Shown: positions 1 through 64,000 of the stretch, piece by piece | How positions within the stretch are numbered: position 1 is the first letter of the stretch | How the letters are laid out: every line of letters starts with the position of its first letter | From: Candidatus Bathyarchaeota archaeon | Lineage (GTDB): Archaea > Thermoproteota > Bathyarchaeia > Bathyarchaeales > Bathycorpusculaceae | Length of the DNA stretch: 64,000 nt | Assembly: GCA_963702095.1 (NCBI GenBank) | Contig: OY969706.1 | Span: 2,240,001 to 2,304,000, forward strand | Direction: 5' to 3' | Position numbers and translations under genes: made by a program | The notes under the pieces: model-generated | What the model saw: the letters and a program-made list of their open reading frames with translations, nothing else | Databases searched by the model: none | Told to the model about the DNA's origin: nothing

Positions 1-534
1 CACCTTGCAGCTGTAAAGGCTATTCGAGCAGACGATTTAACGGTAATAATCAATGAAAAAGCAAGGATGGTGGTGCTCAAAAGGAAAACCTACCCTCAAA
101 GAAGCAGCGGCGGACGCATGGGCATTTTGACGGCGGGTACCTCAGATATCCCAATTGCTGAAGAAGCAAAAATCATCGCAGAAGAAATGGGCTGCACCGT
201 CTACACCAGCTACGACGTCGGAGTCGCAGGAATCCACCGACTGCTTGAACCCATAAAAGAACTCATCACAAACGATGTTGACGTGGTTGTGGTGGTGGCG
301 GGCCGTGAAGGCGCGTTGGCGTCGGTGGTCAGCGGACTGGTGGATGTTCCAGTGATTGCGGTGCCCACTTCGAATAGCTACGGCTTCGGCGCGGGGGGCG
401 TGAGTACGTTGATGGCAATGCTGCAGTCCTGCTCGTTGGGATTGGCAGTGGTTAACATTGATGGCGGGGTGGCGGCGGGGGCAGTTGCGGCTTTGATTGC
501 CAATCGGGCTTCAAAATCCCGAAAAAAAGCATAG
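1..534 (+). CDS. larB: LarB / NCAIR-mutase (PurE)-related protein, 5' truncated by window edge
   Basis: Motifs [22 protein letters not shown], VIAVPTSxxYG and MLQSCSxG..VVNID; frame is open back to base 1. Confidence 0.9.
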
Positions 535-767
535 TTACTAGCAGGCAACAGCAACAAACTAATATATTCGATGCATGAGCGTAATATTTTTGCCGGTTGA
601 GGAACACGCTTCACGGCAACATGCGATCTGTGCCTTCAGTAATTGCTAAAGACCGTCCAGAGATAATATCAAAGGAGAGCGGCTTTGCCAAGTGCTAAAG
701 ACAGTCGGTGATTGCAGTGGGGTTTAGACTCAACACGGCACACAATATTTTTATTTCCTTCTTGCGT

Positions 768-875
768 TGGTTTGCTGGGGCTCTGGAACCCGTCTAAGGA
801 GAAAAGAATGGAAAATGCAACTAAACCATTCTCAACCGCAACTGCATTAACTATATCCAGAGCCCACTCAGCCCA
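768..875 (-). ncRNA. BHB-closed structured RNA element, copy 1
   Basis: Minus strand reads UGG-GCUG-AGU-GGGCUCUGGA...UCCAGAGCCC-CAGC-AAA-CCA; about 60 nt after the propeller stop codon. Confidence 0.75.
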
Positions 876-935
876 CATTTTTACTTTCAATTTATCCCAA
901 AAAAGGGAAAGGGGAGATTGATTCGTGTTTGTGTT

Positions 936-3591
936 TTATGCTCGTTTCCTGAGTATGAGTAGTCCAACGACTGCTATTGCAATGATTATAGCGATTGTTG
1001 CACCGACTATGTACATCATGAGGTCTGAAGTTGTTGCATAGTTTACTGCGTTGACGGTTGGTGTGGGTGTTGAGGCTGATTCGTCGACTGCGAAGCTTGT
1101 TTCTGCTGATGATGGCCAGTAGCCGTTGGTTCCAGCGAATGATGCGTAGAGGAGGTATTGGCCTGAAATGTCTGGGACCCATCGGTAGCTGTATGTGCCG
1201 GTTAAGTCAGTTTGTGTTTCGCCGATTTGTCGGTAGTTGCCGTTAGCATCCACCACTGATAGAGTCACAGTGACACCGCTAGCATTTGCGGGTATGGGTT
1301 TCTGCTGGTAGACGTATCCCATCCAGTCTTTCATGCTGCTATCAGAAACGCATGCGACGCCGTCGGGGAATCTTACTGCTTGCTCATCTTGTGTTGTGCC
1401 GCTAGATAAGTCAGTGACTGCGCCTCTGATGACGATGCTTTGTCCTGGTGCTGCTCCCAGATCAGGTGCAGTTACTGTGGTTTTGCTTGCTCCTCTGCCA
1501 ACAACGTAGACTGAGCTGTCATAACTGTTGAACCATGTAGAGAAACCGTCTGCAATTGCGTAGCTTGTGCTGCCGAATTCCATTGTAGCAGAAGAGATTG
1601 TCCAGATTTCTTTGCCGTCAGTTGCGTTAACTGCACGTGCTAAGCCGCCCTTGTAGATGGGAGACGTCCATGTATGTTCACTCGTAACCAAGTAGACTAC
1701 ATCATTGCCGATTGCGTTGACGAATGTTGGTATGTTGCCGTATGGCCAGTTGAAGCCGCTGTTGGTACTGTTACCTTCGCCGCCGTTACCATAAGTCCAG
1801 AGTAGATCGCCTGTTTTCATGTCGTAGCAGTAGAGTATGCCCGCCATTGCCATGCTGTAGAGTTTGCCGTAAGCAATTTGGCCTGATAATACGCCTGCAC
1901 TGGGGCTGCCGTAGTAGTCGAAGGCTGCTTGAGGCTCAGATTGCCAGATTTTTTCACCTGAATCTAAGCTGTAAGCTACCCACATGACGCCTTCTTTTAG
2001 CGATTGTAGGAATACACGGCTATCCCAGTCCACTCCGGCTTGGATGACAGTGTAGTTGTTTGCTGGAGGGTCTAATGTCTTCCACCATGATACTGAGCCG
2101 ATTGTGCCTTTAGTTGAGTCGAGGTTGACAAAGAAGTACGTGTAGGGAGTGCTGCTTGGTGTTGGGAATAAGTTGTTTTCGCCGTTTGAAGGGAATGTAC
2201 CGTTGTAGCATAAGATACCGTCTCCGTATTTGGACATAATTATATTTGTCGGGTTAGTTCCCGCTGTTTTTGTCGGCATTGTGTTTAGCCATGGTACAGA
2301 TATGTTCCAGTCATAGCACCAAGATGCCCCGCCGTCCAAATTCCCGAATTTAGGTGCTGCAGCAGTAATTCCCTCGCCATATATGAAAACTTTAGTTAAG
2401 TTCCACTGACATAAACACCAATCAGGGTTTTCAGCAGTGCCTGCATTAGCCAAGACATATTGTAAGTATTCGCCGTCTGAACCCATAGCCTTTGCACCTG
2501 ACGGAACATTGGTTATGTTAACTACGGCTTTGTCCTGTGTCCGCATCGTAGCCAAGCCAAGTAGTGCCGCTCTTAGCATATAGAATCGGTTGGCAAACGC
2601 CGTGTTCATTTTGTGTTTGTACATCCATGATATAGCCGAAAGACAACGCTGGTATGTCTTTTTCCCAAAGTACTTCGCCTGTACGTAAATCGACGCACGC
2701 TAGTGGCCCTTGACCGCCGTTGTTGCTAAATCCAAAGTTTACGGGTTCTTTGTAGTAGATTTTGCCATTCAATATTATGGGGTTGTCGTATCTGATGATG
2801 TAAGCTGAGCCGTCAAAGTATGTGTTGCCTTGAATTTCATAGTTGTCTCCGCCGACTACACCACCGGCTTGCAGAGCTTTAGTCCACATAACGTGGCCAG
2901 TCTGAGAACCGATAGCATCGCCTGGGAACATTGCCTCGCCGCCCATGAAGCCCATCTGGGCTGAACCAGAAGAGGCGTAGCCACCATAGTTGGGTGCGCC
3001 AGTGCCTAGCCAGTTCGATGAGATGCTCCACCAATCGGTGTTCTCACCATAAATTGGGCGAGTCCAGTATTCAGAAGGCAAAGGATAGCTTGTGATGGCT
3101 GCGGGTATAGGGTCTTCTTGTACGGTTAGAGTAGTGGATGCACTGCTTGGCAAGTAAGTGTCATTTACGTAGGCATTGCCTGCGTCTGAAGCGTATGTTT
3201 CTCCGGGGTAGGTGAAAGTTAAATTATAGGTACCGACTTGGTCTGGAGTGAAAGTGGCAAGCTGAGCAGCGGTTGTGTCTCTGATGGTATCAAAAGTCTG
3301 CGTTGAAACCTCACCGTTAGGCGCAGTAATAGTAAGCTTATAGTTATGGAACCTGAGATTGTCTGTTCCGTACTGTGATCCGAAATAGTAGTTAGTGAGC
3401 ATCAAAAAGACATTCGCTTGTTGCCCAACACCGACTGGGTTAGGCGCAACGGAAATCAATGCATATGTTGGCCACTCGGTTGGAGGATCGTGTGCTAAAG
3501 CTGTTGGCAATAACGTTGCAACTGTTCCAATAGATATGGTTAGGATCATAGCGATTGCGATAGCGATTATTTTCGTTTTAGATAGTTTCAA
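936..3591 (-). CDS. Secreted membrane-anchored PQQ-like beta-propeller surface protein (paralog 1), apparent frameshift near 2530
   Basis: Signal peptide, APNPVGVGQ Ig-like N-terminus, YWTRP motif, WD/PQQ-like repeats, C-terminal TM helix plus RKRA; two overlapping ORFs join on comparison with paralogs. Confidence 0.85.
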
Positions 3592-3760
3592 GTTTTTTAT
3601 TCTCCTTAATAGTTGTGGCTCGTTATTTCTTTGCCACTAGTATTTAATAATTTCTATAAAAAGCCAATTTACAGTAAATAATAAATACTTAAAGCACTTT
3701 TCGGTTTAAAAAATACAACAAAAAAAGCTAGCTACAAACCCACCCATAAAGATATTAGGA

Positions 3761-4834
3761 ATGGAGAATCGTCTTTGTGACATAAAACGGGGGAAAACAA
3801 CGAAACCTCTGGACGAAAATGACACTTTGATTCTGAAGAATCTATTAATAGATTCTCGGATGAGTTTCAAAGATCTCGCCGAAAAATGCGGAATTTCCTC
3901 AACTGCAATAATAAGAAGGTACTCCAGATTAAGAGAAGAAGGAATTATTCTAGGCCATCAAATGCATCTTAATCCGCTAAGCGTTGGGTATGAGAGTATA
4001 GCAGAGGCAGGGATACTTACCGATCTATTAGACAGAGAAAAGGTTAAAGAGGCATTAGAGCAAAAAGGGAATTTCTGGGCGGGACCGATTTCGCTTGGCA
4101 AATATGACATTTATGGAAACCTGTTTGCGAAGAAAATACAGGATTTAAACGAATTAATCCAGCGAATAGATGTAAAACCGTACGTAAAAAGTTTAGATGT
4201 CTTAATTTTTTCGGACCTCTGGAATAGCCCATGGCACCCTGAAAATCTTTTGGTTAAACCTGATGAAAAATTAGATGCAAGCTCAAGGCTAGACAAAGTG
4301 CGGAAAGAAAATGAGCCTGTGGCTATGGATGAAACAGACGTTTATGTCATAAGGGCACTGAATAATGATTCCAGGATGTCTTTTAAAGAAATAGCGAGCA
4401 ACCTCAACGCTGCAGTTTCTTCAATTATACAAAGATACCATGCTCTTAAAGAACAAAATGTTTGGACACTTTCAACACTAAAAATTGACATGTTTAAACT
4501 TGGGTACAAGGCAAATGCTGATATTTACATAAGAGTCACCCATCGAAGCGCTCTACCAGACATTGAAACACAACTGCTTGAAATACCCAATTTAACTTTC
4601 ATTGCAAAATTCGTCGGCGGAGCGTACGATCTAAGAGTGGCGGTTGTTATCTCCGATTTTGAAGATTTCTTTGACCTAAAAGAACGAATTCTAGCTATTC
4701 CCAATATTGGGAAAGCGGAGTTCTATTTATTTAGAATAAAAGCGGGTTATCCTTGGCTATACGATCTTATAGGCGATATAATTATCAGGCATTTGCTAGG
4801 ATATGAGAGACCCTCTCTGACTTCAAGGAACTAG
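3761..4834 (+). CDS. Tandem (double) Lrp/AsnC-family transcriptional regulator
   Basis: Two LDExD..IL..L..DSRMSFKxxA HTH-RAM units; divergent from propeller gene. Confidence 0.9.
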   Translation: MENRLCDIKRGKTTKPLDENDTLILKNLLIDSRMSFKDLAEKCGISSTAIIRRYSRLREEGIILGHQMHLNPLSVGYESIAEAGILTDLLDREKVKEALEQKGNFWAGPISLGKYDIYGNLFAKKIQDLNELIQRIDVKPYVKSLDVLIFSDLWNSPWHPENLLVKPDEKLDASSRLDKVRKENEPVAMDETDVYVIRALNNDSRMSFKEIASNLNAAVSSIIQRYHALKEQNVWTLSTLKIDMFKLGYKANADIYIRVTHRSALPDIETQLLEIPNLTFIAKFVGGAYDLRVAVVISDFEDFFDLKERILAIPNIGKAEFYLFRIKAGYPWLYDLIGDIIIRHLLGYERPSLTSRN

Positions 4835-4977
4835 ACACTTTTTAGTCGAAAACTTTTGCGATTTTTGTGCTATGACTGGAGTGGGAGAAGTGAAGGAAAA
4901 AATTAGCAAAGTCTTACTCTACTCTTTTTGTTAATAGCTATTTATTTTATGTTTTTTCAATAATAAAATTGTTTCTT

Positions 4978-5263
4978 GGGGTGGGTTGGGTTTGTGGTTG
5001 GTTGACGGGCAAATTTCCTCTTTGATGGGCCATGCTATTGCGCTTGCATTTTGCTGTTCATCGCTGTCGCTAAGAAAGCACTTGATACATGCTTTCACAT
5101 ACACACCGAGACGGTTTCAACATGGAACCATGCACCGCATGTGAAGAAAAACGGTTATCCCACACCGAAACAGGCAAAGGAAAACGTTGCAACCGCAAAA
5201 AGAAGCCGCCCCACGTGCAGTCTTTTGGCAATTCTAAAACCCTCACACCCACATAAAGAGACA
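4978..5263. repeat. Dispersed intergenic repeat family B, copy 1
   Basis: Homologous to 23241-23413 (same orientation) and 32910-33166 (inverted); shared CCACACCGAA, GTTGCAACC, CACACCCACA and AAAGAGACA-like blocks. Confidence 0.8.
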
Positions 5264-5464
5264 TAACAATTTGCGCTTCAACTGAGGGCAGAAGAAGTAG
5301 GCTGTCGCGGATTTTCGCTGCTTTCGATGGAAAAAAGTTAGTCCAGAAACCTTGACTAAGGCTTAGTCCAGAAACCTTGACAAAAACGCTTTTACCCGCA
5401 GAAAACAAAAGTTTTTTCGGTGAAAAATGTGCCGACCAACCATTATGTGATAAACTCCAGATTG

Positions 5465-5599
5465 ATGAAACGAGTGGAAAAGAAAGGTCGAGTTTTCTGT
5501 TTAATCTGCCATCAACCCATCTTGGTGGGGCAAAGGGTAGCCGCCAAGAAATGCACAGCCATACGCCATGAAGAATGCTACCAACGCTCCTTCCTATAA
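5465..5599 (+). CDS. 44-aa zinc-finger microprotein (CxxC...HxxC)
   Basis: Manual translation MKRVEKKGRVFCLICHQPILVGQRVAAKKCTAIRHEECYQRSFL; below ORF-track cutoff. Confidence 0.6.
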   Translation: MKRVEKKGRVFCLICHQPILVGQRVAAKKCTAIRHEECYQRSFL

Positions 5600-5651
5600 C
5601 AACCGCATAGTTGGCATCACAAATAAGAAGTCCCAAACCTAAAAGTTTGGT

Positions 5652-6038
5652 ATGACAAAAGCACAAGAAAAACAGCAAACCATCGACGAAATCCTCTCCA
5701 GCCTAACCCTCGACCAGAAAACTCTAATCCAAAACCTCCGCCAACTCGTCAAAGACGCCGTGCCCCAAACGCATGAAAGCGTGAAACAGGGCAAAATCGT
5801 CTATAAACTGGAAGACAAAGACTTCGTCTGGATCAGCCGTTTCCAGACACATATGGACCTTGAATTTGCCATGGGCGCAAGCCTCTCGTCGGATATGCTG
5901 CGGAGCCGTGGAATAGCCGAACAAAACGAAAACGTTCGCCATGTCTCCGTCAGCGATTTTCCACAGCAAGAAGCTGAACTGCGTAGACTACTCAAAAAGG
6001 CTGCAACCCTGGGTTTTGAGCATTGCCAAACCGGTTAA
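5652..6038 (+). CDS. DUF1801-like protein
   Basis: LRQLVKDAVPQTHESVKQG..Y, F..GA.L and RHV pattern typical of the family. Confidence 0.7.
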   Translation: MTKAQEKQQTIDEILSSLTLDQKTLIQNLRQLVKDAVPQTHESVKQGKIVYKLEDKDFVWISRFQTHMDLEFAMGASLSSDMLRSRGIAEQNENVRHVSVSDFPQQEAELRRLLKKAATLGFEHCQTG

Positions 6039-6208
6039 CCAGCGATTTCTGTTGGGAAAAGACTGGACTTCGCATCTAGGAAGTGGACTTTGCAAACGTT
6101 GTATACCGCAGTTCGCAAAAAAGCGAACGTTGCTTAACAAATCATGCGAATTTGCCTTGTTAGAAAGCATTATCTTCTATAGCAAGATACTGAGCGGTAA
6201 GTGGTGCT

Positions 6209-6553
6209 ATGGAATCAGTTTGCATAGGATGTAGATTCGGCTCAGTTATTGTCGAGATAGCGGTACCCGAAAAATGCGACTTACTAAAACTTACGAGGAG
6301 AACCGAGGCATTCACCGCGGATTTACCGGCTGCCATCAAGCAGAAACCCATCCACTACTCACTCAATTTTGACGAGGAGAATTCCTTAGATGATGAGCCA
6401 AGCTTTACAGTGAACTGCATATGCATCTTAAATGTGAACAAAAAGGATTGCTCAAAATTCGAAGAAGCAGCAGGAAGAAACCCAAGAATTAAACACCTTG
6501 AACATCAATCAGCGGAAAGGAGGAGAAACATTGAAGTTATCAAAACCCATTGA
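6209..6553 (+). CDS. Hypothetical Cys-containing protein
   Basis: 114-aa ORF with CxxC; no family recognised. Confidence 0.35.
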   Translation: MESVCIGCRFGSVIVEIAVPEKCDLLKLTRRTEAFTADLPAAIKQKPIHYSLNFDEENSLDDEPSFTVNCICILNVNKKDCSKFEEAAGRNPRIKHLEHQSAERRRNIEVIKTH

Positions 6554-6755
6554 ATACAATTTACCAATAATAGAGTGCCGATGCGGGGCACAGATTCTGG
6601 TTATTTCAGATGTTGAATTAATGAGTAAAGCCATCGAAGCCCACGTCAGGGAGCATAGAGAGAAGGCAAAGGGGCGCAGGGAAGCTGAATTCGAAGCTGA
6701 ACGGGTTCGCGAGGACTTGATTGCAAAAGTTTTCACTAAAGTCTGCGAGATCTGA
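6531..6755 (+). CDS. Small putative zinc-binding protein
   Basis: AGGAG SD then TTG at 6531; IECRCG...HxxxH pattern. Confidence 0.65.
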   Translation: MKLSKPIEYNLPIIECRCGAQILVISDVELMSKAIEAHVREHREKAKGRREAEFEAERVREDLIAKVFTKVCEI

Positions 6756-6971
6756 TTCGCTTCAGCCCCCTTTTTAGCGGGTAAAAGGGTCCATCAGAAA
6801 CCGTGGTTTTAAATCTGTTAATCCATGGAACTGAGGTGTATTGCCAGTTAATATTTACAGTTTCACGGCATAACCCAAGCTGTAATGAAATGGCAGCTTA
6901 AGGGTTCTTTGAATTTTTTCTGTTAATTAAATTCTTATCTCCAGAACGCGCCACTGTGAAAAGCTGATACT

Positions 6972-7100
6972 ATGGCTATTTGTCCTCACTGTGGCAAAGA
7001 TGTTGCCAACCCGACGAAGGAGTTGAAAAATCAATTCTTCTGCATTAAAGGATACCATTGTAATCAATGTGAATCCAACTTTAAACTTACAGATTGTTAA
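6972..7100 (+). CDS. 42-aa zinc-ribbon microprotein
   Basis: MAICPHCGKDVANPTKELKNQFFCIKGYHCNQCESNFKLTDC; two CxxC knuckles. Confidence 0.65.
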   Translation: MAICPHCGKDVANPTKELKNQFFCIKGYHCNQCESNFKLTDC

Positions 7101-7127
7101 ACCTGACAGATAAAAAAAGGAAGGAAG

Positions 7128-7967
7128 CTATTTTGCGTACGCTTCCACCAGATCACGTGCGGTAACGATGCCGACCAATCTTCCTTCTCGAGCAACCGGA
7201 AGCCGCCTGATATGTTTGAGTGCCATTATAGCTGCAGCCCGATGCACACTTATATCGGCAGAAACAACCACCAACGGCGAAGAACAACTTGGCCCCACTT
7301 CGGGGAACAAATCTTTGCCTTTCGCCAAGAAGTTGGTGAGCAAGTCACGTTCTGTAAAGATGCCGAATGGTTCTCCTTTGCGCGTGATGATGACGCTTCC
7401 GATTCTCTGTTGTCCCATCATCTTGGCCACATTCAACACCGATGTTTCTTCGTCTGCGCTGACTACTTTCTTAGTCATAAACTCCTCGACTTGGGCTTCT
7501 GTTTCTGGAACATCAGGTAAACTCTTGATTAAATCCGAAGCCGTTATGATGCCAACCAATGTTCCAGCGTCAAACACTGCAAGTCTGCCTTTTCTGCTGG
7601 TCATAAGCTGGGCTGATTCTTTGAGTTTAGCCGTCGATGAAATCCCAGCTAACGGGTAAGACATCACTTCTTCGACTTTTTGGTCGCTCAAAAGCAATCC
7701 GTAAGCCAAAACCTTACTTAGCAAATCCCGCTCGGTAATTATGCCCACGGGAGTCTTATACTTCATGACGATTAAGCTGCCGATGTGTTTTTCACCCATC
7801 AGTCGCGCTGTGGTTTCTAGTGAAGTCTCTGGAGAGGCTGTTGCGATGTTTTTGCTCATTAAGTCTTTTGTTTGGCGGTAGAGGGGCAGGTTGCGTTTGT
7901 ACTGTTCGTAGGCGATGTCGATTACGCTGGGCAAAATTCGTTTAGTTTCAGTTTGAGGATTCGCCAT
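7128..7967 (-). CDS. Four-CBS-domain protein
   Basis: Repeated GIITERDL / GIVTARDL CBS motifs. Confidence 0.9.
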   Translation of the reverse strand: MANPQTETKRILPSVIDIAYEQYKRNLPLYRQTKDLMSKNIATASPETSLETTARLMGEKHIGSLIVMKYKTPVGIITERDLLSKVLAYGLLLSDQKVEEVMSYPLAGISSTAKLKESAQLMTSRKGRLAVFDAGTLVGIITASDLIKSLPDVPETEAQVEEFMTKKVVSADEETSVLNVAKMMGQQRIGSVIITRKGEPFGIFTERDLLTNFLAKGKDLFPEVGPSCSSPLVVVSADISVHRAAAIMALKHIRRLPVAREGRLVGIVTARDLVEAYAK

Positions 7968-8250
7968 TTCTCATCCCCAATTAAGTAATGGACGATACAA
8001 GCATATTAAACTTCTATAACGCCGTAAAAACTACGATTGGCACTGTTTGTTGCTATGCCAACTCTATTGAGTTAACCCTTTTGCCATTCGCGTCGTTGGG
8101 AAGCGTTGAGGTAAAGAAGTTAACAAACCATCTAAAGAACAAAAGAATCACAACCTCAATATCCAAGCCTACAACTGCAAGAATTGCCATAACTACTTCA
8201 CAGGCAAAGTTAACGAAACACTCTATGGGAAAACCTAAGGCTCCAAGAAT

Positions 8251-8769
8251 TTACCAACAAGTTTTAAAAAAGATAGCAGAATCTCCTTCTAAAGACTGCA
8301 GTTGAATTTCATAGGTCCTCAAAAACACCATTTTCTCATGAAGGCTAACTAGCAATACGGTATAAGAGTTTGGGGGCAGCACAATTTCGTTTTCTTTATT
8401 TGCTGAAAACCCATTCACTGAAACATCAGAGATGATAGTTTGTGAGGAACCATTGTTTAGGACTGTAACTAATAATGTGTCGGACGCTTCGTTTGACTGC
8501 ACACCGGTTATTGTTAACTTTTCAGGGGTTAAGACGGGAGAAGATGCATTTGTGGTTGGTGATTGCGATGACAGGCAATTAATTATTGTTGTATTCGATG
8601 GGAAAGAATACGCCAACTGGACTGTAGGTGCAATGGCATCGGTTATATCGTCAGCGGAGTCATCGGTTTTTTGTGTTAATACTCCTGCAAACGTGACGCT
8701 TAGGAAAACCGAAGATACGATGAGGAGAATCACCAAGCTCTTTTGTCGCATACAGTCATCTGAATACAA
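8251..8769 (-). CDS. Hypothetical exported protein
   Basis: N-terminal hydrophobic helix and beta-rich C-terminal domain; start uncertain. Confidence 0.6.
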   Translation of the reverse strand: MYSDDCMRQKSLVILLIVSSVFLSVTFAGVLTQKTDDSADDITDAIAPTVQLAYSFPSNTTIINCLSSQSPTTNASSPVLTPEKLTITGVQSNEASDTLLVTVLNNGSSQTIISDVSVNGFSANKENEIVLPPNSYTVLLVSLHEKMVFLRTYEIQLQSLEGDSAIFFKTCW

Positions 8770-9202
8770 GTTAATTTTTAGTAATTATATAACTTATGAA
8801 TTTTAAATAAATATTTGAAGCGATAAAAAATTCTCTTGAAAAGCTAAACAACTCGAAGGATAGTTAGAGAACTAGTTTCTATGAGTGAGCCCCCTATTTC
8901 TTTGGGAGATTGGTTGTTGAGGGCAATAGAGCCTGTGGGGGTTTAGAGGTTGCTCTAAATTGAAGTGAAACGTTACCTGCGGTGTTTCGCAGTGGAAACA
9001 TTTGGCTCAAATGACCCCCCGGGTTTAGATGGAGAGGTTTTGCTTAATTATTTAATTGAATTTGCCGAGTAGAATTACTTGCAGGTTTCTTTTGCAAGTG
9101 CCAAGAAAATAGGCGAGTAAATGCCCGCACATGTGTCTGTCGCTGAAGGTGACTTACAAATTCTTATTGCCTCTCTTGGTGTCAAATAAGCAGGTTTAGA
9201 AC

Positions 9203-9568
9203 TTGAATTTCGAACATGAAGAAACCCTCATTATGGTCAACAATTTACTGGGCATTCATAATCGTGTCTCTTTAACTAGTAAACGGCTAGTTTTCGAGGA
9301 GGGCAGCGGCTATCTCTTAGTTTTTTGGAAGCAGTATCATCAGCTACGAATAGAAGATATTGAAGAAGCCTCTGTTGACAGGGATTGCTTCATAATGGAT
9401 TGCATCAAAATAAAATTGAGGAATGGAGCAAGTATGCGTGTTCAATTCAAGTTGGCAGATGGTGAGGCTCTGTGCGCTGACCCAGAATTAGACCAATACT
9501 GTAGTATCGCTGAAAGATGGGCTCACGCCATTAATGAGCAAGTGGGCAAATACGCCTTGATTGCATGA
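9203..9568 (+). CDS. Hypothetical PH-like domain protein
   Basis: LTSKRLVF and terminal ERW..AI pattern. Confidence 0.5.
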   Translation: MNFEHEETLIMVNNLLGIHNRVSLTSKRLVFEEGSGYLLVFWKQYHQLRIEDIEEASVDRDCFIMDCIKIKLRNGASMRVQFKLADGEALCADPELDQYCSIAERWAHAINEQVGKYALIA

Positions 9569-9637
9569 AAGCCTAAACCAATATTTTGCTAGCCTTACTA
9601 TGAAAAAAGAGGCAACTGCGCATCAACGCTGACAAGC

Positions 9638-10435
9638 CTATTTCTGCCGTTTAAACTGGCCAGATCCGCCCAAATCAACTATGCTAGTAACAACACCTTG
9701 GCTTACCTTATCAAGGACTTCTTCGGCTTGTTTCCAATTATCCGCTATGACTTCAACACGGTACTTTGGAGCTGCGATAACAGAGAAATGAATTTGCGAA
9801 TCTTTGCTTCCATGGGCTTTCTTTGTCTCTATGAATGCATCTTGGATACATTTAACGCCGTTTGGGCGAGAGCAACGTACTTCAAGAACGCCCCAAACTT
9901 TGACCGTTTTAACCCTGATCCGTTCCTCGGCAACTTGAAATGCGGCCTTGGCAAGATCCTCAGGAACGTTTAACTTGGTCAAGGCTGAGGTGCCTTCCTT
10001 TAGGGTTCTTTCAAATCCGTCGTAGAGACCATAGTTCTCTTCAAGTACAGCGCCGACTTTCTGGTACACTTCTTCCTTTGTCAGACCAGTTCGTTCAGCC
10101 AGCACATGTAGCAATGCGTCTCCTTTGCGGTCTTTTTTCCAGAGTTTGACTTTTTCAATTCGTTCCCGCTTTGTGACACGCCTCAACGATAAATCAATGT
10201 GTCCTTTTTCGACGTCAACCCGCAGTACTTTAAGAACCATCTTTTGGTTTTCCCTAACAAAGTCACGGATGTTCCTTATACGGGCGCTGGAGATTTCGGA
10301 GATATGGAGAAAGCCTCTCTTGTTATACTCATCAAGATTAGCGTATACTCCGTAATCCATCACGGTTTTAATAGTTGCCATAACCAAATCGCCGGGCTCT
10401 GGCCACTCAAGTTTTTGCTCAGACATATTCTTCAT
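9638..10435 (-). CDS. eif2a: Translation initiation factor aIF2 alpha subunit
   Basis: S1 domain PEPGDLV...LHISEIS..RIRNIRD, GHIDLSLRRV, AAPKYR. Confidence 0.95.
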   Translation of the reverse strand: MKNMSEQKLEWPEPGDLVMATIKTVMDYGVYANLDEYNKRGFLHISEISSARIRNIRDFVRENQKMVLKVLRVDVEKGHIDLSLRRVTKRERIEKVKLWKKDRKGDALLHVLAERTGLTKEEVYQKVGAVLEENYGLYDGFERTLKEGTSALTKLNVPEDLAKAAFQVAEERIRVKTVKVWGVLEVRCSRPNGVKCIQDAFIETKKAHGSKDSQIHFSVIAAPKYRVEVIADNWKQAEEVLDKVSQGVVTSIVDLGGSGQFKRQK

Positions 10436-10459
10436 CCAAAAATTTTAATTTTAATATAT

Positions 10460-10990
10460 TTAACGCGCTAGTGCTAAAGCCACCCTTAGGTCGTTTTTCA
10501 TTAAACCAACAGTACCCTCTTCAAAGTGACGTTTCGCAGCCACTGCAAGCGCCTTTGTTTTACAGAGATAGGCAGCTTTTTCAGTGCATTCAGTTATAAC
10601 TAACGACGAGACTTTACCACACTTTTTCTGGCAATGGCTGTTTGCACAATTCACTATTGCCAAGTACAGTTCTTGTATGTCAAAGGGAGGCATGTAGTCT
10701 TCTGAGACATGCTGAATTTTCTGTTTACTCATCTCTTTAAGTGCGTTGTCGGTGAACTGTTTACTTATCAAGATTGCAGAATCGTAGCTGTCACGTTTGA
10801 TTGCCTCCGCCATGTTCTTGACGTCGTTTAGGCATATGTACCCGTTAGTTAATGGTTCCATTGTCCTTAGCAGTACTTTGTTGTTAGAATTATCAAGTGC
10901 TGTTACATCAGTAAAGTTGGAATTCTTCTGTTTTTTTACGCTTTTGTAACCGCGTACAGCCATTATGAAGTTAGTTTTGTTTTCACTCAT
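10460..10990 (-). CDS. Hypothetical protein with restriction-endonuclease (Mrr)-like fold
   Basis: RGY...DV.A...VLL, AILIS..FT..A; catalytic ExK motif not evident; Cys-rich C-terminus. Confidence 0.55.
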   Translation of the reverse strand: MSENKTNFIMAVRGYKSVKKQKNSNFTDVTALDNSNNKVLLRTMEPLTNGYICLNDVKNMAEAIKRDSYDSAILISKQFTDNALKEMSKQKIQHVSEDYMPPFDIQELYLAIVNCANSHCQKKCGKVSSLVITECTEKAAYLCKTKALAVAAKRHFEEGTVGLMKNDLRVALALAR

Positions 10991-11010
10991 TTTCTCACCT
11001 AATTTGGCTG

Positions 11011-11184
11011 TTAGAGTTCGCCGGGGTCGCTTTCGTCGAAGACAAAATCTTCTAACCGCAGTTTACCATCGGTGGTTGCCACTACTTTGTATTGGGCTTC
11101 ACAGATTGGACAGATGACCACTTCGCCAAGTACTATTCCATCTTTTTTGAATGTGTTTCCGCACTCAGTGCATTTAGTGTTGAT
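11011..11184 (-). CDS. LysW-like zinc-finger protein with no standard start codon
   Basis: KCTECG...LGEVVICPICEAQYKV...LRLEDFVFDESDPGEL; GGAGG upstream; putative ATC start. Confidence 0.65.
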   Translation of the reverse strand: MNTKCTECGNTFKKDGIVLGEVVICPICEAQYKVVATTDGKLRLEDFVFDESDPGEL

Positions 11185-11199
11185 TTTAACGGTCCCTCC

Positions 11200-11505
11200 C
11201 TACATTGTCAGATAATTGTGGTTTCTAAGCCAATCTGACTGGTTCTTTCGGTACCGCCAAAATATATCGCCCCTAGTGTCGATCTGGAAGTCCCATGGCG
11301 AAACCAAAACTATGTCGCCTTCTCTTATCCAGACGCGTCTTTTCAGTTTACCTCTGACCCTGCAGAGACGTTCCTTTCCATCTTGGCATTTAACCATAAT
11401 TCTGTCGGCACCCAGCATTTTCACAGCTATGCCCAAAACATCGTTTGGTGAAGGGAGAACCATACTGTCCAAGTTGCCTTCATTTGTTACTTTGCGTTTA
11501 CCCAT
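11200..11505 (-). CDS. eif1a: Translation initiation factor aIF1A
   Basis: MLGADRIMVKCQDGKERLCRVRGKLKRRVWIREGD..LVSPWDFQ...GDI.WRY. Confidence 0.95.
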   Translation of the reverse strand: MGKRKVTNEGNLDSMVLPSPNDVLGIAVKMLGADRIMVKCQDGKERLCRVRGKLKRRVWIREGDIVLVSPWDFQIDTRGDIFWRYRKNQSDWLRNHNYLTM

Positions 11506-12031
11506 TTTTATTTTCCAGGTGTGGTTTTAAACCACTTTATAATCAGAATAATCAGGAGAAAAAGCAGTTTGCATTCGGGACTCTTCCTCTAAAGAATTCT
11601 AATAACACATAAATGGCTTCAGCGCCTATATTAGGGTATATGTGCTCAAATTTTTTTTGAGCTTAAAAAAACAAAAAAGGCAGAAACAACCGTTTTTCTG
11701 GGAAAAGACCCAAAAATATTTTTCAATCGAAAAGACGCCGATAATTTCAACCTTTATTAGACTGATGAGGTATACTGTTGCCTGAAGAGTTTCTCTTATC
11801 CTCTTGGAATCGCCTGATTGAGTAATTGATTCTTTTCTAAACAAAACAATGAGAGGTAAATGAATTTATGTGTATGTTAAGGGTTGGTCTCGTTAAGAAC
11901 TGTCGCAGGTGTAAATCTTCAGTTAGACCTCACTGTGACTTCAGAAAGAAAACCACAAAGAAAAACTACGTAAACACCGTCAAAAAGAAAGAAGCGTAAG
12001 CCTCTACCTCACTTTTTTAGAGCAAACTTCC

Positions 12032-12148
12032 ATGAGCAAACCTATCCAAAAACGCTTTGATAGGGCAGAATGCAGAGGCTGCATGTACAAAGAAAGCCCA
12101 TATTGCTGGAATCAATGCACATTAAACATTTGGAAATCCATGACCTGA
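12032..12148 (+). CDS. 38-aa Cys-rich microprotein candidate
   Basis: MSKPIQKRFDRAECRGCMYKESPYCWNQCTLNIWKSMT. Confidence 0.4.
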   Translation: MSKPIQKRFDRAECRGCMYKESPYCWNQCTLNIWKSMT

Positions 12149-12228
12149 CCCAATACTAGGTACTATTGTGCCATATCGTGCGTTAACTCGCTGGTCTTCA
12201 CGCAAGACGACAAAAAGGATTAAATAAT

Positions 12229-12474
12229 CTATGAACTGTTTTTGGAGCGTACCCTAAAGGGAGCAGGAATTTTTTCTCGCTCAAGCAGCGCATAGGCACT
12301 GACTCGTCTTCTTTCAGTATTTGTCTGAGGTAATGCAGCTATATTGGAGAGCTTCACGACCCAACCTTCTTGAGCCAACTCATTTATTTCCTTTTCAAAC
12401 CTTGACTTCACCGTTGTTCCAAAAGAGAATTCTCCTGATTCATCTTCCCAATAGACAACTTTGTATTCATTCAT
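12229..12474 (-). CDS. DUF4177-like small protein
   Basis: MNEYKVV...FEKEINELAQEGW.V...ALLERE; start set at the ATG at 12474. Confidence 0.7.
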   Translation of the reverse strand: MNEYKVVYWEDESGEFSFGTTVKSRFEKEINELAQEGWVVKLSNIAALPQTNTERRRVSAYALLEREKIPAPFRVRSKNSS

Positions 12475-12548
12475 AATGGAATCCACACACTCTGCATCTT
12501 TTTTAGGATTAAACACTTTGCTCTCAAATTGATTGCATCTGTTTTGAA

Positions 12549-12944
12549 TTAGGGAAATGCACAAGGTTTCCGAGCGAATCTTTTTCGGTAGCATTCTTTG
12601 CAAAACGGGTGCTTGTATCTTTTTATTTTTGCCGCCTCAAAGGTCTTCCCGCATCCTCTGCATTCAACTTTTCCAGCTTGTTTGGGGTCGAGAAGCTTAA
12701 GTCTTTTCTCTATCTCCGTTTTTACTTCAGCGTCTCTCTCGTTCAATAACGCCTTTTTCAGTAGCTCTATTGCATAGTCTACGCTTTTTTCTCCAAAGAG
12801 CTTTCCAAAGGTGTTTAGGCTTTTTCCCTTAACCAAATCAATTTTGATTGGTAACATACAAACAAAATTCGCTGGATACTCACATGCCTTACTGTAATCT
12901 AACACAGCAAAACGGTAGGTGGGCCCTGAATTTCTTGTTCCCAT
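12549..12944 (-). CDS. Hypothetical protein with C-terminal zinc ribbon
   Basis: CRGCG...FCKECY; start uncertain. Confidence 0.6.
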   Translation of the reverse strand: MGTRNSGPTYRFAVLDYSKACEYPANFVCMLPIKIDLVKGKSLNTFGKLFGEKSVDYAIELLKKALLNERDAEVKTEIEKRLKLLDPKQAGKVECRGCGKTFEAAKIKRYKHPFCKECYRKRFARKPCAFP

Positions 12945-12994
12945 GTCGAACCTAAAAGCCTGCAATCTACAGTCCATTAAACCAACTGCTACTG

Positions 12995-13213
12995 CTACTT
13001 CCAGCTTTCGCGTCGCCTGGACCACGCTTGCTTTTCACCATCAGGGCTTGAGTGGGCTGTTTCGGTTCGGTTTTCAGAGCCTGCTCGGGGGGTTCTATGT
13101 TTAGCTAAGCATTCGCGGCAGTAAACAGGTCTATCAGGTTTAGGTTTAAAGGAAACCGTTGTGGTTTTCCCACAATCACTACATTTTATTACTGTTGAAA
13201 CTCTTTCGGACAT
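12995..13213 (-). CDS. CxxC-x17-CxxC domain protein
   Basis: CSDCGK...V.FKP..DRPVYCREC. Confidence 0.85.
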   Translation of the reverse strand: MSERVSTVIKCSDCGKTTTVSFKPKPDRPVYCRECLAKHRTPRAGSENRTETAHSSPDGEKQAWSRRRESWK

Positions 13214-13360
13214 AACTTTGTAATCCTGTTAATCTTGAGCTAAAAAATAGCCGAAATTAACTTGACCATAAAAGGAATACTTTGACATAAACATTTGGTT
13301 ACCTACAAGGAAAAATCTCATTAATTTATAGGTAACAATTTTCTGAGGGGTGGGTTTTTG

Positions 13361-13494
13361 TTTTTCTAGTGTTAGAAGAAGATAATCTCGCCCTTACTCA
13401 TCATCTTCCCATGGGCTCGGTAGGCGGCTGTGTATTATGTTTTGCAATGGAAATGGGTTGCTGGCTGGTTGAGGCGGATTCCACAAGCAGAACC
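13361..13494. repeat. Dispersed intergenic repeat family C, copy 1
   Basis: Ungapped 134-nt homolog of 39073-39206; identical core CCCTTACTCATCATCTTC. Confidence 0.8.
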
Positions 13495-13850
13495 AAAAGA
13501 ATTGTATTATACTGATAAGCAAAATTCCAAATCACCATATTTTTGATTTAAATAATGGAAGCTGCAAAACAGAGCCCTTGGGTGCGAGAGAGGTTCCCTT
13601 TTGGGAGGTGCACTCGCTGCCTTGAATGATTCAGTCGGTCATAGAAGGGTTTGTATATATAGTTGGCTTCTACAAGTTGCAGCTAGTTGAGCGAGTAGCA
13701 GTTCGGATTCGCGAGAGCAAAGGAAATCAAAACGTGAATCTTGAATATTACAGTTCACATACCGTTTGGTTCTGAGCGCATATTCAGAAAAGGATAGTCG
13801 AGCAAACTAGCAAGCTCAAGCGTTATCGATGCAAAAACTTATCTTTCGAA

Positions 13851-14474
13851 ATGAATGCATACAAATTAATGAAATTTACAAAAGAAAAACTATCAGGAAC
13901 CTTATTTATCATAGCCGTTGCCCAGTTTTTACTTTGCATTATTATTGCTGAGGCCACGTTTGGAGGTTACAGCACTCGCGATAATTACGTCAGCGACCTT
14001 GGAGTAGGACCGTCATCAATTGTGTTTAATTCCTCGGTGTTCTTTTTAGGATTGTTAATCTTTTTAGGAACATACCTCCTAAAAAATAGCCCCAATAGAA
14101 CTTTAAGGATACCATTATTCCTGATGGCTTTGAGCGCAATGGGTGTAGGAATTTTTACAAAAGATTTTACCCTTGCTCACGCGGCAGTTTCTTCTGCTGC
14201 GTTCTTCTTTGCTGGGCTTTCAGCAATAGCATCTGCATTTATCTTGAAAAAACCATTATCTTGGGTAAGCGTAATCTTAGGGCTAATAACTCTTAGTGCA
14301 TTAGCTCTTTTTTCCATCGGCATTGTTGTAAGCGGGTCAATGACGAGCACGGTTGCATACGATAGCCTTTTTTACTTGGGCTTGGGTCCTGGGGGAATGG
14401 AGCGAGTGATAATTTATCCAGCTATGGTGTGGCTAGCATTATTTGGGAGCCAGTTAGCGCAACCAAAAAGTTAG
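13851..14474 (+). CDS. DUF998-family membrane protein
   Basis: YS..DNYVSDLG, FN.S, GVGIF and GGMER motifs; multiple TM helices. Confidence 0.8.
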   Translation: MNAYKLMKFTKEKLSGTLFIIAVAQFLLCIIIAEATFGGYSTRDNYVSDLGVGPSSIVFNSSVFFLGLLIFLGTYLLKNSPNRTLRIPLFLMALSAMGVGIFTKDFTLAHAAVSSAAFFFAGLSAIASAFILKKPLSWVSVILGLITLSALALFSIGIVVSGSMTSTVAYDSLFYLGLGPGGMERVIIYPAMVWLALFGSQLAQPKS

Positions 14475-14553
14475 GAAGCAGCAGTTGTTAGTCAGCTATT
14501 TTATCTATTGTTTAAAAGCTTAAATAAAGAATGGTTCAATCTCCACTTGGCGG

Positions 14554-15045
14554 TTGGTTGGTGTGTCAAGGTCTGGGCAGAATAATATTTACGTTTTAAT
14601 TCTTGTTCTAAGCATAATCGGCGCCATTCTTTTTATCTTCACTGAATTCGGTGGATACACCGCGTATTACTCCTATTCCGTTAACATCGAGTCGGTTTTT
14701 AGAAACCCTGACTTGCTGCTTTATGCGCCAGTTTATGTTTTTACTGCTTTCTTGTTCTTGATAAACATTTTACTGCCGATAATTGAACTAAAAAACGTGA
14801 AATTGTCTCTTCCATTAACACCTGCACAGTTAGGTTTCTACACTTCAATTATCATTCTAATAATAACCGCTGCCAGCGGCGTTATATTTGCGGTTCGTCT
14901 ATCTAATGCTTGGGATTGGTGGTTTAACTCGGGATTTTACGCTGGGATAATTGGGGGGATACTCCTTCCGATCCTGTATCGCATAAGTATGAAAAACCCT
15001 CATCAAGCAACCCCGCCCGATCTTCCCCCGCCTCCCCCACCTTAA
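14554..15045 (+). CDS. Four-TM hypothetical membrane protein with poly-Pro tail
   Basis: Hydrophobic segments and C-terminal PPPPPP. Confidence 0.65.
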   Translation: MVGVSRSGQNNIYVLILVLSIIGAILFIFTEFGGYTAYYSYSVNIESVFRNPDLLLYAPVYVFTAFLFLINILLPIIELKNVKLSLPLTPAQLGFYTSIIILIITAASGVIFAVRLSNAWDWWFNSGFYAGIIGGILLPILYRISMKNPHQATPPDLPPPPPP

Positions 15046-15254
15046 TCTGCTACAGGCTACGCAATTTCACTCTTTGGATCCCAGTTCTGCTCAAACTACC
15101 CTCATAACGCTCTCAAGAATTTGTTTTGTTTTGTCAATACCTAAAACAAAGTCCTTGAGTGTAGGGAATGCTCTTTAGAGAGGAGTTCTGAGGTCTTTTT
15201 GTAGGAGAAGCGTTTGTATATTTGGTAACTGTTTTCTGTTATCTAATTGGATTT

Positions 15255-15332
15255 GGGCGAGTAGCTCAGTACGGATAGAGCACCAGCCTCCTAAGTTGGG
15301 GGTCGAGGGTTCAAATCCCTCCCCGCCCGCCA
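15255..15332 (+). tRNA. tRNA-Arg(CCU), CCA encoded
   Basis: Cloverleaf with anticodon arm CCAGC-CT-CCT-AA-GTTGG and T arm GAGGG-TTCAAAT-CCCTC; one A-C mismatch in the acceptor stem. Confidence 0.95.
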
Positions 15333-15354
15333 CCAAATATGCATTAATATTTGT

Positions 15355-16860
15355 CTATGTTGACTTTTTTCCTTTGGTCTTTATCCTTACGGTAGGAATA
15401 ATACGCTTTGTCACTTTTTGCATAAAGAAAGAAAGATCGCCAGATGACCGGTTTCTCAACAATCTTAAGAAAAAGGAACCATAAAGGAATTCCTTCTTAG
15501 CTCTATACCTAATGAATTCCATATAGGCTTTTTTCTGCAGGACAATCATTTCTTTTGAGCTAAATTGTGTAGTATTCATTGAAGAATCCATTGTTCTAAG
15601 CTTTGAGAGATCAAACTTTTCGCCTATAAGACCTATAGACTGAGCTAAAGCATTCAATTGAGTACCCGGATAAGGGGCAGCAATGAAAAAGTTAGCGCTA
15701 TCTAAATCCGCATCCTTTGAGAACTGAATAGTTCTCCGAATGCTTTCAAACGATTCCCCCGGAAAGCCTATAACAAAGAAGCCATGAGACCATATTCCCA
15801 AAGTCCTACAGTAGCCAACTACTTCCTTGACCTTTTCCAGATCTAATGGCTTATGAATGATTTCTTTTAGTACTCTTGGGTCTCCAGATTCAATTCCAAG
15901 ATTTAATTGGAAACATCCAGAATCTTTCATTTTTTTTAATAGAGCAAAATCTAAAGTGCTAACTGCAACACCGTTTGGCGTAGTCCATCTTATGCCTAAA
16001 TTCTTAGAAAGTAATAAGTCACAAATTCCCATCATATTTTGTCTTGATAAAGTGAGATTATCATCCTCAAAATGAATTTCGTTAATTCCGTATTCTGCAT
16101 GTAATTTTTCAATCTCTTTCACTACATTTTCAGGACTGCGACGTCTCCATTTATGTCCCCAAACAGTATGAATTGAGCAAAATATGCAATTTCCCGGGCA
16201 GCCTCTACTAGTAATCATAGGCATGAATCTTTTCCTACGCTGGCTTCCATGTGCCTGTCCTAATGAAATGTAAGTCTCAATCGGCAGAAGATGCCATGCT
16301 GGAAAAGGCAGGGCATCTAAATCTTCAATAAACGTCCTATGTGCAGTCTTTACTATTTTTCCTTGCTGTTTATACATCAAGCCATTAATACTGTGCAAGT
16401 CGACACCAGATTCTAAACCAGTCAGTAATTCTGAAAATGTTAATTCGCCTTCACCTAAAACTACAAAGTCTATGTTACTATTGTTTAGGACGTACTCTGG
16501 CATGCTAGAAGGGTGAGCGCCACCTACTACAACCAGAATATCTCTATCAATTTCCTTAACAATCAAAGCTATGTTTTTCATCTCTTCATCCATAAGGCTA
16601 AACGGGCAAGTAATACCCACTAAACTGGGGCGAAACTTTGCAATCTCTGATTTAATCATTTCTTTAGGTAATCCAATTCTAATTAAGTCACCTTTCGCTT
16701 GCCTAAACCTAAAGCCAAGTGCGATGGTATCAAGAATCTTGACTTTATGCCCCAATTGTTCAGCTACTGACCCTAAATATGCCAAGCCTAAAGGCGGCGT
16801 GACAGCAGTAACTTCGTTTTCTTTAACTGTTAGGGGGGGTTGAATTAAAAGAACCTTCAT
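15355..16860 (-). CDS. Cobalamin-binding (class B) radical SAM protein
   Basis: PPLGLAY, VGGAHP, TSRGCPGNCIFC (CxxxCxxC) and PYPGT; start MKVLL at 16860. Confidence 0.92.
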   Translation of the reverse strand: MKVLLIQPPLTVKENEVTAVTPPLGLAYLGSVAEQLGHKVKILDTIALGFRFRQAKGDLIRIGLPKEMIKSEIAKFRPSLVGITCPFSLMDEEMKNIALIVKEIDRDILVVVGGAHPSSMPEYVLNNSNIDFVVLGEGELTFSELLTGLESGVDLHSINGLMYKQQGKIVKTAHRTFIEDLDALPFPAWHLLPIETYISLGQAHGSQRRKRFMPMITSRGCPGNCIFCSIHTVWGHKWRRRSPENVVKEIEKLHAEYGINEIHFEDDNLTLSRQNMMGICDLLLSKNLGIRWTTPNGVAVSTLDFALLKKMKDSGCFQLNLGIESGDPRVLKEIIHKPLDLEKVKEVVGYCRTLGIWSHGFFVIGFPGESFESIRRTIQFSKDADLDSANFFIAAPYPGTQLNALAQSIGLIGEKFDLSKLRTMDSSMNTTQFSSKEMIVLQKKAYMEFIRYRAKKEFLYGSFFLRLLRNRSSGDLSFFMQKVTKRIIPTVRIKTKGKKST

Positions 16861-17072
16861 GGTTCTGTCATAGCAGGCTTTTAGGCTAATAAATTCTTTG
16901 AAAGAAAACAATCAAATTATCCTTTCGCAGTTGTTAGTCACCAAATAATGGGTCAACCATTCAAAAAAACATTGACATAGATAAGATCACTCAAGCACAA
17001 TTTTACAATTCAATTGAGATAGTAGATAGTATAAATAGCACCAGCAAAAGTTGAAAGATCGAGGAGCCAGAG

Positions 17073-17088
17073 CCCTCCCCGCCCGCCA
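17073..17088 (+). repeat. Duplicate of tRNA-Arg 3' end (att-like direct repeat)
   Basis: CCCTCCCCGCCCGCCA identical to 15317-15332, with degenerate similarity extending about 25 nt upstream. Confidence 0.75.
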
Positions 17089-17184
17089 AAGAATTTTAAC
17101 TTTTAATAAACAAGCCTTAAAATCCAAATTAAGAGAAGGAAGATTTAAGCCCTCATCAGCATTTAATAAAAAGCAGGTTTCGGG

Positions 17185-17424
17185 ATGGTTCATAGAAGAG
17201 TAAGAGGCGGAAAATACAAAATAAACTATGTTGGTCAACCCAGTCCTTTCGTGGTGGGCGACGAATTAGAAGTCAACATTACCGATATATGTCCAAGTGG
17301 GGATGGCATGTCAACAATTCGGGGCTATGTTATTGTGGTGCCGAAAGCCAAGCCGAGGGATCGCATAAAAATAAGGGTTACACAAGTCGGCGAGAAAACC
17401 GCGACTGGCCAAATAATTCAATGA
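17185..17424 (+). CDS. Single TRAM-domain protein
   Basis: VGDELEV.I......GDG...I.GYVIVVP.A...D.IKI.VT. Confidence 0.85.
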   Translation: MVHRRVRGGKYKINYVGQPSPFVVGDELEVNITDICPSGDGMSTIRGYVIVVPKAKPRDRIKIRVTQVGEKTATGQIIQ

Positions 17425-17447
17425 TTTTTTTCCAAGTGCCCACCAAA

Positions 17448-17651
17448 TCAGGGAGCTTTTGCTTTTCTACTCGTTCGTAACCTAACCAGGTAAGCCACGT
17501 TCATTACTAAAGAGACCCCAATAAGGAGGCCTTCCAAGAAACTGGAAATTAAGATACCGCCAATTTCAAAGGACAAGAATTGCCCTATCAAGATGCCGAG
17601 GGCGATGGAAATCATGCCGATTGACAGCATCGTTTCGTCTTTAAGAGGCAT
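17448..17651 (-). CDS. Small two-TM membrane protein
   Basis: Two hydrophobic helices and basic C-terminus. Confidence 0.6.
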   Translation of the reverse strand: MPLKDETMLSIGMISIALGILIGQFLSFEIGGILISSFLEGLLIGVSLVMNVAYLVRLRTSRKAKAP

Positions 17652-17727
17652 ATTGAGATCACAGGTTAGGGTTTATTTGGGGTTCCTTAATAACAGTTTC
17701 TTTAGAGCCAAAAGAGCGTTTGGAGAG

Positions 17728-19035
17728 TTAGTCGAAAATCTCGATTTTCTCTACCTTTCGGGACTCCGCCTCTATAAGCATGTAATAGGCAACGATTAGG
17801 GCAAGAATCATCGCTATCCCTATAATCAATGCTTCACGGGGCATCCCAACCAGCAACGCAATCAACCCCACAATACCAGCTATAGAGAGTGCTGGGTAGA
17901 GGGGGGCACGGAAGGTTGCAGCGGCTTTTTTGCGTCTGAAATGGATCAGGGCAAAGCTTGCGATGAGGTAGCAGAATAGGATGCCGAAGTTGCTGATGGA
18001 AGCCATCACGTAGATGTTGCCTGAAAAAAGCATCACTATGCCGATGACTGCGGAGATTATTACGCCGTTAACTGCCACATCTCTTTTTTCATTGTATTTG
18101 CGCACGAATTTGGGCAGTAACTTGTCTTGTCCTATCTGAAACAGCACCCTAGAGGAACCCAGAATCATCGCCAACGCCGCTGATGTGGTTGCTATTAAGG
18201 CGCCCACGGAAACCAAGGTGAAGAGCCATGTGGGGGCACCCGCCGACCGCAGTGCAAACGACAGTGGATCAGAGGACACCGTGTATTGGCTTGCAGGCAT
18301 CAAAAACAGGAGTGCAATGACCACCAAGATGTAGAGGACCATACTTATAACGACGGATGAAACGATGGCTTTTGCCGCGCCTGACCCGCCGCCTTTAACT
18401 TCTTTAGTTATCGTTGAAATGGCTTGGAAACCGGAATATGCGAAGAATATTACGACGCTGGCGGCGAAAATGGAGCCTACATTAGCTGATTGGAAACCAG
18501 AGCTAAAGTTGGCAGCTCCGATGGATTGGTTGCCGAGGGCAAAAACCAACGCGAAAACAATAAAGATAATCAGGATTACGATTTTTATTATAACCAAACC
18601 GAAGTCAGCTTTTGCAGCTTTACTCACCCCTAAAATATTAACTACTGAGAGAGCCAAAATCAGCAGTATGGCAAATATAGTCGGGTAGACGCTGCTGCCT
18701 AGCCCTATGAGGTTGGTGAGGTAGGAGCCGAAGCCCAATGCTATAGGCGCAATCGAGGAAGCATAAGCAAAATACAGCATTATACCCGTTATGAAGCCTA
18801 ATTCGCTTCCAAACGCTTCGTAAGCATAGCTGTAGGAGCCGCCTTCTGCGTTGGGCATGATGGAGCCTAACTCACCCAACTCCAGCGCCACAATCAAGGC
18901 TATGACGCCGACGATGACAAAAGCGATGAGGGCTGCTGAACCAGCCAACGCAATGGCGGTTCCACTTAAGACAAAGATGCCTGCGCCGATTATGGCTCCG
19001 AGCCCAACGGCAGTTGCTACTTTAACGCTAATCAT
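17728..19035 (-). CDS. APC-family amino acid permease
   Basis: GAIIGAGIF, GGSY.Y and FFAYSGF motifs; about 12 TM helices. Confidence 0.92.
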   Translation of the reverse strand: MISVKVATAVGLGAIIGAGIFVLSGTAIALAGSAALIAFVIVGVIALIVALELGELGSIMPNAEGGSYSYAYEAFGSELGFITGIMLYFAYASSIAPIALGFGSYLTNLIGLGSSVYPTIFAILLILALSVVNILGVSKAAKADFGLVIIKIVILIIFIVFALVFALGNQSIGAANFSSGFQSANVGSIFAASVVIFFAYSGFQAISTITKEVKGGGSGAAKAIVSSVVISMVLYILVVIALLFLMPASQYTVSSDPLSFALRSAGAPTWLFTLVSVGALIATTSAALAMILGSSRVLFQIGQDKLLPKFVRKYNEKRDVAVNGVIISAVIGIVMLFSGNIYVMASISNFGILFCYLIASFALIHFRRKKAAATFRAPLYPALSIAGIVGLIALLVGMPREALIIGIAMILALIVAYYMLIEAESRKVEKIEIFD

Positions 19036-19332
19036 GCCTTGATCCCAGCGAGTACCAAGTTAGAGGTTTTACTGTATTAACGTACTCTTTGCATGTAAAC
19101 TTATCATAGACCCATTCGATTTAGCCGCCAACAGGCCAATAAATCTGTCTTGCCCACCAAGCATCCACATCAAATAAGCGTCCAATTTTATCCCCACTGT
19201 CCAGCAGAATTCGGGCAAAATAAAGCACAACTATTAGCAACACTTATAGCGTATGCCCTACCAAAACAGTACCATAATGGGAGAGGGGATTAAAAATCCT
19301 ACAAATAAGTGGCAGCAGTGTAAACGTTAGCT

Positions 19333-19623
19333 TTGAGAGTGTTCTTGGAGAAAACGTGTTTTGGGGGGGCTTCTGTGTCTGGCGCCTCATTCGATAACAC
19401 GCACATAATTGAAGCCGCGGAAGAGAGAGGCATCCGCTTCTGCCCCGTATGTGGAGGCAGAATGAAGACATGCTGTGAAGTCCACCGCCAATACAACTTG
19501 GCAGGGCATAGACCCAACGGTGTCCACAGGGCACCTGAAGAGTGGATATGCTTAAACTGCGGCATCAGAGAATACAAAGAGTTGGCTATGCGGGTTATGT
19601 GTGGACGAGCAGGTACCGTCTAA
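19333..19623 (+). CDS. Putative zinc-ribbon protein
   Basis: FCPVCGG...WICLNCG; start uncertain. Confidence 0.5.
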   Translation: MRVFLEKTCFGGASVSGASFDNTHIIEAAEERGIRFCPVCGGRMKTCCEVHRQYNLAGHRPNGVHRAPEEWICLNCGIREYKELAMRVMCGRAGTV

Positions 19624-19624
19624 C

Positions 19625-21724
19625 TTAAGATAGCAGTGCCCGTTCAAAATCCTGCATAATCTCTTTCTCGTAGGGCGGTCGAACCTGCAGAACATCCTCT
19701 ATGTAGGCGCGTAAGGGTTCAGCTACACTCCACGCTTGAGCAATGCAGCCCCTCGGCGTATACGGGGAATCGCCGTCGCAGATTTCGTTGATGGTGCCTA
19801 AACCGCCCCGCCTAACCTCACCCGTGAACAATGGCATAATAAAATTGTTTTGCGCATATTGCACGCTGTTGGCGCCATAGCCTTTCGCTTTCAGATAAGC
19901 CGTTGCCAACGGTCCAGTGAGCCAAGCCCAAATCGAGCCGTTATGGTAGGCTCTGTCGCGGTCCGAACGGTCACCCTCATATCTGCCCTTGTAGCGGCTG
20001 TCTCTGGGTGAAAGCGTTCGCAACCCAGCCGGCGTCAAAAGCTCGGAAGTAACAAAATCCACAACAAGGTTAGCCCTCTCATTATCAACCATAGAGAAGT
20101 CAAGCGCGCAGGCAATGAGTTGGTTGGGTCTAGTTGAGAGATCAACTTGCCCAGCCTCATTGACGACATCGTAGAGGCAGTTTCTGTCACTGTTCCAGAA
20201 TTTCTCGTTAAAACTCGATTTTGCCTGCTCAGCCATACCAGAGTATTCTTCAGCTAATTTTTTCTCTCCGAATTTAGTGGCTAACAGCTGCATCGTTCGC
20301 AGGGTATTGTACCATAAGGCTTGGACCTCTACAGCTGTTCCAGCTCGGGGCGTGAAGGGCATGTCATCGACCACAGTATCCATCCATGTAAGCTGGGGTC
20401 CATGCGCGAGCAATCCGTCTGGGTCAACGTGGATGCGGTTGATTGTGCCCTGTTTGTGGTTTTCCACGATGTCTTTTAGCATGGGCCAAAGCACGTTCTG
20501 GACGAACGCAAAGCTTCCAGTGTATTTGAGGTACTGCAAAACAGAGTTGATGTACCAAAGTGTGCCGTCGACGGTGTTGTAGAGGGGTTCACCTGTTTTG
20601 TCATCAATCAGATTCGGCACAAGCCCCCGGTTGCAGTACTGCATGTAATCGGTGATGACGCTTTTTGCATCGTCGTATCTGCCAGTGGTAAGCATCAAAC
20701 CGGGCAGCGAAACAAAGGTGTCGCGCCCCCAAGAGCCAAACCATTGATAGCCAGCAATGACAAAACGCCGATTATTGGTGCCTTTGACTATGAAGTCGTT
20801 TGCCGCCTGCAGAAGCCAACTTAAACCATCAGTAGCCTCCACCTGTTTATGCATACTGTAAAACTTTTCAACCATAGCTTCTCTTCGCTGCATCTCCAAA
20901 TTAAGGGAATTCTCTACAGCCGCAATGTTAGCTCCTAAACTGTCCGAGCCCCTCCACGCCTCCACCGAAGTGTCACCTACAACAGCGGTAACTGCAAATT
21001 GGGCAGTGCTGTTTTTGGATACTTGGAACTCAAAGTACCCCGGCTGATAGCTTTGGTCCATGCTTGATTCGCCCCGGTTGGCTTCTTCACGGTAAAATAT
21101 GCCCTCAATCCAGACAGGTTTCGCGACGAATTTGCCGTCAAGCGCCCTTAGGACTACAGTAGAGGTGGGGTTTTGAAAGGTTAACTCGTCGGCGTTTTCT
21201 CTTTGTGTTTCACTAATGGAAACAGGTTTTTGTTGTCTGTTTATCACTTCATGGTAGTGCCTGTACGAGACCAAGGGGTACATGCGTATGGTAGCCTCCG
21301 CGTCAGATTGATTCTTGACCGCATAGAAGGCTGCGACAGCGTTTTGTTCATTGGGCAAAAAAACAGTTTTGGTTAACTCGACTGGGCCAGCAGTGTATGT
21401 GTGGGTGGGGAAGGGTGAGATGGAGAACTCTTTTAGCAGCGTGTAGCCGTTGGGGTAGATGGTGTGTTGGAAATCGTTTGCGCCCAACTGGTAGGTTTGC
21501 CCGTTCACTTCGACGTCTTCGTCGATTTTTGACAGAATAACCGTTCTTTCCCCAGGAGGCCGCAGGGCTGCAACGAGCAGAGCATGGTATTTTCTGTTGT
21601 TGAGGTTTAGGGCTGTTGAAGAAGCATAGCTTCCTAACCCATTAGTTATCAACCACTCGTTTTTGTTGGCGTCGTCAAAACGTGAGAGTTCCTCTTTGGT
21701 AAAAATGATGGATGGTAGCCTCAT
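19625..21724 (-). CDS. Glycogen debranching enzyme (amylo-alpha-1,6-glucosidase, archaeal type)
   Basis: EWLITNGLGSYAS, IAGYxWFxxWGRDTF, LTWMD, AYHNG and QAWSVAE motifs. Confidence 0.93.
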   Translation of the reverse strand: MRLPSIIFTKEELSRFDDANKNEWLITNGLGSYASSTALNLNNRKYHALLVAALRPPGERTVILSKIDEDVEVNGQTYQLGANDFQHTIYPNGYTLLKEFSISPFPTHTYTAGPVELTKTVFLPNEQNAVAAFYAVKNQSDAEATIRMYPLVSYRHYHEVINRQQKPVSISETQRENADELTFQNPTSTVVLRALDGKFVAKPVWIEGIFYREEANRGESSMDQSYQPGYFEFQVSKNSTAQFAVTAVVGDTSVEAWRGSDSLGANIAAVENSLNLEMQRREAMVEKFYSMHKQVEATDGLSWLLQAANDFIVKGTNNRRFVIAGYQWFGSWGRDTFVSLPGLMLTTGRYDDAKSVITDYMQYCNRGLVPNLIDDKTGEPLYNTVDGTLWYINSVLQYLKYTGSFAFVQNVLWPMLKDIVENHKQGTINRIHVDPDGLLAHGPQLTWMDTVVDDMPFTPRAGTAVEVQALWYNTLRTMQLLATKFGEKKLAEEYSGMAEQAKSSFNEKFWNSDRNCLYDVVNEAGQVDLSTRPNQLIACALDFSMVDNERANLVVDFVTSELLTPAGLRTLSPRDSRYKGRYEGDRSDRDRAYHNGSIWAWLTGPLATAYLKAKGYGANSVQYAQNNFIMPLFTGEVRRGGLGTINEICDGDSPYTPRGCIAQAWSVAEPLRAYIEDVLQVRPPYEKEIMQDFERALLS

Positions 21725-21851
21725 CTTTTAGATCAGATCCTTGCGGATAAACTGAATACGTGCGTTGATAAAAGCCTATGTTGGCACTAAAAGTTAGCAA
21801 TACACTGCCGCAACTGTTTCAGTGCTAGAAAATTTCTGTTTGCCGGTTTTT

Positions 21852-21950
21852 GGGTATATTGAGGCCTTGGAATAATTAAAGTAAGAAAGATGGAAATGCA
21901 AACCCTATTCCACCGCGAATAGTTAATTCTTCCAAAGCCCTTTCAACCCC
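21852..21950 (-). ncRNA. BHB-closed structured RNA element, diverged orphan copy 8
   Basis: Minus strand reads GGG-GUUG-AAA-GGGCUUUGGAA...UUCCAAGGCCU-CAAU-AUA-CCC; inner UUGCAUUUCCAU retained. Confidence 0.7.
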
Positions 21951-22277
21951 TTGAACAGTTCTGAGCAGCATTTTTCAGTATTTATAATTTGCGACTCACC
22001 TCTTTTATTATGCCTTTTATTTAGGTAAAAGGGGCTAAAACGTTTAATCTTCGTCAATATTAATCAATTAGGCATCTTTTTTAGCAATTAAACCGACATT
22101 TTCACATCCCTCAGAATTCCCTGCGCCATTACTTTGATGATGACTTGGAACGGTAAGATGAGTTCCATTTAACCCATTTGTTAGTAATAAGCTAAGAAAG
22201 CCGAAACTTAGCTTAGTAACCAAACCTAATCTTACAGGAAACCTTTTATCAGAAATGCAGGCTAATCAGAGATTGGA

Positions 22278-23165
22278 ATGAGGAAAATATCGTTAGTAAT
22301 CCTTACAGCAATTATATTGTTAACAATAGCTGAAACACAGCTTAGCAATCAAGCACACGCAAATCCATACAGATATGTCCCACATGTTACCAATATTCCG
22401 CCACCAGCAGGCACACAAGCACCAATAATTTCCATACACACACCACAGAATGGTTCAGCTTATCCAAAAAATATCATCCCGCTAACCTTTGAAGTAATTA
22501 TTCCTAAAACAAATGGAGAGAAATCAATAGGTCAGATAAGTGAGTTATATTATAAAGCCAGTTGGGAACCAAAGGAAATCCAAATTATTGATAGACCATT
22601 TTTTGAGAACACTTCATTCTCAATAGACCTCTATGTTATCTCAGGAGGTAATCTCTCACTCAAAATCTACGCAGTTGGCAATGGTGGTTACGAGAACCGA
22701 ACTGAACTCACAGACTTTGAAAGGCACCAGTATTATGACCAATTTGAAATGAATAGCTCCTCAGCTGTTAGCTTTACTCAAGACTTTCTTCCCCCTAAAA
22801 TCACTGTCCTCTCACCACAGAACAGAAGTTATGAGACTTCAGATGTTGAGTTAAATTTTACAGCTAATGAGGTATTGTCCCAAATTCAATACAGCATAGA
22901 TGGTAAGAAAAACCAAACTACTACAGGGAACATAACTCTAACAGGATTAACAAATGGAGCACACAACATAACTTTCTATGCATCTGACTTAGCAGATAAC
23001 AAGGCATTTCCAGAAACTATTGGCTTTAGCGTAAGAAAACCAGAGCCTTTTCCGATCTTGATTTTTGTAGCTGTTATTGCAGTCTTGTCTGTGGTGATTG
23101 CAGCTTTGGGAATGGCTTTTTTTAGATGGCATCGGAAAAGCTCCAAGGCGGCAACCTCCGCTTAG
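22278..23165 (+). CDS. Secreted Ig-like domain protein with C-terminal membrane anchor
   Basis: Signal peptide, PP.I.VLSP.N..Y, YSIDG, G.HNIT.YA.D and C-terminal TM helix. Confidence 0.75.
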   Translation: MRKISLVILTAIILLTIAETQLSNQAHANPYRYVPHVTNIPPPAGTQAPIISIHTPQNGSAYPKNIIPLTFEVIIPKTNGEKSIGQISELYYKASWEPKEIQIIDRPFFENTSFSIDLYVISGGNLSLKIYAVGNGGYENRTELTDFERHQYYDQFEMNSSSAVSFTQDFLPPKITVLSPQNRSYETSDVELNFTANEVLSQIQYSIDGKKNQTTTGNITLTGLTNGAHNITFYASDLADNKAFPETIGFSVRKPEPFPILIFVAVIAVLSVVIAALGMAFFRWHRKSSKAATSA

Positions 23166-23240
23166 AAATGGACTGTTTTATGTGCGCTTATGCTAGTTCT
23201 ACCGATAGAAATTGTATGTCAATTTTTTAAGCGTCTCCAA

Positions 23241-23413
23241 CATGCTTCACATCCACACCGAGACGGTTTCAACATGGAACATGCACCGCGTGTGGAGGAA
23301 AAAGCACTTCCCACACCGAAACAGACGCAGAAAAACGTTGCAACCCCAAAAAACAATCGCCCCCAGTTGCAGTCTTTTGGCACCCCACAAAACCCCACAC
23401 CCACACAAAGACA
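23241..23413. repeat. Dispersed intergenic repeat family B, copy 2
   Basis: High similarity to 5090-5263; lies just past the 23S trailer. Confidence 0.8.
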
Positions 23414-23465
23414 AAAGAACACAGCCAATCCAGCTAAACAAAAAAACAAAACAAGCAACGGTTCT

Positions 23466-23554
23466 CCATGCACAGGCAGAGCATATCTGAAACGCCTAAC
23501 TTTTTCGAAACATGTGTGTCTCATCTAAATATCGCTCAGACACTACATTGACTC
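23466..23554 (-). other. 3' strand of pre-23S processing stem with BHB motif
   Basis: GUCUG-AGCG-AUA-UUUAG pairs with CUAAA-CGCC-AAA-CAGAC at 26586-26602; 23466-23486 is complementary to 26647-26667. Confidence 0.85.
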
Positions 23555-23555
23555 G

Positions 23556-26568
<3,013 letters not shown>

Positions 26569-26571
26569 TAC

Positions 26572-26940
26572 GGGCCAATGGTAGTGTCTGTTTGGCGTTT
26601 AGTGAAACACACATGTTTCAAATATATAGTGTTTTGGCGTCGTTGTATATGCTCTGCCTGTGCATGGTGTCATTTTGAGCGCCAGTAGCGCCCATTCACC
26701 GCTTCACTCCTCATCGTGTTATGGTGGGGAGTTGCATTTACTTGTGTAACCCATGTTACTGGGATTGCATAAGAAGCAGACTCGGCGAATATAAGTGTTA
26801 TGTTACACTTCATCCGCGATTGTCGTCGGTGCCTTATCAGCTTCCGAAGCGCTTCTCCGCATGTGCACCCACATTTTTTTTGGGCAGCATCCCTTAACGA
26901 TAGGGAAACAAACTAAGCATCAAACCCTCAAATAAACCTG
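26572..26940 (-). promoter_or_regulatory. 23S leader with 5' processing-stem strand and putative own promoter
   Basis: Complementary to the trailer; TTTATTT at about 26930-26936 on the minus strand; no 16S between it and the histidine kinase. Confidence 0.6.
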
Positions 26941-27167
26941 TCGCACTAGATAGAACAACAGAACAATATTTTGTTCCAGTTAAGACCATTTAAAAAGAAT
27001 TTTTTTGGGGCTTTTTGAGGCGCTTTTGTTTAATTTCAATCTCCAAGTTCCCGCCTAAACCAGATGTGTGCTAGCGTATAGAAAGCCAAGAACGTGTTTA
27101 TGTTCAAAAAGCGGTTGTTTACTACCCCATTTAGTAATGGTAAATAGTAAGGAACCCCTCTATATTC

Positions 27168-29039
27168 TTGAATGAAATGAGATTAAGAACGCAATTCTTA
27201 ATCAGTCTTCTCGTTTTTGCTTTTTTAGTCGCTGCTTTTGTCTCTTCAGTTCTCTATACGAACGTTCAGTTAGCGCAGCTTCGGGTTAACCGGGATTTGG
27301 CTGAAATGGCGGAGGACAACGCAAGCAACCTTGACTATTTTTTCATGCACTACATGGAGCAACATAACCTAACACAATGGCAAAATCTGGTCTCCCATAT
27401 TAGCCTTGAATTTACCAATCTTAATTCTACTAATCCCAAATTAGTTAACATAGTTATCATAGATTTGAAAAAAGTAAATGACACATTCCACACCAATGCG
27501 CCAGCGATTAATAATACACAATTAAACCAGAGTTCCAATATAGCCCCCTTTCAGGTTCTCTGGAGTACCATTGAAAATCAAACACAACGGCTATCTACAG
27601 ACGCTAAACAACTCAGTGAATGGTTACAGGGGCAAGAACGGCAGATGAATCAGATTAATCTGCTCATGATTTCATCTTTGATAACGTCATTTTTAGCGTA
27701 TTTTGTATTCATGTATCTGCTAGTTTTCAGGCGAACTCTAAAACCGATAAAAGATCTAAGCATAAAAACAAAAAGGACCAAGGAAGTCACTCTACAGATC
27801 CCCCTCACCAGTCAACCCAACGATGAAATCGGAGATTTGTCCAGTGATTTTGATGAGCTCATGGGAGAGCTCAAACAGACAGCAGCCTCCAAAGAGGTGC
27901 TTGAAAAAGAAATTTCTGAGCGTAAAAAAGCTGAGGCTGCATTAGTGGTTGCGCAAGCTCAATTGAAGGATTACGCAAATAATTTGGAAAAAATCGTTGA
28001 GGAAAGAACGAAGAAGGTAGTTGAAAGCGAACAAAGTTATCATGAGTTGTATGAGAGTTTCGGGGAAGCCTTCATTGCGATGGATTGGGAACTCAACATT
28101 ATCCATTGGAATAAGGCAGCGGAAAAAGTGACGACTGTTAAAGCGGAACAGGCGCTGGGGAAAAAAATCTATGATGTTTTTCCCGAAATGCAATCGGTTG
28201 ACGTTACGCCTTATTTTGAGGCTTTGAAGGATAAACAGTCCGCACGCTTCCAAATGAACACTATAAGCAGGGAGACAGGTCGCCTAGCAACTTTTGAAAT
28301 CTCAACCTATCCCTCTACACAGGGCATAATAATCATCGCTGAAGACATAACCGAGGAAGAGAAAACCAAGCGACTATCAGCCATTGGTCAAACGGCAAGT
28401 ATGGTTGGACACGACATTCGCAATCCCCTGCAAGCCATAACCAGCGATGTTTATCTTATCCGAGAGGAATTAGCGACAATCCCGGAATGTGTTGAAAGAG
28501 ACGGTTTACAGGAGAGTCTAAACACTATTGAAGAGAACATTTTCTACATAAACAAGATTGTAAGCGACCTGCAGGATTACACACGACCCCTTGCCCCCTT
28601 GAGCAACGAAGTTAAAGTTAAAGAATTATTGGAGAGCATCCTTGCGAGCACAAAAATTCCCAGTATCATCGAGGTGCAACTTCAAAGTCAAGACGACTTA
28701 GTCATAAACACAGACGGCGATTACCTCAAAAGAATCCTAAGTAATCTATTCATAAATGCGGTGCAGGCTATGCCTAACGGCGGAAAATTAACAATGCAAA
28801 CCAGAAAGATCCGCAACAAAGTGCAGTTCAGCGTCAGAGACACCGGTGTAGGTATGCCTCAGGAGACAAAAGACAAGATTTTCACGCCCTTGTTTACCAC
28901 GAAGTCGAAGGGGCAGGGGTTGGGGTTGGCGGTGGTTAAGCGGCTTGTGGAAGGGTTGAAGGGCCAAATCACCTATGAAAGCCAAGAGGGGAAGGGTACA
29001 GTGTTTTATGTGGAGTTGCCGCTAAAATTAGTCATTTAA
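27168..29039 (+). CDS. Membrane sensor histidine kinase (HAMP-PAS-HisKA-HATPase)
   Basis: HDIRNPL H-box, NL..NAVQAM, DTGVG and GQGLGL. Confidence 0.93.
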   Translation: MNEMRLRTQFLISLLVFAFLVAAFVSSVLYTNVQLAQLRVNRDLAEMAEDNASNLDYFFMHYMEQHNLTQWQNLVSHISLEFTNLNSTNPKLVNIVIIDLKKVNDTFHTNAPAINNTQLNQSSNIAPFQVLWSTIENQTQRLSTDAKQLSEWLQGQERQMNQINLLMISSLITSFLAYFVFMYLLVFRRTLKPIKDLSIKTKRTKEVTLQIPLTSQPNDEIGDLSSDFDELMGELKQTAASKEVLEKEISERKKAEAALVVAQAQLKDYANNLEKIVEERTKKVVESEQSYHELYESFGEAFIAMDWELNIIHWNKAAEKVTTVKAEQALGKKIYDVFPEMQSVDVTPYFEALKDKQSARFQMNTISRETGRLATFEISTYPSTQGIIIIAEDITEEEKTKRLSAIGQTASMVGHDIRNPLQAITSDVYLIREELATIPECVERDGLQESLNTIEENIFYINKIVSDLQDYTRPLAPLSNEVKVKELLESILASTKIPSIIEVQLQSQDDLVINTDGDYLKRILSNLFINAVQAMPNGGKLTMQTRKIRNKVQFSVRDTGVGMPQETKDKIFTPLFTTKSKGQGLGLAVVKRLVEGLKGQITYESQEGKGTVFYVELPLKLVI

Positions 29040-29267
29040 GTATGTGGCTTTTCAAAGTTTTTGATGAAACAATTTTATGGGATTTTAGCTCGAAAAAATA
29101 GGAAAGAGGGTAGCTTTTTGTGTCCTTAATGGCAAACGGAATACCTATTTGCCAAACACCCTACACCTTCCCTACATAAGCTAGATTGTAAGTTCAATGG
29201 TTAATTGAGGAGTAACTTTTATTTGCTTAAAGTTTTATGTGTTGTGTGTTCTGGGCGATATCTGGGT

Positions 29268-29341
29268 GCCTCGATAGCTCAGCCCAGTAGAGCGGCTGCC
29301 TTGTAAGCAGCAGGCCGCGGGAGCAAGGCCCGCTCGAGGCT
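29268..29341 (+). tRNA. tRNA-Thr(UGU) with atypical D and T loops
   Basis: Acceptor GCCTCGA/TCGAGGC plus U73; anticodon arm GCTGC-CT-TGT-AA-GCAGC; T loop AGCAAGG. Confidence 0.88.
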
Positions 29342-29667
29342 CTCAAAAAAATAAAATTTGATATCAGCATTACTGATTAAAAACAATATAGCAACACGGA
29401 AACAGAGTCAAATATTGTTTTTTGTTCTGTTTGTGTTTTGCTCCACTACCTGCCTGCAATCGCCCTCAGACGCTAAAACCCAACAGCAATGCACCGCCAG
29501 TTCCGCTGGTTGTTGTTGTGTATAGGGGGTTTTCTGCAACAACAACTATAAGAAAAATGCAAACCATCCAAACTTTGATCTGCTGTATAAGGAAGGGGGT
29601 CAATGCAGAGCGATGGGTTTGCTAACCCAATGTTTCGCGGTTTTAGCTGCCATTACAGGTTTTTACT

Positions 29668-29916
29668 TTATGCTTCTGGCTCTTCTTCGCCTTTAGCCGC
29701 AAGCTTCTCTTTAATCGCTTTTGTGTCAGTAATCGTTAATTTGTATTTGCGGGCTTGTGTTGAAACGATTTCGTTCTCAAAAAGCTTCTTTAATGATTTG
29801 AAGACTTTTTTGGAAGGCTCACCGGTTTTGTCAGTTAATTCCTGAAGAGATAATTCTTTGCCTTCAACTTGGAGGGTACTTACGACTTTTTCGTCGACTT
29901 TGTTGAGCTTCACCAT
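29668..29916 (-). CDS. Small winged-helix DNA-binding protein
   Basis: LSLQELTDKTG...KKVFKSLKKL; ATG at 29916. Confidence 0.75.
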   Translation of the reverse strand: MVKLNKVDEKVVSTLQVEGKELSLQELTDKTGEPSKKVFKSLKKLFENEIVSTQARKYKLTITDTKAIKEKLAAKGEEEPEA

Positions 29917-29975
29917 AGATACCACTGGTAGTTTTAATTCTCTATCTGCATTTGGCTTTTTGTATTTTGCGGTAA

Positions 29976-30227
29976 CTAAGGCGCAGTATGCATATAGCTT
30001 TGTGGCGGCTGGCGTTCGTGTGTCCGGAAATGGTGTGCGTCGGCTTCTCCGAGGGTGTTTGATATGAAACCGCATTCCATGCATTTGTAGCGTCCATCAG
30101 GGGTGGCTTTGGCGTGAGTTCGACTTCGCAAGCCAGTGGGTTTGCTGCCTTGGTCAACGGGTTCCGCGTCATGTTTGCTTTTGGTTGCTGCGTTGACTGT
30201 TCGAACTTTTTTAGACAAGAAATTCAC
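29976..30227 (-). CDS. Small C2H2 zinc-finger protein
   Basis: YKCMECG...AHHFRTH; GTG start inferred. Confidence 0.65.
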   Translation of the reverse strand: MNFLSKKVRTVNAATKSKHDAEPVDQGSKPTGLRSRTHAKATPDGRYKCMECGFISNTLGEADAHHFRTHERQPPQSYMHTAP

Positions 30228-30466
30228 CAACCATTCTGGGAATTGGCTGGTATCTAAATGTATGTGACTACAACAGAGCAACATTGGATTTTTCTACCGG
30301 TTATACTCCTTTTGCCCTTGCAGAAACCGCTGAATTCGCAGGTTACACATGAGCCTTTAACGCCTAATTCAAAGAATTCGATGACTTATCACGGTTTTAT
30401 TTTGTCTTACACCCAAAAGAGAGGCATAAGCCGAATTTCAGATGCGGACAATCGAAAAAGGAAAAG

Positions 30467-30694
30467 CTATTCAGAAGCCCTTGAAGCCTCGTCTCTGGGT
30501 TTTACGATGCCCTTTCTCTCAGGAGCAACTTTTAACCCGTGATATTCATACATGATTCGAAGAGCGTCGCGGATGGCTTCGTTGCGGCTATTGTAAACGC
30601 CTTTTTCGATCAGGGTGTTTAGTAAATCCAGGTACCGCTTGGTTAAACGGATGGTTATACGTTCACGTTTGTTACCTTCAGACATATCCATCAC
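30467..30694 (-). CDS. Ribbon-helix-helix (CopG/Arc) regulator
   Basis: ITIRL...L..LIEKG.YNSRNEAIRDALR. Confidence 0.88.
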   Translation of the reverse strand: MMDMSEGNKRERITIRLTKRYLDLLNTLIEKGVYNSRNEAIRDALRIMYEYHGLKVAPERKGIVKPRDEASRASE

Positions 30695-30827
30695 TTTTTC
30701 GTTGGCTGCTTAATGGTCAATTTTTTGGGCGCTTCAGATATAAGTGCTTGTCAGACAAACATTCACCATCTATCAGCCCACATGTTGCAAAGCACAAAGC
30801 CCAAAAAAGATTAAAACATATCGGCAA

Positions 30828-31451
30828 TCAAGCGCTCAATTTACCCAGCAGTACACGGAAACCACTTTCCCTAGCCAAAACCTCACAGTTCCCAAACGCA
30901 GCAAGGAACGCTTCAGGAAGGGTTTTGGCGCCGATTTTGCTGCGGATAACCATCTGGAAACTGCCGCCTCCAACCAAAACCTGGGATGCACCAGAAATGA
31001 TGGCTTTAACCGTATCCATGCCTGCGCTTACCGGCGGATTAGAAAGTACACAGTCAAAGCGGTTTTCCGCGACGGGTTCATAGAGGTAGCCATACCGCAC
31101 CTCAGCGTTGCGTATCCGGTTAGCTTCCAAGTTCTGCCTTGCCAACCGCACAGCCCGCATATTCACATCAGACATAACCACATGCAAATGGGGGTTTGAA
31201 GCCGCCGCCGCAATTCCCACTGCGCCGTAGCCGCAGCCGATGTCAAGCGCCATGCCCTTTTGAGGCAAAACCATCGCGTCTATGAGCACGTGGGTTCCTA
31301 AATCCACTTTACGCTTAGAAAAAACGCTCGACGAAGTCAAAAACTCAAAGTTGCGTCCCCGCAGGTTAGCACGCACTAACCCGAAGCGGTCATTGCATTT
31401 GGGCGCAGATGTATAGTAGTGCTCGACGTCTCTACTGCTTTTCTTGCTCAT
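30828..31451 (-). CDS. Class I SAM methyltransferase (RsmC-like)
   Basis: HYY, VFS...VDLGT, LDIGCGYG and SNPP motifs. Confidence 0.88.
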   Translation of the reverse strand: MSKKSSRDVEHYYTSAPKCNDRFGLVRANLRGRNFEFLTSSSVFSKRKVDLGTHVLIDAMVLPQKGMALDIGCGYGAVGIAAAASNPHLHVVMSDVNMRAVRLARQNLEANRIRNAEVRYGYLYEPVAENRFDCVLSNPPVSAGMDTVKAIISGASQVLVGGGSFQMVIRSKIGAKTLPEAFLAAFGNCEVLARESGFRVLLGKLSA

Positions 31452-32459
31452 CGCCGCCTGCACCAGTCTTCCAGACTCGGGGGTAAATGTTGCGTGGCAT
31501 CAGCACCCGCGCCAACGTTGAAACTACACCATGCCTCAAATCAAGCATTTCCTGCGTGGAAACCTTTGCACGACCCAAAGCAATTGCTTCACCTTTAAGC
31601 GTGAAAATTGCGACTACATTGCTTTTTTCTATGCCACTGTCCACCTGCAAAACGCCGGGCGCGGTCAAGTTGGCTCCGTGGCAGAGGGCATCTACCGCAG
31701 AGTCGCGGACGACGATTTTGGGCAGCCCCATAAGCGCGGTTTCCATGGGTTCGATGAATTTGCAGAGGTATGATTGGTCTTTGGTGCGTTCGTACTCGCT
31801 GAACCAGTAGGCGACGTCGTGGAGGGTAACGCATTTGACACTGGTTTCTTGGAAGGGCCTGCGCGGGTTCTGCGGAGCTCTTGCATGTGGCCGCCGACGC
31901 CGAGGATTTCGCCGATGTCGAAGCAGAGTTTGCGGATGTAGGTTCCGCCTTCGCAGCCGACTTTGAAGAGCACGTTTCTGCCGTCGCGTTCGATGTAGTC
32001 GATGTAGTAGATGCGTCTTGTTCGGAGTTGGCGTTTGACTGAGGAACGCAGGGGTGGACGCTGGTAAATTTCGTCTTCGAATAAGCCCAGAACACGTTTG
32101 AGGGAGGCTTCGTCGACTTCGCCATGCAGTTTAAGCACGCAGATGTATTCTTTGCCGCTGTAGAGTAGTGCCTGCACCATCTTTGTGGATTCTTCTAAAG
32201 TTACGGGTAAGACACCGGTGACTTTGGGGTCGAGGGTGCCGCCGTGTCCGATGGCGTCGAGTTTGAGGATTTTTTTGACCCATGCTGCGACTTCGTGACT
32301 TGTGGGTCCGGCGGGTTTGTCGAGGTTTATGGTGCCGTATTTTATGTATTGTTTGGCGGGTCGCTCAGAGGGTGTGCAGCCATATTTTGGGTCTGTGTAG
32401 TCTTCTGCTTTGGTTTGTAATGTGCGTTTGGTTTCCCACGGCGGAAGCGTTCTAGCCAT
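31432..32459 (-). CDS. cbf5: Cbf5/TruB pseudouridine synthase, apparent single-base deletion near 31856
   Basis: DKPAGPTSHE, GHGGTLDP and GTYIRKL; PUA domain is in the second frame; restoring one C gives GPFQETSVKCVTLHD. Confidence 0.92.
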
Positions 32460-32517
32460 TAAGGTTTTTTCTCCTAAACAGGGTAAGAAAAAGAAATCAA
32501 GGTATTAAAGGTTAAAA

Positions 32518-32787
32518 CTAGTAGGTCTGCTTCATTTCGTCTGTTTTGCCTGCAGCTTCAAGCGCTTGGGCAACTTCGTCGTCTGAGGCGCCCCGTTTAA
32601 CATCGATTTTGTCTTCTAGGGGCATAACGTGGCTTATGTTTACGCGTCTGCGTTTTACGCCTGTGAGTTTTTTGGGTCCGGTGACTAAAACGAAGCTTTT
32701 GTCCATGACGTCTATGACAACGCATTTGGTGCAGCATTCGCGTCCTGCTTGTTTAACGCATATTCTGCCGACTTCAATAGCTGGCAT
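32518..32787 (-). CDS. rpl14e: 50S ribosomal protein L14e
   Basis: [16 protein letters not shown]...[17 protein letters not shown]. Confidence 0.95.
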
Positions 32788-32909
32788 GTTTTGGTAATCT
32801 CCTGAAAAACATGTACTGCAGTCGGTAGATATAAGCATAACAGACCAGATGGCAGAAAACAACTGTTTGCCGCTCCCCAACGCCATCCCTCCCCCCATAA
32901 AATCGGTAT

Positions 32910-33166
32910 TGTCTCTTTATGTGGGTGTGACGGTTTGCAGGGTGCCACAAGACGGCAACGGTGGGCGGCTGTTTTTTTTTGGTTGCAACGGTTTTTGGCG
33001 TCTGCTTCGGTGTGGCAATTATGTTTTTCTCTACACTCGGTGCAGAGGCGAGCGCGTACCGTTTGCTTTTTTTCTCACAAGAATAGCAATGGACAACGGA
33101 ATGCAATCGGCATTAGCATGACCCATTTCAGGGTTTCATCTCGCACAATAACCAAAGCCAACCGCC
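32910..33166. repeat. Dispersed intergenic repeat family B, copy 3 (inverted)
   Basis: Reverse complement aligns to 4978-5263, including the ATGGGYCATGCTA block. Confidence 0.75.
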
Positions 33167-33262
33167 TATGAACAAAACAGAGTTTGCAAGTAAGCATATT
33201 TTTAATTTAGCAACGCCTCGTTTTATTTATATAATATTAGGGTATTATGGGCTTGAAAAACT

Positions 33263-34489
33263 TTGAGTGACCCTACTGATTTCGTGTTGCAACTGTCGAT
33301 TCTCTTAGTTGCCGCCATAGCCGGTGGGTTGTTGATTAAGAGGTTCGGTTACCCCGTGGCGTTGGGCGAATTGTTAGTCGGCATAATTTTGGGACCCTCA
33401 GTGTTCAACGTCATCACGGATCAAGCTACTGTGAGTGTGTTTGCCGAGTTAGGCGCCATCATCCTGCTCTTCTACATAGGCTTGGAAACGGAGATGGGGG
33501 AGTTGAAGAAACAGCTTTTGCCTTCGCTTTCAGTCGGCGTTCTAGGCGCGTTAGTGCCGCTGGTACTCTGCTACTATACGGCGTTGGCTTTCGGCGTATC
33601 CGGCGATGAAGCCCTATTCATAGGAGTAGTTTTCACTGCAACCAGCATCGGCATCACTGTCCGACTGCTAAAAGACATGGGGAAACTAAACAATCCCATT
33701 GGGTTAACGGTGTTGGGCGCAGGCATCGTTGACGACGTAGTGGCAGTGATTTTGCTGTCGGTTGTTTTGAGCATACTTTCCGGCGGCGCCAACGCAGTTG
33801 ACATCGCCTCAGTGATTGTCAAAGCCATAGCGTTCTGGGCGGTTATAGTGTTGTTGGGTTCAAAAGTCATCGGGAAAGTCCTCGATAAACTCCGATGCGA
33901 CGACGAATACATAATCCTGTTCCTGCTCGCCTTCTGCTTCCTATCCGCATACATTTCCGCAGCCATAGGGTTATCCGCCATCGTAGGCGCATTTGCAGCT
34001 GGCTTACCCTTAACACGGAGACACCCAAGAGTCAGGATGGTTCTAAGAGAAACAAAGAGCCTCTACATGTTCTTCGTGCCAATATTCTTCATATCCATTG
34101 GCACACTCATCAACCTAAGCGTCTTCGGCGAAGCAGCGTTCCTGGGCTTAATAATTACGGCGGTGGCTTTCATCGGCAAGATACTGGGAAGCTACTTGGC
34201 TGCCCGTGCAAACAAGTTCTCAACTAAAGACGCTTTCAAAATAGGAATCAGCATGACGCCCAGAGGCGAAATGGGACTCATCGTTGCAAGCCTCGGATTA
34301 ACCAGTGGACTAATCTCATCAAACATTTACTCTGTAGCGGTAATGGCGGTTATCTTAACCACCTTCATTGCAATGCCAATCCTAAAAATGGTGTTAACCG
34401 ACAAAAAAGAAGGCAAACAACCACCCGCCAACGAAGACGAAGAATGCACTGGAAACACGGAACCGCAAGAATGCCAACCGAAAACTTAG
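33263..34489 (+). CDS. CPA2-family cation:proton antiporter
   Basis: GELLVGIILGP, ATSIGIT, DDV, PIFF and PRGE motifs. Confidence 0.92.
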   Translation: MSDPTDFVLQLSILLVAAIAGGLLIKRFGYPVALGELLVGIILGPSVFNVITDQATVSVFAELGAIILLFYIGLETEMGELKKQLLPSLSVGVLGALVPLVLCYYTALAFGVSGDEALFIGVVFTATSIGITVRLLKDMGKLNNPIGLTVLGAGIVDDVVAVILLSVVLSILSGGANAVDIASVIVKAIAFWAVIVLLGSKVIGKVLDKLRCDDEYIILFLLAFCFLSAYISAAIGLSAIVGAFAAGLPLTRRHPRVRMVLRETKSLYMFFVPIFFISIGTLINLSVFGEAAFLGLIITAVAFIGKILGSYLAARANKFSTKDAFKIGISMTPRGEMGLIVASLGLTSGLISSNIYSVAVMAVILTTFIAMPILKMVLTDKKEGKQPPANEDEECTGNTEPQECQPKT

Positions 34490-34639
34490 TTTCACCAAAA
34501 AAATAGGCACAGGCAACCAGAGTGGCAGGTATTGCTCAGTCGACAGCTTGCCAAGCGAAGTTGACAAAATAGCAAATTCCCCTTGTCAAAAATAATTAAA
34601 TTAGATCATTGCCACAAGCGCTACAGGGAGAGATAACGA

Positions 34640-35962
34640 ATGGTTGTTGAAACAACAGAAAAACTGGTAAGTTATGAGGCTTACCTTGCTCAGAACGTCG
34701 ATGCCCACGCAAGCGTTTTTGAATGGACAGATTACAGGTGGCAGCTTGCTAACTCTATTCGAACTATCGACGCATTCGAACAGTACACGGGCATAAGTTT
34801 TTCTAAAAAACAGAAACAGTTGCTCCAAAAAACCGTAAAGAAGTTTCCGCTCAGCATAACACCCTATTACGCCTCACTGATAAACAGTGACAATTACCAA
34901 GTTGACCCAATTTTTAAACAAGCGTTTCCCAACGTCTCCGAATTGACAATTTCTAAGTCCGACATGCAAGACCCCTTGCACGAGGACAAAGACAGCCCCA
35001 CCAAAGGCATCACACATCGGTACCCAGACAGAGTCCTTTTTTTGATCAGTAACAGGTGTGCAATGTACTGTCGGCATTGTACACGGAAAAGAAAAGTCGG
35101 AGACCCCGACCATGTACCTTCTCAATTCCAAATTCAAAACGGAATAGACTACATAAGAGGGCACCCTGAGATTCGCGATGTCCTGCTTTCCGGCGGAGAC
35201 GCATTAATGCTGCCCGATGAATACCTCGACTGGATCCTAACAGAATTAAACAGTATATCGCATGTGGAAGTGGTAAGAATTGGGTCAAGAACCCCCGTTG
35301 TTCTCCCCTACAGAATTACCGATGAACTAGTGAACATGCTTAAGAGGCATCACCCACTTTGGTTAAACACACATTTTAATCACCCACGAGAACTCACGCC
35401 TTCCGCCCGAGATGCACTAAGAAAACTCGCGGATGCAGGCATACCCTTAGGAAACCAATCCGTCCTACTGGCAGGAGTTAATGATTGCCCCCAAATAATC
35501 AAAGAACTCAACCAGAAACTCGTCCGAAACAGAGTCAGACCCTACTACCTGTTCCAATGTGACCTCTCAGAGGGACTGAGCCACTTCCGCACACCCATCG
35601 CAAAAGGCATCGAAATCATGGAGTGCCTAAGAGGCCACACCAGCGGCTTTGCAGTTCCCACATACGTTGTGGATGCTCCAGGCGGTGGAGGAAAAATCCC
35701 AGTTATGCCCAACTACATCATCTCTTGGTCTCCCAACAAAGTTGTGCTCAGAAACTATGAAGGCGTAATCACAACCTACAAGGAACCAGAGAATTACCAA
35801 CCGATTAAATGCAAAAATGACTGCAGAAAATGCGGTCTACACCTTCAATCCGTGCCCATTAAAAAGTCAGCTGTGGGCGTGGAAAAGTTGCTGGGTGACT
35901 CAGGCGAGATTTCGCTTGTCCCAAAAGGGAATCTTAGGCATACCCGGCGAAAACACTGTTGA
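34640..35962 (+). CDS. kamA: Lysine 2,3-aminomutase (KamA/AblA)
   Basis: [28 protein letters not shown] and [10 protein letters not shown]. Confidence 0.93.
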
Positions 35963-35973
35963 GGTAGAAGACG

Positions 35974-36489
35974 CTGACGCTTAGTTGTGGCTATCAAATC
36001 ACAAACGTATCCGTCAAAGACATAGACGAAGTCTACAAACTACTAATTGCTAATCGACCCTATGTGGGATTAAACTCCCGCTACACCTACTTTCTGCTAG
36101 CAAAAGACTTCTTTGAAACCTGCCATGTCGCCAAAAAAGATGGAAAAATTGTTGCTTTCTCATCCGGTTATGTACCGCCGAAGAGGAAGGACACTTTTTT
36201 TAATTGGGAAATAGTTGTCGACCAAGAGCACAGGGGCAATGGACTCCAACAAGCTCTTCTCATTCAACAGATTAAGGTGTCAGGCGCCAAATATTTGGAG
36301 TTAACAATAAACCCCTCTAACGATGCCTGCAAAAGAAACGTGTTGGATTTGGCTCACATGCTAGGCGCGGGTTGTGTGGAAAGCGTTTTGTTTAGCGAAC
36401 AAGATTTTGGAAATGACGGTCACGAAACTGAAATCCTGTTTAGAGTGGGCCCCATTTCAGCTTCAGCGATTTCACAGATAAAGCCCTGA
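35974..36489 (+). CDS. EctA-like GNAT acetyltransferase, probable CTG start
   Basis: LNS.Y.Y.L...F.ETC.VA, SGY.PP...DT.F.W, RG.GL and HE.E.LFRVGP; homologous frame extends 90 nt upstream of the track start to a CTG after GAGGT. Confidence 0.8.
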   Translation: MTLSCGYQITNVSVKDIDEVYKLLIANRPYVGLNSRYTYFLLAKDFFETCHVAKKDGKIVAFSSGYVPPKRKDTFFNWEIVVDQEHRGNGLQQALLIQQIKVSGAKYLELTINPSNDACKRNVLDLAHMLGAGCVESVLFSEQDFGNDGHETEILFRVGPISASAISQIKP

Positions 36490-36572
36490 TAAAAATCGAC
36501 CGCTTTAGCAGGCAAGTTCCCAAACGTTTTAAAACATACAGCACATATTTCCCTGCAGTCAAGTGGTAAGGT

Positions 36573-37631
36573 TTGAGTTTAAGCTATCATTACATGCAGT
36601 TGCCCCGTGAAGTCATAGTTGGAAAAGGCACGTTGAATCGCCTGCCCGAAGTGGTGTCACGGCTGGGGTTAAAAGGCAAAGCGCTGGTACTATCCGATGC
36701 GCAATGCTACAAAATAGCCGGAGAAACCGTTTCCGAGTTGCTTGAAAAATCAGGATTAACCCCAGAGTACCTTCTTGTTAAATCCATGACTGTAGACGAC
36801 CTTGTACTGGTTGAGAAGCAGCTCAAGGATCAGAAGCCCCGGGTTGTCTTCGGCGTCGGCGGCGGCACCATCATCGACGCAGCCAAACTCAGCAGCGCCA
36901 GCCAAAACATCCCCTTCATCAGCGTCCCCACAACCGTCAGCCATGACGGCATCGCCAGCCCCCTAGCATCCATCAAAGGCTCAGACAAACCCTACTCAGT
37001 ACTAGCGCAGGCGCCCATGGCTATAATTGCAGATACAGAAGTCATTGGGCAGGCTCCATGGCGCTTCGTCATAAGCGGCTGCGGAGACGTCATCAGCAAA
37101 TTCACAGCCGTCAAAGATTGGAGGCTCGCTTACCTAGAAAAAGGCGAGTACTACGGCGGCTACGCGGCGAGCCTCGCGTTGATGAGTGCTAAACTTGTAA
37201 CGGAAAACGCGCATCAAATCGAAGAGCAAACCAACGAGGGCTTACGTGTTCTGCTTGAGGCGTTGATTAGCTGCGGCGTCGCCATGAGCATCGCGGGCAG
37301 CAGTCGCCCCTGCAGCGGTTCCGAGCACCTTTTCAGCCACGCCTTAGACCTAATCAACAGTCACCACGCTATGCATGGCGAACAATGCGGCGTAGGCTCA
37401 ATTTTAACTTCTTTTCTGCATGGCTCAAACTGGCAACGCATAAAAGCCACCCTCAAACAAATCGGCGCCCCCACCACCGCCCAAGAATTAGGCGTCAAAG
37501 ACATCGATGTAGTTAAAGCCCTCCAAGTCGCCGCGCAAATCCGCCCCGAACGCTACACCATCCTGCATAAACTCAACTTGGGCTTTGACGCATGCGAAAC
37601 CGTGGCGAGGGCAACAGGAATAATCAGTTAG
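36573..37631 (+). CDS. egsA: Glycerol-1-phosphate dehydrogenase
   Basis: GVGGG.IID.AK, PT..SHDGIASP, SRPCSGSEHLFSH and HGEQCG. Confidence 0.95.
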   Translation: MSLSYHYMQLPREVIVGKGTLNRLPEVVSRLGLKGKALVLSDAQCYKIAGETVSELLEKSGLTPEYLLVKSMTVDDLVLVEKQLKDQKPRVVFGVGGGTIIDAAKLSSASQNIPFISVPTTVSHDGIASPLASIKGSDKPYSVLAQAPMAIIADTEVIGQAPWRFVISGCGDVISKFTAVKDWRLAYLEKGEYYGGYAASLALMSAKLVTENAHQIEEQTNEGLRVLLEALISCGVAMSIAGSSRPCSGSEHLFSHALDLINSHHAMHGEQCGVGSILTSFLHGSNWQRIKATLKQIGAPTTAQELGVKDIDVVKALQVAAQIRPERYTILHKLNLGFDACETVARATGIIS

Positions 37632-38011
37632 ACCCTAAGCGGTTCGATTAACGCAAAGGCGTTTCCCTCTGGGTCTTCTGCCGCCGCGATCCATCCGACC
37701 TCGGGAACTTCCTGTTTGGGCTGCGTGATTTTGCCGCCGGCTTTCACAATTTTATTCAAGAAATCAGTTATGGATTCTACGGAGTAGTAGTTGATGGGTT
37801 TGCTCTCAGGCGCCTGCCGCTTGTACATGCCGCCGTTTACGCCGGGGCGAAGCAGCATGCCTTTGGGGTCAACGGGCACGGTTTGAATTACCCAGTACTC
37901 GATGGGTCCCGCTGCCTGCACGATGTTCCAGCCAAAAACCTGTTCGTAGAAACGCTTGATTTTTTCTACGTCGTTTGCTGGAATTTCAAAATGGATGATT
38001 GTGTGGTCCAT
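37628..38011 (-). CDS. VOC/glyoxalase family protein
   Basis: HFEIPA, FY..VFGW, GVNGG and DPEGN. Confidence 0.88.
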   Translation of the reverse strand: MDHTIIHFEIPANDVEKIKRFYEQVFGWNIVQAAGPIEYWVIQTVPVDPKGMLLRPGVNGGMYKRQAPESKPINYYSVESITDFLNKIVKAGGKITQPKQEVPEVGWIAAAEDPEGNAFALIEPLRV

Positions 38012-38139
38012 TTCTGCTTTTTCACCTCAATTTACCTGACAGAAAGGCACTTTATAATATGGGTTGGTTGAATTTAATTGTTTTTTCTGTAGAAGAATAA
38101 GAAATAGACACTAAAAAGGGAAAAGGGTTGGCTGCGCGT

Positions 38140-38913
38140 TTATGGCGCTGCAGTCTTGGCTTCTTCAGTTGCCGCCGGCTTCGTTTCTTCCGCTGGCGTC
38201 GCTGCTGCTGGTGCCGCTTCGGGTTTAGGCTCTGCCTTGAAGGTTTCAACAAACCGTGTCTCAGCTAAGTCTGGGAGGAACTTCTGGATATCCATGGCTA
38301 TGCCGCGTTTAGCGATCTGGATGCCTTCAACGTAGAAGGTTTCCTCGGGCATGTCGATGATTAAGTTCTTGGCTTTGACGGCTATCTTGAACTTGTCTTC
38401 TTCGACGACTGAAACTCTGCGGTGGATCAAAGCAGCGATTTTTTGTTCCTGTGCGTCAAGTTTCTTGGTGACGGTTAAGTCGTAGATGAGGGTTCGCCCA
38501 GCCAACGCGGGGTTGTAGTCCAATAGGACGCGTCCTGCGCCGATGGAGCGGACAGTCGCCATTTTGCCTTGGAATTCGATGCGTGCGCCCACTACGGGGT
38601 TGATTTCTTTGGCGTAGAGTTGTTTGATGGAGACACGGCGGATTTTTTCTGGGTCACGTTGACCGAAGGCTTTGTCAGAGGGTATTTCCACGGTTGTTGG
38701 TTTGTCAACTTCAGCGGTTAGGAGGGCTTCGTCTAGGGCTTTTAGTACCCAGTTTTCGCCGATGACTACCAGTTTAGGCTCGTAGATTTCGCCTTCTTTT
38801 TTGAGGTGTTCTTTCTTTGCAACCTCGTCTTTTGTAGTGTCGAAAACTTCGTTTGTTTCCTTAACTTTGGCTACGTAATCGATTAGAATAAAATCTCCTT
38901 TTTGTAGGGTCAT
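38140..38913 (-). CDS. Long-type archaeal FKBP peptidyl-prolyl isomerase
   Basis: GDF.LIDY, VFDTT, AFGQRD and DYNP.LAG; start MTLQKG. Confidence 0.9.
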   Translation of the reverse strand: MTLQKGDFILIDYVAKVKETNEVFDTTKDEVAKKEHLKKEGEIYEPKLVVIGENWVLKALDEALLTAEVDKPTTVEIPSDKAFGQRDPEKIRRVSIKQLYAKEINPVVGARIEFQGKMATVRSIGAGRVLLDYNPALAGRTLIYDLTVTKKLDAQEQKIAALIHRRVSVVEEDKFKIAVKAKNLIIDMPEETFYVEGIQIAKRGIAMDIQKFLPDLAETRFVETFKAEPKPEAAPAAATPAEETKPAATEEAKTAAP

Positions 38914-39072
38914 CTGTTGAATCTTCCTTTTTCTTTCGGAGAAGTGTAGAGTTTCAAAGGAGCATAAAAACTTTATCCACCAAAAAACGCGGGAGTGTAT
39001 TTTATGGTAACGTGGGCGTTTATAAAAGACCCTACGGCATTGAACTAAATACAGGTGAATCAAATTTTCTGG

Positions 39073-39206
39073 TTTTTCTAGTGCAAGAAGAAGACAGATG
39101 GCCCCTTACTCATCATCTTCTCAGAGGCTTGACAGGCGACCCTGTTTTTGGTTCTACAACGGAAAGGGATTGCTTGCTGGTTGTGGAGCAAACTACAAGC
39201 AGAACC
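39073..39206. repeat. Dispersed intergenic repeat family C, copy 2
   Basis: Ungapped homolog of 13361-13494. Confidence 0.8.
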
Positions 39207-39303
39207 GTGAGCTTTATAATTTTTTAAGGGCAAAAATCAAAACAAAACTTTTGATCCATTGATATAGCGCTTTGAGGTTAGAAGCAGCAAGTAACTGTTT
39301 AGG

Positions 39304-39414
39304 GGTTTGCTGGGGCTCTGGAACCCGAACTAAAGGAGAAAAGAATGGAAAATGCAACTAAACCATTCTCAACTACCCATGACCGATTAATGTTATCCAG
39401 AGCCCACTCAGCCC
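39304..39414 (-). ncRNA. BHB-closed RNA element, copy 2
   Basis: GG-GCUG-AGU-GGGCUCUGGA...UCCAGAGCCC-CAGC-AAA-CC. Confidence 0.75.
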
Positions 39415-39477
39415 ACATCTTACCAATGCAATTTGATTCCCAAAAAAGGGAAAAGGAAGCTGGTTTATCGATTGATC

Positions 39478-42147
39478 TTAAGGTCGTTTTTTGACTGACA
39501 TCAAGATAACTGCGCCGACGATGGAAATTGCTATAATTACGGCAACAGCAGAACCCAATATAGTCATAGTATTGTCGACCGCTTGTAACGGTTGTGTCGT
39601 TGGCGCTGGTGTCGCTGCTTCGCTAGCATGGAAATATGTCACGGCTGAAGATGGGTAATACGAGTTTGAACCACCAAAGGTAGCAATTATAGTGTAGTCT
39701 CCAGCTATATCGGGGGTCCATGTGAAGCCGTATGAGCCATAGGAGTTCGAAGTTGTTGTGCCAATCTCTCGGTAATTGTTGTTGGAGTCGACGACAGATA
39801 ATGTTACGGTTACACCTGTGGCGTCAGATGGTCGTGGTTGATCTTGGTAGGCGTATTCCATCCATTTGCTCTGGCTTTCTTCAGAAACACATGCTAGACC
39901 ATTTGGGAATTTCTTTGCAACCTCAGACTGTGTTGTACCCGCTGATATGTCTGTTACAGTGCCAGTGATAGTAATTGGTGTAGCAGTAGTCACTCCAACG
40001 TCTGGAACATCTACAGTCAATTTGCTGGGTCCCTTGGCAAAGGCATAAATCTGGTTGTCATAGCAGTTCAACGAGATCAAAGTGTTGTAAGCAATTGCAG
40101 TAGCGACAACATATGTTCCTAACTCTTTCCAGATTAGTGTACCATCTGTTAGGTTAATAGCTAACATCTGTGCACCATGGAACAGCGGTGGGTTGTATTC
40201 ATGTCCTATTGGAAGATATGCAACGTCATTGGTATAAGCTTGGCAACGGAATGTCCACAGTGGCCACATGCCATAGGGGCTTTCGATGCCTGGATCGCCG
40301 ATGAGTGTTGTTGTGTTGGTGTACCATAGTTGTTTGCCAGTCTTTGTTTCAATAGCCCATATGTCGCCGCCTAAACCGGCGATGATAATTTTGCCGTTAG
40401 CTCCAGAGTAGCCAGCTGTTCCACCTAACATTGAATAGGTGCTTGGTTCGCCATTACCGTAGGGGGTTTTAAGTGCTGTTTCCCATGCTTTGGCACCAGT
40501 TCGGCAGTCAATGCCTGTGCTTATCCAGTTTACGTGGTTAGTTATGGATACGATTCCGTCATCAACTATTATTGATGCTCTAGTGAATGGCAGTAGTGAT
40601 TTGCAGTCTGGGTAAGTCAAGTTTTTGGACCACAATGTAGTACCATCAGCGGCATCCATGGAAGCCATTACTAGGTAACCAGTTGATTGGTCGGAAGCGT
40701 GAATTAATCCCGAAGTTAGAATAACAGTGTTGCTGCATAACCGCGATACTGAAAGTGTTGGGGTAATGGTTACGTCATTGACTGTTAAAGGAATTGGTTT
40801 AGCCCACATTAATCCGTAGCCCGCATCAATAGCGTTGTTTGTGGTTGGATACCATAGCCAATCATTGACTAAAGCCTTTGAAAGGTTAAAGCAGCATAAG
40901 GCAGGTGTGGTAATGTTTATCACTTCTTTGACCTGTGGGATTTGGAAACCGACCATCGGTATCATTGGTGTTTGTTGATAGGTTCTGACTTGACCAATAG
41001 TGCGATTGATATAGTATCCGATTAAGTTACCAGTTGCATCGGTTGTTAAAGTCATTGAACTAGCATTGCATATGCTGCATACGTATTTTCCACTTAACGC
41101 AGAGTATAGGTTATATTGGGTTCCAAAGTTTTTGTAAACGATTCCTCCAGTTTCAGCTGCGGGAAGAGCACCAGTAGTTATAACGTACGGACCGACGACA
41201 CCATATGCGTTGACTGTTTTCCATTCGTTAGCCATGCCTGTGGCTAAAATTGAAGTCGTGTTGATAGTGTACAGCGTTTCACCTGTAGCAAGATCGGTGC
41301 AAATGATACCAGATGGGCAACCGTAGCTTTCAGGGTACCAGGTGGAGTACATTTTGTCAGCAATTATAACTGGCGCAAACTGTGGGGTATATTGTCTTGT
41401 TGACCAGTAATGTCCTGATTCTTCGTCGCCACCAGCTTCACCGCCGACTACACCGCCAGTACACCAGACTTTAGTCCAAATGACGTGACCAGAAAGTACT
41501 GAAGCAGTGTAGGGGTTGCATAAGCTTGTTGCATTGTAGTATCCCACTGATCCCCCGAGACCCCATGGACCCATGTACTTGTACCATTCCTGAACGTTCT
41601 GTGCTGAGACGGGTGCTTCCCAATATTCTGTTGGAAGTGGCGTTATTGGATATGCAGTTTGTGTGATGGGCTCTTCTTGTACAGTTAATGTAACGACTTC
41701 GCTTTGGCTTGGCATTTCTTTGAGACCTACAAATCCGTCACCGAGAAGCGCATTTCTAAGTGTGGTTTGTCCACCGTAGAAGAATTGAAAAGTCCAATTG
41801 CCTACTTGGTCAGGTACAAAGTTGAAGTATGATCCACCAGTTGTGTCGCCTGTTATTGGACCTCTTGTTTCTACATTACCGTCTGGGTCAGTGATTTTAA
41901 CTGTCATGTTTGTTACTGCTTCGCCGGATTGTATTGAAGTTGCTAGAAAGAAGTTGACGTTGACTGTTTGACCTACCCCAATTGGGTTAGGAGCTACGCT
42001 GATAAAAGCATACGTCGGAATTTCTGTTCCAGGAGCAAATGTTGTATCAGCTAATGCCGAAGACAGCAATGTTGAGCCAGCAATCAGAAGAATAAGCAGC
42101 GTTGCGATTGCACTTTTTATATTTCTTGCATCAATTTTAAATTTCAT
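39478..42147 (-). CDS. PQQ-like beta-propeller surface protein (paralog 2)
   Basis: Intact 889 aa; signal peptide, HEYNPPLFHG and C-terminal TM helix plus KKRP. Confidence 0.88.
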   Translation of the reverse strand: MKFKIDARNIKSAIATLLILLIAGSTLLSSALADTTFAPGTEIPTYAFISVAPNPIGVGQTVNVNFFLATSIQSGEAVTNMTVKITDPDGNVETRGPITGDTTGGSYFNFVPDQVGNWTFQFFYGGQTTLRNALLGDGFVGLKEMPSQSEVVTLTVQEEPITQTAYPITPLPTEYWEAPVSAQNVQEWYKYMGPWGLGGSVGYYNATSLCNPYTASVLSGHVIWTKVWCTGGVVGGEAGGDEESGHYWSTRQYTPQFAPVIIADKMYSTWYPESYGCPSGIICTDLATGETLYTINTTSILATGMANEWKTVNAYGVVGPYVITTGALPAAETGGIVYKNFGTQYNLYSALSGKYVCSICNASSMTLTTDATGNLIGYYINRTIGQVRTYQQTPMIPMVGFQIPQVKEVINITTPALCCFNLSKALVNDWLWYPTTNNAIDAGYGLMWAKPIPLTVNDVTITPTLSVSRLCSNTVILTSGLIHASDQSTGYLVMASMDAADGTTLWSKNLTYPDCKSLLPFTRASIIVDDGIVSITNHVNWISTGIDCRTGAKAWETALKTPYGNGEPSTYSMLGGTAGYSGANGKIIIAGLGGDIWAIETKTGKQLWYTNTTTLIGDPGIESPYGMWPLWTFRCQAYTNDVAYLPIGHEYNPPLFHGAQMLAINLTDGTLIWKELGTYVVATAIAYNTLISLNCYDNQIYAFAKGPSKLTVDVPDVGVTTATPITITGTVTDISAGTTQSEVAKKFPNGLACVSEESQSKWMEYAYQDQPRPSDATGVTVTLSVVDSNNNYREIGTTTSNSYGSYGFTWTPDIAGDYTIIATFGGSNSYYPSSAVTYFHASEAATPAPTTQPLQAVDNTMTILGSAVAVIIAISIVGAVILMSVKKRP

Positions 42148-42202
42148 TTTTATCTCCTTTTTGTGCGGGTAGGGTAAACTCCCAAACTCTATTTATAACA
42201 AA

Positions 42203-42223
42203 GCGGTTGCGTGCTACAACCGC
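42203..42223. promoter_or_regulatory. Palindromic operator GCGGTTG-N7-CAACCGC next to TATA box
   Basis: Perfect 7-bp inverted repeat 4 nt upstream of TTATAAA (42192-42198, minus strand). Confidence 0.6.
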
Positions 42224-42284
42224 AGATTTAGTCAATTTCAACATATAATTAAGCAAAAAATAGATGGAGAAAAAAGACTCTGCA

Positions 42285-43085
42285 TTAAATACTTTTGGAA
42301 TTTTGCCACAATAGCTCAAAATATTCTTGGAATACACCCACAACCGTAGTGTTATCCATAAGTAAACTCGCAGTCATAGGCTTAGAAATCATAGGTTCGA
42401 TAGTAACGAAAACCTTTTTCTTATCCCATAGCGATAACGTAGCTTGAGGGATCGCCTCAGTTCTTTTAATCGCAATATTACCGTAATCCCCAAAAAAACC
42501 GGATAACTCCACGGGATTTTTGTTTTTTTCAGTAAAAATGATAAGCCGTATTTTTATGCCCCTAAGTAATAGTTTTTTAAACATCACTACAAAAAAATCC
42601 TTTCGTAATTCTACATCGCGGTAAAAAAGAATACCATCATGGCAACTCTTGCTTAAGTCAACCAATTCGTTCAATTTTCGGAATGTGAATTTTTCACCGG
42701 GGACAAGAGCGAATTGACATGATTTCCCCTCGTTAGATCCATTGCTTCTCTGTTTGTATCTTTCCAATAATTTCTTCGCGTTGATCTCATTTTCTTCATA
42801 ATCGCTCTTCCTATGTTCAAGTAACAGTCTTAAACCTTCATTCATCGGCAACGCTTTAAAGGTGGTTGGATTAGTCAGAAACTGTTCGACCAAATTGAGT
42901 TTGAATAGTTCTTTTACCGCTCGATAGACATTGGCTCTATCAATCTTTGAGATTGATGCGAGAGTGTTTACCGTTGCGTTCTCCAATTCTAAAATAGCAA
43001 GGTAAATTTTAGCTTGACTTTTAGTCAGCCCGAGACTCGTCAAAGTCTGAATTTCAGACTCCAGATTAACATTTATTGATGTCAT
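42285..43085 (-). CDS. TrmB-family transcriptional regulator
   Basis: LGLT..QAKIY, R..VYR...L...LVE and a C-terminal PLD-like domain. Confidence 0.88.
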   Translation of the reverse strand: MTSINVNLESEIQTLTSLGLTKSQAKIYLAILELENATVNTLASISKIDRANVYRAVKELFKLNLVEQFLTNPTTFKALPMNEGLRLLLEHRKSDYEENEINAKKLLERYKQRSNGSNEGKSCQFALVPGEKFTFRKLNELVDLSKSCHDGILFYRDVELRKDFFVVMFKKLLLRGIKIRLIIFTEKNKNPVELSGFFGDYGNIAIKRTEAIPQATLSLWDKKKVFVTIEPMISKPMTASLLMDNTTVVGVFQEYFELLWQNSKSI

Positions 43086-43111
43086 TCTTAAGCGCTCTTA
43101 TTAGATTAGAG

Positions 43112-43216
43112 GTTTGCTGGGGCTCTGGAACCCGATTAAGGAAGAGAAGAATGGAAAATGCAAATAACCATTCTCAACTACCCGCGATTATTAGATTTTC
43201 CAGAGCCCGCTCAGCC
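43112..43216 (-). ncRNA. BHB-closed RNA element, copy 3
   Basis: G-GCUG-AGC-GGGCUCUGGAA...UUCCAGAGCCC-CAGC-AAA-C; bulge variant AGC, weak outer helix. Confidence 0.7.
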
Positions 43217-43276
43217 ACTACTTAGCTGTTCTAATCCCAAAAAAAGGGAAAGGGAAATTATTTCAATCAATTGTTT

Positions 43277-45889
43277 TTATGGTCGTTTCCTAAGCGCTAG
43301 TATACCGAAGATTGCGACTGCGATTATGACCGCTATGCCTGTTCCTACGATAGTCATTGTATAGTCAGCTTGCACTGGTATCTGTGGCTGTGCCGTAGGT
43401 TCTGGTGCATTATCTACTTGTATGGCAGATTCGGCGTATGAGCCGTAATAGGATTTAGAGCCTGCAAATGTAGCAAGGATAGTGTATTTACCGGGAACCT
43501 CCGGAGTAAACACATAGCTATAACTGCCGCTTGTATCACTGGTAGTTCTACCGACTTCATAGAAGTTGTTGTTTGGATCAATCACTGACAAAACCACCTC
43601 AACACCTGTAGCGTTGGTGGGCTGTACCTGATCCATCCACAGATAAGCCATCCATGCACTTTGGGATTCGTCAGAAACTGCGGGAACACCATTGGGGAAA
43701 CGCGTTGTCAGTTCAGTATTTTGTGAATAACCTGGACTATTATCTGTAACTGTGCCTTCCACAATTACGCTGTTGCCATTCACTGAAGTCTTCGGTGATG
43801 CTGTGACAGTTGTTGAGCTTTGACCTTTACCGAAAGCGTAAAGTTGCATATCATAGCTGTTGAGGCCTACAAGGATGCCGTCTGAGATGATGATGTTGCT
43901 TGGGGTAATATAAGCATCAGCCCAGAAAGGCACACTAAATATTTCAGTACCATCAGTCGCATTGATGCAGCGAATCATTGCTCCGCGCCAGAAAGGCTGG
44001 TTTGGCGAGTGCTCACTTGAGGTAAAGTATAGTTTTCCGTCAGACATGCACCCGTATATTAGCGGGTAATTCGGGTAGGGAGATTCTGTTCCAATGGTGT
44101 CAGCAACGTATTTCCAAAGAACATTACCGTTAGTGACGTTGTAAGCGTTTACTTCACCGCCCATGCCATAGGTTATCAACATACCGTCGTAGATTATGCT
44201 ACTCATAGTGAAGAAGTTCCATTCAGTCTCTGGGTCGCTATGCCACACCTGTTGTCCAGTCGTCAAGTCATAAGCATACCATGTCCTTAAGTCATCGTTT
44301 TTAAAGAAGAAGCGGTTGTATTCCGGATACACTTTATCGAAGGTCATAGATAAGTTGCCGGGGGATGTTGATGGCGGCGTAAAAGTAATATTACTCAGCA
44401 GAGTGCCTTCAGAACCTGTCTTCAGGCTTACAGTCCAAAGTTGACCCGTTGTAGTCACTGAAGTCCCTAAGCCTACAGGATTTGAATCTGAAGAGCTTAT
44501 GCCTGTTGTTCCACCGATGATAGATTCGCCTTCACGAATTGACATTATCGAACCAGCTAAGTCAGGCACTGAGACGTTCAATGAGTAACCGTTGGCGCCG
44601 TTTACAGTTGCACTGCCTCTTGCTAAACCGAATTCGCTATCAGCAGCTACAAAGTTGCCAAATGGATCACTTGCACCGAATAGTACAGCTCTTGAAGTAT
44701 TCCAAATTTGCAAATAGCGGTTGGGGTTTGTAGCGTTTCCAATATTAACAATGTTGTAACGCAATACGCTTCCGTCTTTGCCCGTAACAGTTGTGCCGCT
44801 GCCAGCGTTAGTTATGTTGAAAATCGCCTTGTTCGAGTATGGATCATATGCAGTCCATGTGGTGCCGCTGATTGACCATAGATATGGGAAGACTCCGTGC
44901 ACGTTCATAGAATGGTAGTTCATCAACGAAGCAAAGTTTAAGGTTCCTGATCGCCAGAGGTCTGTTAGCTCTTCGCCTGAATACAAATCGTAGACGTAAA
45001 CGCCTGCATTTTGGTCCCATGTGTTGATGTTTCTTTGGCAGTAAATTTTTCCGTCGACTATCACTGAGGGCTGACTAAATGCTTGGTATTCTTTGCCGAT
45101 CCAAAAGCCTTGTGCTGATTCAAAGCGAGCGTCGACAGCGCCACCGACCCAAAACGGCGTTGCCCATAGTACGTGTCCACTCTCTGGAGCTGAACCGTAG
45201 GCATAGTTAGCTGTTCCACCGTAAGAGCCTGTTGGGTAATACTGAGCACCAGAAGAGGTTCCCAGCCAGTTGCCTAAAATTGGCCACCAATCTCTGCTCA
45301 TACTGTTTACTGGACGAGCCCAATACTCAGTTGGAAGCGGAGATTCAACCCACGTCTCAATCGGATCAGCCTGAACTGTCAAAACGAACGGCTCACTAGT
45401 ACTATCCCCGAAGGTATCGTTGAGATAGGCTTGGTTATATTGTGACTGCGTTGTTCCTGGGCGTAACCCTAATCCCAAATCCCAAGTTATGGTCTCTTTG
45501 GAGTGGTGAGCTACAAATGTGTAGTTACCCTCTTGATCAGGCACATAAACAAAGGAGGCTGCGCCCGCTGCATCAGACATTATAGTGCGTGTTTCGTTAG
45601 TGTTGTCAGGCTTGGTGATTGTTAAGTCGAAAGTCCATCTGCCGCCATATCCATAATTATCAGCTGTCGGCGGCCACCAGTTAAGCCAGACAACGACAAG
45701 CGCGTCTTGACTTACACCAATAGGATTCGGTGACACTGTGACGTAGGTAAAGGTATCATAATTCCATGCGGGAGTGTGCGATTGAGCCATTGGCAAAGCA
45801 ATAAGTGAGATTACAGCGGTTACCATTAGAATCAAGGCCAGCATCGTAAGTTCTGTCTTACCAAGTTTTATTTGTCTAATTTCTTTCAT
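43277..45889 (-). CDS. PQQ-like beta-propeller surface protein (paralog 3)
   Basis: Intact 870 aa; SEHSP motif and C-terminal TM helix plus RKRP. Confidence 0.88.
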   Translation of the reverse strand: MKEIRQIKLGKTELTMLALILMVTAVISLIALPMAQSHTPAWNYDTFTYVTVSPNPIGVSQDALVVVWLNWWPPTADNYGYGGRWTFDLTITKPDNTNETRTIMSDAAGAASFVYVPDQEGNYTFVAHHSKETITWDLGLGLRPGTTQSQYNQAYLNDTFGDSTSEPFVLTVQADPIETWVESPLPTEYWARPVNSMSRDWWPILGNWLGTSSGAQYYPTGSYGGTANYAYGSAPESGHVLWATPFWVGGAVDARFESAQGFWIGKEYQAFSQPSVIVDGKIYCQRNINTWDQNAGVYVYDLYSGEELTDLWRSGTLNFASLMNYHSMNVHGVFPYLWSISGTTWTAYDPYSNKAIFNITNAGSGTTVTGKDGSVLRYNIVNIGNATNPNRYLQIWNTSRAVLFGASDPFGNFVAADSEFGLARGSATVNGANGYSLNVSVPDLAGSIMSIREGESIIGGTTGISSSDSNPVGLGTSVTTTGQLWTVSLKTGSEGTLLSNITFTPPSTSPGNLSMTFDKVYPEYNRFFFKNDDLRTWYAYDLTTGQQVWHSDPETEWNFFTMSSIIYDGMLITYGMGGEVNAYNVTNGNVLWKYVADTIGTESPYPNYPLIYGCMSDGKLYFTSSEHSPNQPFWRGAMIRCINATDGTEIFSVPFWADAYITPSNIIISDGILVGLNSYDMQLYAFGKGQSSTTVTASPKTSVNGNSVIVEGTVTDNSPGYSQNTELTTRFPNGVPAVSDESQSAWMAYLWMDQVQPTNATGVEVVLSVIDPNNNFYEVGRTTSDTSGSYSYVFTPEVPGKYTILATFAGSKSYYGSYAESAIQVDNAPEPTAQPQIPVQADYTMTIVGTGIAVIIAVAIFGILALRKRP

Positions 45890-45940
45890 TTTTATTCGCC
45901 TTAACCTTATTTTTTTCCTACATAGCGCTAATAAGCGTCA

Positions 45941-45955
45941 CTCACGTATAGTGAG
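45941..45955. promoter_or_regulatory. Operator CTCAC-N5-GTGAG
   Basis: Six nt upstream of TTATTA box; same motif and spacing at 49915-49929. Confidence 0.7.
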
Positions 45956-46033
45956 CGTCAAAAAACGTTAACGTTTTTCGAATTTCGCTAAAAAGGAAAA
46001 AAAAATAAGACACAAACAAAACATCTTAAAGCT

Positions 46034-46711
46034 ATGTTCGATATCGAGCGAATAGTAATAGAGATGGTTTCAGCAATAGCCTGCTTCATCCTCGTAAAAT
46101 TCATGATAAAACCGTTTCAACTGACAGGAGAAACTAGACATCTTTTTTTAGCTCTCGGATTTGGTTTACTTGGCGCATCCTACGCGTTTTCAGCCATATC
46201 GTTCGCGCTTGAAGCACTCCAAACGTGGTCACCTGTTTTCATTAGCTGGTTCTGGGTGGAGCTTCTGGTGAGAGCATTCGCCTTCCTATTTCTCGCAATT
46301 ACATATTACTTTTCAAGATTGGAGAAAAAAACTAAGCCATTATGGAATACAACCCTTGTTATTTTAGTGGCTCTTTTGGCAGTTTTAATCCTATCGGCGA
46401 TTATTTTTCCACAGTTGCCTTGGTCAAGTTATATAACCATCAATATTTATGTGCGGTTTTTTTCTTTGATATGCCTTCTTTACATTTCGATTCAATCTTT
46501 GAGAAGCCATATTGAGCAGGCAGAGCCAAAAACACTTATGGTTCCATTAGGGTACATTCTACTTGGAATAGGAACCTATTCATCGTTGATCGGTGCCGTT
46601 GACTTAACGCTTTTTCCGCTTTTTGGAGCGTTAGTGCTACGCCTAGCTGGTCTCGCGGTCTTGCTTTTCGTTTGCTATAAAACATTCTATAGTAAAGACA
46701 AGAGGGTATAA
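46034..46711 (+). CDS. Multi-TM membrane protein (putative sensor)
   Basis: About seven TM helices; paralog of 50398-51072; directly precedes a wHTH gene. Confidence 0.75.
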   Translation: MFDIERIVIEMVSAIACFILVKFMIKPFQLTGETRHLFLALGFGLLGASYAFSAISFALEALQTWSPVFISWFWVELLVRAFAFLFLAITYYFSRLEKKTKPLWNTTLVILVALLAVLILSAIIFPQLPWSSYITINIYVRFFSLICLLYISIQSLRSHIEQAEPKTLMVPLGYILLGIGTYSSLIGAVDLTLFPLFGALVLRLAGLAVLLFVCYKTFYSKDKRV

Positions 46712-46713
46712 AC

Positions 46714-46989
46714 GTGAAAATTCAGCGACGTGACAAATTGAAGATTTATGGCGATCTTCTATTTGCCCTCCGTTCTGAATCCAGCACTGAAAAGATTGTG
46801 TTATCCCGAGTTCAAGCAAGAATAAGAGTCCCTTTTGATCGTCTAAAAACATACATTGCAGAGCTAGTGAGTCTTGGTCTGATTGAAGATGAGAGCACAA
46901 TGAGGATTACAAAAAAAGGAACAGAATACCTTAGAGAATACGAAAAGGTCCTTGATTTTATGAAACGCATGGGTATTGCATATCGATAA
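46714..46989 (+). CDS. Small winged-helix regulator (HTH_45-like)
   Basis: RRDKL.IYGDLL...VPFDRLK.YI.EL..LGLI...IT.KG.EYL. Confidence 0.85.
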   Translation: MKIQRRDKLKIYGDLLFALRSESSTEKIVLSRVQARIRVPFDRLKTYIAELVSLGLIEDESTMRITKKGTEYLREYEKVLDFMKRMGIAYR

Positions 46990-47073
46990 TTTTCAAGGTC
47001 AAAAATTTTTCTAGTATCACCCCCAGAAGAATCAATCTAAATTTGTAAACCTTAGTTTTATTCTTTTGTAAAG

Positions 47074-47180
47074 GGTTTGCTGGGGCTCTGGAACCCGAAC
47101 TAAAGGAGAAAAGAACGGAAAATGCAACTAAACCATTCTCAACCGCGACTACGTTAATTTTATCTAGAGCTTCTCAGCCA
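47074..47180 (-). ncRNA. BHB-type RNA element, copy 4 (degenerate 5' arm)
   Basis: 5' arm GCUG-AG-AAGCUCUAGA has mismatches and a 1-nt deletion; core and 3' arm conserved. Confidence 0.6.
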
Positions 47181-47244
47181 ACAGTTATAAATGCAATTTT
47201 GATCCCAAAAAAGGGGGAAAAGGGAAATTGTTTGTTTTTTGTGT

Positions 47245-49860
47245 TTATGGCCGTTTTCTAATCAAGAGTACGCCGACTATCGCTATCGAGATGATTATGG
47301 CGATTACACCGATTGCTAAGTACGTTAGAATTTCACTAGTTGTTGCTAAGTCTGTTTGAACCTGCTGTGTAGGTGCTGGTGTGGCTGCTTCACTTGCATA
47401 GAATGCTGTTTGCGCTGACGCTGGATAGTACGAGTTGGAGCCGGCAAAGCTTGCGATTATCTGGTAGTTGCCTGAAATGTCGGGTGTCCATGTAAAGCCG
47501 AAGGTGCCGCTCGCAGTACTCGTTGTTTGTCCAATTTCGCGGTAGTTGCCGTTTGAGTCGATAACACTAATCGTAATGGGCACACCAGTGATGTTGTAAG
47601 GCATATCTTGCTGCTGGTAGACTGCTTCCATGAAAGCGCTTTGGCTTTCGTCAGAGACACAGGGCAATCCGTAGGGGTATTTGGATGATACTAGAGTTGA
47701 TTCTGTGCCTGGCGAGAAGTCCAAGATTGAGCCTGAGATGGTAATCGGTGTAGAGGTAGTTACTCCGACTGCTGGGGCCTCAACTGTGATACCGCTTGCA
47801 CCTTTGCCGAAGCAGTAAAGCATGTTGTCGTAGGCATTTAGGGATACAAGTTTGCTGTATGCGATGGCTGTGGAGGTGACGCTTGTGTCCAATGTGCGCC
47901 AGATGAGCGAGCCGTCCGTTAAGTTGAGTGCATAGAGTTGGCATCCGTGGAATAGCGGTGGGTTGTATTCATGACCGCCTGTGATGTATGCAACATTATT
48001 GGATTCACAACCGCTTGCAAAACTCCAAAGTGGCCAGATGTTGTAGGGTGTCTCAATTCCAGATGGACCTTGGAGTTTTGTTGTGTTGGAGTACCAGTTT
48101 ATCTCGCCAGTTTTACTATTAACGCTCCAGATGTCTCCGCCTAAACTGTTGACTATGAACGCGTTGTTTGCCTGATACAATTTCATACCAAAGACGTCGT
48201 ATATGTTTGGTTCTGCGCCGTTATCGCCTGTCAGCTGTACTTCCCATGCTTTACTGCAATCCTTTGTGTTTATACCAACGAAATAGCCGTTGACGTTGTT
48301 GCAGATACCGTAGATGCCGTCGCCTGCTACGGTTCCAGTTCTACTCCAAGGCAGCATTGCATTTATCGTCGGATATGTCAAGTTTGCAGAGCCAACTACG
48401 GCACCGGTGTCTTGATTCATTGTTACAATGCAAGTGTAGCCTTTTTGTCCCGTGCTCGGGTTTCCTGCGGTCAAAACCAATTCATTGCCAGTTATTGCAC
48501 TCAATCCAAGGGCGGGGTCAATGGAGACACCGCTGATATTGTTTGGCACTGGCACATCCCACATATAACCTGAGCTAAAGGCGCGGACAGTATTTTTAGA
48601 TACGCTAAACTGACCCGCTGTAAATCCTGCAGCCATGGTCAGGTTAACGCAGGTTAAGTGTGGACCAGTGTTTGTTACAATAGCGTCTGTTGATTGTGTC
48701 GGATGTACGATTTGTGTACCTGCTGTGTTGTTGATAAAGTAGCCGATCAAGTTACCGTTTTCGTCGTTCCGGATTTTTAAATCAGAACCGTTTACTATGC
48801 TGAGAACGTAACTTCCTGTGACAGCGTCGAAGAGGTTCCATTGTGTTCCTGTATTGCGAGGGATGGAACCGCCAGTTTCGCCTGCAGCACAAGTGCCTGT
48901 GGTCCATAGGAATGGTCCGAGAACACCGTACTCGTTCAGGTTTTGATGGAAAGTAACCATGCCGCACCGCAATGTACTCGTAGTGTTGAGCAGCCAAAGA
49001 GTCTCACCAGTATACACGTCGATGGCTATGATGCCTTGTTTACCGGCAGTGCCTGTAGTTGAAGTAAACCATGTGGAGTATAGTATGCCGTTGATGATGA
49101 CAGGAGCGTATCTGGGCTGATACTGGAATGTTGACCAGTAGTGAGACGTAACTTCGTTTCCGCCAAGTTCTCCGCCTGCTACACCGCCGCCGCACCAAGC
49201 TTTCTTCCACAGAACGTGGCCGGATAATACGTCTTCGGTGTATGGATTGTAGTTGCTAGTACTGTTGTATGCGCCTGTGATAGTGAAGGAACTAGCGCCG
49301 GCATATCCATACCAAGCGCCAGTAATCGAGTACCAGTTTTGCGAGTTTTGCGCGGATACCGGTGTTTCCCAATAAGTAGCTGGGAGTGGTGTGAAGGGGT
49401 ATGAGCGTCCAATGTTAGGTTCCTCTTGGACAATAAGCGTTGTTGGTTTACTTGTACTAGCATCAGCGATCATTCCGTTTGTCAATGTTTGTCCTTTGAA
49501 GTAGAATTGTATTGTGTAGTTGCCGACCTTGTCTGGGGCAAAGTACGCACAGGTGCCTTCAGTCGTGTCGGATGTATATGGTCCTAAGGTGGTATTAGTT
49601 CCATCGGGTTTAACTATGTCTACGTAGAAGGGTGTCGCTACTTCACCAGTTGGATATGGAGTTGCAAGGAATATGTTGAGGGTGACTTGTTGACCGACTC
49701 CAGCAGGGTTAGGAAAGACGTTAAGGTAAGCAAAGGTTGGCATGTGGGTCCCTGTGGGGAAAGTGCTATCTCCGTAGGCTGGATGCACTGCGATAACCAT
49801 TGAAAGCAACATTATTATAGCGAGAAAAGCAATCGTAATTTCTTTTTTACGTATTTTCAT
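47245..49860 (-). CDS. PQQ-like beta-propeller surface protein (paralog 4)
   Basis: Intact 871 aa; HEYNPPLFHG and C-terminal TM helix plus RKRP. Confidence 0.88.
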   Translation of the reverse strand: MKIRKKEITIAFLAIIMLLSMVIAVHPAYGDSTFPTGTHMPTFAYLNVFPNPAGVGQQVTLNIFLATPYPTGEVATPFYVDIVKPDGTNTTLGPYTSDTTEGTCAYFAPDKVGNYTIQFYFKGQTLTNGMIADASTSKPTTLIVQEEPNIGRSYPFTPLPATYWETPVSAQNSQNWYSITGAWYGYAGASSFTITGAYNSTSNYNPYTEDVLSGHVLWKKAWCGGGVAGGELGGNEVTSHYWSTFQYQPRYAPVIINGILYSTWFTSTTGTAGKQGIIAIDVYTGETLWLLNTTSTLRCGMVTFHQNLNEYGVLGPFLWTTGTCAAGETGGSIPRNTGTQWNLFDAVTGSYVLSIVNGSDLKIRNDENGNLIGYFINNTAGTQIVHPTQSTDAIVTNTGPHLTCVNLTMAAGFTAGQFSVSKNTVRAFSSGYMWDVPVPNNISGVSIDPALGLSAITGNELVLTAGNPSTGQKGYTCIVTMNQDTGAVVGSANLTYPTINAMLPWSRTGTVAGDGIYGICNNVNGYFVGINTKDCSKAWEVQLTGDNGAEPNIYDVFGMKLYQANNAFIVNSLGGDIWSVNSKTGEINWYSNTTKLQGPSGIETPYNIWPLWSFASGCESNNVAYITGGHEYNPPLFHGCQLYALNLTDGSLIWRTLDTSVTSTAIAYSKLVSLNAYDNMLYCFGKGASGITVEAPAVGVTTSTPITISGSILDFSPGTESTLVSSKYPYGLPCVSDESQSAFMEAVYQQQDMPYNITGVPITISVIDSNGNYREIGQTTSTASGTFGFTWTPDISGNYQIIASFAGSNSYYPASAQTAFYASEAATPAPTQQVQTDLATTSEILTYLAIGVIAIIISIAIVGVLLIRKRP

Positions 49861-49914
49861 TTTTATTTCTCCTGATGTGGCTGCTTGTATGTGGTGGAGC
49901 AGTAATAAGGCTCG

Positions 49915-49929
49915 CTCACTTTTCGTGAG
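49915..49929. promoter_or_regulatory. Operator CTCAC-N5-GTGAG
   Basis: Six nt upstream of TTATTA (49903-49908, minus strand); matches 45941-45955. Confidence 0.7.
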
Positions 49930-50397
49930 TGCAAAAATGTATCAATATTTTTTTGGTATCGATTCTTTAAATAGTCAGAATAGCATCAAATATGTTTATC
50001 CATTAACTGGAATTCCCTGTCACCAGTGCTGTTGCTGAATCATTCTAAGGTGCTTATAGCAACTCGGGCACACCAGACTTATTTTTTTTGCCATGGTCAT
50101 TCGCCATTCAATTGATGTTATTGGGTCAATGCCTTGTTGCCTGCATTTTCAGGCACTTCTGGAGAGAGGTTAGTCGTTTGCATTAATGATGTTTAATTTA
50201 CTTCTTGTTTCACCATCGGCGGTCGTTAACGCTATAGGAAAAGAGACGACCTCTAAGCCAACAAGCCCCATCGTGTTATTTGCGAATAAAAGTTAGCAAC
50301 AGCATGTTTTTAACGAATACAACTAAACCAACAAATTTTTAGAGTATTTAGCGGAAAATCGAAAGTAAAATAAAGATAGGATGTGTAGCTTAGCGGT

Positions 50398-51072
50398 ATG
50401 TACCCTGACAACAATTATGCTACTTACCGGATGATAGCGGAGTTTGCAGCAGCGATTATCTGCATTGTTCTCGTATGGTTCATGTCAAAACCATACAAGT
50501 TGACTAGGAAGGGAAGTTATCTGGGTTTACCACTTGGATTTGGGTTTCTAGGGTTATCATTTCTTCTAGGAGGCATCTCTATTTCAAAAATATTGCCTTC
50601 TAATGCTAATGATATATTTTGGTTACCATGTTTAACTAAAACATTCGCATTCATTTTCATCGCGGCAACATATTTTTTTGCAACCAGAAATTCAGAACTA
50701 AACCGCAAAGTCGGAGACATTACTATTGGGGTCTTAATAGCAGCTCTCGTTGCTTCAATCCTACTTGCATTTGCCGCTCCACAACTTGCTTTAGACTACA
50801 CAGCGGCGAATCAGTACCTAAGAATCTTTAACGTATTTTGTTTAATCTACGTAGTTGTCTTCACACTTCAGAGGCATATTAAGAATCTTGATCCGACAAC
50901 CATTTGGATTCCTTTGGGTTTTATTTTTCTTGCCGTAAGTCAGTATTCACTACTCTTTTGGTATATTGATTATAGTTTTTCTGCATTCGTAGGAGCTCTT
51001 ATCTTGCGGTTTATTGGTTTAGGGATCTTTCTTTTCGTTGCTTATCACAGCTTCTACAAAGAGGCCGGATAA
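50398..51072 (+). CDS. Multi-TM membrane protein (putative sensor)
   Basis: Paralog of 46034-46711 (FM.KP..LT, LGFG.LG, AF.F.A.TYFF, PLG). Confidence 0.75.
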   Translation: MYPDNNYATYRMIAEFAAAIICIVLVWFMSKPYKLTRKGSYLGLPLGFGFLGLSFLLGGISISKILPSNANDIFWLPCLTKTFAFIFIAATYFFATRNSELNRKVGDITIGVLIAALVASILLAFAAPQLALDYTAANQYLRIFNVFCLIYVVVFTLQRHIKNLDPTTIWIPLGFIFLAVSQYSLLFWYIDYSFSAFVGALILRFIGLGIFLFVAYHSFYKEAG

Positions 51073-51073
51073 A

Positions 51074-51346
51074 ATGAAAAAGATTCCTCGCAGAGACAAA
51101 TTGATGCTTTATGGAGATCTTTTGTCTGTGCTGAGGGACAATAATTACTGTGAAAAAGTAGTTTTAACTAGAATCCAAGTGCGAATTAATGTACCGTTTG
51201 ATAGACTAAAAAATTATATTGAGGAACTAAAAAACCTTGGTTTAATTGAAGACGAGGAATCGCTTCAACTCACCGAAAAAGGAAAGGAATACCTAAAGGA
51301 GTATAAACAGATTCTGCGTTTCATGAAACGCATGGGACTTACCTAA
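51074..51346 (+). CDS. Small winged-helix regulator (HTH_45-like)
   Basis: Paralog of 46714-46989; ATG at 51074. Confidence 0.85.
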   Translation: MKKIPRRDKLMLYGDLLSVLRDNNYCEKVVLTRIQVRINVPFDRLKNYIEELKNLGLIEDEESLQLTEKGKEYLKEYKQILRFMKRMGLT

Positions 51347-51377
51347 TAGTGAAAAAGGTCTTTGCACTGTGCTCCCG

Positions 51378-51498
51378 AAATGGTTTGCTGGGGCTCTGGA
51401 ACCCGTTTAAGGAAGAAAAGAATGGAAAATGCAACTAAACCATCCTTCAACTACCCTACTACTAGGTTAACTTGATCCAGAGCCCACTCAGCCCATTT
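51378..51498 (-). ncRNA. BHB-closed RNA element, copy 5 (full hBHBh' geometry)
   Basis: AAAUGG-GCUG-AGU-GGGCUCUGGA...UCCAGAGCCC-CAGC-AAA-CCAUUU; 6-bp outer helix. Confidence 0.8.
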
Positions 51499-51561
51499 TT
51501 TATCCATTACATTTATTGTTCCCAAAAAAAGGGAAAGGGAAAGTTGTTTGTTACCTGTTTT

Positions 51562-54343
51562 TTATGGTCGTTTTCTAAGCAGAAGCAGTGTGGCTATTGC
51601 AATTGCAATTATGATAGCGACAGCAGTAACTGCCATGTACATCAATAGGTCACTGGTTGTAGCTAAGCCAGTTTGAGGCGGCTGTGTTGGCGCTGCTGTT
51701 GCTGCTTCACTTGCATAGAGTGCTGTTGAAGCCGAAGCTGGATAATACGAGTTGGAGCCTGAGAAGCTTGCGTAGATTTTATAGTTTCCAATAATGTCTG
51801 GTGTCCATGTATAGCTGAAAGTACCGTCAGCATCGCTTGTAGTTGTGCCAATCTCGCGGTAGTTGCCATTAGAGTCAACAACAGCTAACGTGATTGGAAC
51901 TCCAATAGTATTCGATGGTAACGGTTGTTGCTGGTAGACATACTCCATCCATTTGCTTTGGCTTTCATCTGAAACACATGGCACGCCATTGGGGAATCTT
52001 AATGCGACTTCGTTTTGCTTTGTCATTGTAATGTCAGGTGAAGTAATTGCTCTTGTGCCAGGCGAAATATCCATTATTGTACCTCTTATAGTCAACGGTG
52101 TTGCAGTTGTTAAGCCGACATCAGGGGCTGTAACGGTCATAGTGCATGGACCCTTGCCCCAAGCGTATATCTGGTTGTCATAAGCGTTCATTGACAGCAC
52201 AATGTTGTAAGCGACTGCGGTAGACCTAATGTACATGCCTAATTCGCTCCAAACTAACGAGCCATCAGTCATGTTGAGTGCTATCATCTGTGAGCCATGG
52301 AATAGCGGTGGGTTATACTCGTGACCAACGGTGAGGTACGCCACATTAGTCGTGTAGCCAGGTGAGCTGAAAACCCACAGTGGCCAAACGTCATAGGGCG
52401 TTTCAATGCCTGGGTCACCGATCAGTGTAGTTGTGTTCGTGTACCAGAGTTCAGCGCCTGTATGAGAGTCAAAGCACCATACATCTCCTCCTAAGCCGTA
52501 CCAGAGTAATTTACCGTTTACGAATTGGTTGCTGATTCCAAAGTTGTCGTAGACGTTTGGTGTTCCGTCTCCGTAAGGTGTCTCAAGTGTTGTGGTCCAT
52601 AGTTTATCTCCGGTTCTTGTACTGTATGCTGCCATTTCCCAATTAACTAGGTTGACAGTTACGAATTGTCCATCTCCGAATGCGCGGCTTGTTCTGGTGA
52701 AGGGCAGAAGTTCTGTTGATCCGCCTGCATATGTATAGTTCTTGCACCATAACTCGGCGCCAGTGTTCAAGTCCATTGCACAGTAAATTAGCCAGCCAGG
52801 TACTTCGTCACCGCCTCCTTGCATGTGGATGAATCCAGCGCTAAGCACCAATTCGTTGCCAGTTATCGAACTCAGCGAGAGAGAGAGCCTTGGAGTAGTT
52901 GGAGATGTAGATATCGGTGTGCCATCATCAGTTGTAGTTGGTACGTCTACGGTCCACATGACTCCGTCTTGCCAGTTGTATGCTCTGTTTAGGGTTGGTC
53001 CCCATCCAAAGGCTGCGGCGCATGCCAAGAGCCATGGTTAGGTTAACGCATGTTAAGTGCGGTCCAGTGGTGTTCACAAGGACTTGTTGAATTCCTGTGC
53101 CGCCGCCTGAACCTGCAGCTGCGGATGTTCCTGGATAAGGATAGGTAGGTTCGTTTATGCCTGCGGTATTGTTAATGTAGTAGCCCATCAAGTTTCCGTT
53201 GTCGTCTTCTCTGAGCGTCACTGAGGAACCGTTGACGATGCTGCATATGTATTTTCCATCCCAGCCTGAATAGAGGTTCCACTGCGTTCCACGGTTATTG
53301 TATACTACTCCGCCTGTGTCTGCTGCGGGAAGCGTTCCAGTCGTCCAAATATAGGGACCAACAGCACCGTACTGATTAGCCATGTGGAATTTAGTGACCA
53401 TTCCGCATTTCAAGGCGTTTGTTGTGTTTATTGTCCAAAGTGTTGCGCCAGTGTATAAGTCTGAGCATATGATACCGTGAGCTAAGTTTGTGGCTTCTGG
53501 GTATGATGTTGAGTACATTCTGCCGTTTATTATGACTGGTGCATACTGAGGCTGGTACTGCCTAGTTGACCAGTAGCTGCCTGAGTCTTCTGATCCGCCG
53601 CTTGTTCCAACGCTTTCACCGCCAGCTACACCACCTGAAAGCCACTCTTTTGTCCAAAGAACGTGACCTGAATAGACAGAATCAGTGTAGGGGTTGTATC
53701 GTGTGGTAGCATTGTATGCGCCAGTTTGTGCGAAAGTGATTGAGCCAAGGCGAAGCCAGTCTCCTGTAACCTTAGACCATTCCTGCACGTTCTCTGCGCT
53801 GACGGGGGTTTGCCACCAATCAGTTGGAAGTGGAGTAATCGGATAGGCAGTGCGCTCTAGCGGTTCCTGTTGAACGGTCAGAACGTAAGGTTTGCTTACG
53901 CTAGGCATTTCATAGAGACTACCATAGCCTCCCTCTGTAATGTTGCGTCCAGTTAATTGTTGTCCGCCATAGTAGAATGTGAATGTGTAGTTGCCGACTT
54001 TATCTGGGACAAAGTTGAAGAATGTTCCGCCTGTGGTGTCTCCAGTGTAGGGTCCGAAGGTTTTTGGGGTGCCATCTGGGTCGACCATTTTAACGGTCAT
54101 GTTAGTTGGGCGTTCACTGGTTTCTAGCGCTGATGATACGAAGAAGTTGACGTTGACTGTTTGTCCGACACCCACTGGGTTTGGAGCTACGTTGATGAAA
54201 GCATATGTTGGGACTTGATAGTTTTCGGGGAATAAGACTTGTGCGAATGTGCTTGAGGTTAATGCCATAGAAATTGTCAAAGAAGCTATTAGAAATGTTG
54301 CTAGCAATGTAATTATTTTATTTTTATTGAATTTTGTTTGCAT
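51562..54343 (-). CDS. PQQ-like beta-propeller surface protein (paralog 5), apparent frameshift near 53025
   Basis: Two overlapping ORFs join collinearly with paralogs 2 and 4. Confidence 0.85.
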
Positions 54344-54524
54344 AATTTCTTTTTCCTTTATTCATATACGAAACGAAAGTTTCGTAAACCTAAGTTATGA
54401 CTTTTCAATATAAGGCAGTGTAGAAGGCGCCACTTACAACAGTTTGGAAGGTTGAAGAGAATTCATTTTCGCAAGCCCCCACTGGCAAAGCTTAAAAATA
54501 GATTGGGCTAATAAAGAAGGCGCT

Positions 54525-55040
54525 ATGTTCCAAGAAGAAGCACTCCAGACACTTATGACTTTGGACTTTCACTTCTGCAATAGAAAATTTACATTTGTTC
54601 ATAATATCAGGAGCAAATGGGATAAGAGGACGACAACTATCAAAAATTCGGAAATTTGTCGTGAGGTTGTATATCGAGTTTTGTCGCCGCTTGAAAAGAA
54701 GGGTTTAGTCGAAAAGATAATATTTCAAGCAACCAGATACAAACCCCTTCCATTCGAAGACGGGGTTCGTTTGCTATAAAGAAAGAGTCAGAAAAATTTC
54801 ATGAAAAAGAAGGCTAAATCTGTTCTTCAGAAATATGTTCCAGATAGTAATTCCGTTGAAAAAGAATCAACATTCATTATTGCGTCTGAATTCTCCTTAT
54901 TACTAACCAAGAAATCCCAGTCTGTCGATCTATTTTCGATAATAAAGAAGTAATACTTCGCACCAACAAGAGCATCGTTCCAGCAATATGGACAAATAAC
55001 GAAAATATAGTGAAATTAACAGCGATTTACTTTAAATGAT
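54525..55040 (+). pseudogene. Decayed TrmB-family regulator (duplicate of 55266-56066)
   Basis: Multiple indels, stops and a large internal deletion; DNA similarity at both ends. Confidence 0.85.
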
Positions 55041-55265
55041 TATCGAATAGCCATAAACAGGCAATCACAGGTAGCTTAGCACTTATTCGAATTATTGGGT
55101 ACACCATACTCCAAGTTTCTTAATTTAAATCTTGTTGAAAGTGCAACTTACAACGGTTGAAAGGTTGAAGAAGACCAATCGCAAATAGATCCCTGAAGCG
55201 TTTGATAATCCGTCACATAAGGCAATGACAAAACTTAAAAATAATGAAAAACAAAAAGCTTGCAC

Positions 55266-56066
55266 ATGTTCCAACATGAAGAAGCCCTCCAAATACTTGT
55301 TGACTTCGGACTTACCCCTCTGCAATCAAAAATTTACATTTGCCTTATTACAGGCGGTTCAAATGGAATCGGAGTAAGAAATATTTCCGATATTTCGAGC
55401 GTGTCCCGAGAAGACGTTTACAGAGTTTTGGCAACACTCGAAAAAAAAGGTCTAGTTGAAAAGATAATTGCACATCCAACCAAATATAAACCGCTTCCAT
55501 TTGAAGACGGCGTTTACTTGCTTATTAAAAAAGAATCAGAGAAACTCCATGTGAAAGAAAAGAAGGCTAAATTGGTTCTTCAAAACATATCAATTCCAGA
55601 TGCCGACCCGATTGAAGAAGAATCGGCTTTCATAGTTGGGTCTGAATTGTCCTTATTACTAAAAAGGCTAAAAGATAAAATCGCCAATACCGAGAGAACA
55701 ATAGACATTATCTATTACAAGCCATTAAAAGTTATCTTATTTCATACGATTGATGAACTCCTCCAAGCATTAGAAAAAGGCGTAAAAATTCGAGTAATAG
55801 GCAGAGAAAACATCAATGAACCATTAAACGAAAACCTAAAGAAATTGAAGAAAAAAAACTCTTTTGAACTAAAAATAATAAACCAAGAAATCCCTGTCGG
55901 TCTATCTATTTTTGATGACAAAGAAGTAATACTTCGTACCGGCAAGAGTATCGTTCCAGTATTGTGGACAAATAACGAAAATATTGTGAAACTAACTTCA
56001 ATCTATTACGATAGTATGTGGAGTAACGGTGAAAAGCAAGAGATAATACTAGGGGATCAAGCATAA
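55266..56066 (+). CDS. TrmB-family transcriptional regulator
   Basis: FGLT.LQSKIY, REDVYRVL..LEKKGLVE and GVKIRVI. Confidence 0.88.
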   Translation: MFQHEEALQILVDFGLTPLQSKIYICLITGGSNGIGVRNISDISSVSREDVYRVLATLEKKGLVEKIIAHPTKYKPLPFEDGVYLLIKKESEKLHVKEKKAKLVLQNISIPDADPIEEESAFIVGSELSLLLKRLKDKIANTERTIDIIYYKPLKVILFHTIDELLQALEKGVKIRVIGRENINEPLNENLKKLKKKNSFELKIINQEIPVGLSIFDDKEVILRTGKSIVPVLWTNNENIVKLTSIYYDSMWSNGEKQEIILGDQA

Positions 56067-56223
56067 AAACCGGTTGCCTGCTTCACCCAAACCACCTTAT
56101 GCCTTCTTAAGTTAACATGCCCCCTGAAGAAAAGACGACAAAAAATCGAGTTAGCTCTCAAGATGCCACTAAACAAGACAACACTACTAGAAAGAAATAA
56201 AAATTCTGTTTCGGTATGTTGGA

Positions 56224-56336
56224 GGTTTGCTGGGGCTCTGGAACCCGAACTAAAGGAGAAAGAATGGAAAATGCAACTAAACCATTCTTCAACTACCCTA
56301 CTACTAGGTTAACTTTATCCAGAGCCCACTCAGCCC
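56224..56336 (-). ncRNA. BHB-closed RNA element, copy 6
   Basis: Same stems and bulges AGU/AAA. Confidence 0.75.
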
Positions 56337-56411
56337 ATTTTTTTATCCATTGCATTTATTGTTCCCAAAAAAAGGGAAAGGGAAATTTGTTTTGTGTTTG
56401 TGTGGTGGTGT

Positions 56412-59145
56412 TTAGCGTTTTCGTAGCATCAGCACAACGAGGATTGCGCCGACTAGGAAGACTGCGACGAGGATTGCTGCGACTGCTGGCAGGAAGTATG
56501 AGTCGATGCTTGATGAGTTGTTTGATGTTGGTGGAGGTGTTGTTGCTTGTTGTGCTACTGCGAAGCTGCTTTCTGCGTATGAGGATGCATAGCCGTTTGT
56601 GCCTGCGAAGGATGCGATGACTGTGTAGTCGCCTGCGATGTCGGGAGTCCATGTTAAGCTGTATGCGCCTGATGCGTCAGTGGTTGCTGTGCCTATGGAT
56701 CTGTAGTTGCCGTTAGAGTCAAGCACGTTGACATCGACTGTGACACCGGTAAAGTTCATTGGCGCTGGTTGTTGTTGATAGACATAGCCCATCCAGTCTT
56801 TCATGGATGCATCAGATGACACTGGAACACCGTTGGGGAATTTGGCTTTGGCTGCTGTTTGCTGTGTGCCTGCTGCAACGTCTGTGACTGTTCCACGGAT
56901 AACTATTGGTTGACCGTAACTTGCTGCTAGGTTTGGTGCTGAAATGGTGGTTGCGCTTGGTCCGCGGCCGACGCTGTAGATTTGGTTGTCGTAGCCGTTG
57001 AGGAATACTGAGTAGCCGTCTGCGATTGCATAGCTTTGAGCGGTGAATTCGCCTGTGTAATCTGAGAGCGTCCAGATTTCTTCGCCGGTGGTTGCGTTGA
57101 TTGCGCGTGCTAGGGCGCCTTTGTAGATTGGTGTGCGTATGGTGTGTTCACTGCTGACCAGGTAAACGACATCGTTGCCTACGGCGTTGATAAAGGTCGG
57201 GTAGTCACCGTAGGGTGTGTTGAGGCCTGCATATGTGCTGTTGCCTGCGCCGCCGTTGCCGTAAGTCCAAAGTACGTCGCCGCTGGCGAGGTCATAGCAG
57301 TAGACGATGCCGCCGTAGGAGCTGCTGTAGAGTTTGCCGTTAGCTACTTGTCCGTATGGTTGTGCTGGTGCTGGTTGACCGTAGTAGTCCCAGTCAGTCT
57401 GAGACTCGGTTGGACCCCACATTTTCTCGCCAGTCAGTAGGCTGTAACCGACGAAGTTTGTAGTTTCTTTGTATGTTTCAACAAATACGTTTGAAACTGG
57501 GTCAGCGCCTGCGTAATAGACAGTTAAGTTACCTGCTGGTGGATCGACAGTCGTAGACCACATCTGAGTACCAAAGTGAGCGTCAGAGACGTTGATGTTT
57601 AAGCCGTAGTAGTTGTAGGGTGTCCAGCTTGGAGTAGTGAAGCTTGAGGGAGCAGCTGGGTAAGAGCCGTTCTCGAGCAATAGCATGTTATTGTAGAATG
57701 CTGCTAAAACGGTTGGTGCGGTGGGTGCATTGTAATCTGCTAATGAGATGTTCCAGTCGTAACTGTATGTTGGGCTTGCGGGGTTAACGTCGTTTCCGTT
57801 GACGATGAAGTTGCCATTTGTGGTTGAACCGATCATGGACCAGGTTGCGCCGTTGGTGGCATTGTGGAGTGCTGGTGTGTAGCCACTGTAATCCCATAGT
57901 TTTGAGGAGTTCCATTCAGCAAGGTACCAGTTTGGATTGGTTGCGTTGCCATAGTTGGTTACTACGTAGCGTAAGTGTTCACCGTTTGGTCCCATAGCTT
58001 CAGTGCCTGCAGGAACGCCAGTGACATTGAACAATGCTGTGCCTGTTAATGCGTCGAATGCACGTGCAAAGTTGGAGGTGAACAGAATAGGTTGCATAAC
58101 ACCGTGTTGGTTGGGGTCTTCAAGGTCATAAACGTAGCCAAATGATAGTGCTGGAACATCATTGCGTGACCAGAGAACTTGGCCTGTGCGTAGGTCAACT
58201 GCATCGGTTGGACCTGAATTGGTGCCTGAGAAGCCGACAGGTTCAGTGTAGTACAGAATACCATCGATTACGATTGGGTTAGTGAATCTTTGCAGATATG
58301 CTGAGCCTTCAAAGTAGGTGTTGCCTTGGATTGCAACTGAGTCACCGCCTGTGATACCGCCCATTTGCAATGGCTTAGTCCACATAATGTGGCTTGTCAT
58401 TGGACCAACTGCATCACCTGGATAGCGTTGCATCACTGACCCAAAAGCATAGATTGGGGGGCCAGTGGTGAAGCTGGTGATGTCGCCGGAGCCAGTTGCA
58501 GATAAGACGGGTGCACCTGTGCCGAGCCAGTTAGAAGAGACTGTCCACCAGTCACTGTTAGAACCATAGATTGGTCTTGTCCAGTAATCGGTTGGCAAGG
58601 GGTTGCTTCCGATGGCTGCAGGGATTTGTTCTTCTTGTACGGTGAGGGTTGTTGAGGTATTGCTTGGCAGATAGGTATCATTGACTAGTACTGAGGTGGG
58701 GTTGTAGCCGCCTTCGTATTGTGCGTATGCCTGTCCTGGGAATGAGAAGTACAATTTGTAGACGCCGACTTGGTCAGGGGTGAATTGCATGTATTGGTTA
58801 GAAGTTGAGTCATGGACTATGTCGAAGATTTTTGTGGTAACGTTACCGTCTGGCGCAACGATTGTTAGGTTGTAGTTGTGGAAGCGGTAATTGTTTGCTA
58901 GAGCAGCAACAGCGTTAGATTCGAAGCCTGCGCCGAATACTTGGTCAACCCACGTGAAGATGATCATGGATTCGGCCGACGCCAACGGGGTCAGGTGTTG
59001 CTTCGATGTAGGCGTGGGTTGGGATTTCCCATGATGGAGTGTGTGCTGAGACGTTTGGTATGGCTGCGACAGCGATTGAAGTCGTTAGTAGTACAGTGAG
59101 GATGATAGCGATTAGAGCTTGTTTTGATTTTGCGAAGTTATTCAT
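56412..59145 (-). CDS. PQQ-like beta-propeller surface protein (paralog 6), apparent frameshift near 58975
   Basis: Signal-peptide ORF 58945-59145 joins the 857-aa ORF on removal of one base after PVGVG. Confidence 0.85.
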
Positions 59146-59380
59146 TATTTTTTCTCCTTTTGCGTGGCTGAATGGTGATCTAGAGCATTAATAAGAGTTT
59201 TCGATACAAATGGAATAAACAGCCAGTTTGCATCCCAATATGGCGATAATATTTAAAATCAGCGGCTGATAATGGTAAAAAAGCCGATTTCATAAAAAAT
59301 GGGCTACAACATCAAAAAGCATCATTAGTGGTGAACTTTAAATTGTTGTACATCCAACATAACCGTGAAAAGGGAACAGT

Positions 59381-60385
59381 GTGGTTAAAATAGAGCAATT
59401 CAGCGAAGTCCAAGCGAAAATTCTTAAACAGCTACTAGTTGACGGACGCAAAAGCGAGAAAGAAATTGCAGCAGCCACAGGGGTCTCAGAGCAAATTGTC
59501 AAAAAGAATTACCAAGAAATGGAAAAAAAAGGCGTAATCACAGGAGCAACCACACACATAAATTACAAACTGTTTGGCTACCAAGCAGTTAGTTACATCT
59601 CAATTAATGTACACTCCCAGCAAGCAGACAACCTCATCAAATACTTACGAGGGATGCCAGATGTCTACGCTGTTTATTCCACAGGGATAGGTGGAAGTGT
59701 TGATTGTCTGTTGATTCTAAGAACCTTCGAGCAATTAAACGAAGTCAAAGACTGCATTAAAAGAAATTTTTCCGTGCTTGAGATGAAGACTTCTATGTGG
59801 ACTGGAGTAAGAGAGATGAATTATAACATAGCAATCACTGAGGGAAATCGAAAAAATAATGGGTTAATCCACAGTGAGAAAACTAGTAGAGTAACCGCAA
59901 ATTTGATGCAGAAAACAGGTATAACCCTAGATGAGATCGACTTGAAAATGGCTGATCTTCTAACAGAGAACGGGCGGATACCTATCGAAGCCTTGGGTGA
60001 AAAATTAGGGCTTCCAACTTCAACTGCTAAAAGAAAGTTTGAAAGACTAAAAAACAATGGAGCTCTAAAAGTCACCATCCAGATTAGCCCATATAAAATC
60101 GGGTACCGTGCTCTTGGAATTTTTTTTGTAGTCACCTCAGACGAAGAATCCAGTCTCATTATCGACCAACTAAGCGAGATACCCGATATCATAAGCATAA
60201 TGAAAACAAGCGGAGATTATGATCTGCAGATATACGCGATGCTGCAGGACTTGGATCAGTTGCTTAACATTCAGGAAAGTATGGGTAAAATTCCGGGAAT
60301 AATAAAATTAGACACAGAACTATACAGATTTAGCGAAAAATGGATAAAATGGCCTACGCCAAGACAATATATGTCAACGCTATAG
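59381..60385 (+). CDS. Tandem (double) Lrp/AsnC regulator
   Basis: Two HTH-RAM units and GDYDL. Confidence 0.9.
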   Translation: MVKIEQFSEVQAKILKQLLVDGRKSEKEIAAATGVSEQIVKKNYQEMEKKGVITGATTHINYKLFGYQAVSYISINVHSQQADNLIKYLRGMPDVYAVYSTGIGGSVDCLLILRTFEQLNEVKDCIKRNFSVLEMKTSMWTGVREMNYNIAITEGNRKNNGLIHSEKTSRVTANLMQKTGITLDEIDLKMADLLTENGRIPIEALGEKLGLPTSTAKRKFERLKNNGALKVTIQISPYKIGYRALGIFFVVTSDEESSLIIDQLSEIPDIISIMKTSGDYDLQIYAMLQDLDQLLNIQESMGKIPGIIKLDTELYRFSEKWIKWPTPRQYMSTL

Positions 60386-60450
60386 AAAAAGGGCGTAAAC
60401 GGCATAAAAAAGCCAAGAATTAAATAATCAGAGTTTAATCTGTAGACCCT

Positions 60451-61455
60451 ATGTCCAACAGGAGACCAGCGACTGCCAAACTCAATGACTTAGACGCAAA
60501 GATTCTAAGAATTCTGCTAAACGACGGTCGAACAGGCTTCGATGAATTGGCGAAAGCAGGTAAAGTCACCAAGAACGTCGCATGGAAACGTTTTAGGGTA
60601 ATGGAGAAAAAGGGCATTATTAAAGGGGCAACTGTTCAAATCAATTATGGCCATTTTGGGTTTGCTGTAAATGCAACGCTGCTAATCAGTGTTAATGCTG
60701 AACATGTTGAACATGTTATGGAGCTTATTCCGAAGATAATTGAGGTGCAAGCCAACCGGCAGTATAATTGTGTCTACAATGTCAGAGCAGTTGCTTGTTT
60801 GAGGGACCTAAATGAACTGGACACAATAAAACAGACAATAAAACAAAAGATACCCACGATTGGGCTGAAGACGTACATTTGGACGGGTGTTAGAAACATA
60901 CCTGAAAACCTGAACCTTAGAGGTAACTCAAAATATCCAGATGAGAACGTCGGACAAGAAAAAGCTAAAAGGGCAAGCAGCCCTAAGCCCGAAAATCCAA
61001 TTGATGATCTTGACAAACAAATCACTGAAAAGCTTACGTTGGATGGACGAGCCTCGTTTACTCAAATTGCAAAACAAATTGGAGTATCCACGGAAACCGT
61101 CATAAACAGGTACAGTAAACTCAGGGAAAAGGGTTCCTTGAAGGCATCAATTCAAATTGACCCCAAAAAAATAGGTTACTACTCTCTGGTAGATTTCAAC
61201 ATAGCCTTTGCAGTGCCCGGCAGCATGTCAAATGTAATTGTTGATTCACTTACAAAAATACCTGACATAGTAAATGTAACCAAAGTAAGCGGCGACTACG
61301 ACCTCCAAGGAACCGCAATGGTTAGAGACATATCTGAATCCTTTGCTATTCAAGACCAAATTGCCAGAATCAACGGCATAACAAAAGTTGAAGTTAGTGC
61401 AAGAAAAATTCCCGACACTTGGCCGGCGCCACATCAACACATCTCAACTTTCTGA
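60451..61455 (+). CDS. Tandem (double) Lrp/AsnC regulator
   Basis: Two HTH-RAM units; paralog of the preceding gene. Confidence 0.9.
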   Translation: MSNRRPATAKLNDLDAKILRILLNDGRTGFDELAKAGKVTKNVAWKRFRVMEKKGIIKGATVQINYGHFGFAVNATLLISVNAEHVEHVMELIPKIIEVQANRQYNCVYNVRAVACLRDLNELDTIKQTIKQKIPTIGLKTYIWTGVRNIPENLNLRGNSKYPDENVGQEKAKRASSPKPENPIDDLDKQITEKLTLDGRASFTQIAKQIGVSTETVINRYSKLREKGSLKASIQIDPKKIGYYSLVDFNIAFAVPGSMSNVIVDSLTKIPDIVNVTKVSGDYDLQGTAMVRDISESFAIQDQIARINGITKVEVSARKIPDTWPAPHQHISTF

Positions 61456-61480
61456 ATTTCCTGAAACTCTTGTCTTTTAG

Positions 61481-61582
61481 GGTTTGCTGGGGCTCTGGGA
61501 CAATTAAGGAGAAAAGAATGGAAAATGCACTAACCATTCCGGACCGAAACCGCGTAATTTAAATCCAGAGCCCATTCAGCCC
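61481..61582 (-). ncRNA. BHB-closed RNA element, copy 7
   Basis: GG-GCUG-AAU-GGGCUCUGG...CCAGAGCCC-CAGC-AAA-CC; bulge variant AAU. Confidence 0.72.
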
Positions 61583-61633
61583 ATTTTTATGCATTTTTTC
61601 TTCCAAAAAAAAGGAAGAGGGGAAATTGTTTTT

Positions 61634-64000
61634 TTATGGACGTTTTCTGATGAGTAGTGCCAGTACAGCGCCGATAACGATGATTACCACGATTATGGCG
61701 ATGCCTATGGTCAAGATGTAGCTTTGAGTTGATGCCATGTCAAGCGTCGACTGTGTTGAGGTTGGTTGAGGTGGCTGCATTACTGTGAAGTGGTCTTCAG
61801 CGTATGATGGCCAATAACCGTTGGTGCCAACAAAGTTTGCGTAGACTGTGAAATCGCCAGAGATATCAGGAGTCCAAGTATAGCTGTAGATGCCTGTTGC
61901 ATCAGTGGTTGCAGTGCCAATTTGGCGGTAGTTACCATTGGAGTCAACAACGGAGAGAGCCACCGTGACACCAGTATAGTTGCTTGGTTGAGGCTCTTGC
62001 TGGTAGACATAGCCCATCCACTCTTTCATGCATGCGTCAGATGCAACGGGTACACCGTTTGGAAAGCGAGCAGATTGTTCATCTTGGGTTGTGCCGCTTG
62101 AGATATCAATGACTGAACCAGTGATGACTAGGGGTTGTTCCCATGCTAAGCCAGAGTGTGGCGCTGAAACTGAAGTAGTGCTTGGTCCTCTGCCGACGAC
62201 GTAAATTTGGTTGTCGTAACCGTTAACCAGGTGTTGAAGCCGTCTGCCATAGCGTAACTCATTTGGCCGAATTCCATAGTAACTGAGGAGATAGTCCAGA
62301 TTTCTGAACCGTCAGTTGCGTTGACTGCGCGGGCTAAACCACCCTTGTAGATGGGTGTAACCCATGTGTGTTCGGTTGTAGTCAAGTAGACAACGCCGTT
62401 TCCAACCGCATGTATGAAGGTTGGGATGTTACCGTATGGCCATGCAAAGCCGCTGTTTGTACTGTTACCTTCTCCGCCGTTGCCGTAGGTCCAGTCTAAG
62501 TTACCGGTTTTTGCGTCATAGCAGTAGAGTATGCCGCCCATTGCCATGCTGTAGAGTTTGCCATAAGCAAATTGACCAGATAGGACACCAGCGCTTGTGC
62601 TGCCGTAGTAGTCGAAGGCTGCCTGTTGCTCAGACATCCAAGTTTGTGCGCCTGTGTCTAAGTCGAATGCAACCCATTTTGTGGCTTCTTTGTAGGACTG
62701 CAGAAAGACGCGTGATTCCCAGTCGACGCCGCCTTGTACGACGGTGTAGTTGTTTGCTGGTGGGTCATATGTCTTCGACCATGATACTGAGCCGATTGCG
62801 CCTTTAGAAGAATCAAGGTTGACTAAGAAGTACGTGTATGGCGTTGTGCTTATTGTGCCGAAAGCCAAGTTTTCGCCGTTACAGGGCAATGTGCCGGTAT
62901 AACAGAGTATGCCATCTCCATATTTAGCTGCAACTATGGTTACTGGAGTTGTATCGGGCTTTGTGTTTAGCCAAGGTATTGAAACGTTCCAGTCGTAGAG
63001 TGTGTTAGTACCAGTGGAAACGCTACCATCTTTTACGCCAGTCATTGAGGGAGCCGCTGAAGTGCCAGGCAGAAAGACCTTTGTGCAGTTCCATTCGCCT
63101 AAGCGCCAATCGGGGTTTGTTGCGTTGCCTGCGTTAGATAGTACATAGTTTAAGTATTGACCGTCTGGACCCATTGATCTTCCAGAGGTGAATGTTGGTA
63201 CGTTGGTGATGTTGAATAGCCAGTTTCCTGTATATGCATCATAGCCCAGCCAAGTGTTTCCGACGATAGCGATTAAAACAGGTGGACATACACCGTGTTC
63301 GTTTTGGGTTTGAACGTTCATGATTAAGCCCATAGACAATGCAGGTACATCAGTTCTTGACCAAATTTCTTCTCCTGTCCGTAAATCAACGCATGTTGTA
63401 GGTCCATAGCCTGCTCCAGGGTTTTGTCTGTAGCCTGTGTTGCTGAATGAGATTGGTTCAGTGTAGAAGAGCATTCCGTCAAGTATGATTGGGTTGTTGT
63501 ATCTGATGAGGTAAGCTGAGCCGTCGAAGAAGGTTTGTCCGGGGATGTCATAGTTGTTTCCGCCGACCACACCTCCGCTCTGCATTGGTTTAGTCCACAT
63601 AATATGACTTGTCATAGATCCGATAGCGTCGCCAGGGTACACTGCTAAACCGTTAGATGCGCCCATGAGGGCATCGGTACCTGTTGCTGTCCAGCCGCCA
63701 TAGTTAGGTGCAGTTATACCGAGCCAGTTGGATGAGATGCTCCACCAGTCAGTGTTTTCACCATAGATGGGGCGAGTCCAATACTCAGATGGAAGCGGAT
63801 AGCTGGTGATGGCTGGGGGTATGGGTTCTTGTTGTACAGTGAGGGTGGTTGATGCACTGCTTGGGAGGAAGGTGTCGTTGACGTATAGTGAACCGGCTGG
63901 TTGGTCTGCTGCAGTTATGGTTTGTCCTGGATAGGTGAAGTTTATTGTATAGGTTCCGACTTCGGTTGGGGTAAAGGTTGTGGCTTGGTTGGATGTGGTG
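61634..64000 (-). CDS. PQQ-like beta-propeller surface protein (paralog 7), 5' end outside window, apparent frameshift near 62225
   Basis: Close paralog of 936-3591; adding one base restores W-x-NGYDNQIYVVGRG. Confidence 0.85.

Follow-up and report, generated by a model that had tools for sequence, protein, structure and literature searches.

The stretch of DNA analyzed here (the window, 64,000 nucleotides from a Candidatus Bathyarchaeota archaeon) features seven members of one family of beta-propeller protein genes. The gene at 39478..42147(-) may serve as an example and encodes a protein with a signal peptide, a PQQ-like beta-propeller, an Ig-like/filamin-like domain and a C-terminal transmembrane helix that ends with KKRP. 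The other members are located at 936-3591, 43277-45889, 47245-49860, 51562-54343, 56412-58985 and 61634-62029 plus 62146-63999, and three of the seven (936-3591, 51562-54343 and the last one) are split into two ORFs. The C-terminal anchors of three proteins gave no match among the sorting-signal families of NCBIfam. Each gene is followed by a copy of one conserved element, which begins 60, 62, 59, 63, 66, 74 and 50 nt, respectively, after the stop codon of the anchor-bearing ORF. Seven such copies had been listed in an earlier note on this DNA, and all of them were found on the minus strand at the positions given there.

Copy 1 (769..874(-)) illustrates the arrangement. On its 5' side, outer GG (874-873) is followed by the central GCUG (872-869), a 5' bulge AGU (868-866) and an inner helix that starts at 865. 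On its 3' side, the second strand of the inner helix (787-778) is followed by CAGC (777-774), the bulge AAA (773-771) and outer CC (770-769), and the RNA predicted to be excised comprises 95 nt (866->772). The spacer (875..935(-)) that separates the element from the stop of the anchor-bearing ORF (936) is A-rich at first, then C-rich with a T-run (TTTCCCTTTTTT) and ends with an A/T-rich leader of about 25 nt, and the same layout is present upstream of most other copies. Copies 2 (39304..39414(-)) and 3 (43111..43217(-), 5' bulge AGC) have predicted products of 100 nt (39406->39307) and 96 nt (43209->43114); copy 3 is situated 27 nt 5' of the start of a TrmB-family gene (42285-43085(-)). Predicted RNAs of 102 nt were assigned to both copy 5 (51382..51494(-); 51486->51385) and copy 6 (56224..56336(-); 56328->56227), with the 3' anchor of the latter corrected by hand, and one of 91 nt to copy 7 (61481..61582(-), 5' bulge AAU; 61574->61484). 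Copy 4 (47074..47180(-)) has an intact 3' half but a degenerate 5' half (GGCUGAG-AAGCUCUAG); a bulge-helix-bulge (BHB) is absent from its minimum free energy (MFE) fold, and a piece of 96 nt is predicted for it. The lengths for copies 1 to 7 (95, 100, 96, 96, 102, 102 and 91 nt) agree with the intervals 772-866 and 51385-51486 proposed earlier. It had also been claimed that six of the seven copies keep the geometry and that copy 4 is degenerate. This is borne out by MFE folding, in which six of the seven show the 4-bp helix, a 3-nt 5' bulge and an inner helix of 9-10 bp with z-scores from -1.75 to -4.26, the best in the window being that of copy 5 (-4.26), whereas copy 4 scores +0.46.

The list of seven is correct but incomplete, as the window contains an eighth, divergent copy at 21853..21949(-) and the family extends throughout the genome (31 nhmmer matches, 29 covariance-model matches). 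Copy 8 is well-formed and stands alone with no propeller gene before it, about 130 nt 5' of a gene for a glycogen-debranching enzyme (19625-21724(-)). It reads GGG-GUUG-AAA-GGGCUUUGG...CCAAGGCCU-CAAU-AUA-CCC, i.e. compensatory changes preserve the 3-4-3 geometry, and its predicted excised RNA comprises 86 nt (21941->21856). The 18-mer CCAGAGCCCCAGCAAACC occurs seven times in the window versus 0.00 times expected from 100 shuffles, and the 5' half-pattern of the element six times versus 0.01 expected, the missed copy being copy 4. The statement that every beta-propeller gene is followed by the element holds within the window; genome-wide it does not, since some close paralogs have lost the element or retain a decayed copy.

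Covariance models revealed the family in two families of Bathyarchaeia, usually in multiple copies (5-30 per genome). Matches to model R1 were obtained in 29 of 36 other genomes of the same genus and in both genomes of genus g16 from another family, and model R2 added genera g23, g26, g27 and g28. An anchor gene resides 38-98 nt before 19 of the 31 copies in the source genome and before 79 of 102 copies in relatives, and between roughly a fifth and a third of the copies stand alone. Host genes tested in both families encode PQQ-propeller proteins and are all paralogs. Co-duplication with the gene alone can account for the linkage. In relatives, the 60 nt that precede the element include a T-run of at least five in 86 of the 102 copies, and this run may end transcription short of the element. 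TATA-like words are present upstream of the elements at distances that do not settle whether the element has a start site of its own. As a sign of constraint on the element, 19 of the 25 alignments listed for the comparison with relatives end at its 3' edge, and none of those that cover the locus extends beyond it.

On the gene strand, the ends of the element pair to form an outer helix, the 4-bp helix GCUG/CAGC and two A-rich bulges of 3 nt, each located 3' of the central helix. Among the 102 copies from relatives, the central helix is paired in 99% of cases. A 5' bulge of 3 nt is present in 100 of these 102 and in 22 of 24 copies of the source genome, and a 3' bulge of 3 nt in all copies of both sets (102/102 and 24/24). 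The scan of related genomes with covariance models that had been suggested thus shows the 3-4-3 geometry to be held in homologs. In the alignments of the 102 copies, which were fitted to the covariance model, 91.5% of the cells of the closing structure are paired as compared with 23-54% when the partners are slid, and 90 cells are changed on both sides versus 28.1 +/- 5.0 in shuffles, none of 500 shuffles reaching 90. The inner helix comprises 9-12 bp and carries compensatory changes in all ten of its pairs. RNAalifold, applied to 58 copies that had been aligned independently with MAFFT, returned the same central and inner helices. The outer helix differs between the groups. Six extra outer pairs in genus g16 are paired in 88% of cells versus 46-63% when slid, resulting in an outer stem of 8-15 bp (MFE folds with 12-15 bp, z-scores -4.75 and -4.79), whereas the source genus has 2-3 outer G-C pairs and extension pairs that score 48% versus 35-47% slid. 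With only 2-3 bp, the outer helix of the source genus would make the element a relaxed substrate for the splicing endonuclease EndA, and two-subunit EndA enzymes have been reported to accept relaxed substrates. A strict genome-wide BHB scan yielded about 920 matches, near the chance level estimated by hand, and recovered only 10 of the 31 elements and one of the eight intron-bearing tRNAs, which makes its output too noisy for use.

The genome of the source organism encodes two EndA paralogs (PF01974 found twice above the cut-off) and one RtcB (PF01139). The best structurally solved relatives are the EndA proteins from S. tokodaii and A. pernix for one paralog and that from M. jannaschii for the other. 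Polarity and predicted cut sites of the element equal those of the tRNA-Met intron (CUGGG-CUCA-UA|A-CAGC.. / ..GCUG-UGAG-AU|A-CCCAG) and of the 16S processing stem (CUCC-AAA / GGAG-CAA) of the same genome. The cut position after the second bulge nucleotide follows established knowledge and the intron boundaries set by ARAGORN. Together with the compensatory changes across two families, this layout supports the previous assignment as a canonical hBHBh' motif of the right polarity. Since EndA recognizes shape and not sequence, some further constraint is indicated by the near-invariance of GCUG/CAGC, the AAA bulge and GG/CC. According to one study, EndA and RtcB are present in all archaeal genomes studied and Bathyarchaeia produce circular rRNA transcripts (PMC12918454).

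The interior of the element contains a small hairpin and a conserved pyrimidine tract that is predicted to be single-stranded (UUCUUUUCUCCU in the source genus, UUUUUUCACCUUC in the other genus). The tract is kept in both families, and its reverse complement corresponds to a Shine-Dalgarno/start-codon region. There are also U-runs in the interior, two of them with six U's in genus g16, which could halt archaeal RNA polymerase. Pairing between the purine-rich leader and the tract was considered and rejected because cognate pairs are no better than non-cognate ones (-10.96 versus -10.97 kcal/mol, n=69, and -10.55 versus -10.51 kcal/mol, n=30). Hallmarks of known RNA classes, said in the earlier note to be lacking, were not detected either. 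ARAGORN finds no tRNA at the elements, and a scan of the window with Rfam 15 at gathering scores returned only 23S rRNA and two tRNAs, none of them at an element. When four loci from relatives were scanned by E-value, one chance-level match was obtained elsewhere in a locus. Guide RNAs of the C/D type are defined by the boxes RUGAUGA and CUGA and those of the H/ACA type by an ACA box with a pseudouridylation pocket; Rfam gave no match to either, and inspection of the alignments revealed no boxes, the only similar words being a variable GUGAUAG and a CUGA that belongs to the 5' exon part. Neither a match to an Rfam family nor, on inspection, a hallmark of a transposon end, both named at the outset as contrary evidence, was found.

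Taken together, the propeller genes probably shed small circular RNAs from the element, as judged from the predicted structure. The explanation that we favor by a modest degree holds as a whole that each copy is a structured RNA module of about 105-115 nt, co-inherited with the 3' flank of the genes in one paralogous family, that EndA excises it as a circular RNA and that it most likely serves post-transcriptional control of the gene family. Transcripts that pass the T-run or start just 5' of the element would fold into the BHB, EndA would cut each bulge behind its second nucleotide and RtcB would join the ends. For the copies in the window this would give circles of about 86-102 nt, along with a flank sealed into a hairpin whose loop measures 7 nt. 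The circle would adopt the shape of a rod, with an invariant loop (CAGCAA+N) as a cap at one end and with the small hairpin and the tract complementary to the Shine-Dalgarno/start-codon region in its interior. Its most likely role would be post-transcriptional control, either via this tract or by way of maturation and stabilization of the mRNA 3' end. Metagenome contigs contained no match to the predicted circle-junction and joined-flank patterns, a result that is uninformative on splicing. A more specific proposal, which we regard as quite doubtful, is that of a dedicated family of circular regulatory RNAs made by EndA and RtcB, in which each propeller gene also yields a ring of about 100 nt that acts as a stable decoy or antisense for ribosome-binding sites. 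The exposed tract of the ring would then mimic the anti-Shine-Dalgarno end of 16S rRNA; CUCCUAA recurs at the 16S 3' end plus flank, and UCACCU is the common word for the other genus. The module may follow the route of pre-16S maturation, that is BHB cutting, circle formation and re-opening, and transcription of surface-protein genes would be coupled to translational control.

Some features of the element are also compatible with a cis-acting structure in the 3' flank of the propeller mRNAs that is never excised, be it a stabilizer, a second terminator or a protein-binding platform, the BHB-like shape being a by-product of a bulged stem recognized by another factor. It would fit the fixed position behind one gene family in two families, the inclusion of the T-run and a conserved leader in the conserved unit and a central helix, bulges and outer G-C pairs that are near-invariant beyond the known needs of EndA. 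We nevertheless consider it unlikely, given the exact 3-4-3 geometry with EndA polarity in 100 of 102 copies, the long outer helix of genus g16 that resembles a processing stem, the stand-alone copies that retain the fold (e.g. 21853-21949) and the conservation of interior motifs. Also to be considered is a selfish or neutral repeat resembling a BHB intron, which once inserted into the 3' flank of a propeller-gene ancestor and spread only by family duplication and gene conversion, perhaps spliced but devoid of a function of its own. Copies do decay or vanish without obvious effect on the gene, tandem pairs exist in relatives, all host genes tested are paralogs and the copies at genome positions 2723786 and 2726081, 2.3 kb apart, share a near-identical stretch that reaches only from some 4 nt ahead of GGGCUGAG to AAACC and lies between different flanks. 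However, in comparison with the closest relative the element is up to 90% identical while the adjacent coding sequence reaches 66-71%, the helices are held by compensatory changes and the pyrimidine tract persists in both families. Moreover, a search of the source genome for permuted or processed copies gave nothing of note, and no intron-less hairpin alleles were found in 301 genomes of the order, where 36 near-matches compare with about 16 for the reversed control and none of six inspected lies behind a propeller gene. Such a repeat is therefore rather improbable.

Two further explanations dispense with a structured RNA on the gene strand, and we rate both as very improbable. The element may act as DNA, as a MITE, a recombination site or an operator pair, with imperfect inverted repeats that only resemble the RNA motif. 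Covariation of the two arms is also expected if one protein reads inverted repeats, a palindromic ATGCAT-like word in the leader has a similar counterpart in the interior in the source genome, and the strand test is weak over all 102 copies (54 G.U versus 43 A.C). On the other hand, a gene-strand RNA is favored by the source genus with 26 G.U versus 7 A.C, the 3-nt offsets are placed on opposite arms and keep one polarity, and orientation and distance to one gene family are constant. Inspection revealed no target-site duplications, the flanks being unrelated in the source genus and inverted rather than direct in g16, and no link to a transposase or integrase was seen in an unsystematic look at neighboring genes. 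The opposite strand might instead encode a small protein, the conserved interior motif representing its ribosome-binding site and start codon. Indeed, the reverse complement of the tract reads GGAG or GGUG, an A-rich spacer and AUG, and seven of 31 copies in genus g16 have ORFs of 17 residues starting with MKK; yet an ATG at usable distance is missing from 30 of 102 copies, ORF lengths vary from 1 to 75 residues and indels do not come in threes. As a conserved, frame-preserving reading frame is missing among the 102 copies, this candidate was rejected.

The excised, circular RNA that we favor would have several precedents. Known substrates of EndA and RtcB are tRNA, rRNA and two isolated mRNAs. 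BHB-directed excision and circularization also yield functional non-coding RNAs, as exemplified by the permuted or circular SRP RNA of Thermoproteus and by permuted tRNA genes. These are known RNAs from rearranged genes, whereas the RNA of the element belongs to no known family. Bacterial REP/BIME and Correia/CREE sequences are likewise multi-copy, stem-forming repeats in 3' flanks, possibly processed by host RNases, but they are scattered behind unrelated genes with a link to a transposase or RAYT, while the element keeps to one gene family, one distance and one orientation and bears an archaeal splice motif. In archaeal mRNAs, BHB introns are described for cbf5 of Crenarchaeota and for the 5' UTR of Haloferax volcanii HVO_1309, where a 46-nt intron is cut by EndA in vitro and was found as a circle (Schwarz et al., 2020; PMC7714728). 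Like these, the element is a BHB in the transcript of a protein gene and its predicted excision relies on the tRNA-splicing machinery. The two introns are single-copy and reside in the coding region or 5' UTR, whereas the element is present in 5-30 copies behind a stop codon and T-run, measures about 100 nt with a conserved interior and is tied to one gene family. Processing stems of 16S and 23S rRNA are described to yield circular pre-rRNAs via EndA plus RtcB (PMC7714728, PMC12918454). They share with the element the 4-bp helix, two A-rich 3-nt bulges and polarity and, with the g16 copies that resemble miniature rRNA processing stems, the long outer stem, and a circle would be the expected product; the element differs in that it encloses about 100 nt of non-rRNA and has an outer stem of only 2-3 bp in the source genus. 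Canonical tRNA introns, finally, are circular after excision according to a further report, and that of tRNA-Trp carries a C/D box RNA (PMC12558985). The element has the hBHBh' layout and predicted cut positions of the tRNA-Met intron of the source genome, and here, too, it may be the RNA cut out that is functional, but the flanks of the element are not those of a tRNA (ARAGORN, Rfam) and it lacks C/D or H/ACA boxes on inspection.

In the full-text literature, with subscription journals outside coverage, we found no published description of such a family. If the interpretation is correct, a conserved multi-copy family of BHB-bounded RNAs at surface-protein genes would represent a new class of EndA/RtcB substrates and would naturally supply small circular RNAs in an archaeal group that is abundant and uncultivated. 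The element supplies exact predicted coordinates for cuts and junctions at dozens of loci per genome, and it may provide a link between the expression of cell-surface genes and control at the RNA level.

An earlier note had placed a conserved element behind seven beta-propeller genes of the window, and all seven copies are indeed there, each on the minus strand: the 18-mer of the 3' end occurs seven times in the window and in none of 100 shuffles, and the pattern of the 5' half is found six times against 0.01 expected, the one miss being copy 4, which had already been called degenerate. In an alignment of the seven copies, the 3' half (UUGCAUUUUCCAUUCUU...CCAGAGCCCCAGCAAACC) is near-invariant and the 5' interior variable. 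The element is about 105-115 nt long and is closed by a bulge-helix-bulge (BHB) with a 3-nt 5' bulge, a 4-bp central helix (GCUG/CAGC) and a 3-nt 3' bulge (3-4-3 geometry), flanked by an outer and an inner helix. This arrangement had been claimed for six of the seven, and MFE folds of six copies show the 4-bp helix, the 3-nt 5' bulge and an inner helix of 9-10 bp (z-scores of -1.75 to -4.26); the BHB is absent from the MFE fold of copy 4. The pieces predicted to be excised from copies 1-7 measure 95, 100, 96, 96, 102, 102 and 91 nt and agree with the sizes given previously. Circles from copies 1, 2 and 5 would be closed by joining 772 to 866, 39307 to 39406 and 51385 to 51486, respectively, and the flanks of copy 1 would be joined as 867 to 771. 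The predicted circle-junction and joined-flank patterns had no match in metagenome contigs, where their absence is uninformative. A divergent eighth copy (21853-21949, minus strand), found as an HMM match, had been overlooked. It reads GGG-GUUG-AAA-GGGCUUUGG...CCAAGGCCU-CAAU-AUA-CCC and retains the 3-4-3 geometry via compensatory changes. Copy 8 is solitary, with no propeller gene before it, and lies about 130 nt upstream of a gene for a glycogen-debranching enzyme; a TTATAAAT word is situated about 30 nt upstream of it.

The HMM built from the seven window copies yields 31 matches in the 2.94-Mb single-contig genome. A covariance model constructed from 24 full-length copies (R1) detects the element in 29 of the 36 genomes from other species of the genus and in both genomes of g16, a genus that represents a second family within the order; the 22 other genomes searched from that order gave no match. 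A second model (R2), run on 151 genomes of the class, matches 13, adding a further four genera from the home family and bringing the g16 genomes to three; outside the home and g16 families there are two matches only, one on a 1405-bp contig and one marginal. The covariance scan of related genomes that the earlier note had proposed has recovered the element in the home family and in that of g16, and genomes with a match mostly contain several copies, up to 29. In several relatives, elements occur as tandem pairs 15-40 nt apart (L120:451-675, G168:C15:7267-7538, G089:C8:5025-5284, G187:C37:12604-12866 and G193:C1:4349-4631), and the second copy at locus L120 is preceded by a CCTTTAAAAATT word resembling tRNA promoters of the window's genome. 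A sub-family in the window's genome (positions 1213090, 2175481 and 2187409) has only the 3' end (..CAGCAGUUCCAGAGCCCCAGCAAACC) in common with the element, its interior being different and G/U-rich, and no obvious 5' BHB partner was seen in these three. A fragment like the element's 3' half (UUUUCUCCUC..AGCCCCAGCAA), followed by unrelated sequence, is located at genome position 390934 (plus strand) and is not among the nhmmer matches.

The BHB itself is conserved among relatives. With 29 relatives each represented by its best copy, fitted to the covariance model, the central GCUG/CAGC is invariant, seven of ten inner pairs are changed on both sides, and 95% of paired cells are complementary as opposed to 24-53% when the partner is slid. 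For 102 relatives' copies, taken from more than 300 R1 matches and fitted in the same way, the values are 91.5% versus 23-54%; all ten inner pairs covary, and two-sided changes affect 90 cells (28 +/- 5 in shuffles). Loss of the 3-4-3 geometry in homologs, named previously as an outcome that would speak against the proposal, was at most exceptional, the 5' bulge measuring 3 nt in 100 and the 3' bulge in all 102 of these copies. RNAalifold predicted the same central and inner helices when 58 copies were aligned independently with MAFFT. The outer helix comprises only 2-3 G-C pairs in the home genus and reaches 8 bp in g16 (GAAAUGGG/CCCAUUUC; 88% paired versus 46-63% slid, compensatory variants present), where MFE folds give outer stems of 12-15 bp with z near -4.8. 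Compared with the closest relative, identity reaches 84-90% in the element and 66-71% in adjacent coding sequence, and 19 among the best 25 alignments end at the element's 3' edge; constraint is thus tighter on the element than on the gene, and AAACC marks the end of the conserved unit.

EndA substrates of the same genome served for comparison. In a canonical tRNA-Met intron the parts follow one another as h-H-B-h' along the 5' strand and as h'-H'-B-h along the 3' strand (CUGGG-CUCA-UA|A-CAGC.. / ..GCUG-UGAG-AU|A-CCCAG), and the flanks of the 16S rRNA pair into an outer stem of 9 bp, the helix CUCC/GGAG and an inner stem of 11 bp, with AAA and CAA as bulges. The element resembles both in the order of its parts and in its A-rich bulges, and on the other strand the bulge polarity is reversed relative to both, as had been asserted. 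The 23S rRNA gene is solitary (23549-26575, minus strand), about 215 kb from the 16S gene (genome 2048161-2049650), and a scan within 220 nt of its ends revealed no convincing canonical BHB. Two EndA paralogs, one nearest to crenarchaeal catalytic subunits and the other to the M. jannaschii enzyme, and RtcB are encoded in the genome, the two EndA paralogs in the regions 1265482-1265718 and 1272147-1272401. The genome is that of a member of Bathyarchaeia; among the closest relatives of its EndA (78-95% identity), almost all carry the label Candidatus Bathyarchaeota or Bathyarchaeia, and some Ca. Bathycorpusculum. PMC12918454 reports EndA and RtcB for every archaeal genome it examined, and circular rRNA transcripts for Bathyarchaeia.

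The host genes make up one paralogous family. An ORF whose product ends in a hydrophobic helix and RKRP-like residues lies 50-100 nt ahead of 19 of the genome's 31 copies; such an anchor ORF also precedes 53 of 71 copies from home-genus relatives (54 with one recognised by eye) and 26 of 31 from g16, with gaps of 38-98 nt. PQQ_2 beta-propeller matches, mostly accompanied by an Ig-like domain, were obtained for seven of eight ORFs in the window, seven of eight elsewhere in the genome and both tested from g16. The statement that the element follows every propeller gene holds for the window's seven but not genome-wide, where several close paralogs lack it; one is identical up to the T-run and unrelated beyond, another carries a decayed copy, and stand-alone copies not behind such genes also occur. 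Stop codon and element are separated by an A-rich spacer, then a C-rich/T-run, then a purine-rich leader that is conserved, with the spacing nearly constant. Three of the seven window genes (936-3591, 51562-54343 and 61634-63999, minus strand) are split into two ORFs, overlapping or about 116 nt apart, which may reflect frameshifts, pseudogenes or assembly errors. Between the window's propeller genes lie genes for regulators and small membrane proteins, namely two TrmB-like proteins (42285-43085, minus; 55260-56066, plus), two tandem double-domain Lrp/AsnC proteins (59381-60385 and 60451-61455, both plus) and two paralogous proteins of about 225 aa, one with a weak MASE3-like match (46034-46711 and 50398-51072, both plus). 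Just downstream of an element-less propeller-type anchor gene, at genome position 1235811-1235888 (minus strand), ARAGORN calls a tRNA whose anticodon has four letters (ttcg).

Non-Watson-Crick cells of the predicted helices in the home genus comprise 26 G.U versus 7 A.C, an excess that favours an RNA of the gene strand; the test is weakly supportive overall because the ratio is 54 to 43 across all 102 copies, which are not mutually independent. The interior follows a plan common to the home genus and g16, namely inner helix, 5' linker, small hairpin and a pyrimidine tract with no predicted pairing (UUCUUUUCUCCU(U/A)A in the home genus, UUUUUUCACCUUCAA in g16). The reverse complement of this tract (GGAG or GGUG, A-rich spacer, AUG) looks like a typical translation-initiation region, and at least 12 open codons, judged by reading frame alone, follow 22 of 42 near-matches to the tract-complement 14-mer outside elements. 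A small ORF on the opposite strand is unlikely, as a usable ATG is missing in 30 of 102 copies and ORF lengths range from 1 to 75 residues. The 16S rRNA terminates in GAUCACCUCCU, with AAGU next, and CUCCUAA and UCACCU are therefore common to 16S and the two genus-specific tracts. No cognate-specific signal emerged when the tract was paired with the leader that lies upstream.

For the gene strand, we infer transcription, cleavage, circularisation and function of the element. The T-run ahead of the element (at least five T within 60 nt upstream in 86 of 102 copies) and U-runs in its interior, two of them U6 in g16, both argue against its ready transcription. A third obstacle is that in g16 only about 13 nt separate the T-run from the outer stem, so that transcripts forming this stem would have to pass the T-run or else begin inside it or immediately behind it. 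Intron-less hairpin alleles were not recognised in 301 genomes of the order (six of 36 near-matches inspected), nor were permuted copies found in the window's genome. The near-invariance of central helix, bulges and outer G-C pairs exceeds the known requirements of EndA, which suggests a further constraint, for example on the pair of 7-nt loops expected from splicing.

Known BHB substrates named in PMC7714728 are tRNA introns, rRNA processing stems, the cbf5 mRNA intron and the HVO_1309 5'-UTR intron, and PMC12558985 describes circular omega-RNAs without BHB. Comparison with Rfam, also recommended earlier, gave no match to the element, and our full-text literature search found no published description of such an element family. 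The element is a real, conserved family of canonical BHB-bounded RNA modules tied to a surface-protein gene family, and we lean slightly towards the view that it serves as an EndA/RtcB substrate, whose processing would yield small circles.

Follow-up and report, generated by a model that had tools for sequence, protein, structure and literature searches.

Archaeal tRNA introns and the processing stems of pre-rRNAs contain BHB structures that are cut by the splicing endonuclease EndA, with RtcB ligating and circularising the products. A piece released in this way can have a function of its own, as in archaeal tRNA-Trp, where a box C/D guide RNA is released from the BHB intron. In bacteria, regulatory sRNAs derived from 3′ UTRs, and also REP palindromes, provide hairpins that are repeated just past stop codons in the sense of the gene. 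A 2020 study (PMC7714728) names two BHB substrates beyond tRNA and rRNA, the cbf5 intron and the 5′ UTR of HVO_1309 in Haloferax volcanii; for the latter it reports that the excised piece was found in circular form and that cutting took place in vitro. The cbf5 element is a BHB intron in a pre-mRNA of Crenarchaeota (PMC2738675), circularisation of 23S rRNA is reported for all archaea examined, Bathyarchaeia included (PMC12918454), and free tRNA introns of yeast are reported to repress mRNAs by base pairing (PMC13079951), whilst archaeal MITEs (reviewed in PMC10969869) are dispersed repeats of ~100 bp with inverted arms. No description of a family of BHB cassettes was found in full-text searches of the main articles. 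The element considered here belongs to such a family, of small structured BHB-flanked RNAs in Bathyarchaeia, which is previously undescribed.

The element occupies positions 21852..21950 on the minus strand of the 64,000-nt stretch of DNA that was analysed (the window). The original prediction had read this strand correctly to the letter, as GGG-GUUG-AAA followed by an 11-bp helix with a 57-nt loop and then by CAAU-AUA-CCC. The 5′ half of the BHB (21941..21950) consists of an outer GGG (21950-21948), a central GUUG (21947-21944) and the bulge AAA (21943-21941), and the 3′ half (21852..21861) of a central CAAU (21861-21858), the bulge AUA (21857-21855) and an outer CCC (21854-21852). Inside these the two arms of the inner helix, GGGCUUUGGAA (21930..21940) and UUCCAAGGCCU (21862..21872), pair with one another, and the loop that they enclose contains a small hairpin. 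The loop core (21877..21914) comprises GGUGGAA (21914-21908) with UUCCAUC (21895-21889) and a pyrimidine tract that extends to 21877. All 16 stem pairs are intact, 13 of them Watson-Crick and 3 G-U. The differences from the family consensus are those originally described: in alignment A2 two C-G pairs have become U-A, one in the central and one in the inner helix, three pairs are G-U or U-G, none is broken and both bulges remain 3 nt long. The CAGC-AAA of the family appears here as CAAU-AUA. A debranching-enzyme gene with GDE_N/GDE_C (glycogen-debranching) domains, which had been placed about 130 nt away, begins at 21724, which is 127 nt further downstream, and the TTATAAA sequence lies upstream at 21987-21981, where it had been located. 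It is preceded by CGCAAA (21993-21988), and we regard the two together (21981..21993, minus strand) as a putative promoter; the centre of the TTATAAA box precedes the BHB's first G by ~34 nt. By itself the hairpin is only moderately unusual, its fold z-score against shuffles being -3.2 on the minus strand and -1.5 on the plus strand. What sets the locus apart from chance is that the family model recognises it with 75 bits (E about 1e-15; typical copies score 97-129 bits) and that it is conserved in a relative.

The geometry can be compared directly with substrates of the splicing machinery in the same genome, which contains intron-bearing tRNAs (found with ARAGORN). The intron of its tRNA-Met reads CUGGG-CUCA-UAA-CAGCGC...GUGCUG-UGAG-AUA-CCCAG, in the order outer helix, 4 bp, bulge and inner helix, and its annotated exon borders fall after the second base of each bulge. 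The processing BHB of the pre-23S rRNA, also on the minus strand, is formed by CUAAA-CGCC-AAA-CAGACACUAC (26581..26602) on the 5′ side and GUAGUGUCUG-AGCG-AUA-UUUAG (23525..23546) on the 3′ side of the 23S rRNA (23549-26575); its bulges are AAA and AUA, as had been claimed, and one of its central pairs is C.A. In the orphan element two opposite 3-nt bulges, AAA and AUA, are likewise separated by the 4 bp of GUUG/CAAU, with flanking helices of at least 2 bp on both sides, the outer one (GGG/CCC) being 3 bp. Geometry and handedness are those of the tRNA-Met intron and the pre-23S stem, and this is true of the minus strand only, the arrangement on the plus strand being mirror-imaged. The enzymes are encoded as well: there are two endonuclease loci (PF01974, 97.8 and 75.3 bits), whose paralogous products presumably assemble into a heterotetramer of broad specificity, and one RtcB locus (PF01139, 600 bits). 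The endonuclease genes include contig positions 1265482-1265718 and 1272147-1272401. Shapes of this kind are nevertheless not rare. A generic scan for BHBs with 2+4+8 Watson-Crick pairs gave 22 matches in the genome, namely 8 family members and 14 others, and an order-2 random genome gave 14; at this stringency no further convincing BHB cassette was seen in the genome. The case therefore rests on conservation of the family and not on shape alone.

The explanation towards which we lean is that the locus is a stand-alone gene for an RNA of a multi-copy Bathyarchaeia family, which would be excised by EndA and circularised by RtcB, and whose loop would be antisense to the starts of propeller genes. 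Processing by the endonuclease and circularisation are well-motivated predictions. Transcription, directed by the CGCAAA-TTATAAA box, would begin a few nucleotides before 21950, and the endonuclease would cut after the second base of each bulge, that is, by analogy with the borders of the tRNA-Met intron, between 21942 and 21941 on the 5′ side and between 21856 and 21855 on the 3′ side. The product expected from these cuts is the 86-nt RNA 21941-21856 that the original prediction had proposed. Joining of its ends by RtcB would yield an 86-nt circle in which 21856 is followed by 21941, with the junction ...CCUCAAUAU|AGGGCUUUGG... Copies of the family that lie behind genes would in the same way give circles of ~90-110 nt, from read-through into the 3′ regions of mRNAs for propeller surface proteins, with the predicted junction ...CCCCAGCAA|UGGGCUC... 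in the circle and GGGCUGAG|ACC between the joined flanks.

The orphan had been counted as the eighth of eight copies, which is incorrect: the 2.94-Mb genome contains 30 copies according to nhmmer and 31 according to a covariance model that was built from 26 of the genome's copies. Its description as a lone orphan was also too narrow, as about 10 of the 31 lack the arrangement of gene end and T-run described below. The seven other copies in the window are all on the minus strand, 53-68 nt past the stop codons of large minus-strand paralogs, whose products are beta-propeller proteins of the PQQ_2/BamB-like kind; these carry a signal peptide and, at the C terminus, a TM helix that ends in LRKRP. 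Copy 1 (764..879, 126 bits) lies 54 nt past the stop of a propeller-gene fragment and copy 2 (39299..39419) 57 nt past that of the gene at 39478-42147 (889 aa, PQQ_2 propeller). Copy 3 (43106..43222) is found behind gene 43277-45889, copy 4 (47069..47185), which on this strand has 3 A.C mismatches in its BHB arms, behind gene 47245-49860, copy 5 (51377..51499) behind gene 51562-54343 (two overlapping frames), copy 6 (56219..56341) behind gene 56412-58985, and copy 7 (61476..61587) behind gene 62146-64000, the start of which is past the end of the window.

Approximately 21 of the 31 genomic copies share a common module, consisting of ...RKRP-stop, a C/T-rich tract, a run of 6-7 Ts, 22-30 nt and the BHB, and in this and other genomes the gene-linked copies are located 33-95 nt after genes ending in a TM helix and LRKRP*, in the sense of the gene. 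Homology among copies stops sharply at the last base of the outer helix, with which the 3′ arm terminates. On the other side it reaches 20-30 nt beyond the 5′ arm and in most copies continues through the T-run into the last codons, so that most copies have AAAUGCAUUGGAUAAAAAUGU, the T-run and the final codons of the gene in common. A 1-nt deletion affects the 5′ bulge of two copies, c4 and g100. A run of 6-7 Ts is a typical archaeal termination signal, and its position between gene and element makes co-transcription of the gene-linked copies uncertain; no canonical promoter is evident at these copies. We rejected the idea that the orphan is what remains of a gene-linked copy: a profile built on the 115 nt that precede 20 such copies found nothing in the 200 nt upstream of the orphan (18 of 300 shuffles gave any match, with a maximum of 3.3 bits). 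As the gene-linked module is absent there, the promoter-like region of the orphan is its own.

Representatives of the family are found well beyond this genome. Within a set of 61 related genomes, which includes this one, 31 have matches to the model (~300 in all), distributed over 28 of the 36 other genomes of the same genus and both genomes of g16, a genus of another family; the 22 genomes from the rest of the order have none. An even draw across the class gave matches in 12 of 151 genomes, again including this one, with 7/15 in family f1, 3/5 in f7 and one weak match in f24 (a fragmented assembly). The arrangement of gene end, T-run and element is the same in 24 of the 29 best copies from other genomes.

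The original prediction proposed a structural alignment of more copies as a check on covariation, and larger alignments do show covariation in the inner helix. In a structure-blind MAFFT alignment (A5) of 71 copies, 26 from this genome and 45 from 30 others, 93.8% of cells are paired, and double changes occur at 10 of the 16 BHB pairs, including 9 of the 10 inner pairs. These compensatory changes, as expected of a structured RNA family, amount to 67 double-change cells against 17.6 +/- 9.3 in shuffled alignments, with none of 500 shuffles as high, and controls in which the partner columns were slid gave 9-20. A model-fitted alignment of 37 copies (A3) has double changes at 16 of 23 pairs (80 cells against 22.9 +/- 5.7). 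The copies within the genome, taken alone, are too alike to tell much, yielding 8 such cells against 2.4 +/- 1.4. From genome to genome the sequence of the inner helix, which is 10-11 bp long, varies freely, yet the helix remains paired. The central helix, the bulge lengths, the GG/CC outer pairs and the AAA of the 3′ bulge are near-invariant in the family, and the central and outer helices accordingly contribute no covariation evidence. GCUG/CAGC is present in 68 of the 71 copies, and the one variable central pair is C-G in 68, U-A in 2 and U-G in 1; the orphan and its ortholog, discussed below, represent nearly the sole natural variation in this 4-bp helix. The GG/CC pairs are formed in 63-68 of the 71 copies.

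This pattern of conservation bears on an alternative that we consider unlikely but the most serious of those weighed, in which the element is a structured element of 3′ UTRs, with a few stand-alone loci, that is no endonuclease substrate and resembles a BHB by accident. It might then act as a stabilising or terminating hairpin, or as a protein site in which the invariant GGGCUGAG / CAGCAAACC is read by a dedicated protein. GCUG/CAGC, AAA and GG/CC are indeed more conserved than recognition by the endonuclease needs, and since the tRNA and rRNA substrates of this genome have other sequences, the endonuclease leaves the conservation of the central and outer sequences unexplained. The position directly behind a T-run past a stop codon, an outer helix of merely 2-3 bp in the family, and the ~14 BHB shapes per genome that arise by chance at moderate stringency also speak for this alternative. 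On the other hand, nearly all of the 71 copies, drawn from two taxonomic families, preserve the two 3-nt bulges, their 4-bp spacing and the handedness while the inner helix varies freely, as would be expected under selection for the geometry itself, and this geometry is the same as that of the genome's own tRNA intron.

An ortholog of the orphan is present in the nearest relative (locus L054, 400-506), 134 nt upstream of the debranching gene, the product of which is 89% identical. A search with the model of 58 debranching loci from Bathyarchaeia found an element upstream at L054 only; at one further locus (L082) an unrelated family copy lies downstream of the gene and on the other strand. The two elements are identical at 91 of 99 positions (91.9%), with 8 differences, and the region 21955-21995, which contains CGCAAA-TTATAAA, is identical at 36 of 41 (87.8%). 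Identity in the flanks further up- and downstream is 43-46%; over the 13 nt at 21996-22008, upstream, it is 31%, and over the 48 nt at 21800-21847, downstream of the element, 43%. In the relative the family's CAGC-AAA is retained opposite GUUG, so that one pair is U.G, and inner pair 6 is C.A; at both of these positions the window has U-A. The two half-changed pairs are, by this comparison, completed in the window lineage. Further changes in the window are a C to U that gives G.U, AAA to AUA in the bulge and, within the pyrimidine motif, an A in place of a C, so that the anti-SD of the orphan is UUAC where that of the ortholog is UUCC. Conservation of both the element and its TATA-like box amid diverged flanks indicates that the orphan is under constraint. 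Its independent transcription, which the original prediction had raised, is probable, and is supported indirectly by 41 promoter-like nucleotides that are 87.8% identical within surroundings at 31-43%.

Loss of the otherwise invariant motif could also mean that the family is functional and that the orphan in the window has recently been disabled and is drifting, having lost CAGC-AAA and the anti-SD. Three changes from the ortholog fall within CAGCAAA and one, from C to A, in the pyrimidine motif, and with 75 bits against 97-129 the orphan is among the lower full-length scores in the genome. Against decay, all 16 pairs and both 3-nt bulges have been retained, and 2 of the 8 differences from the ortholog restore Watson-Crick pairs. 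The identity of 91.9% against ~45% in the flanks points in the same direction, although constraint on the ancestor and on the other lineage also contributes to this figure, and we judge recent decay of the orphan to be distinctly improbable.

The original prediction further held that selection acts on RNA structure rather than on a DNA palindrome. The excess of double changes bears out selection on pairing; the second half of the claim does not follow from them alone, as such changes preserve a palindrome in DNA or single-stranded DNA just as well as an RNA helix. Wobble pairs had been offered as a test of strand, given that an A-C cell on one strand is a G-U on the opposite strand. The orphan itself agrees, with 3 G-U and no A-C, and the variants in the internal hairpins of copies 4 and 5 are, as stated, wobbles on the minus strand (64:83 U-G in copy 4 and 62:85 G-U in copy 5), but the rule is not general: the BHB helices of the 26 aligned copies from this genome contain 15 G-U against 13 A-C. 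Copies from other genomes have 27 G-U against 11 A-C, and the model used to select them has itself a preference for G-U. In the internal hairpin the counts, 12 to 4 within this genome and 17 to 6 between species, lean towards the sense strand. Wobbles are at most weak evidence of strand. Better arguments are the handedness of the tRNA intron, which is found on the minus strand only, the constant agreement with the sense of the preceding gene, and the conserved promoter-like box.

Neutrality of the wobbles between strands in this genome would suit a DNA repeat, that is, a mobile or recombinogenic palindrome of MITE or REP type, possibly acting as single-stranded DNA, that has spread through the genome and been duplicated together with the surface-protein genes. 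In its favour are the dispersal of about 31 copies, their inverted arms, the sharp end of homology where the 3′ arm ends, and double changes, which keep a DNA palindrome intact. The arms are not terminal, though, whereas a MITE is bounded by terminal inverted repeats; aligning them as inverted repeats takes two 3-nt indels; and inspection by eye of the flanks of the orphan and of the other copies without genes revealed no target-site duplication. Nor does mobility account readily for a fixed orientation relative to the upstream gene, for retention of the orphan at an orthologous site with ~92% identity amid ~45% flanks, or for a family that lasts across genera with a conserved loop motif, and we give a DNA repeat a slim chance.

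Turning to the loop, typical copies have the conserved single-stranded sequence UUGCAUUU...CUUUUCUCCUU, and among unpaired segments conservation is highest in UUGCAUUUU...CUUUUCUCCUU, variants of which occur in the different genomes. Its antisense corresponds to a Shine-Dalgarno sequence, an A-rich spacer and AUG-CAA, and the antisense of the orphan's own core (21877..21914) similarly resembles a ribosome-binding site followed by AUG-CAA. It is scarcely credible that the plus strand is functional in its own right, as ribosome-binding site and AUG of a small protein (MQ...): the typical plus strand, AAGGAGAAAAGA-AUG...AAAAUGCAA, is the best-conserved part of the element, but close paralogs differ by frameshifts, M-Q alone is common, the frame stops after 1-17 codons in 31/71 copies, is open to the end in 31/71 and lacks such an AUG in 9/71, and the plus-strand arms are a BHB in mirror image with a fold z of only -1.5, so the small ORF was rejected.

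For the RNA gene on the minus strand that we favour, the similarity of the loop to translation starts raises the possibility of antisense pairing, since the start regions of the propeller genes look like the antisense of the loop (e.g. AAGGAGAUAAAAAUG or AAGGAAGAAAAGAAAAAAAUGCAAAC). The duplex energy of a 29-nt core averages -14.8 kcal/mol with the starts of 25 family genes and -11.3 with 2017 other SD-led starts (Mann-Whitney p = 6e-6, the paralogous family starts being non-independent observations), and reversed or shuffled cores confer no advantage on the family. Starts of the form xUG-CAA are present in 8 of the 25 family genes and in 24 of the 2017 others. In genus g16 the antisense of the core (GAAGGAAUGAAAAAAUGAAAAAAC) and the starts of the family genes carry the same lineage-specific variant, GAAGGAAUGAA...AUGAAAAAA; this comparison of cores and starts across genomes covered ~15 pairs and was made by eye. 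A stricter search for targets, with cores of 42-43 nt against 5244 candidate starts, was unspecific, and spurious GC-rich duplexes won: for a typical copy the family genes ranked 65th, 124th, 166th and lower, and for the orphan no better than 1078th. A 13-mer that the orphan's antisense shares with the start of a family gene (contig position 1720210) was set aside as suggestive only, as there were 16 such matches in 11 places. The degraded anti-SD of the orphan (UUAC) and the replacement of its CAGC-AAA by CAAU-AUA likewise count against the proposal. An antisense function is thus a speculative proposal with some support from the sequences of loops and starts.

If it holds, the excised RNA would pair with the start regions of the surface-protein genes and so damp or coordinate their translation, a step more speculative than the processing itself. 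A fuller version, which we offer as a doubtful but conceivable extension, is that the tRNA-splicing machinery frees small circular antisense RNAs from behind surface-protein genes, each expressed propeller gene supplying a stable circle from its 3′ region, and that their loop masks the ribosome-binding site and start of the paralogs and of the gene itself. This could provide feedback or mutually exclusive expression among the surface proteins, with stand-alone copies such as the orphan setting a baseline of repression from their own promoters. Should the BHB cassette family be borne out, archaea would make dedicated small RNAs, probably circular, with the tRNA-splicing machinery, and an uncultivated and globally abundant lineage would have its first candidate riboregulator. 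The family in any case offers dozens of natural variants per genome in which the requirements of the endonuclease, and the action in trans of excised introns, can be studied.

Searches against described RNA classes returned no assignment. No family of Rfam 15 matches the element at gathering thresholds; under permissive settings the best match to the orphan is rli45, on the opposite strand and with 23 bits against a gathering score of 60, and copy 2 has none. Four other identities, weighed informally, were dropped: an integron attC site (there are no R′/R″ core sites at the ends), a box C/D RNA (no C/D boxes), a k-turn (no G.A pairs after the bulge) and a tRNA-derived origin (position ‘33’ would be C).

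Among known systems the nearest are archaeal tRNA introns and pre-rRNA stems, with which the element shares the 3-nt bulges 4 bp apart, the handedness and the presence of the enzymes. It is unlike them in lying outside tRNA and rRNA, in forming ~31 near-identical cassettes, and in having a conserved central helix, one conserved bulge and a loop motif of its own, and its status is that of a predicted substrate. With the mRNA introns of HVO_1309 and cbf5 it has in common a BHB that is outside tRNA and rRNA and in or next to a protein-coding transcript. Those introns are single-copy, lie in a 5′ UTR or in coding sequence and have no known function for the excised piece, whereas the element is mostly found 3′ of a stop codon behind a T-run, is multi-copy and occurs across genera, with some copies standing alone with a promoter-like box. 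If the excised piece acts, there would be a parallel to intron-derived functional RNAs such as those of tRNA-Trp and of yeast, the latter reported to act by antisense pairing to mRNAs; the element differs in having no box C/D motifs, a host other than tRNA and, as proposed, a target in the start region of a paralogous gene family. Archaeal MITEs are similar in size, dispersal and inverted arms, but the arms of the element are non-terminal and can be aligned only with two 3-nt indels, no duplications are visible, and its orientation behind one gene family is fixed. Like the 3′-UTR-derived sRNAs and REPs of bacteria, the element is a hairpin-forming sequence past the stop codons of many genes and in their sense, but its release is proposed to depend on the tRNA-splicing machinery and not on RNase E, and in place of a simple palindrome of 20-40 nt it comprises ~100 nt with a BHB.

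Between the promoter-like box of the stand-alone copy of the element and the divergent gene at 22278-23165 lies a block of 44 nt (22009-22052) that reads ATTAAACGTTTTAGCCCCTTTTACCTAAATAAAAGGC... on the minus strand, in which orientation it contains a 7-bp hairpin (CCTTTTA/TAAAAGG). This block is 90.9% identical to its counterpart in the nearest relative, the genome with the orthologous stand-alone copy, whereas the adjoining intergenic DNA is only 46-61% identical.

Two propeller paralogs on the minus strand each appear as a pair of overlapping frames, namely 936-3591 (frames 936-2624 and 2518-3591) and 51562-54343 (frames 51562-53028 and 52928-54343). The overlaps suggest frameshifts, which could reflect either pseudogenes or assembly errors; an intact element is still present downstream of both. 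Covariance-model match coordinates place two elements in tandem on the same strand, separated by 20-45 nt, in some other genomes: G168 (contig C15, 7270-7386 and 7421-7537), G013 (C3, 48598-48710 and 48729-48818), G193 (C1, 4352-4473 and 4515-4630) and G089 (C8, 5026-5138 and 5167-5281).

Elsewhere in the genome, outside the window, the two paralogs of the splicing endonuclease (contig positions 1265482-1265718 and 1272147-1272401) are separated by only ~6.4 kb. ARAGORN calls introns at non-canonical positions in tRNAs for Asn (382549-382665) and Arg (1531137-1531292), and a 1725-nt intron in a tRNA-Leu (1553484-1555302); this long call could be artefactual, or the intron could carry an insert. 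Within the window, the 23S rRNA gene (23549-26575) has no adjoining 16S gene, and its processing stem continues past the BHB as a long, 21-bp outer helix formed by CCAUGCACAGGCAGAGCAUAU and AUAUGCUCUGCCUGUGCAUGG. The 5' and 3' ends of the element (GGGCUGAG and CAGCAAACC, respectively) are nearly invariant in all copies of the family (e.g. 39299-39419) over two taxonomic families, although the tRNA and rRNA substrates of the endonuclease in this genome differ from these ends in sequence.
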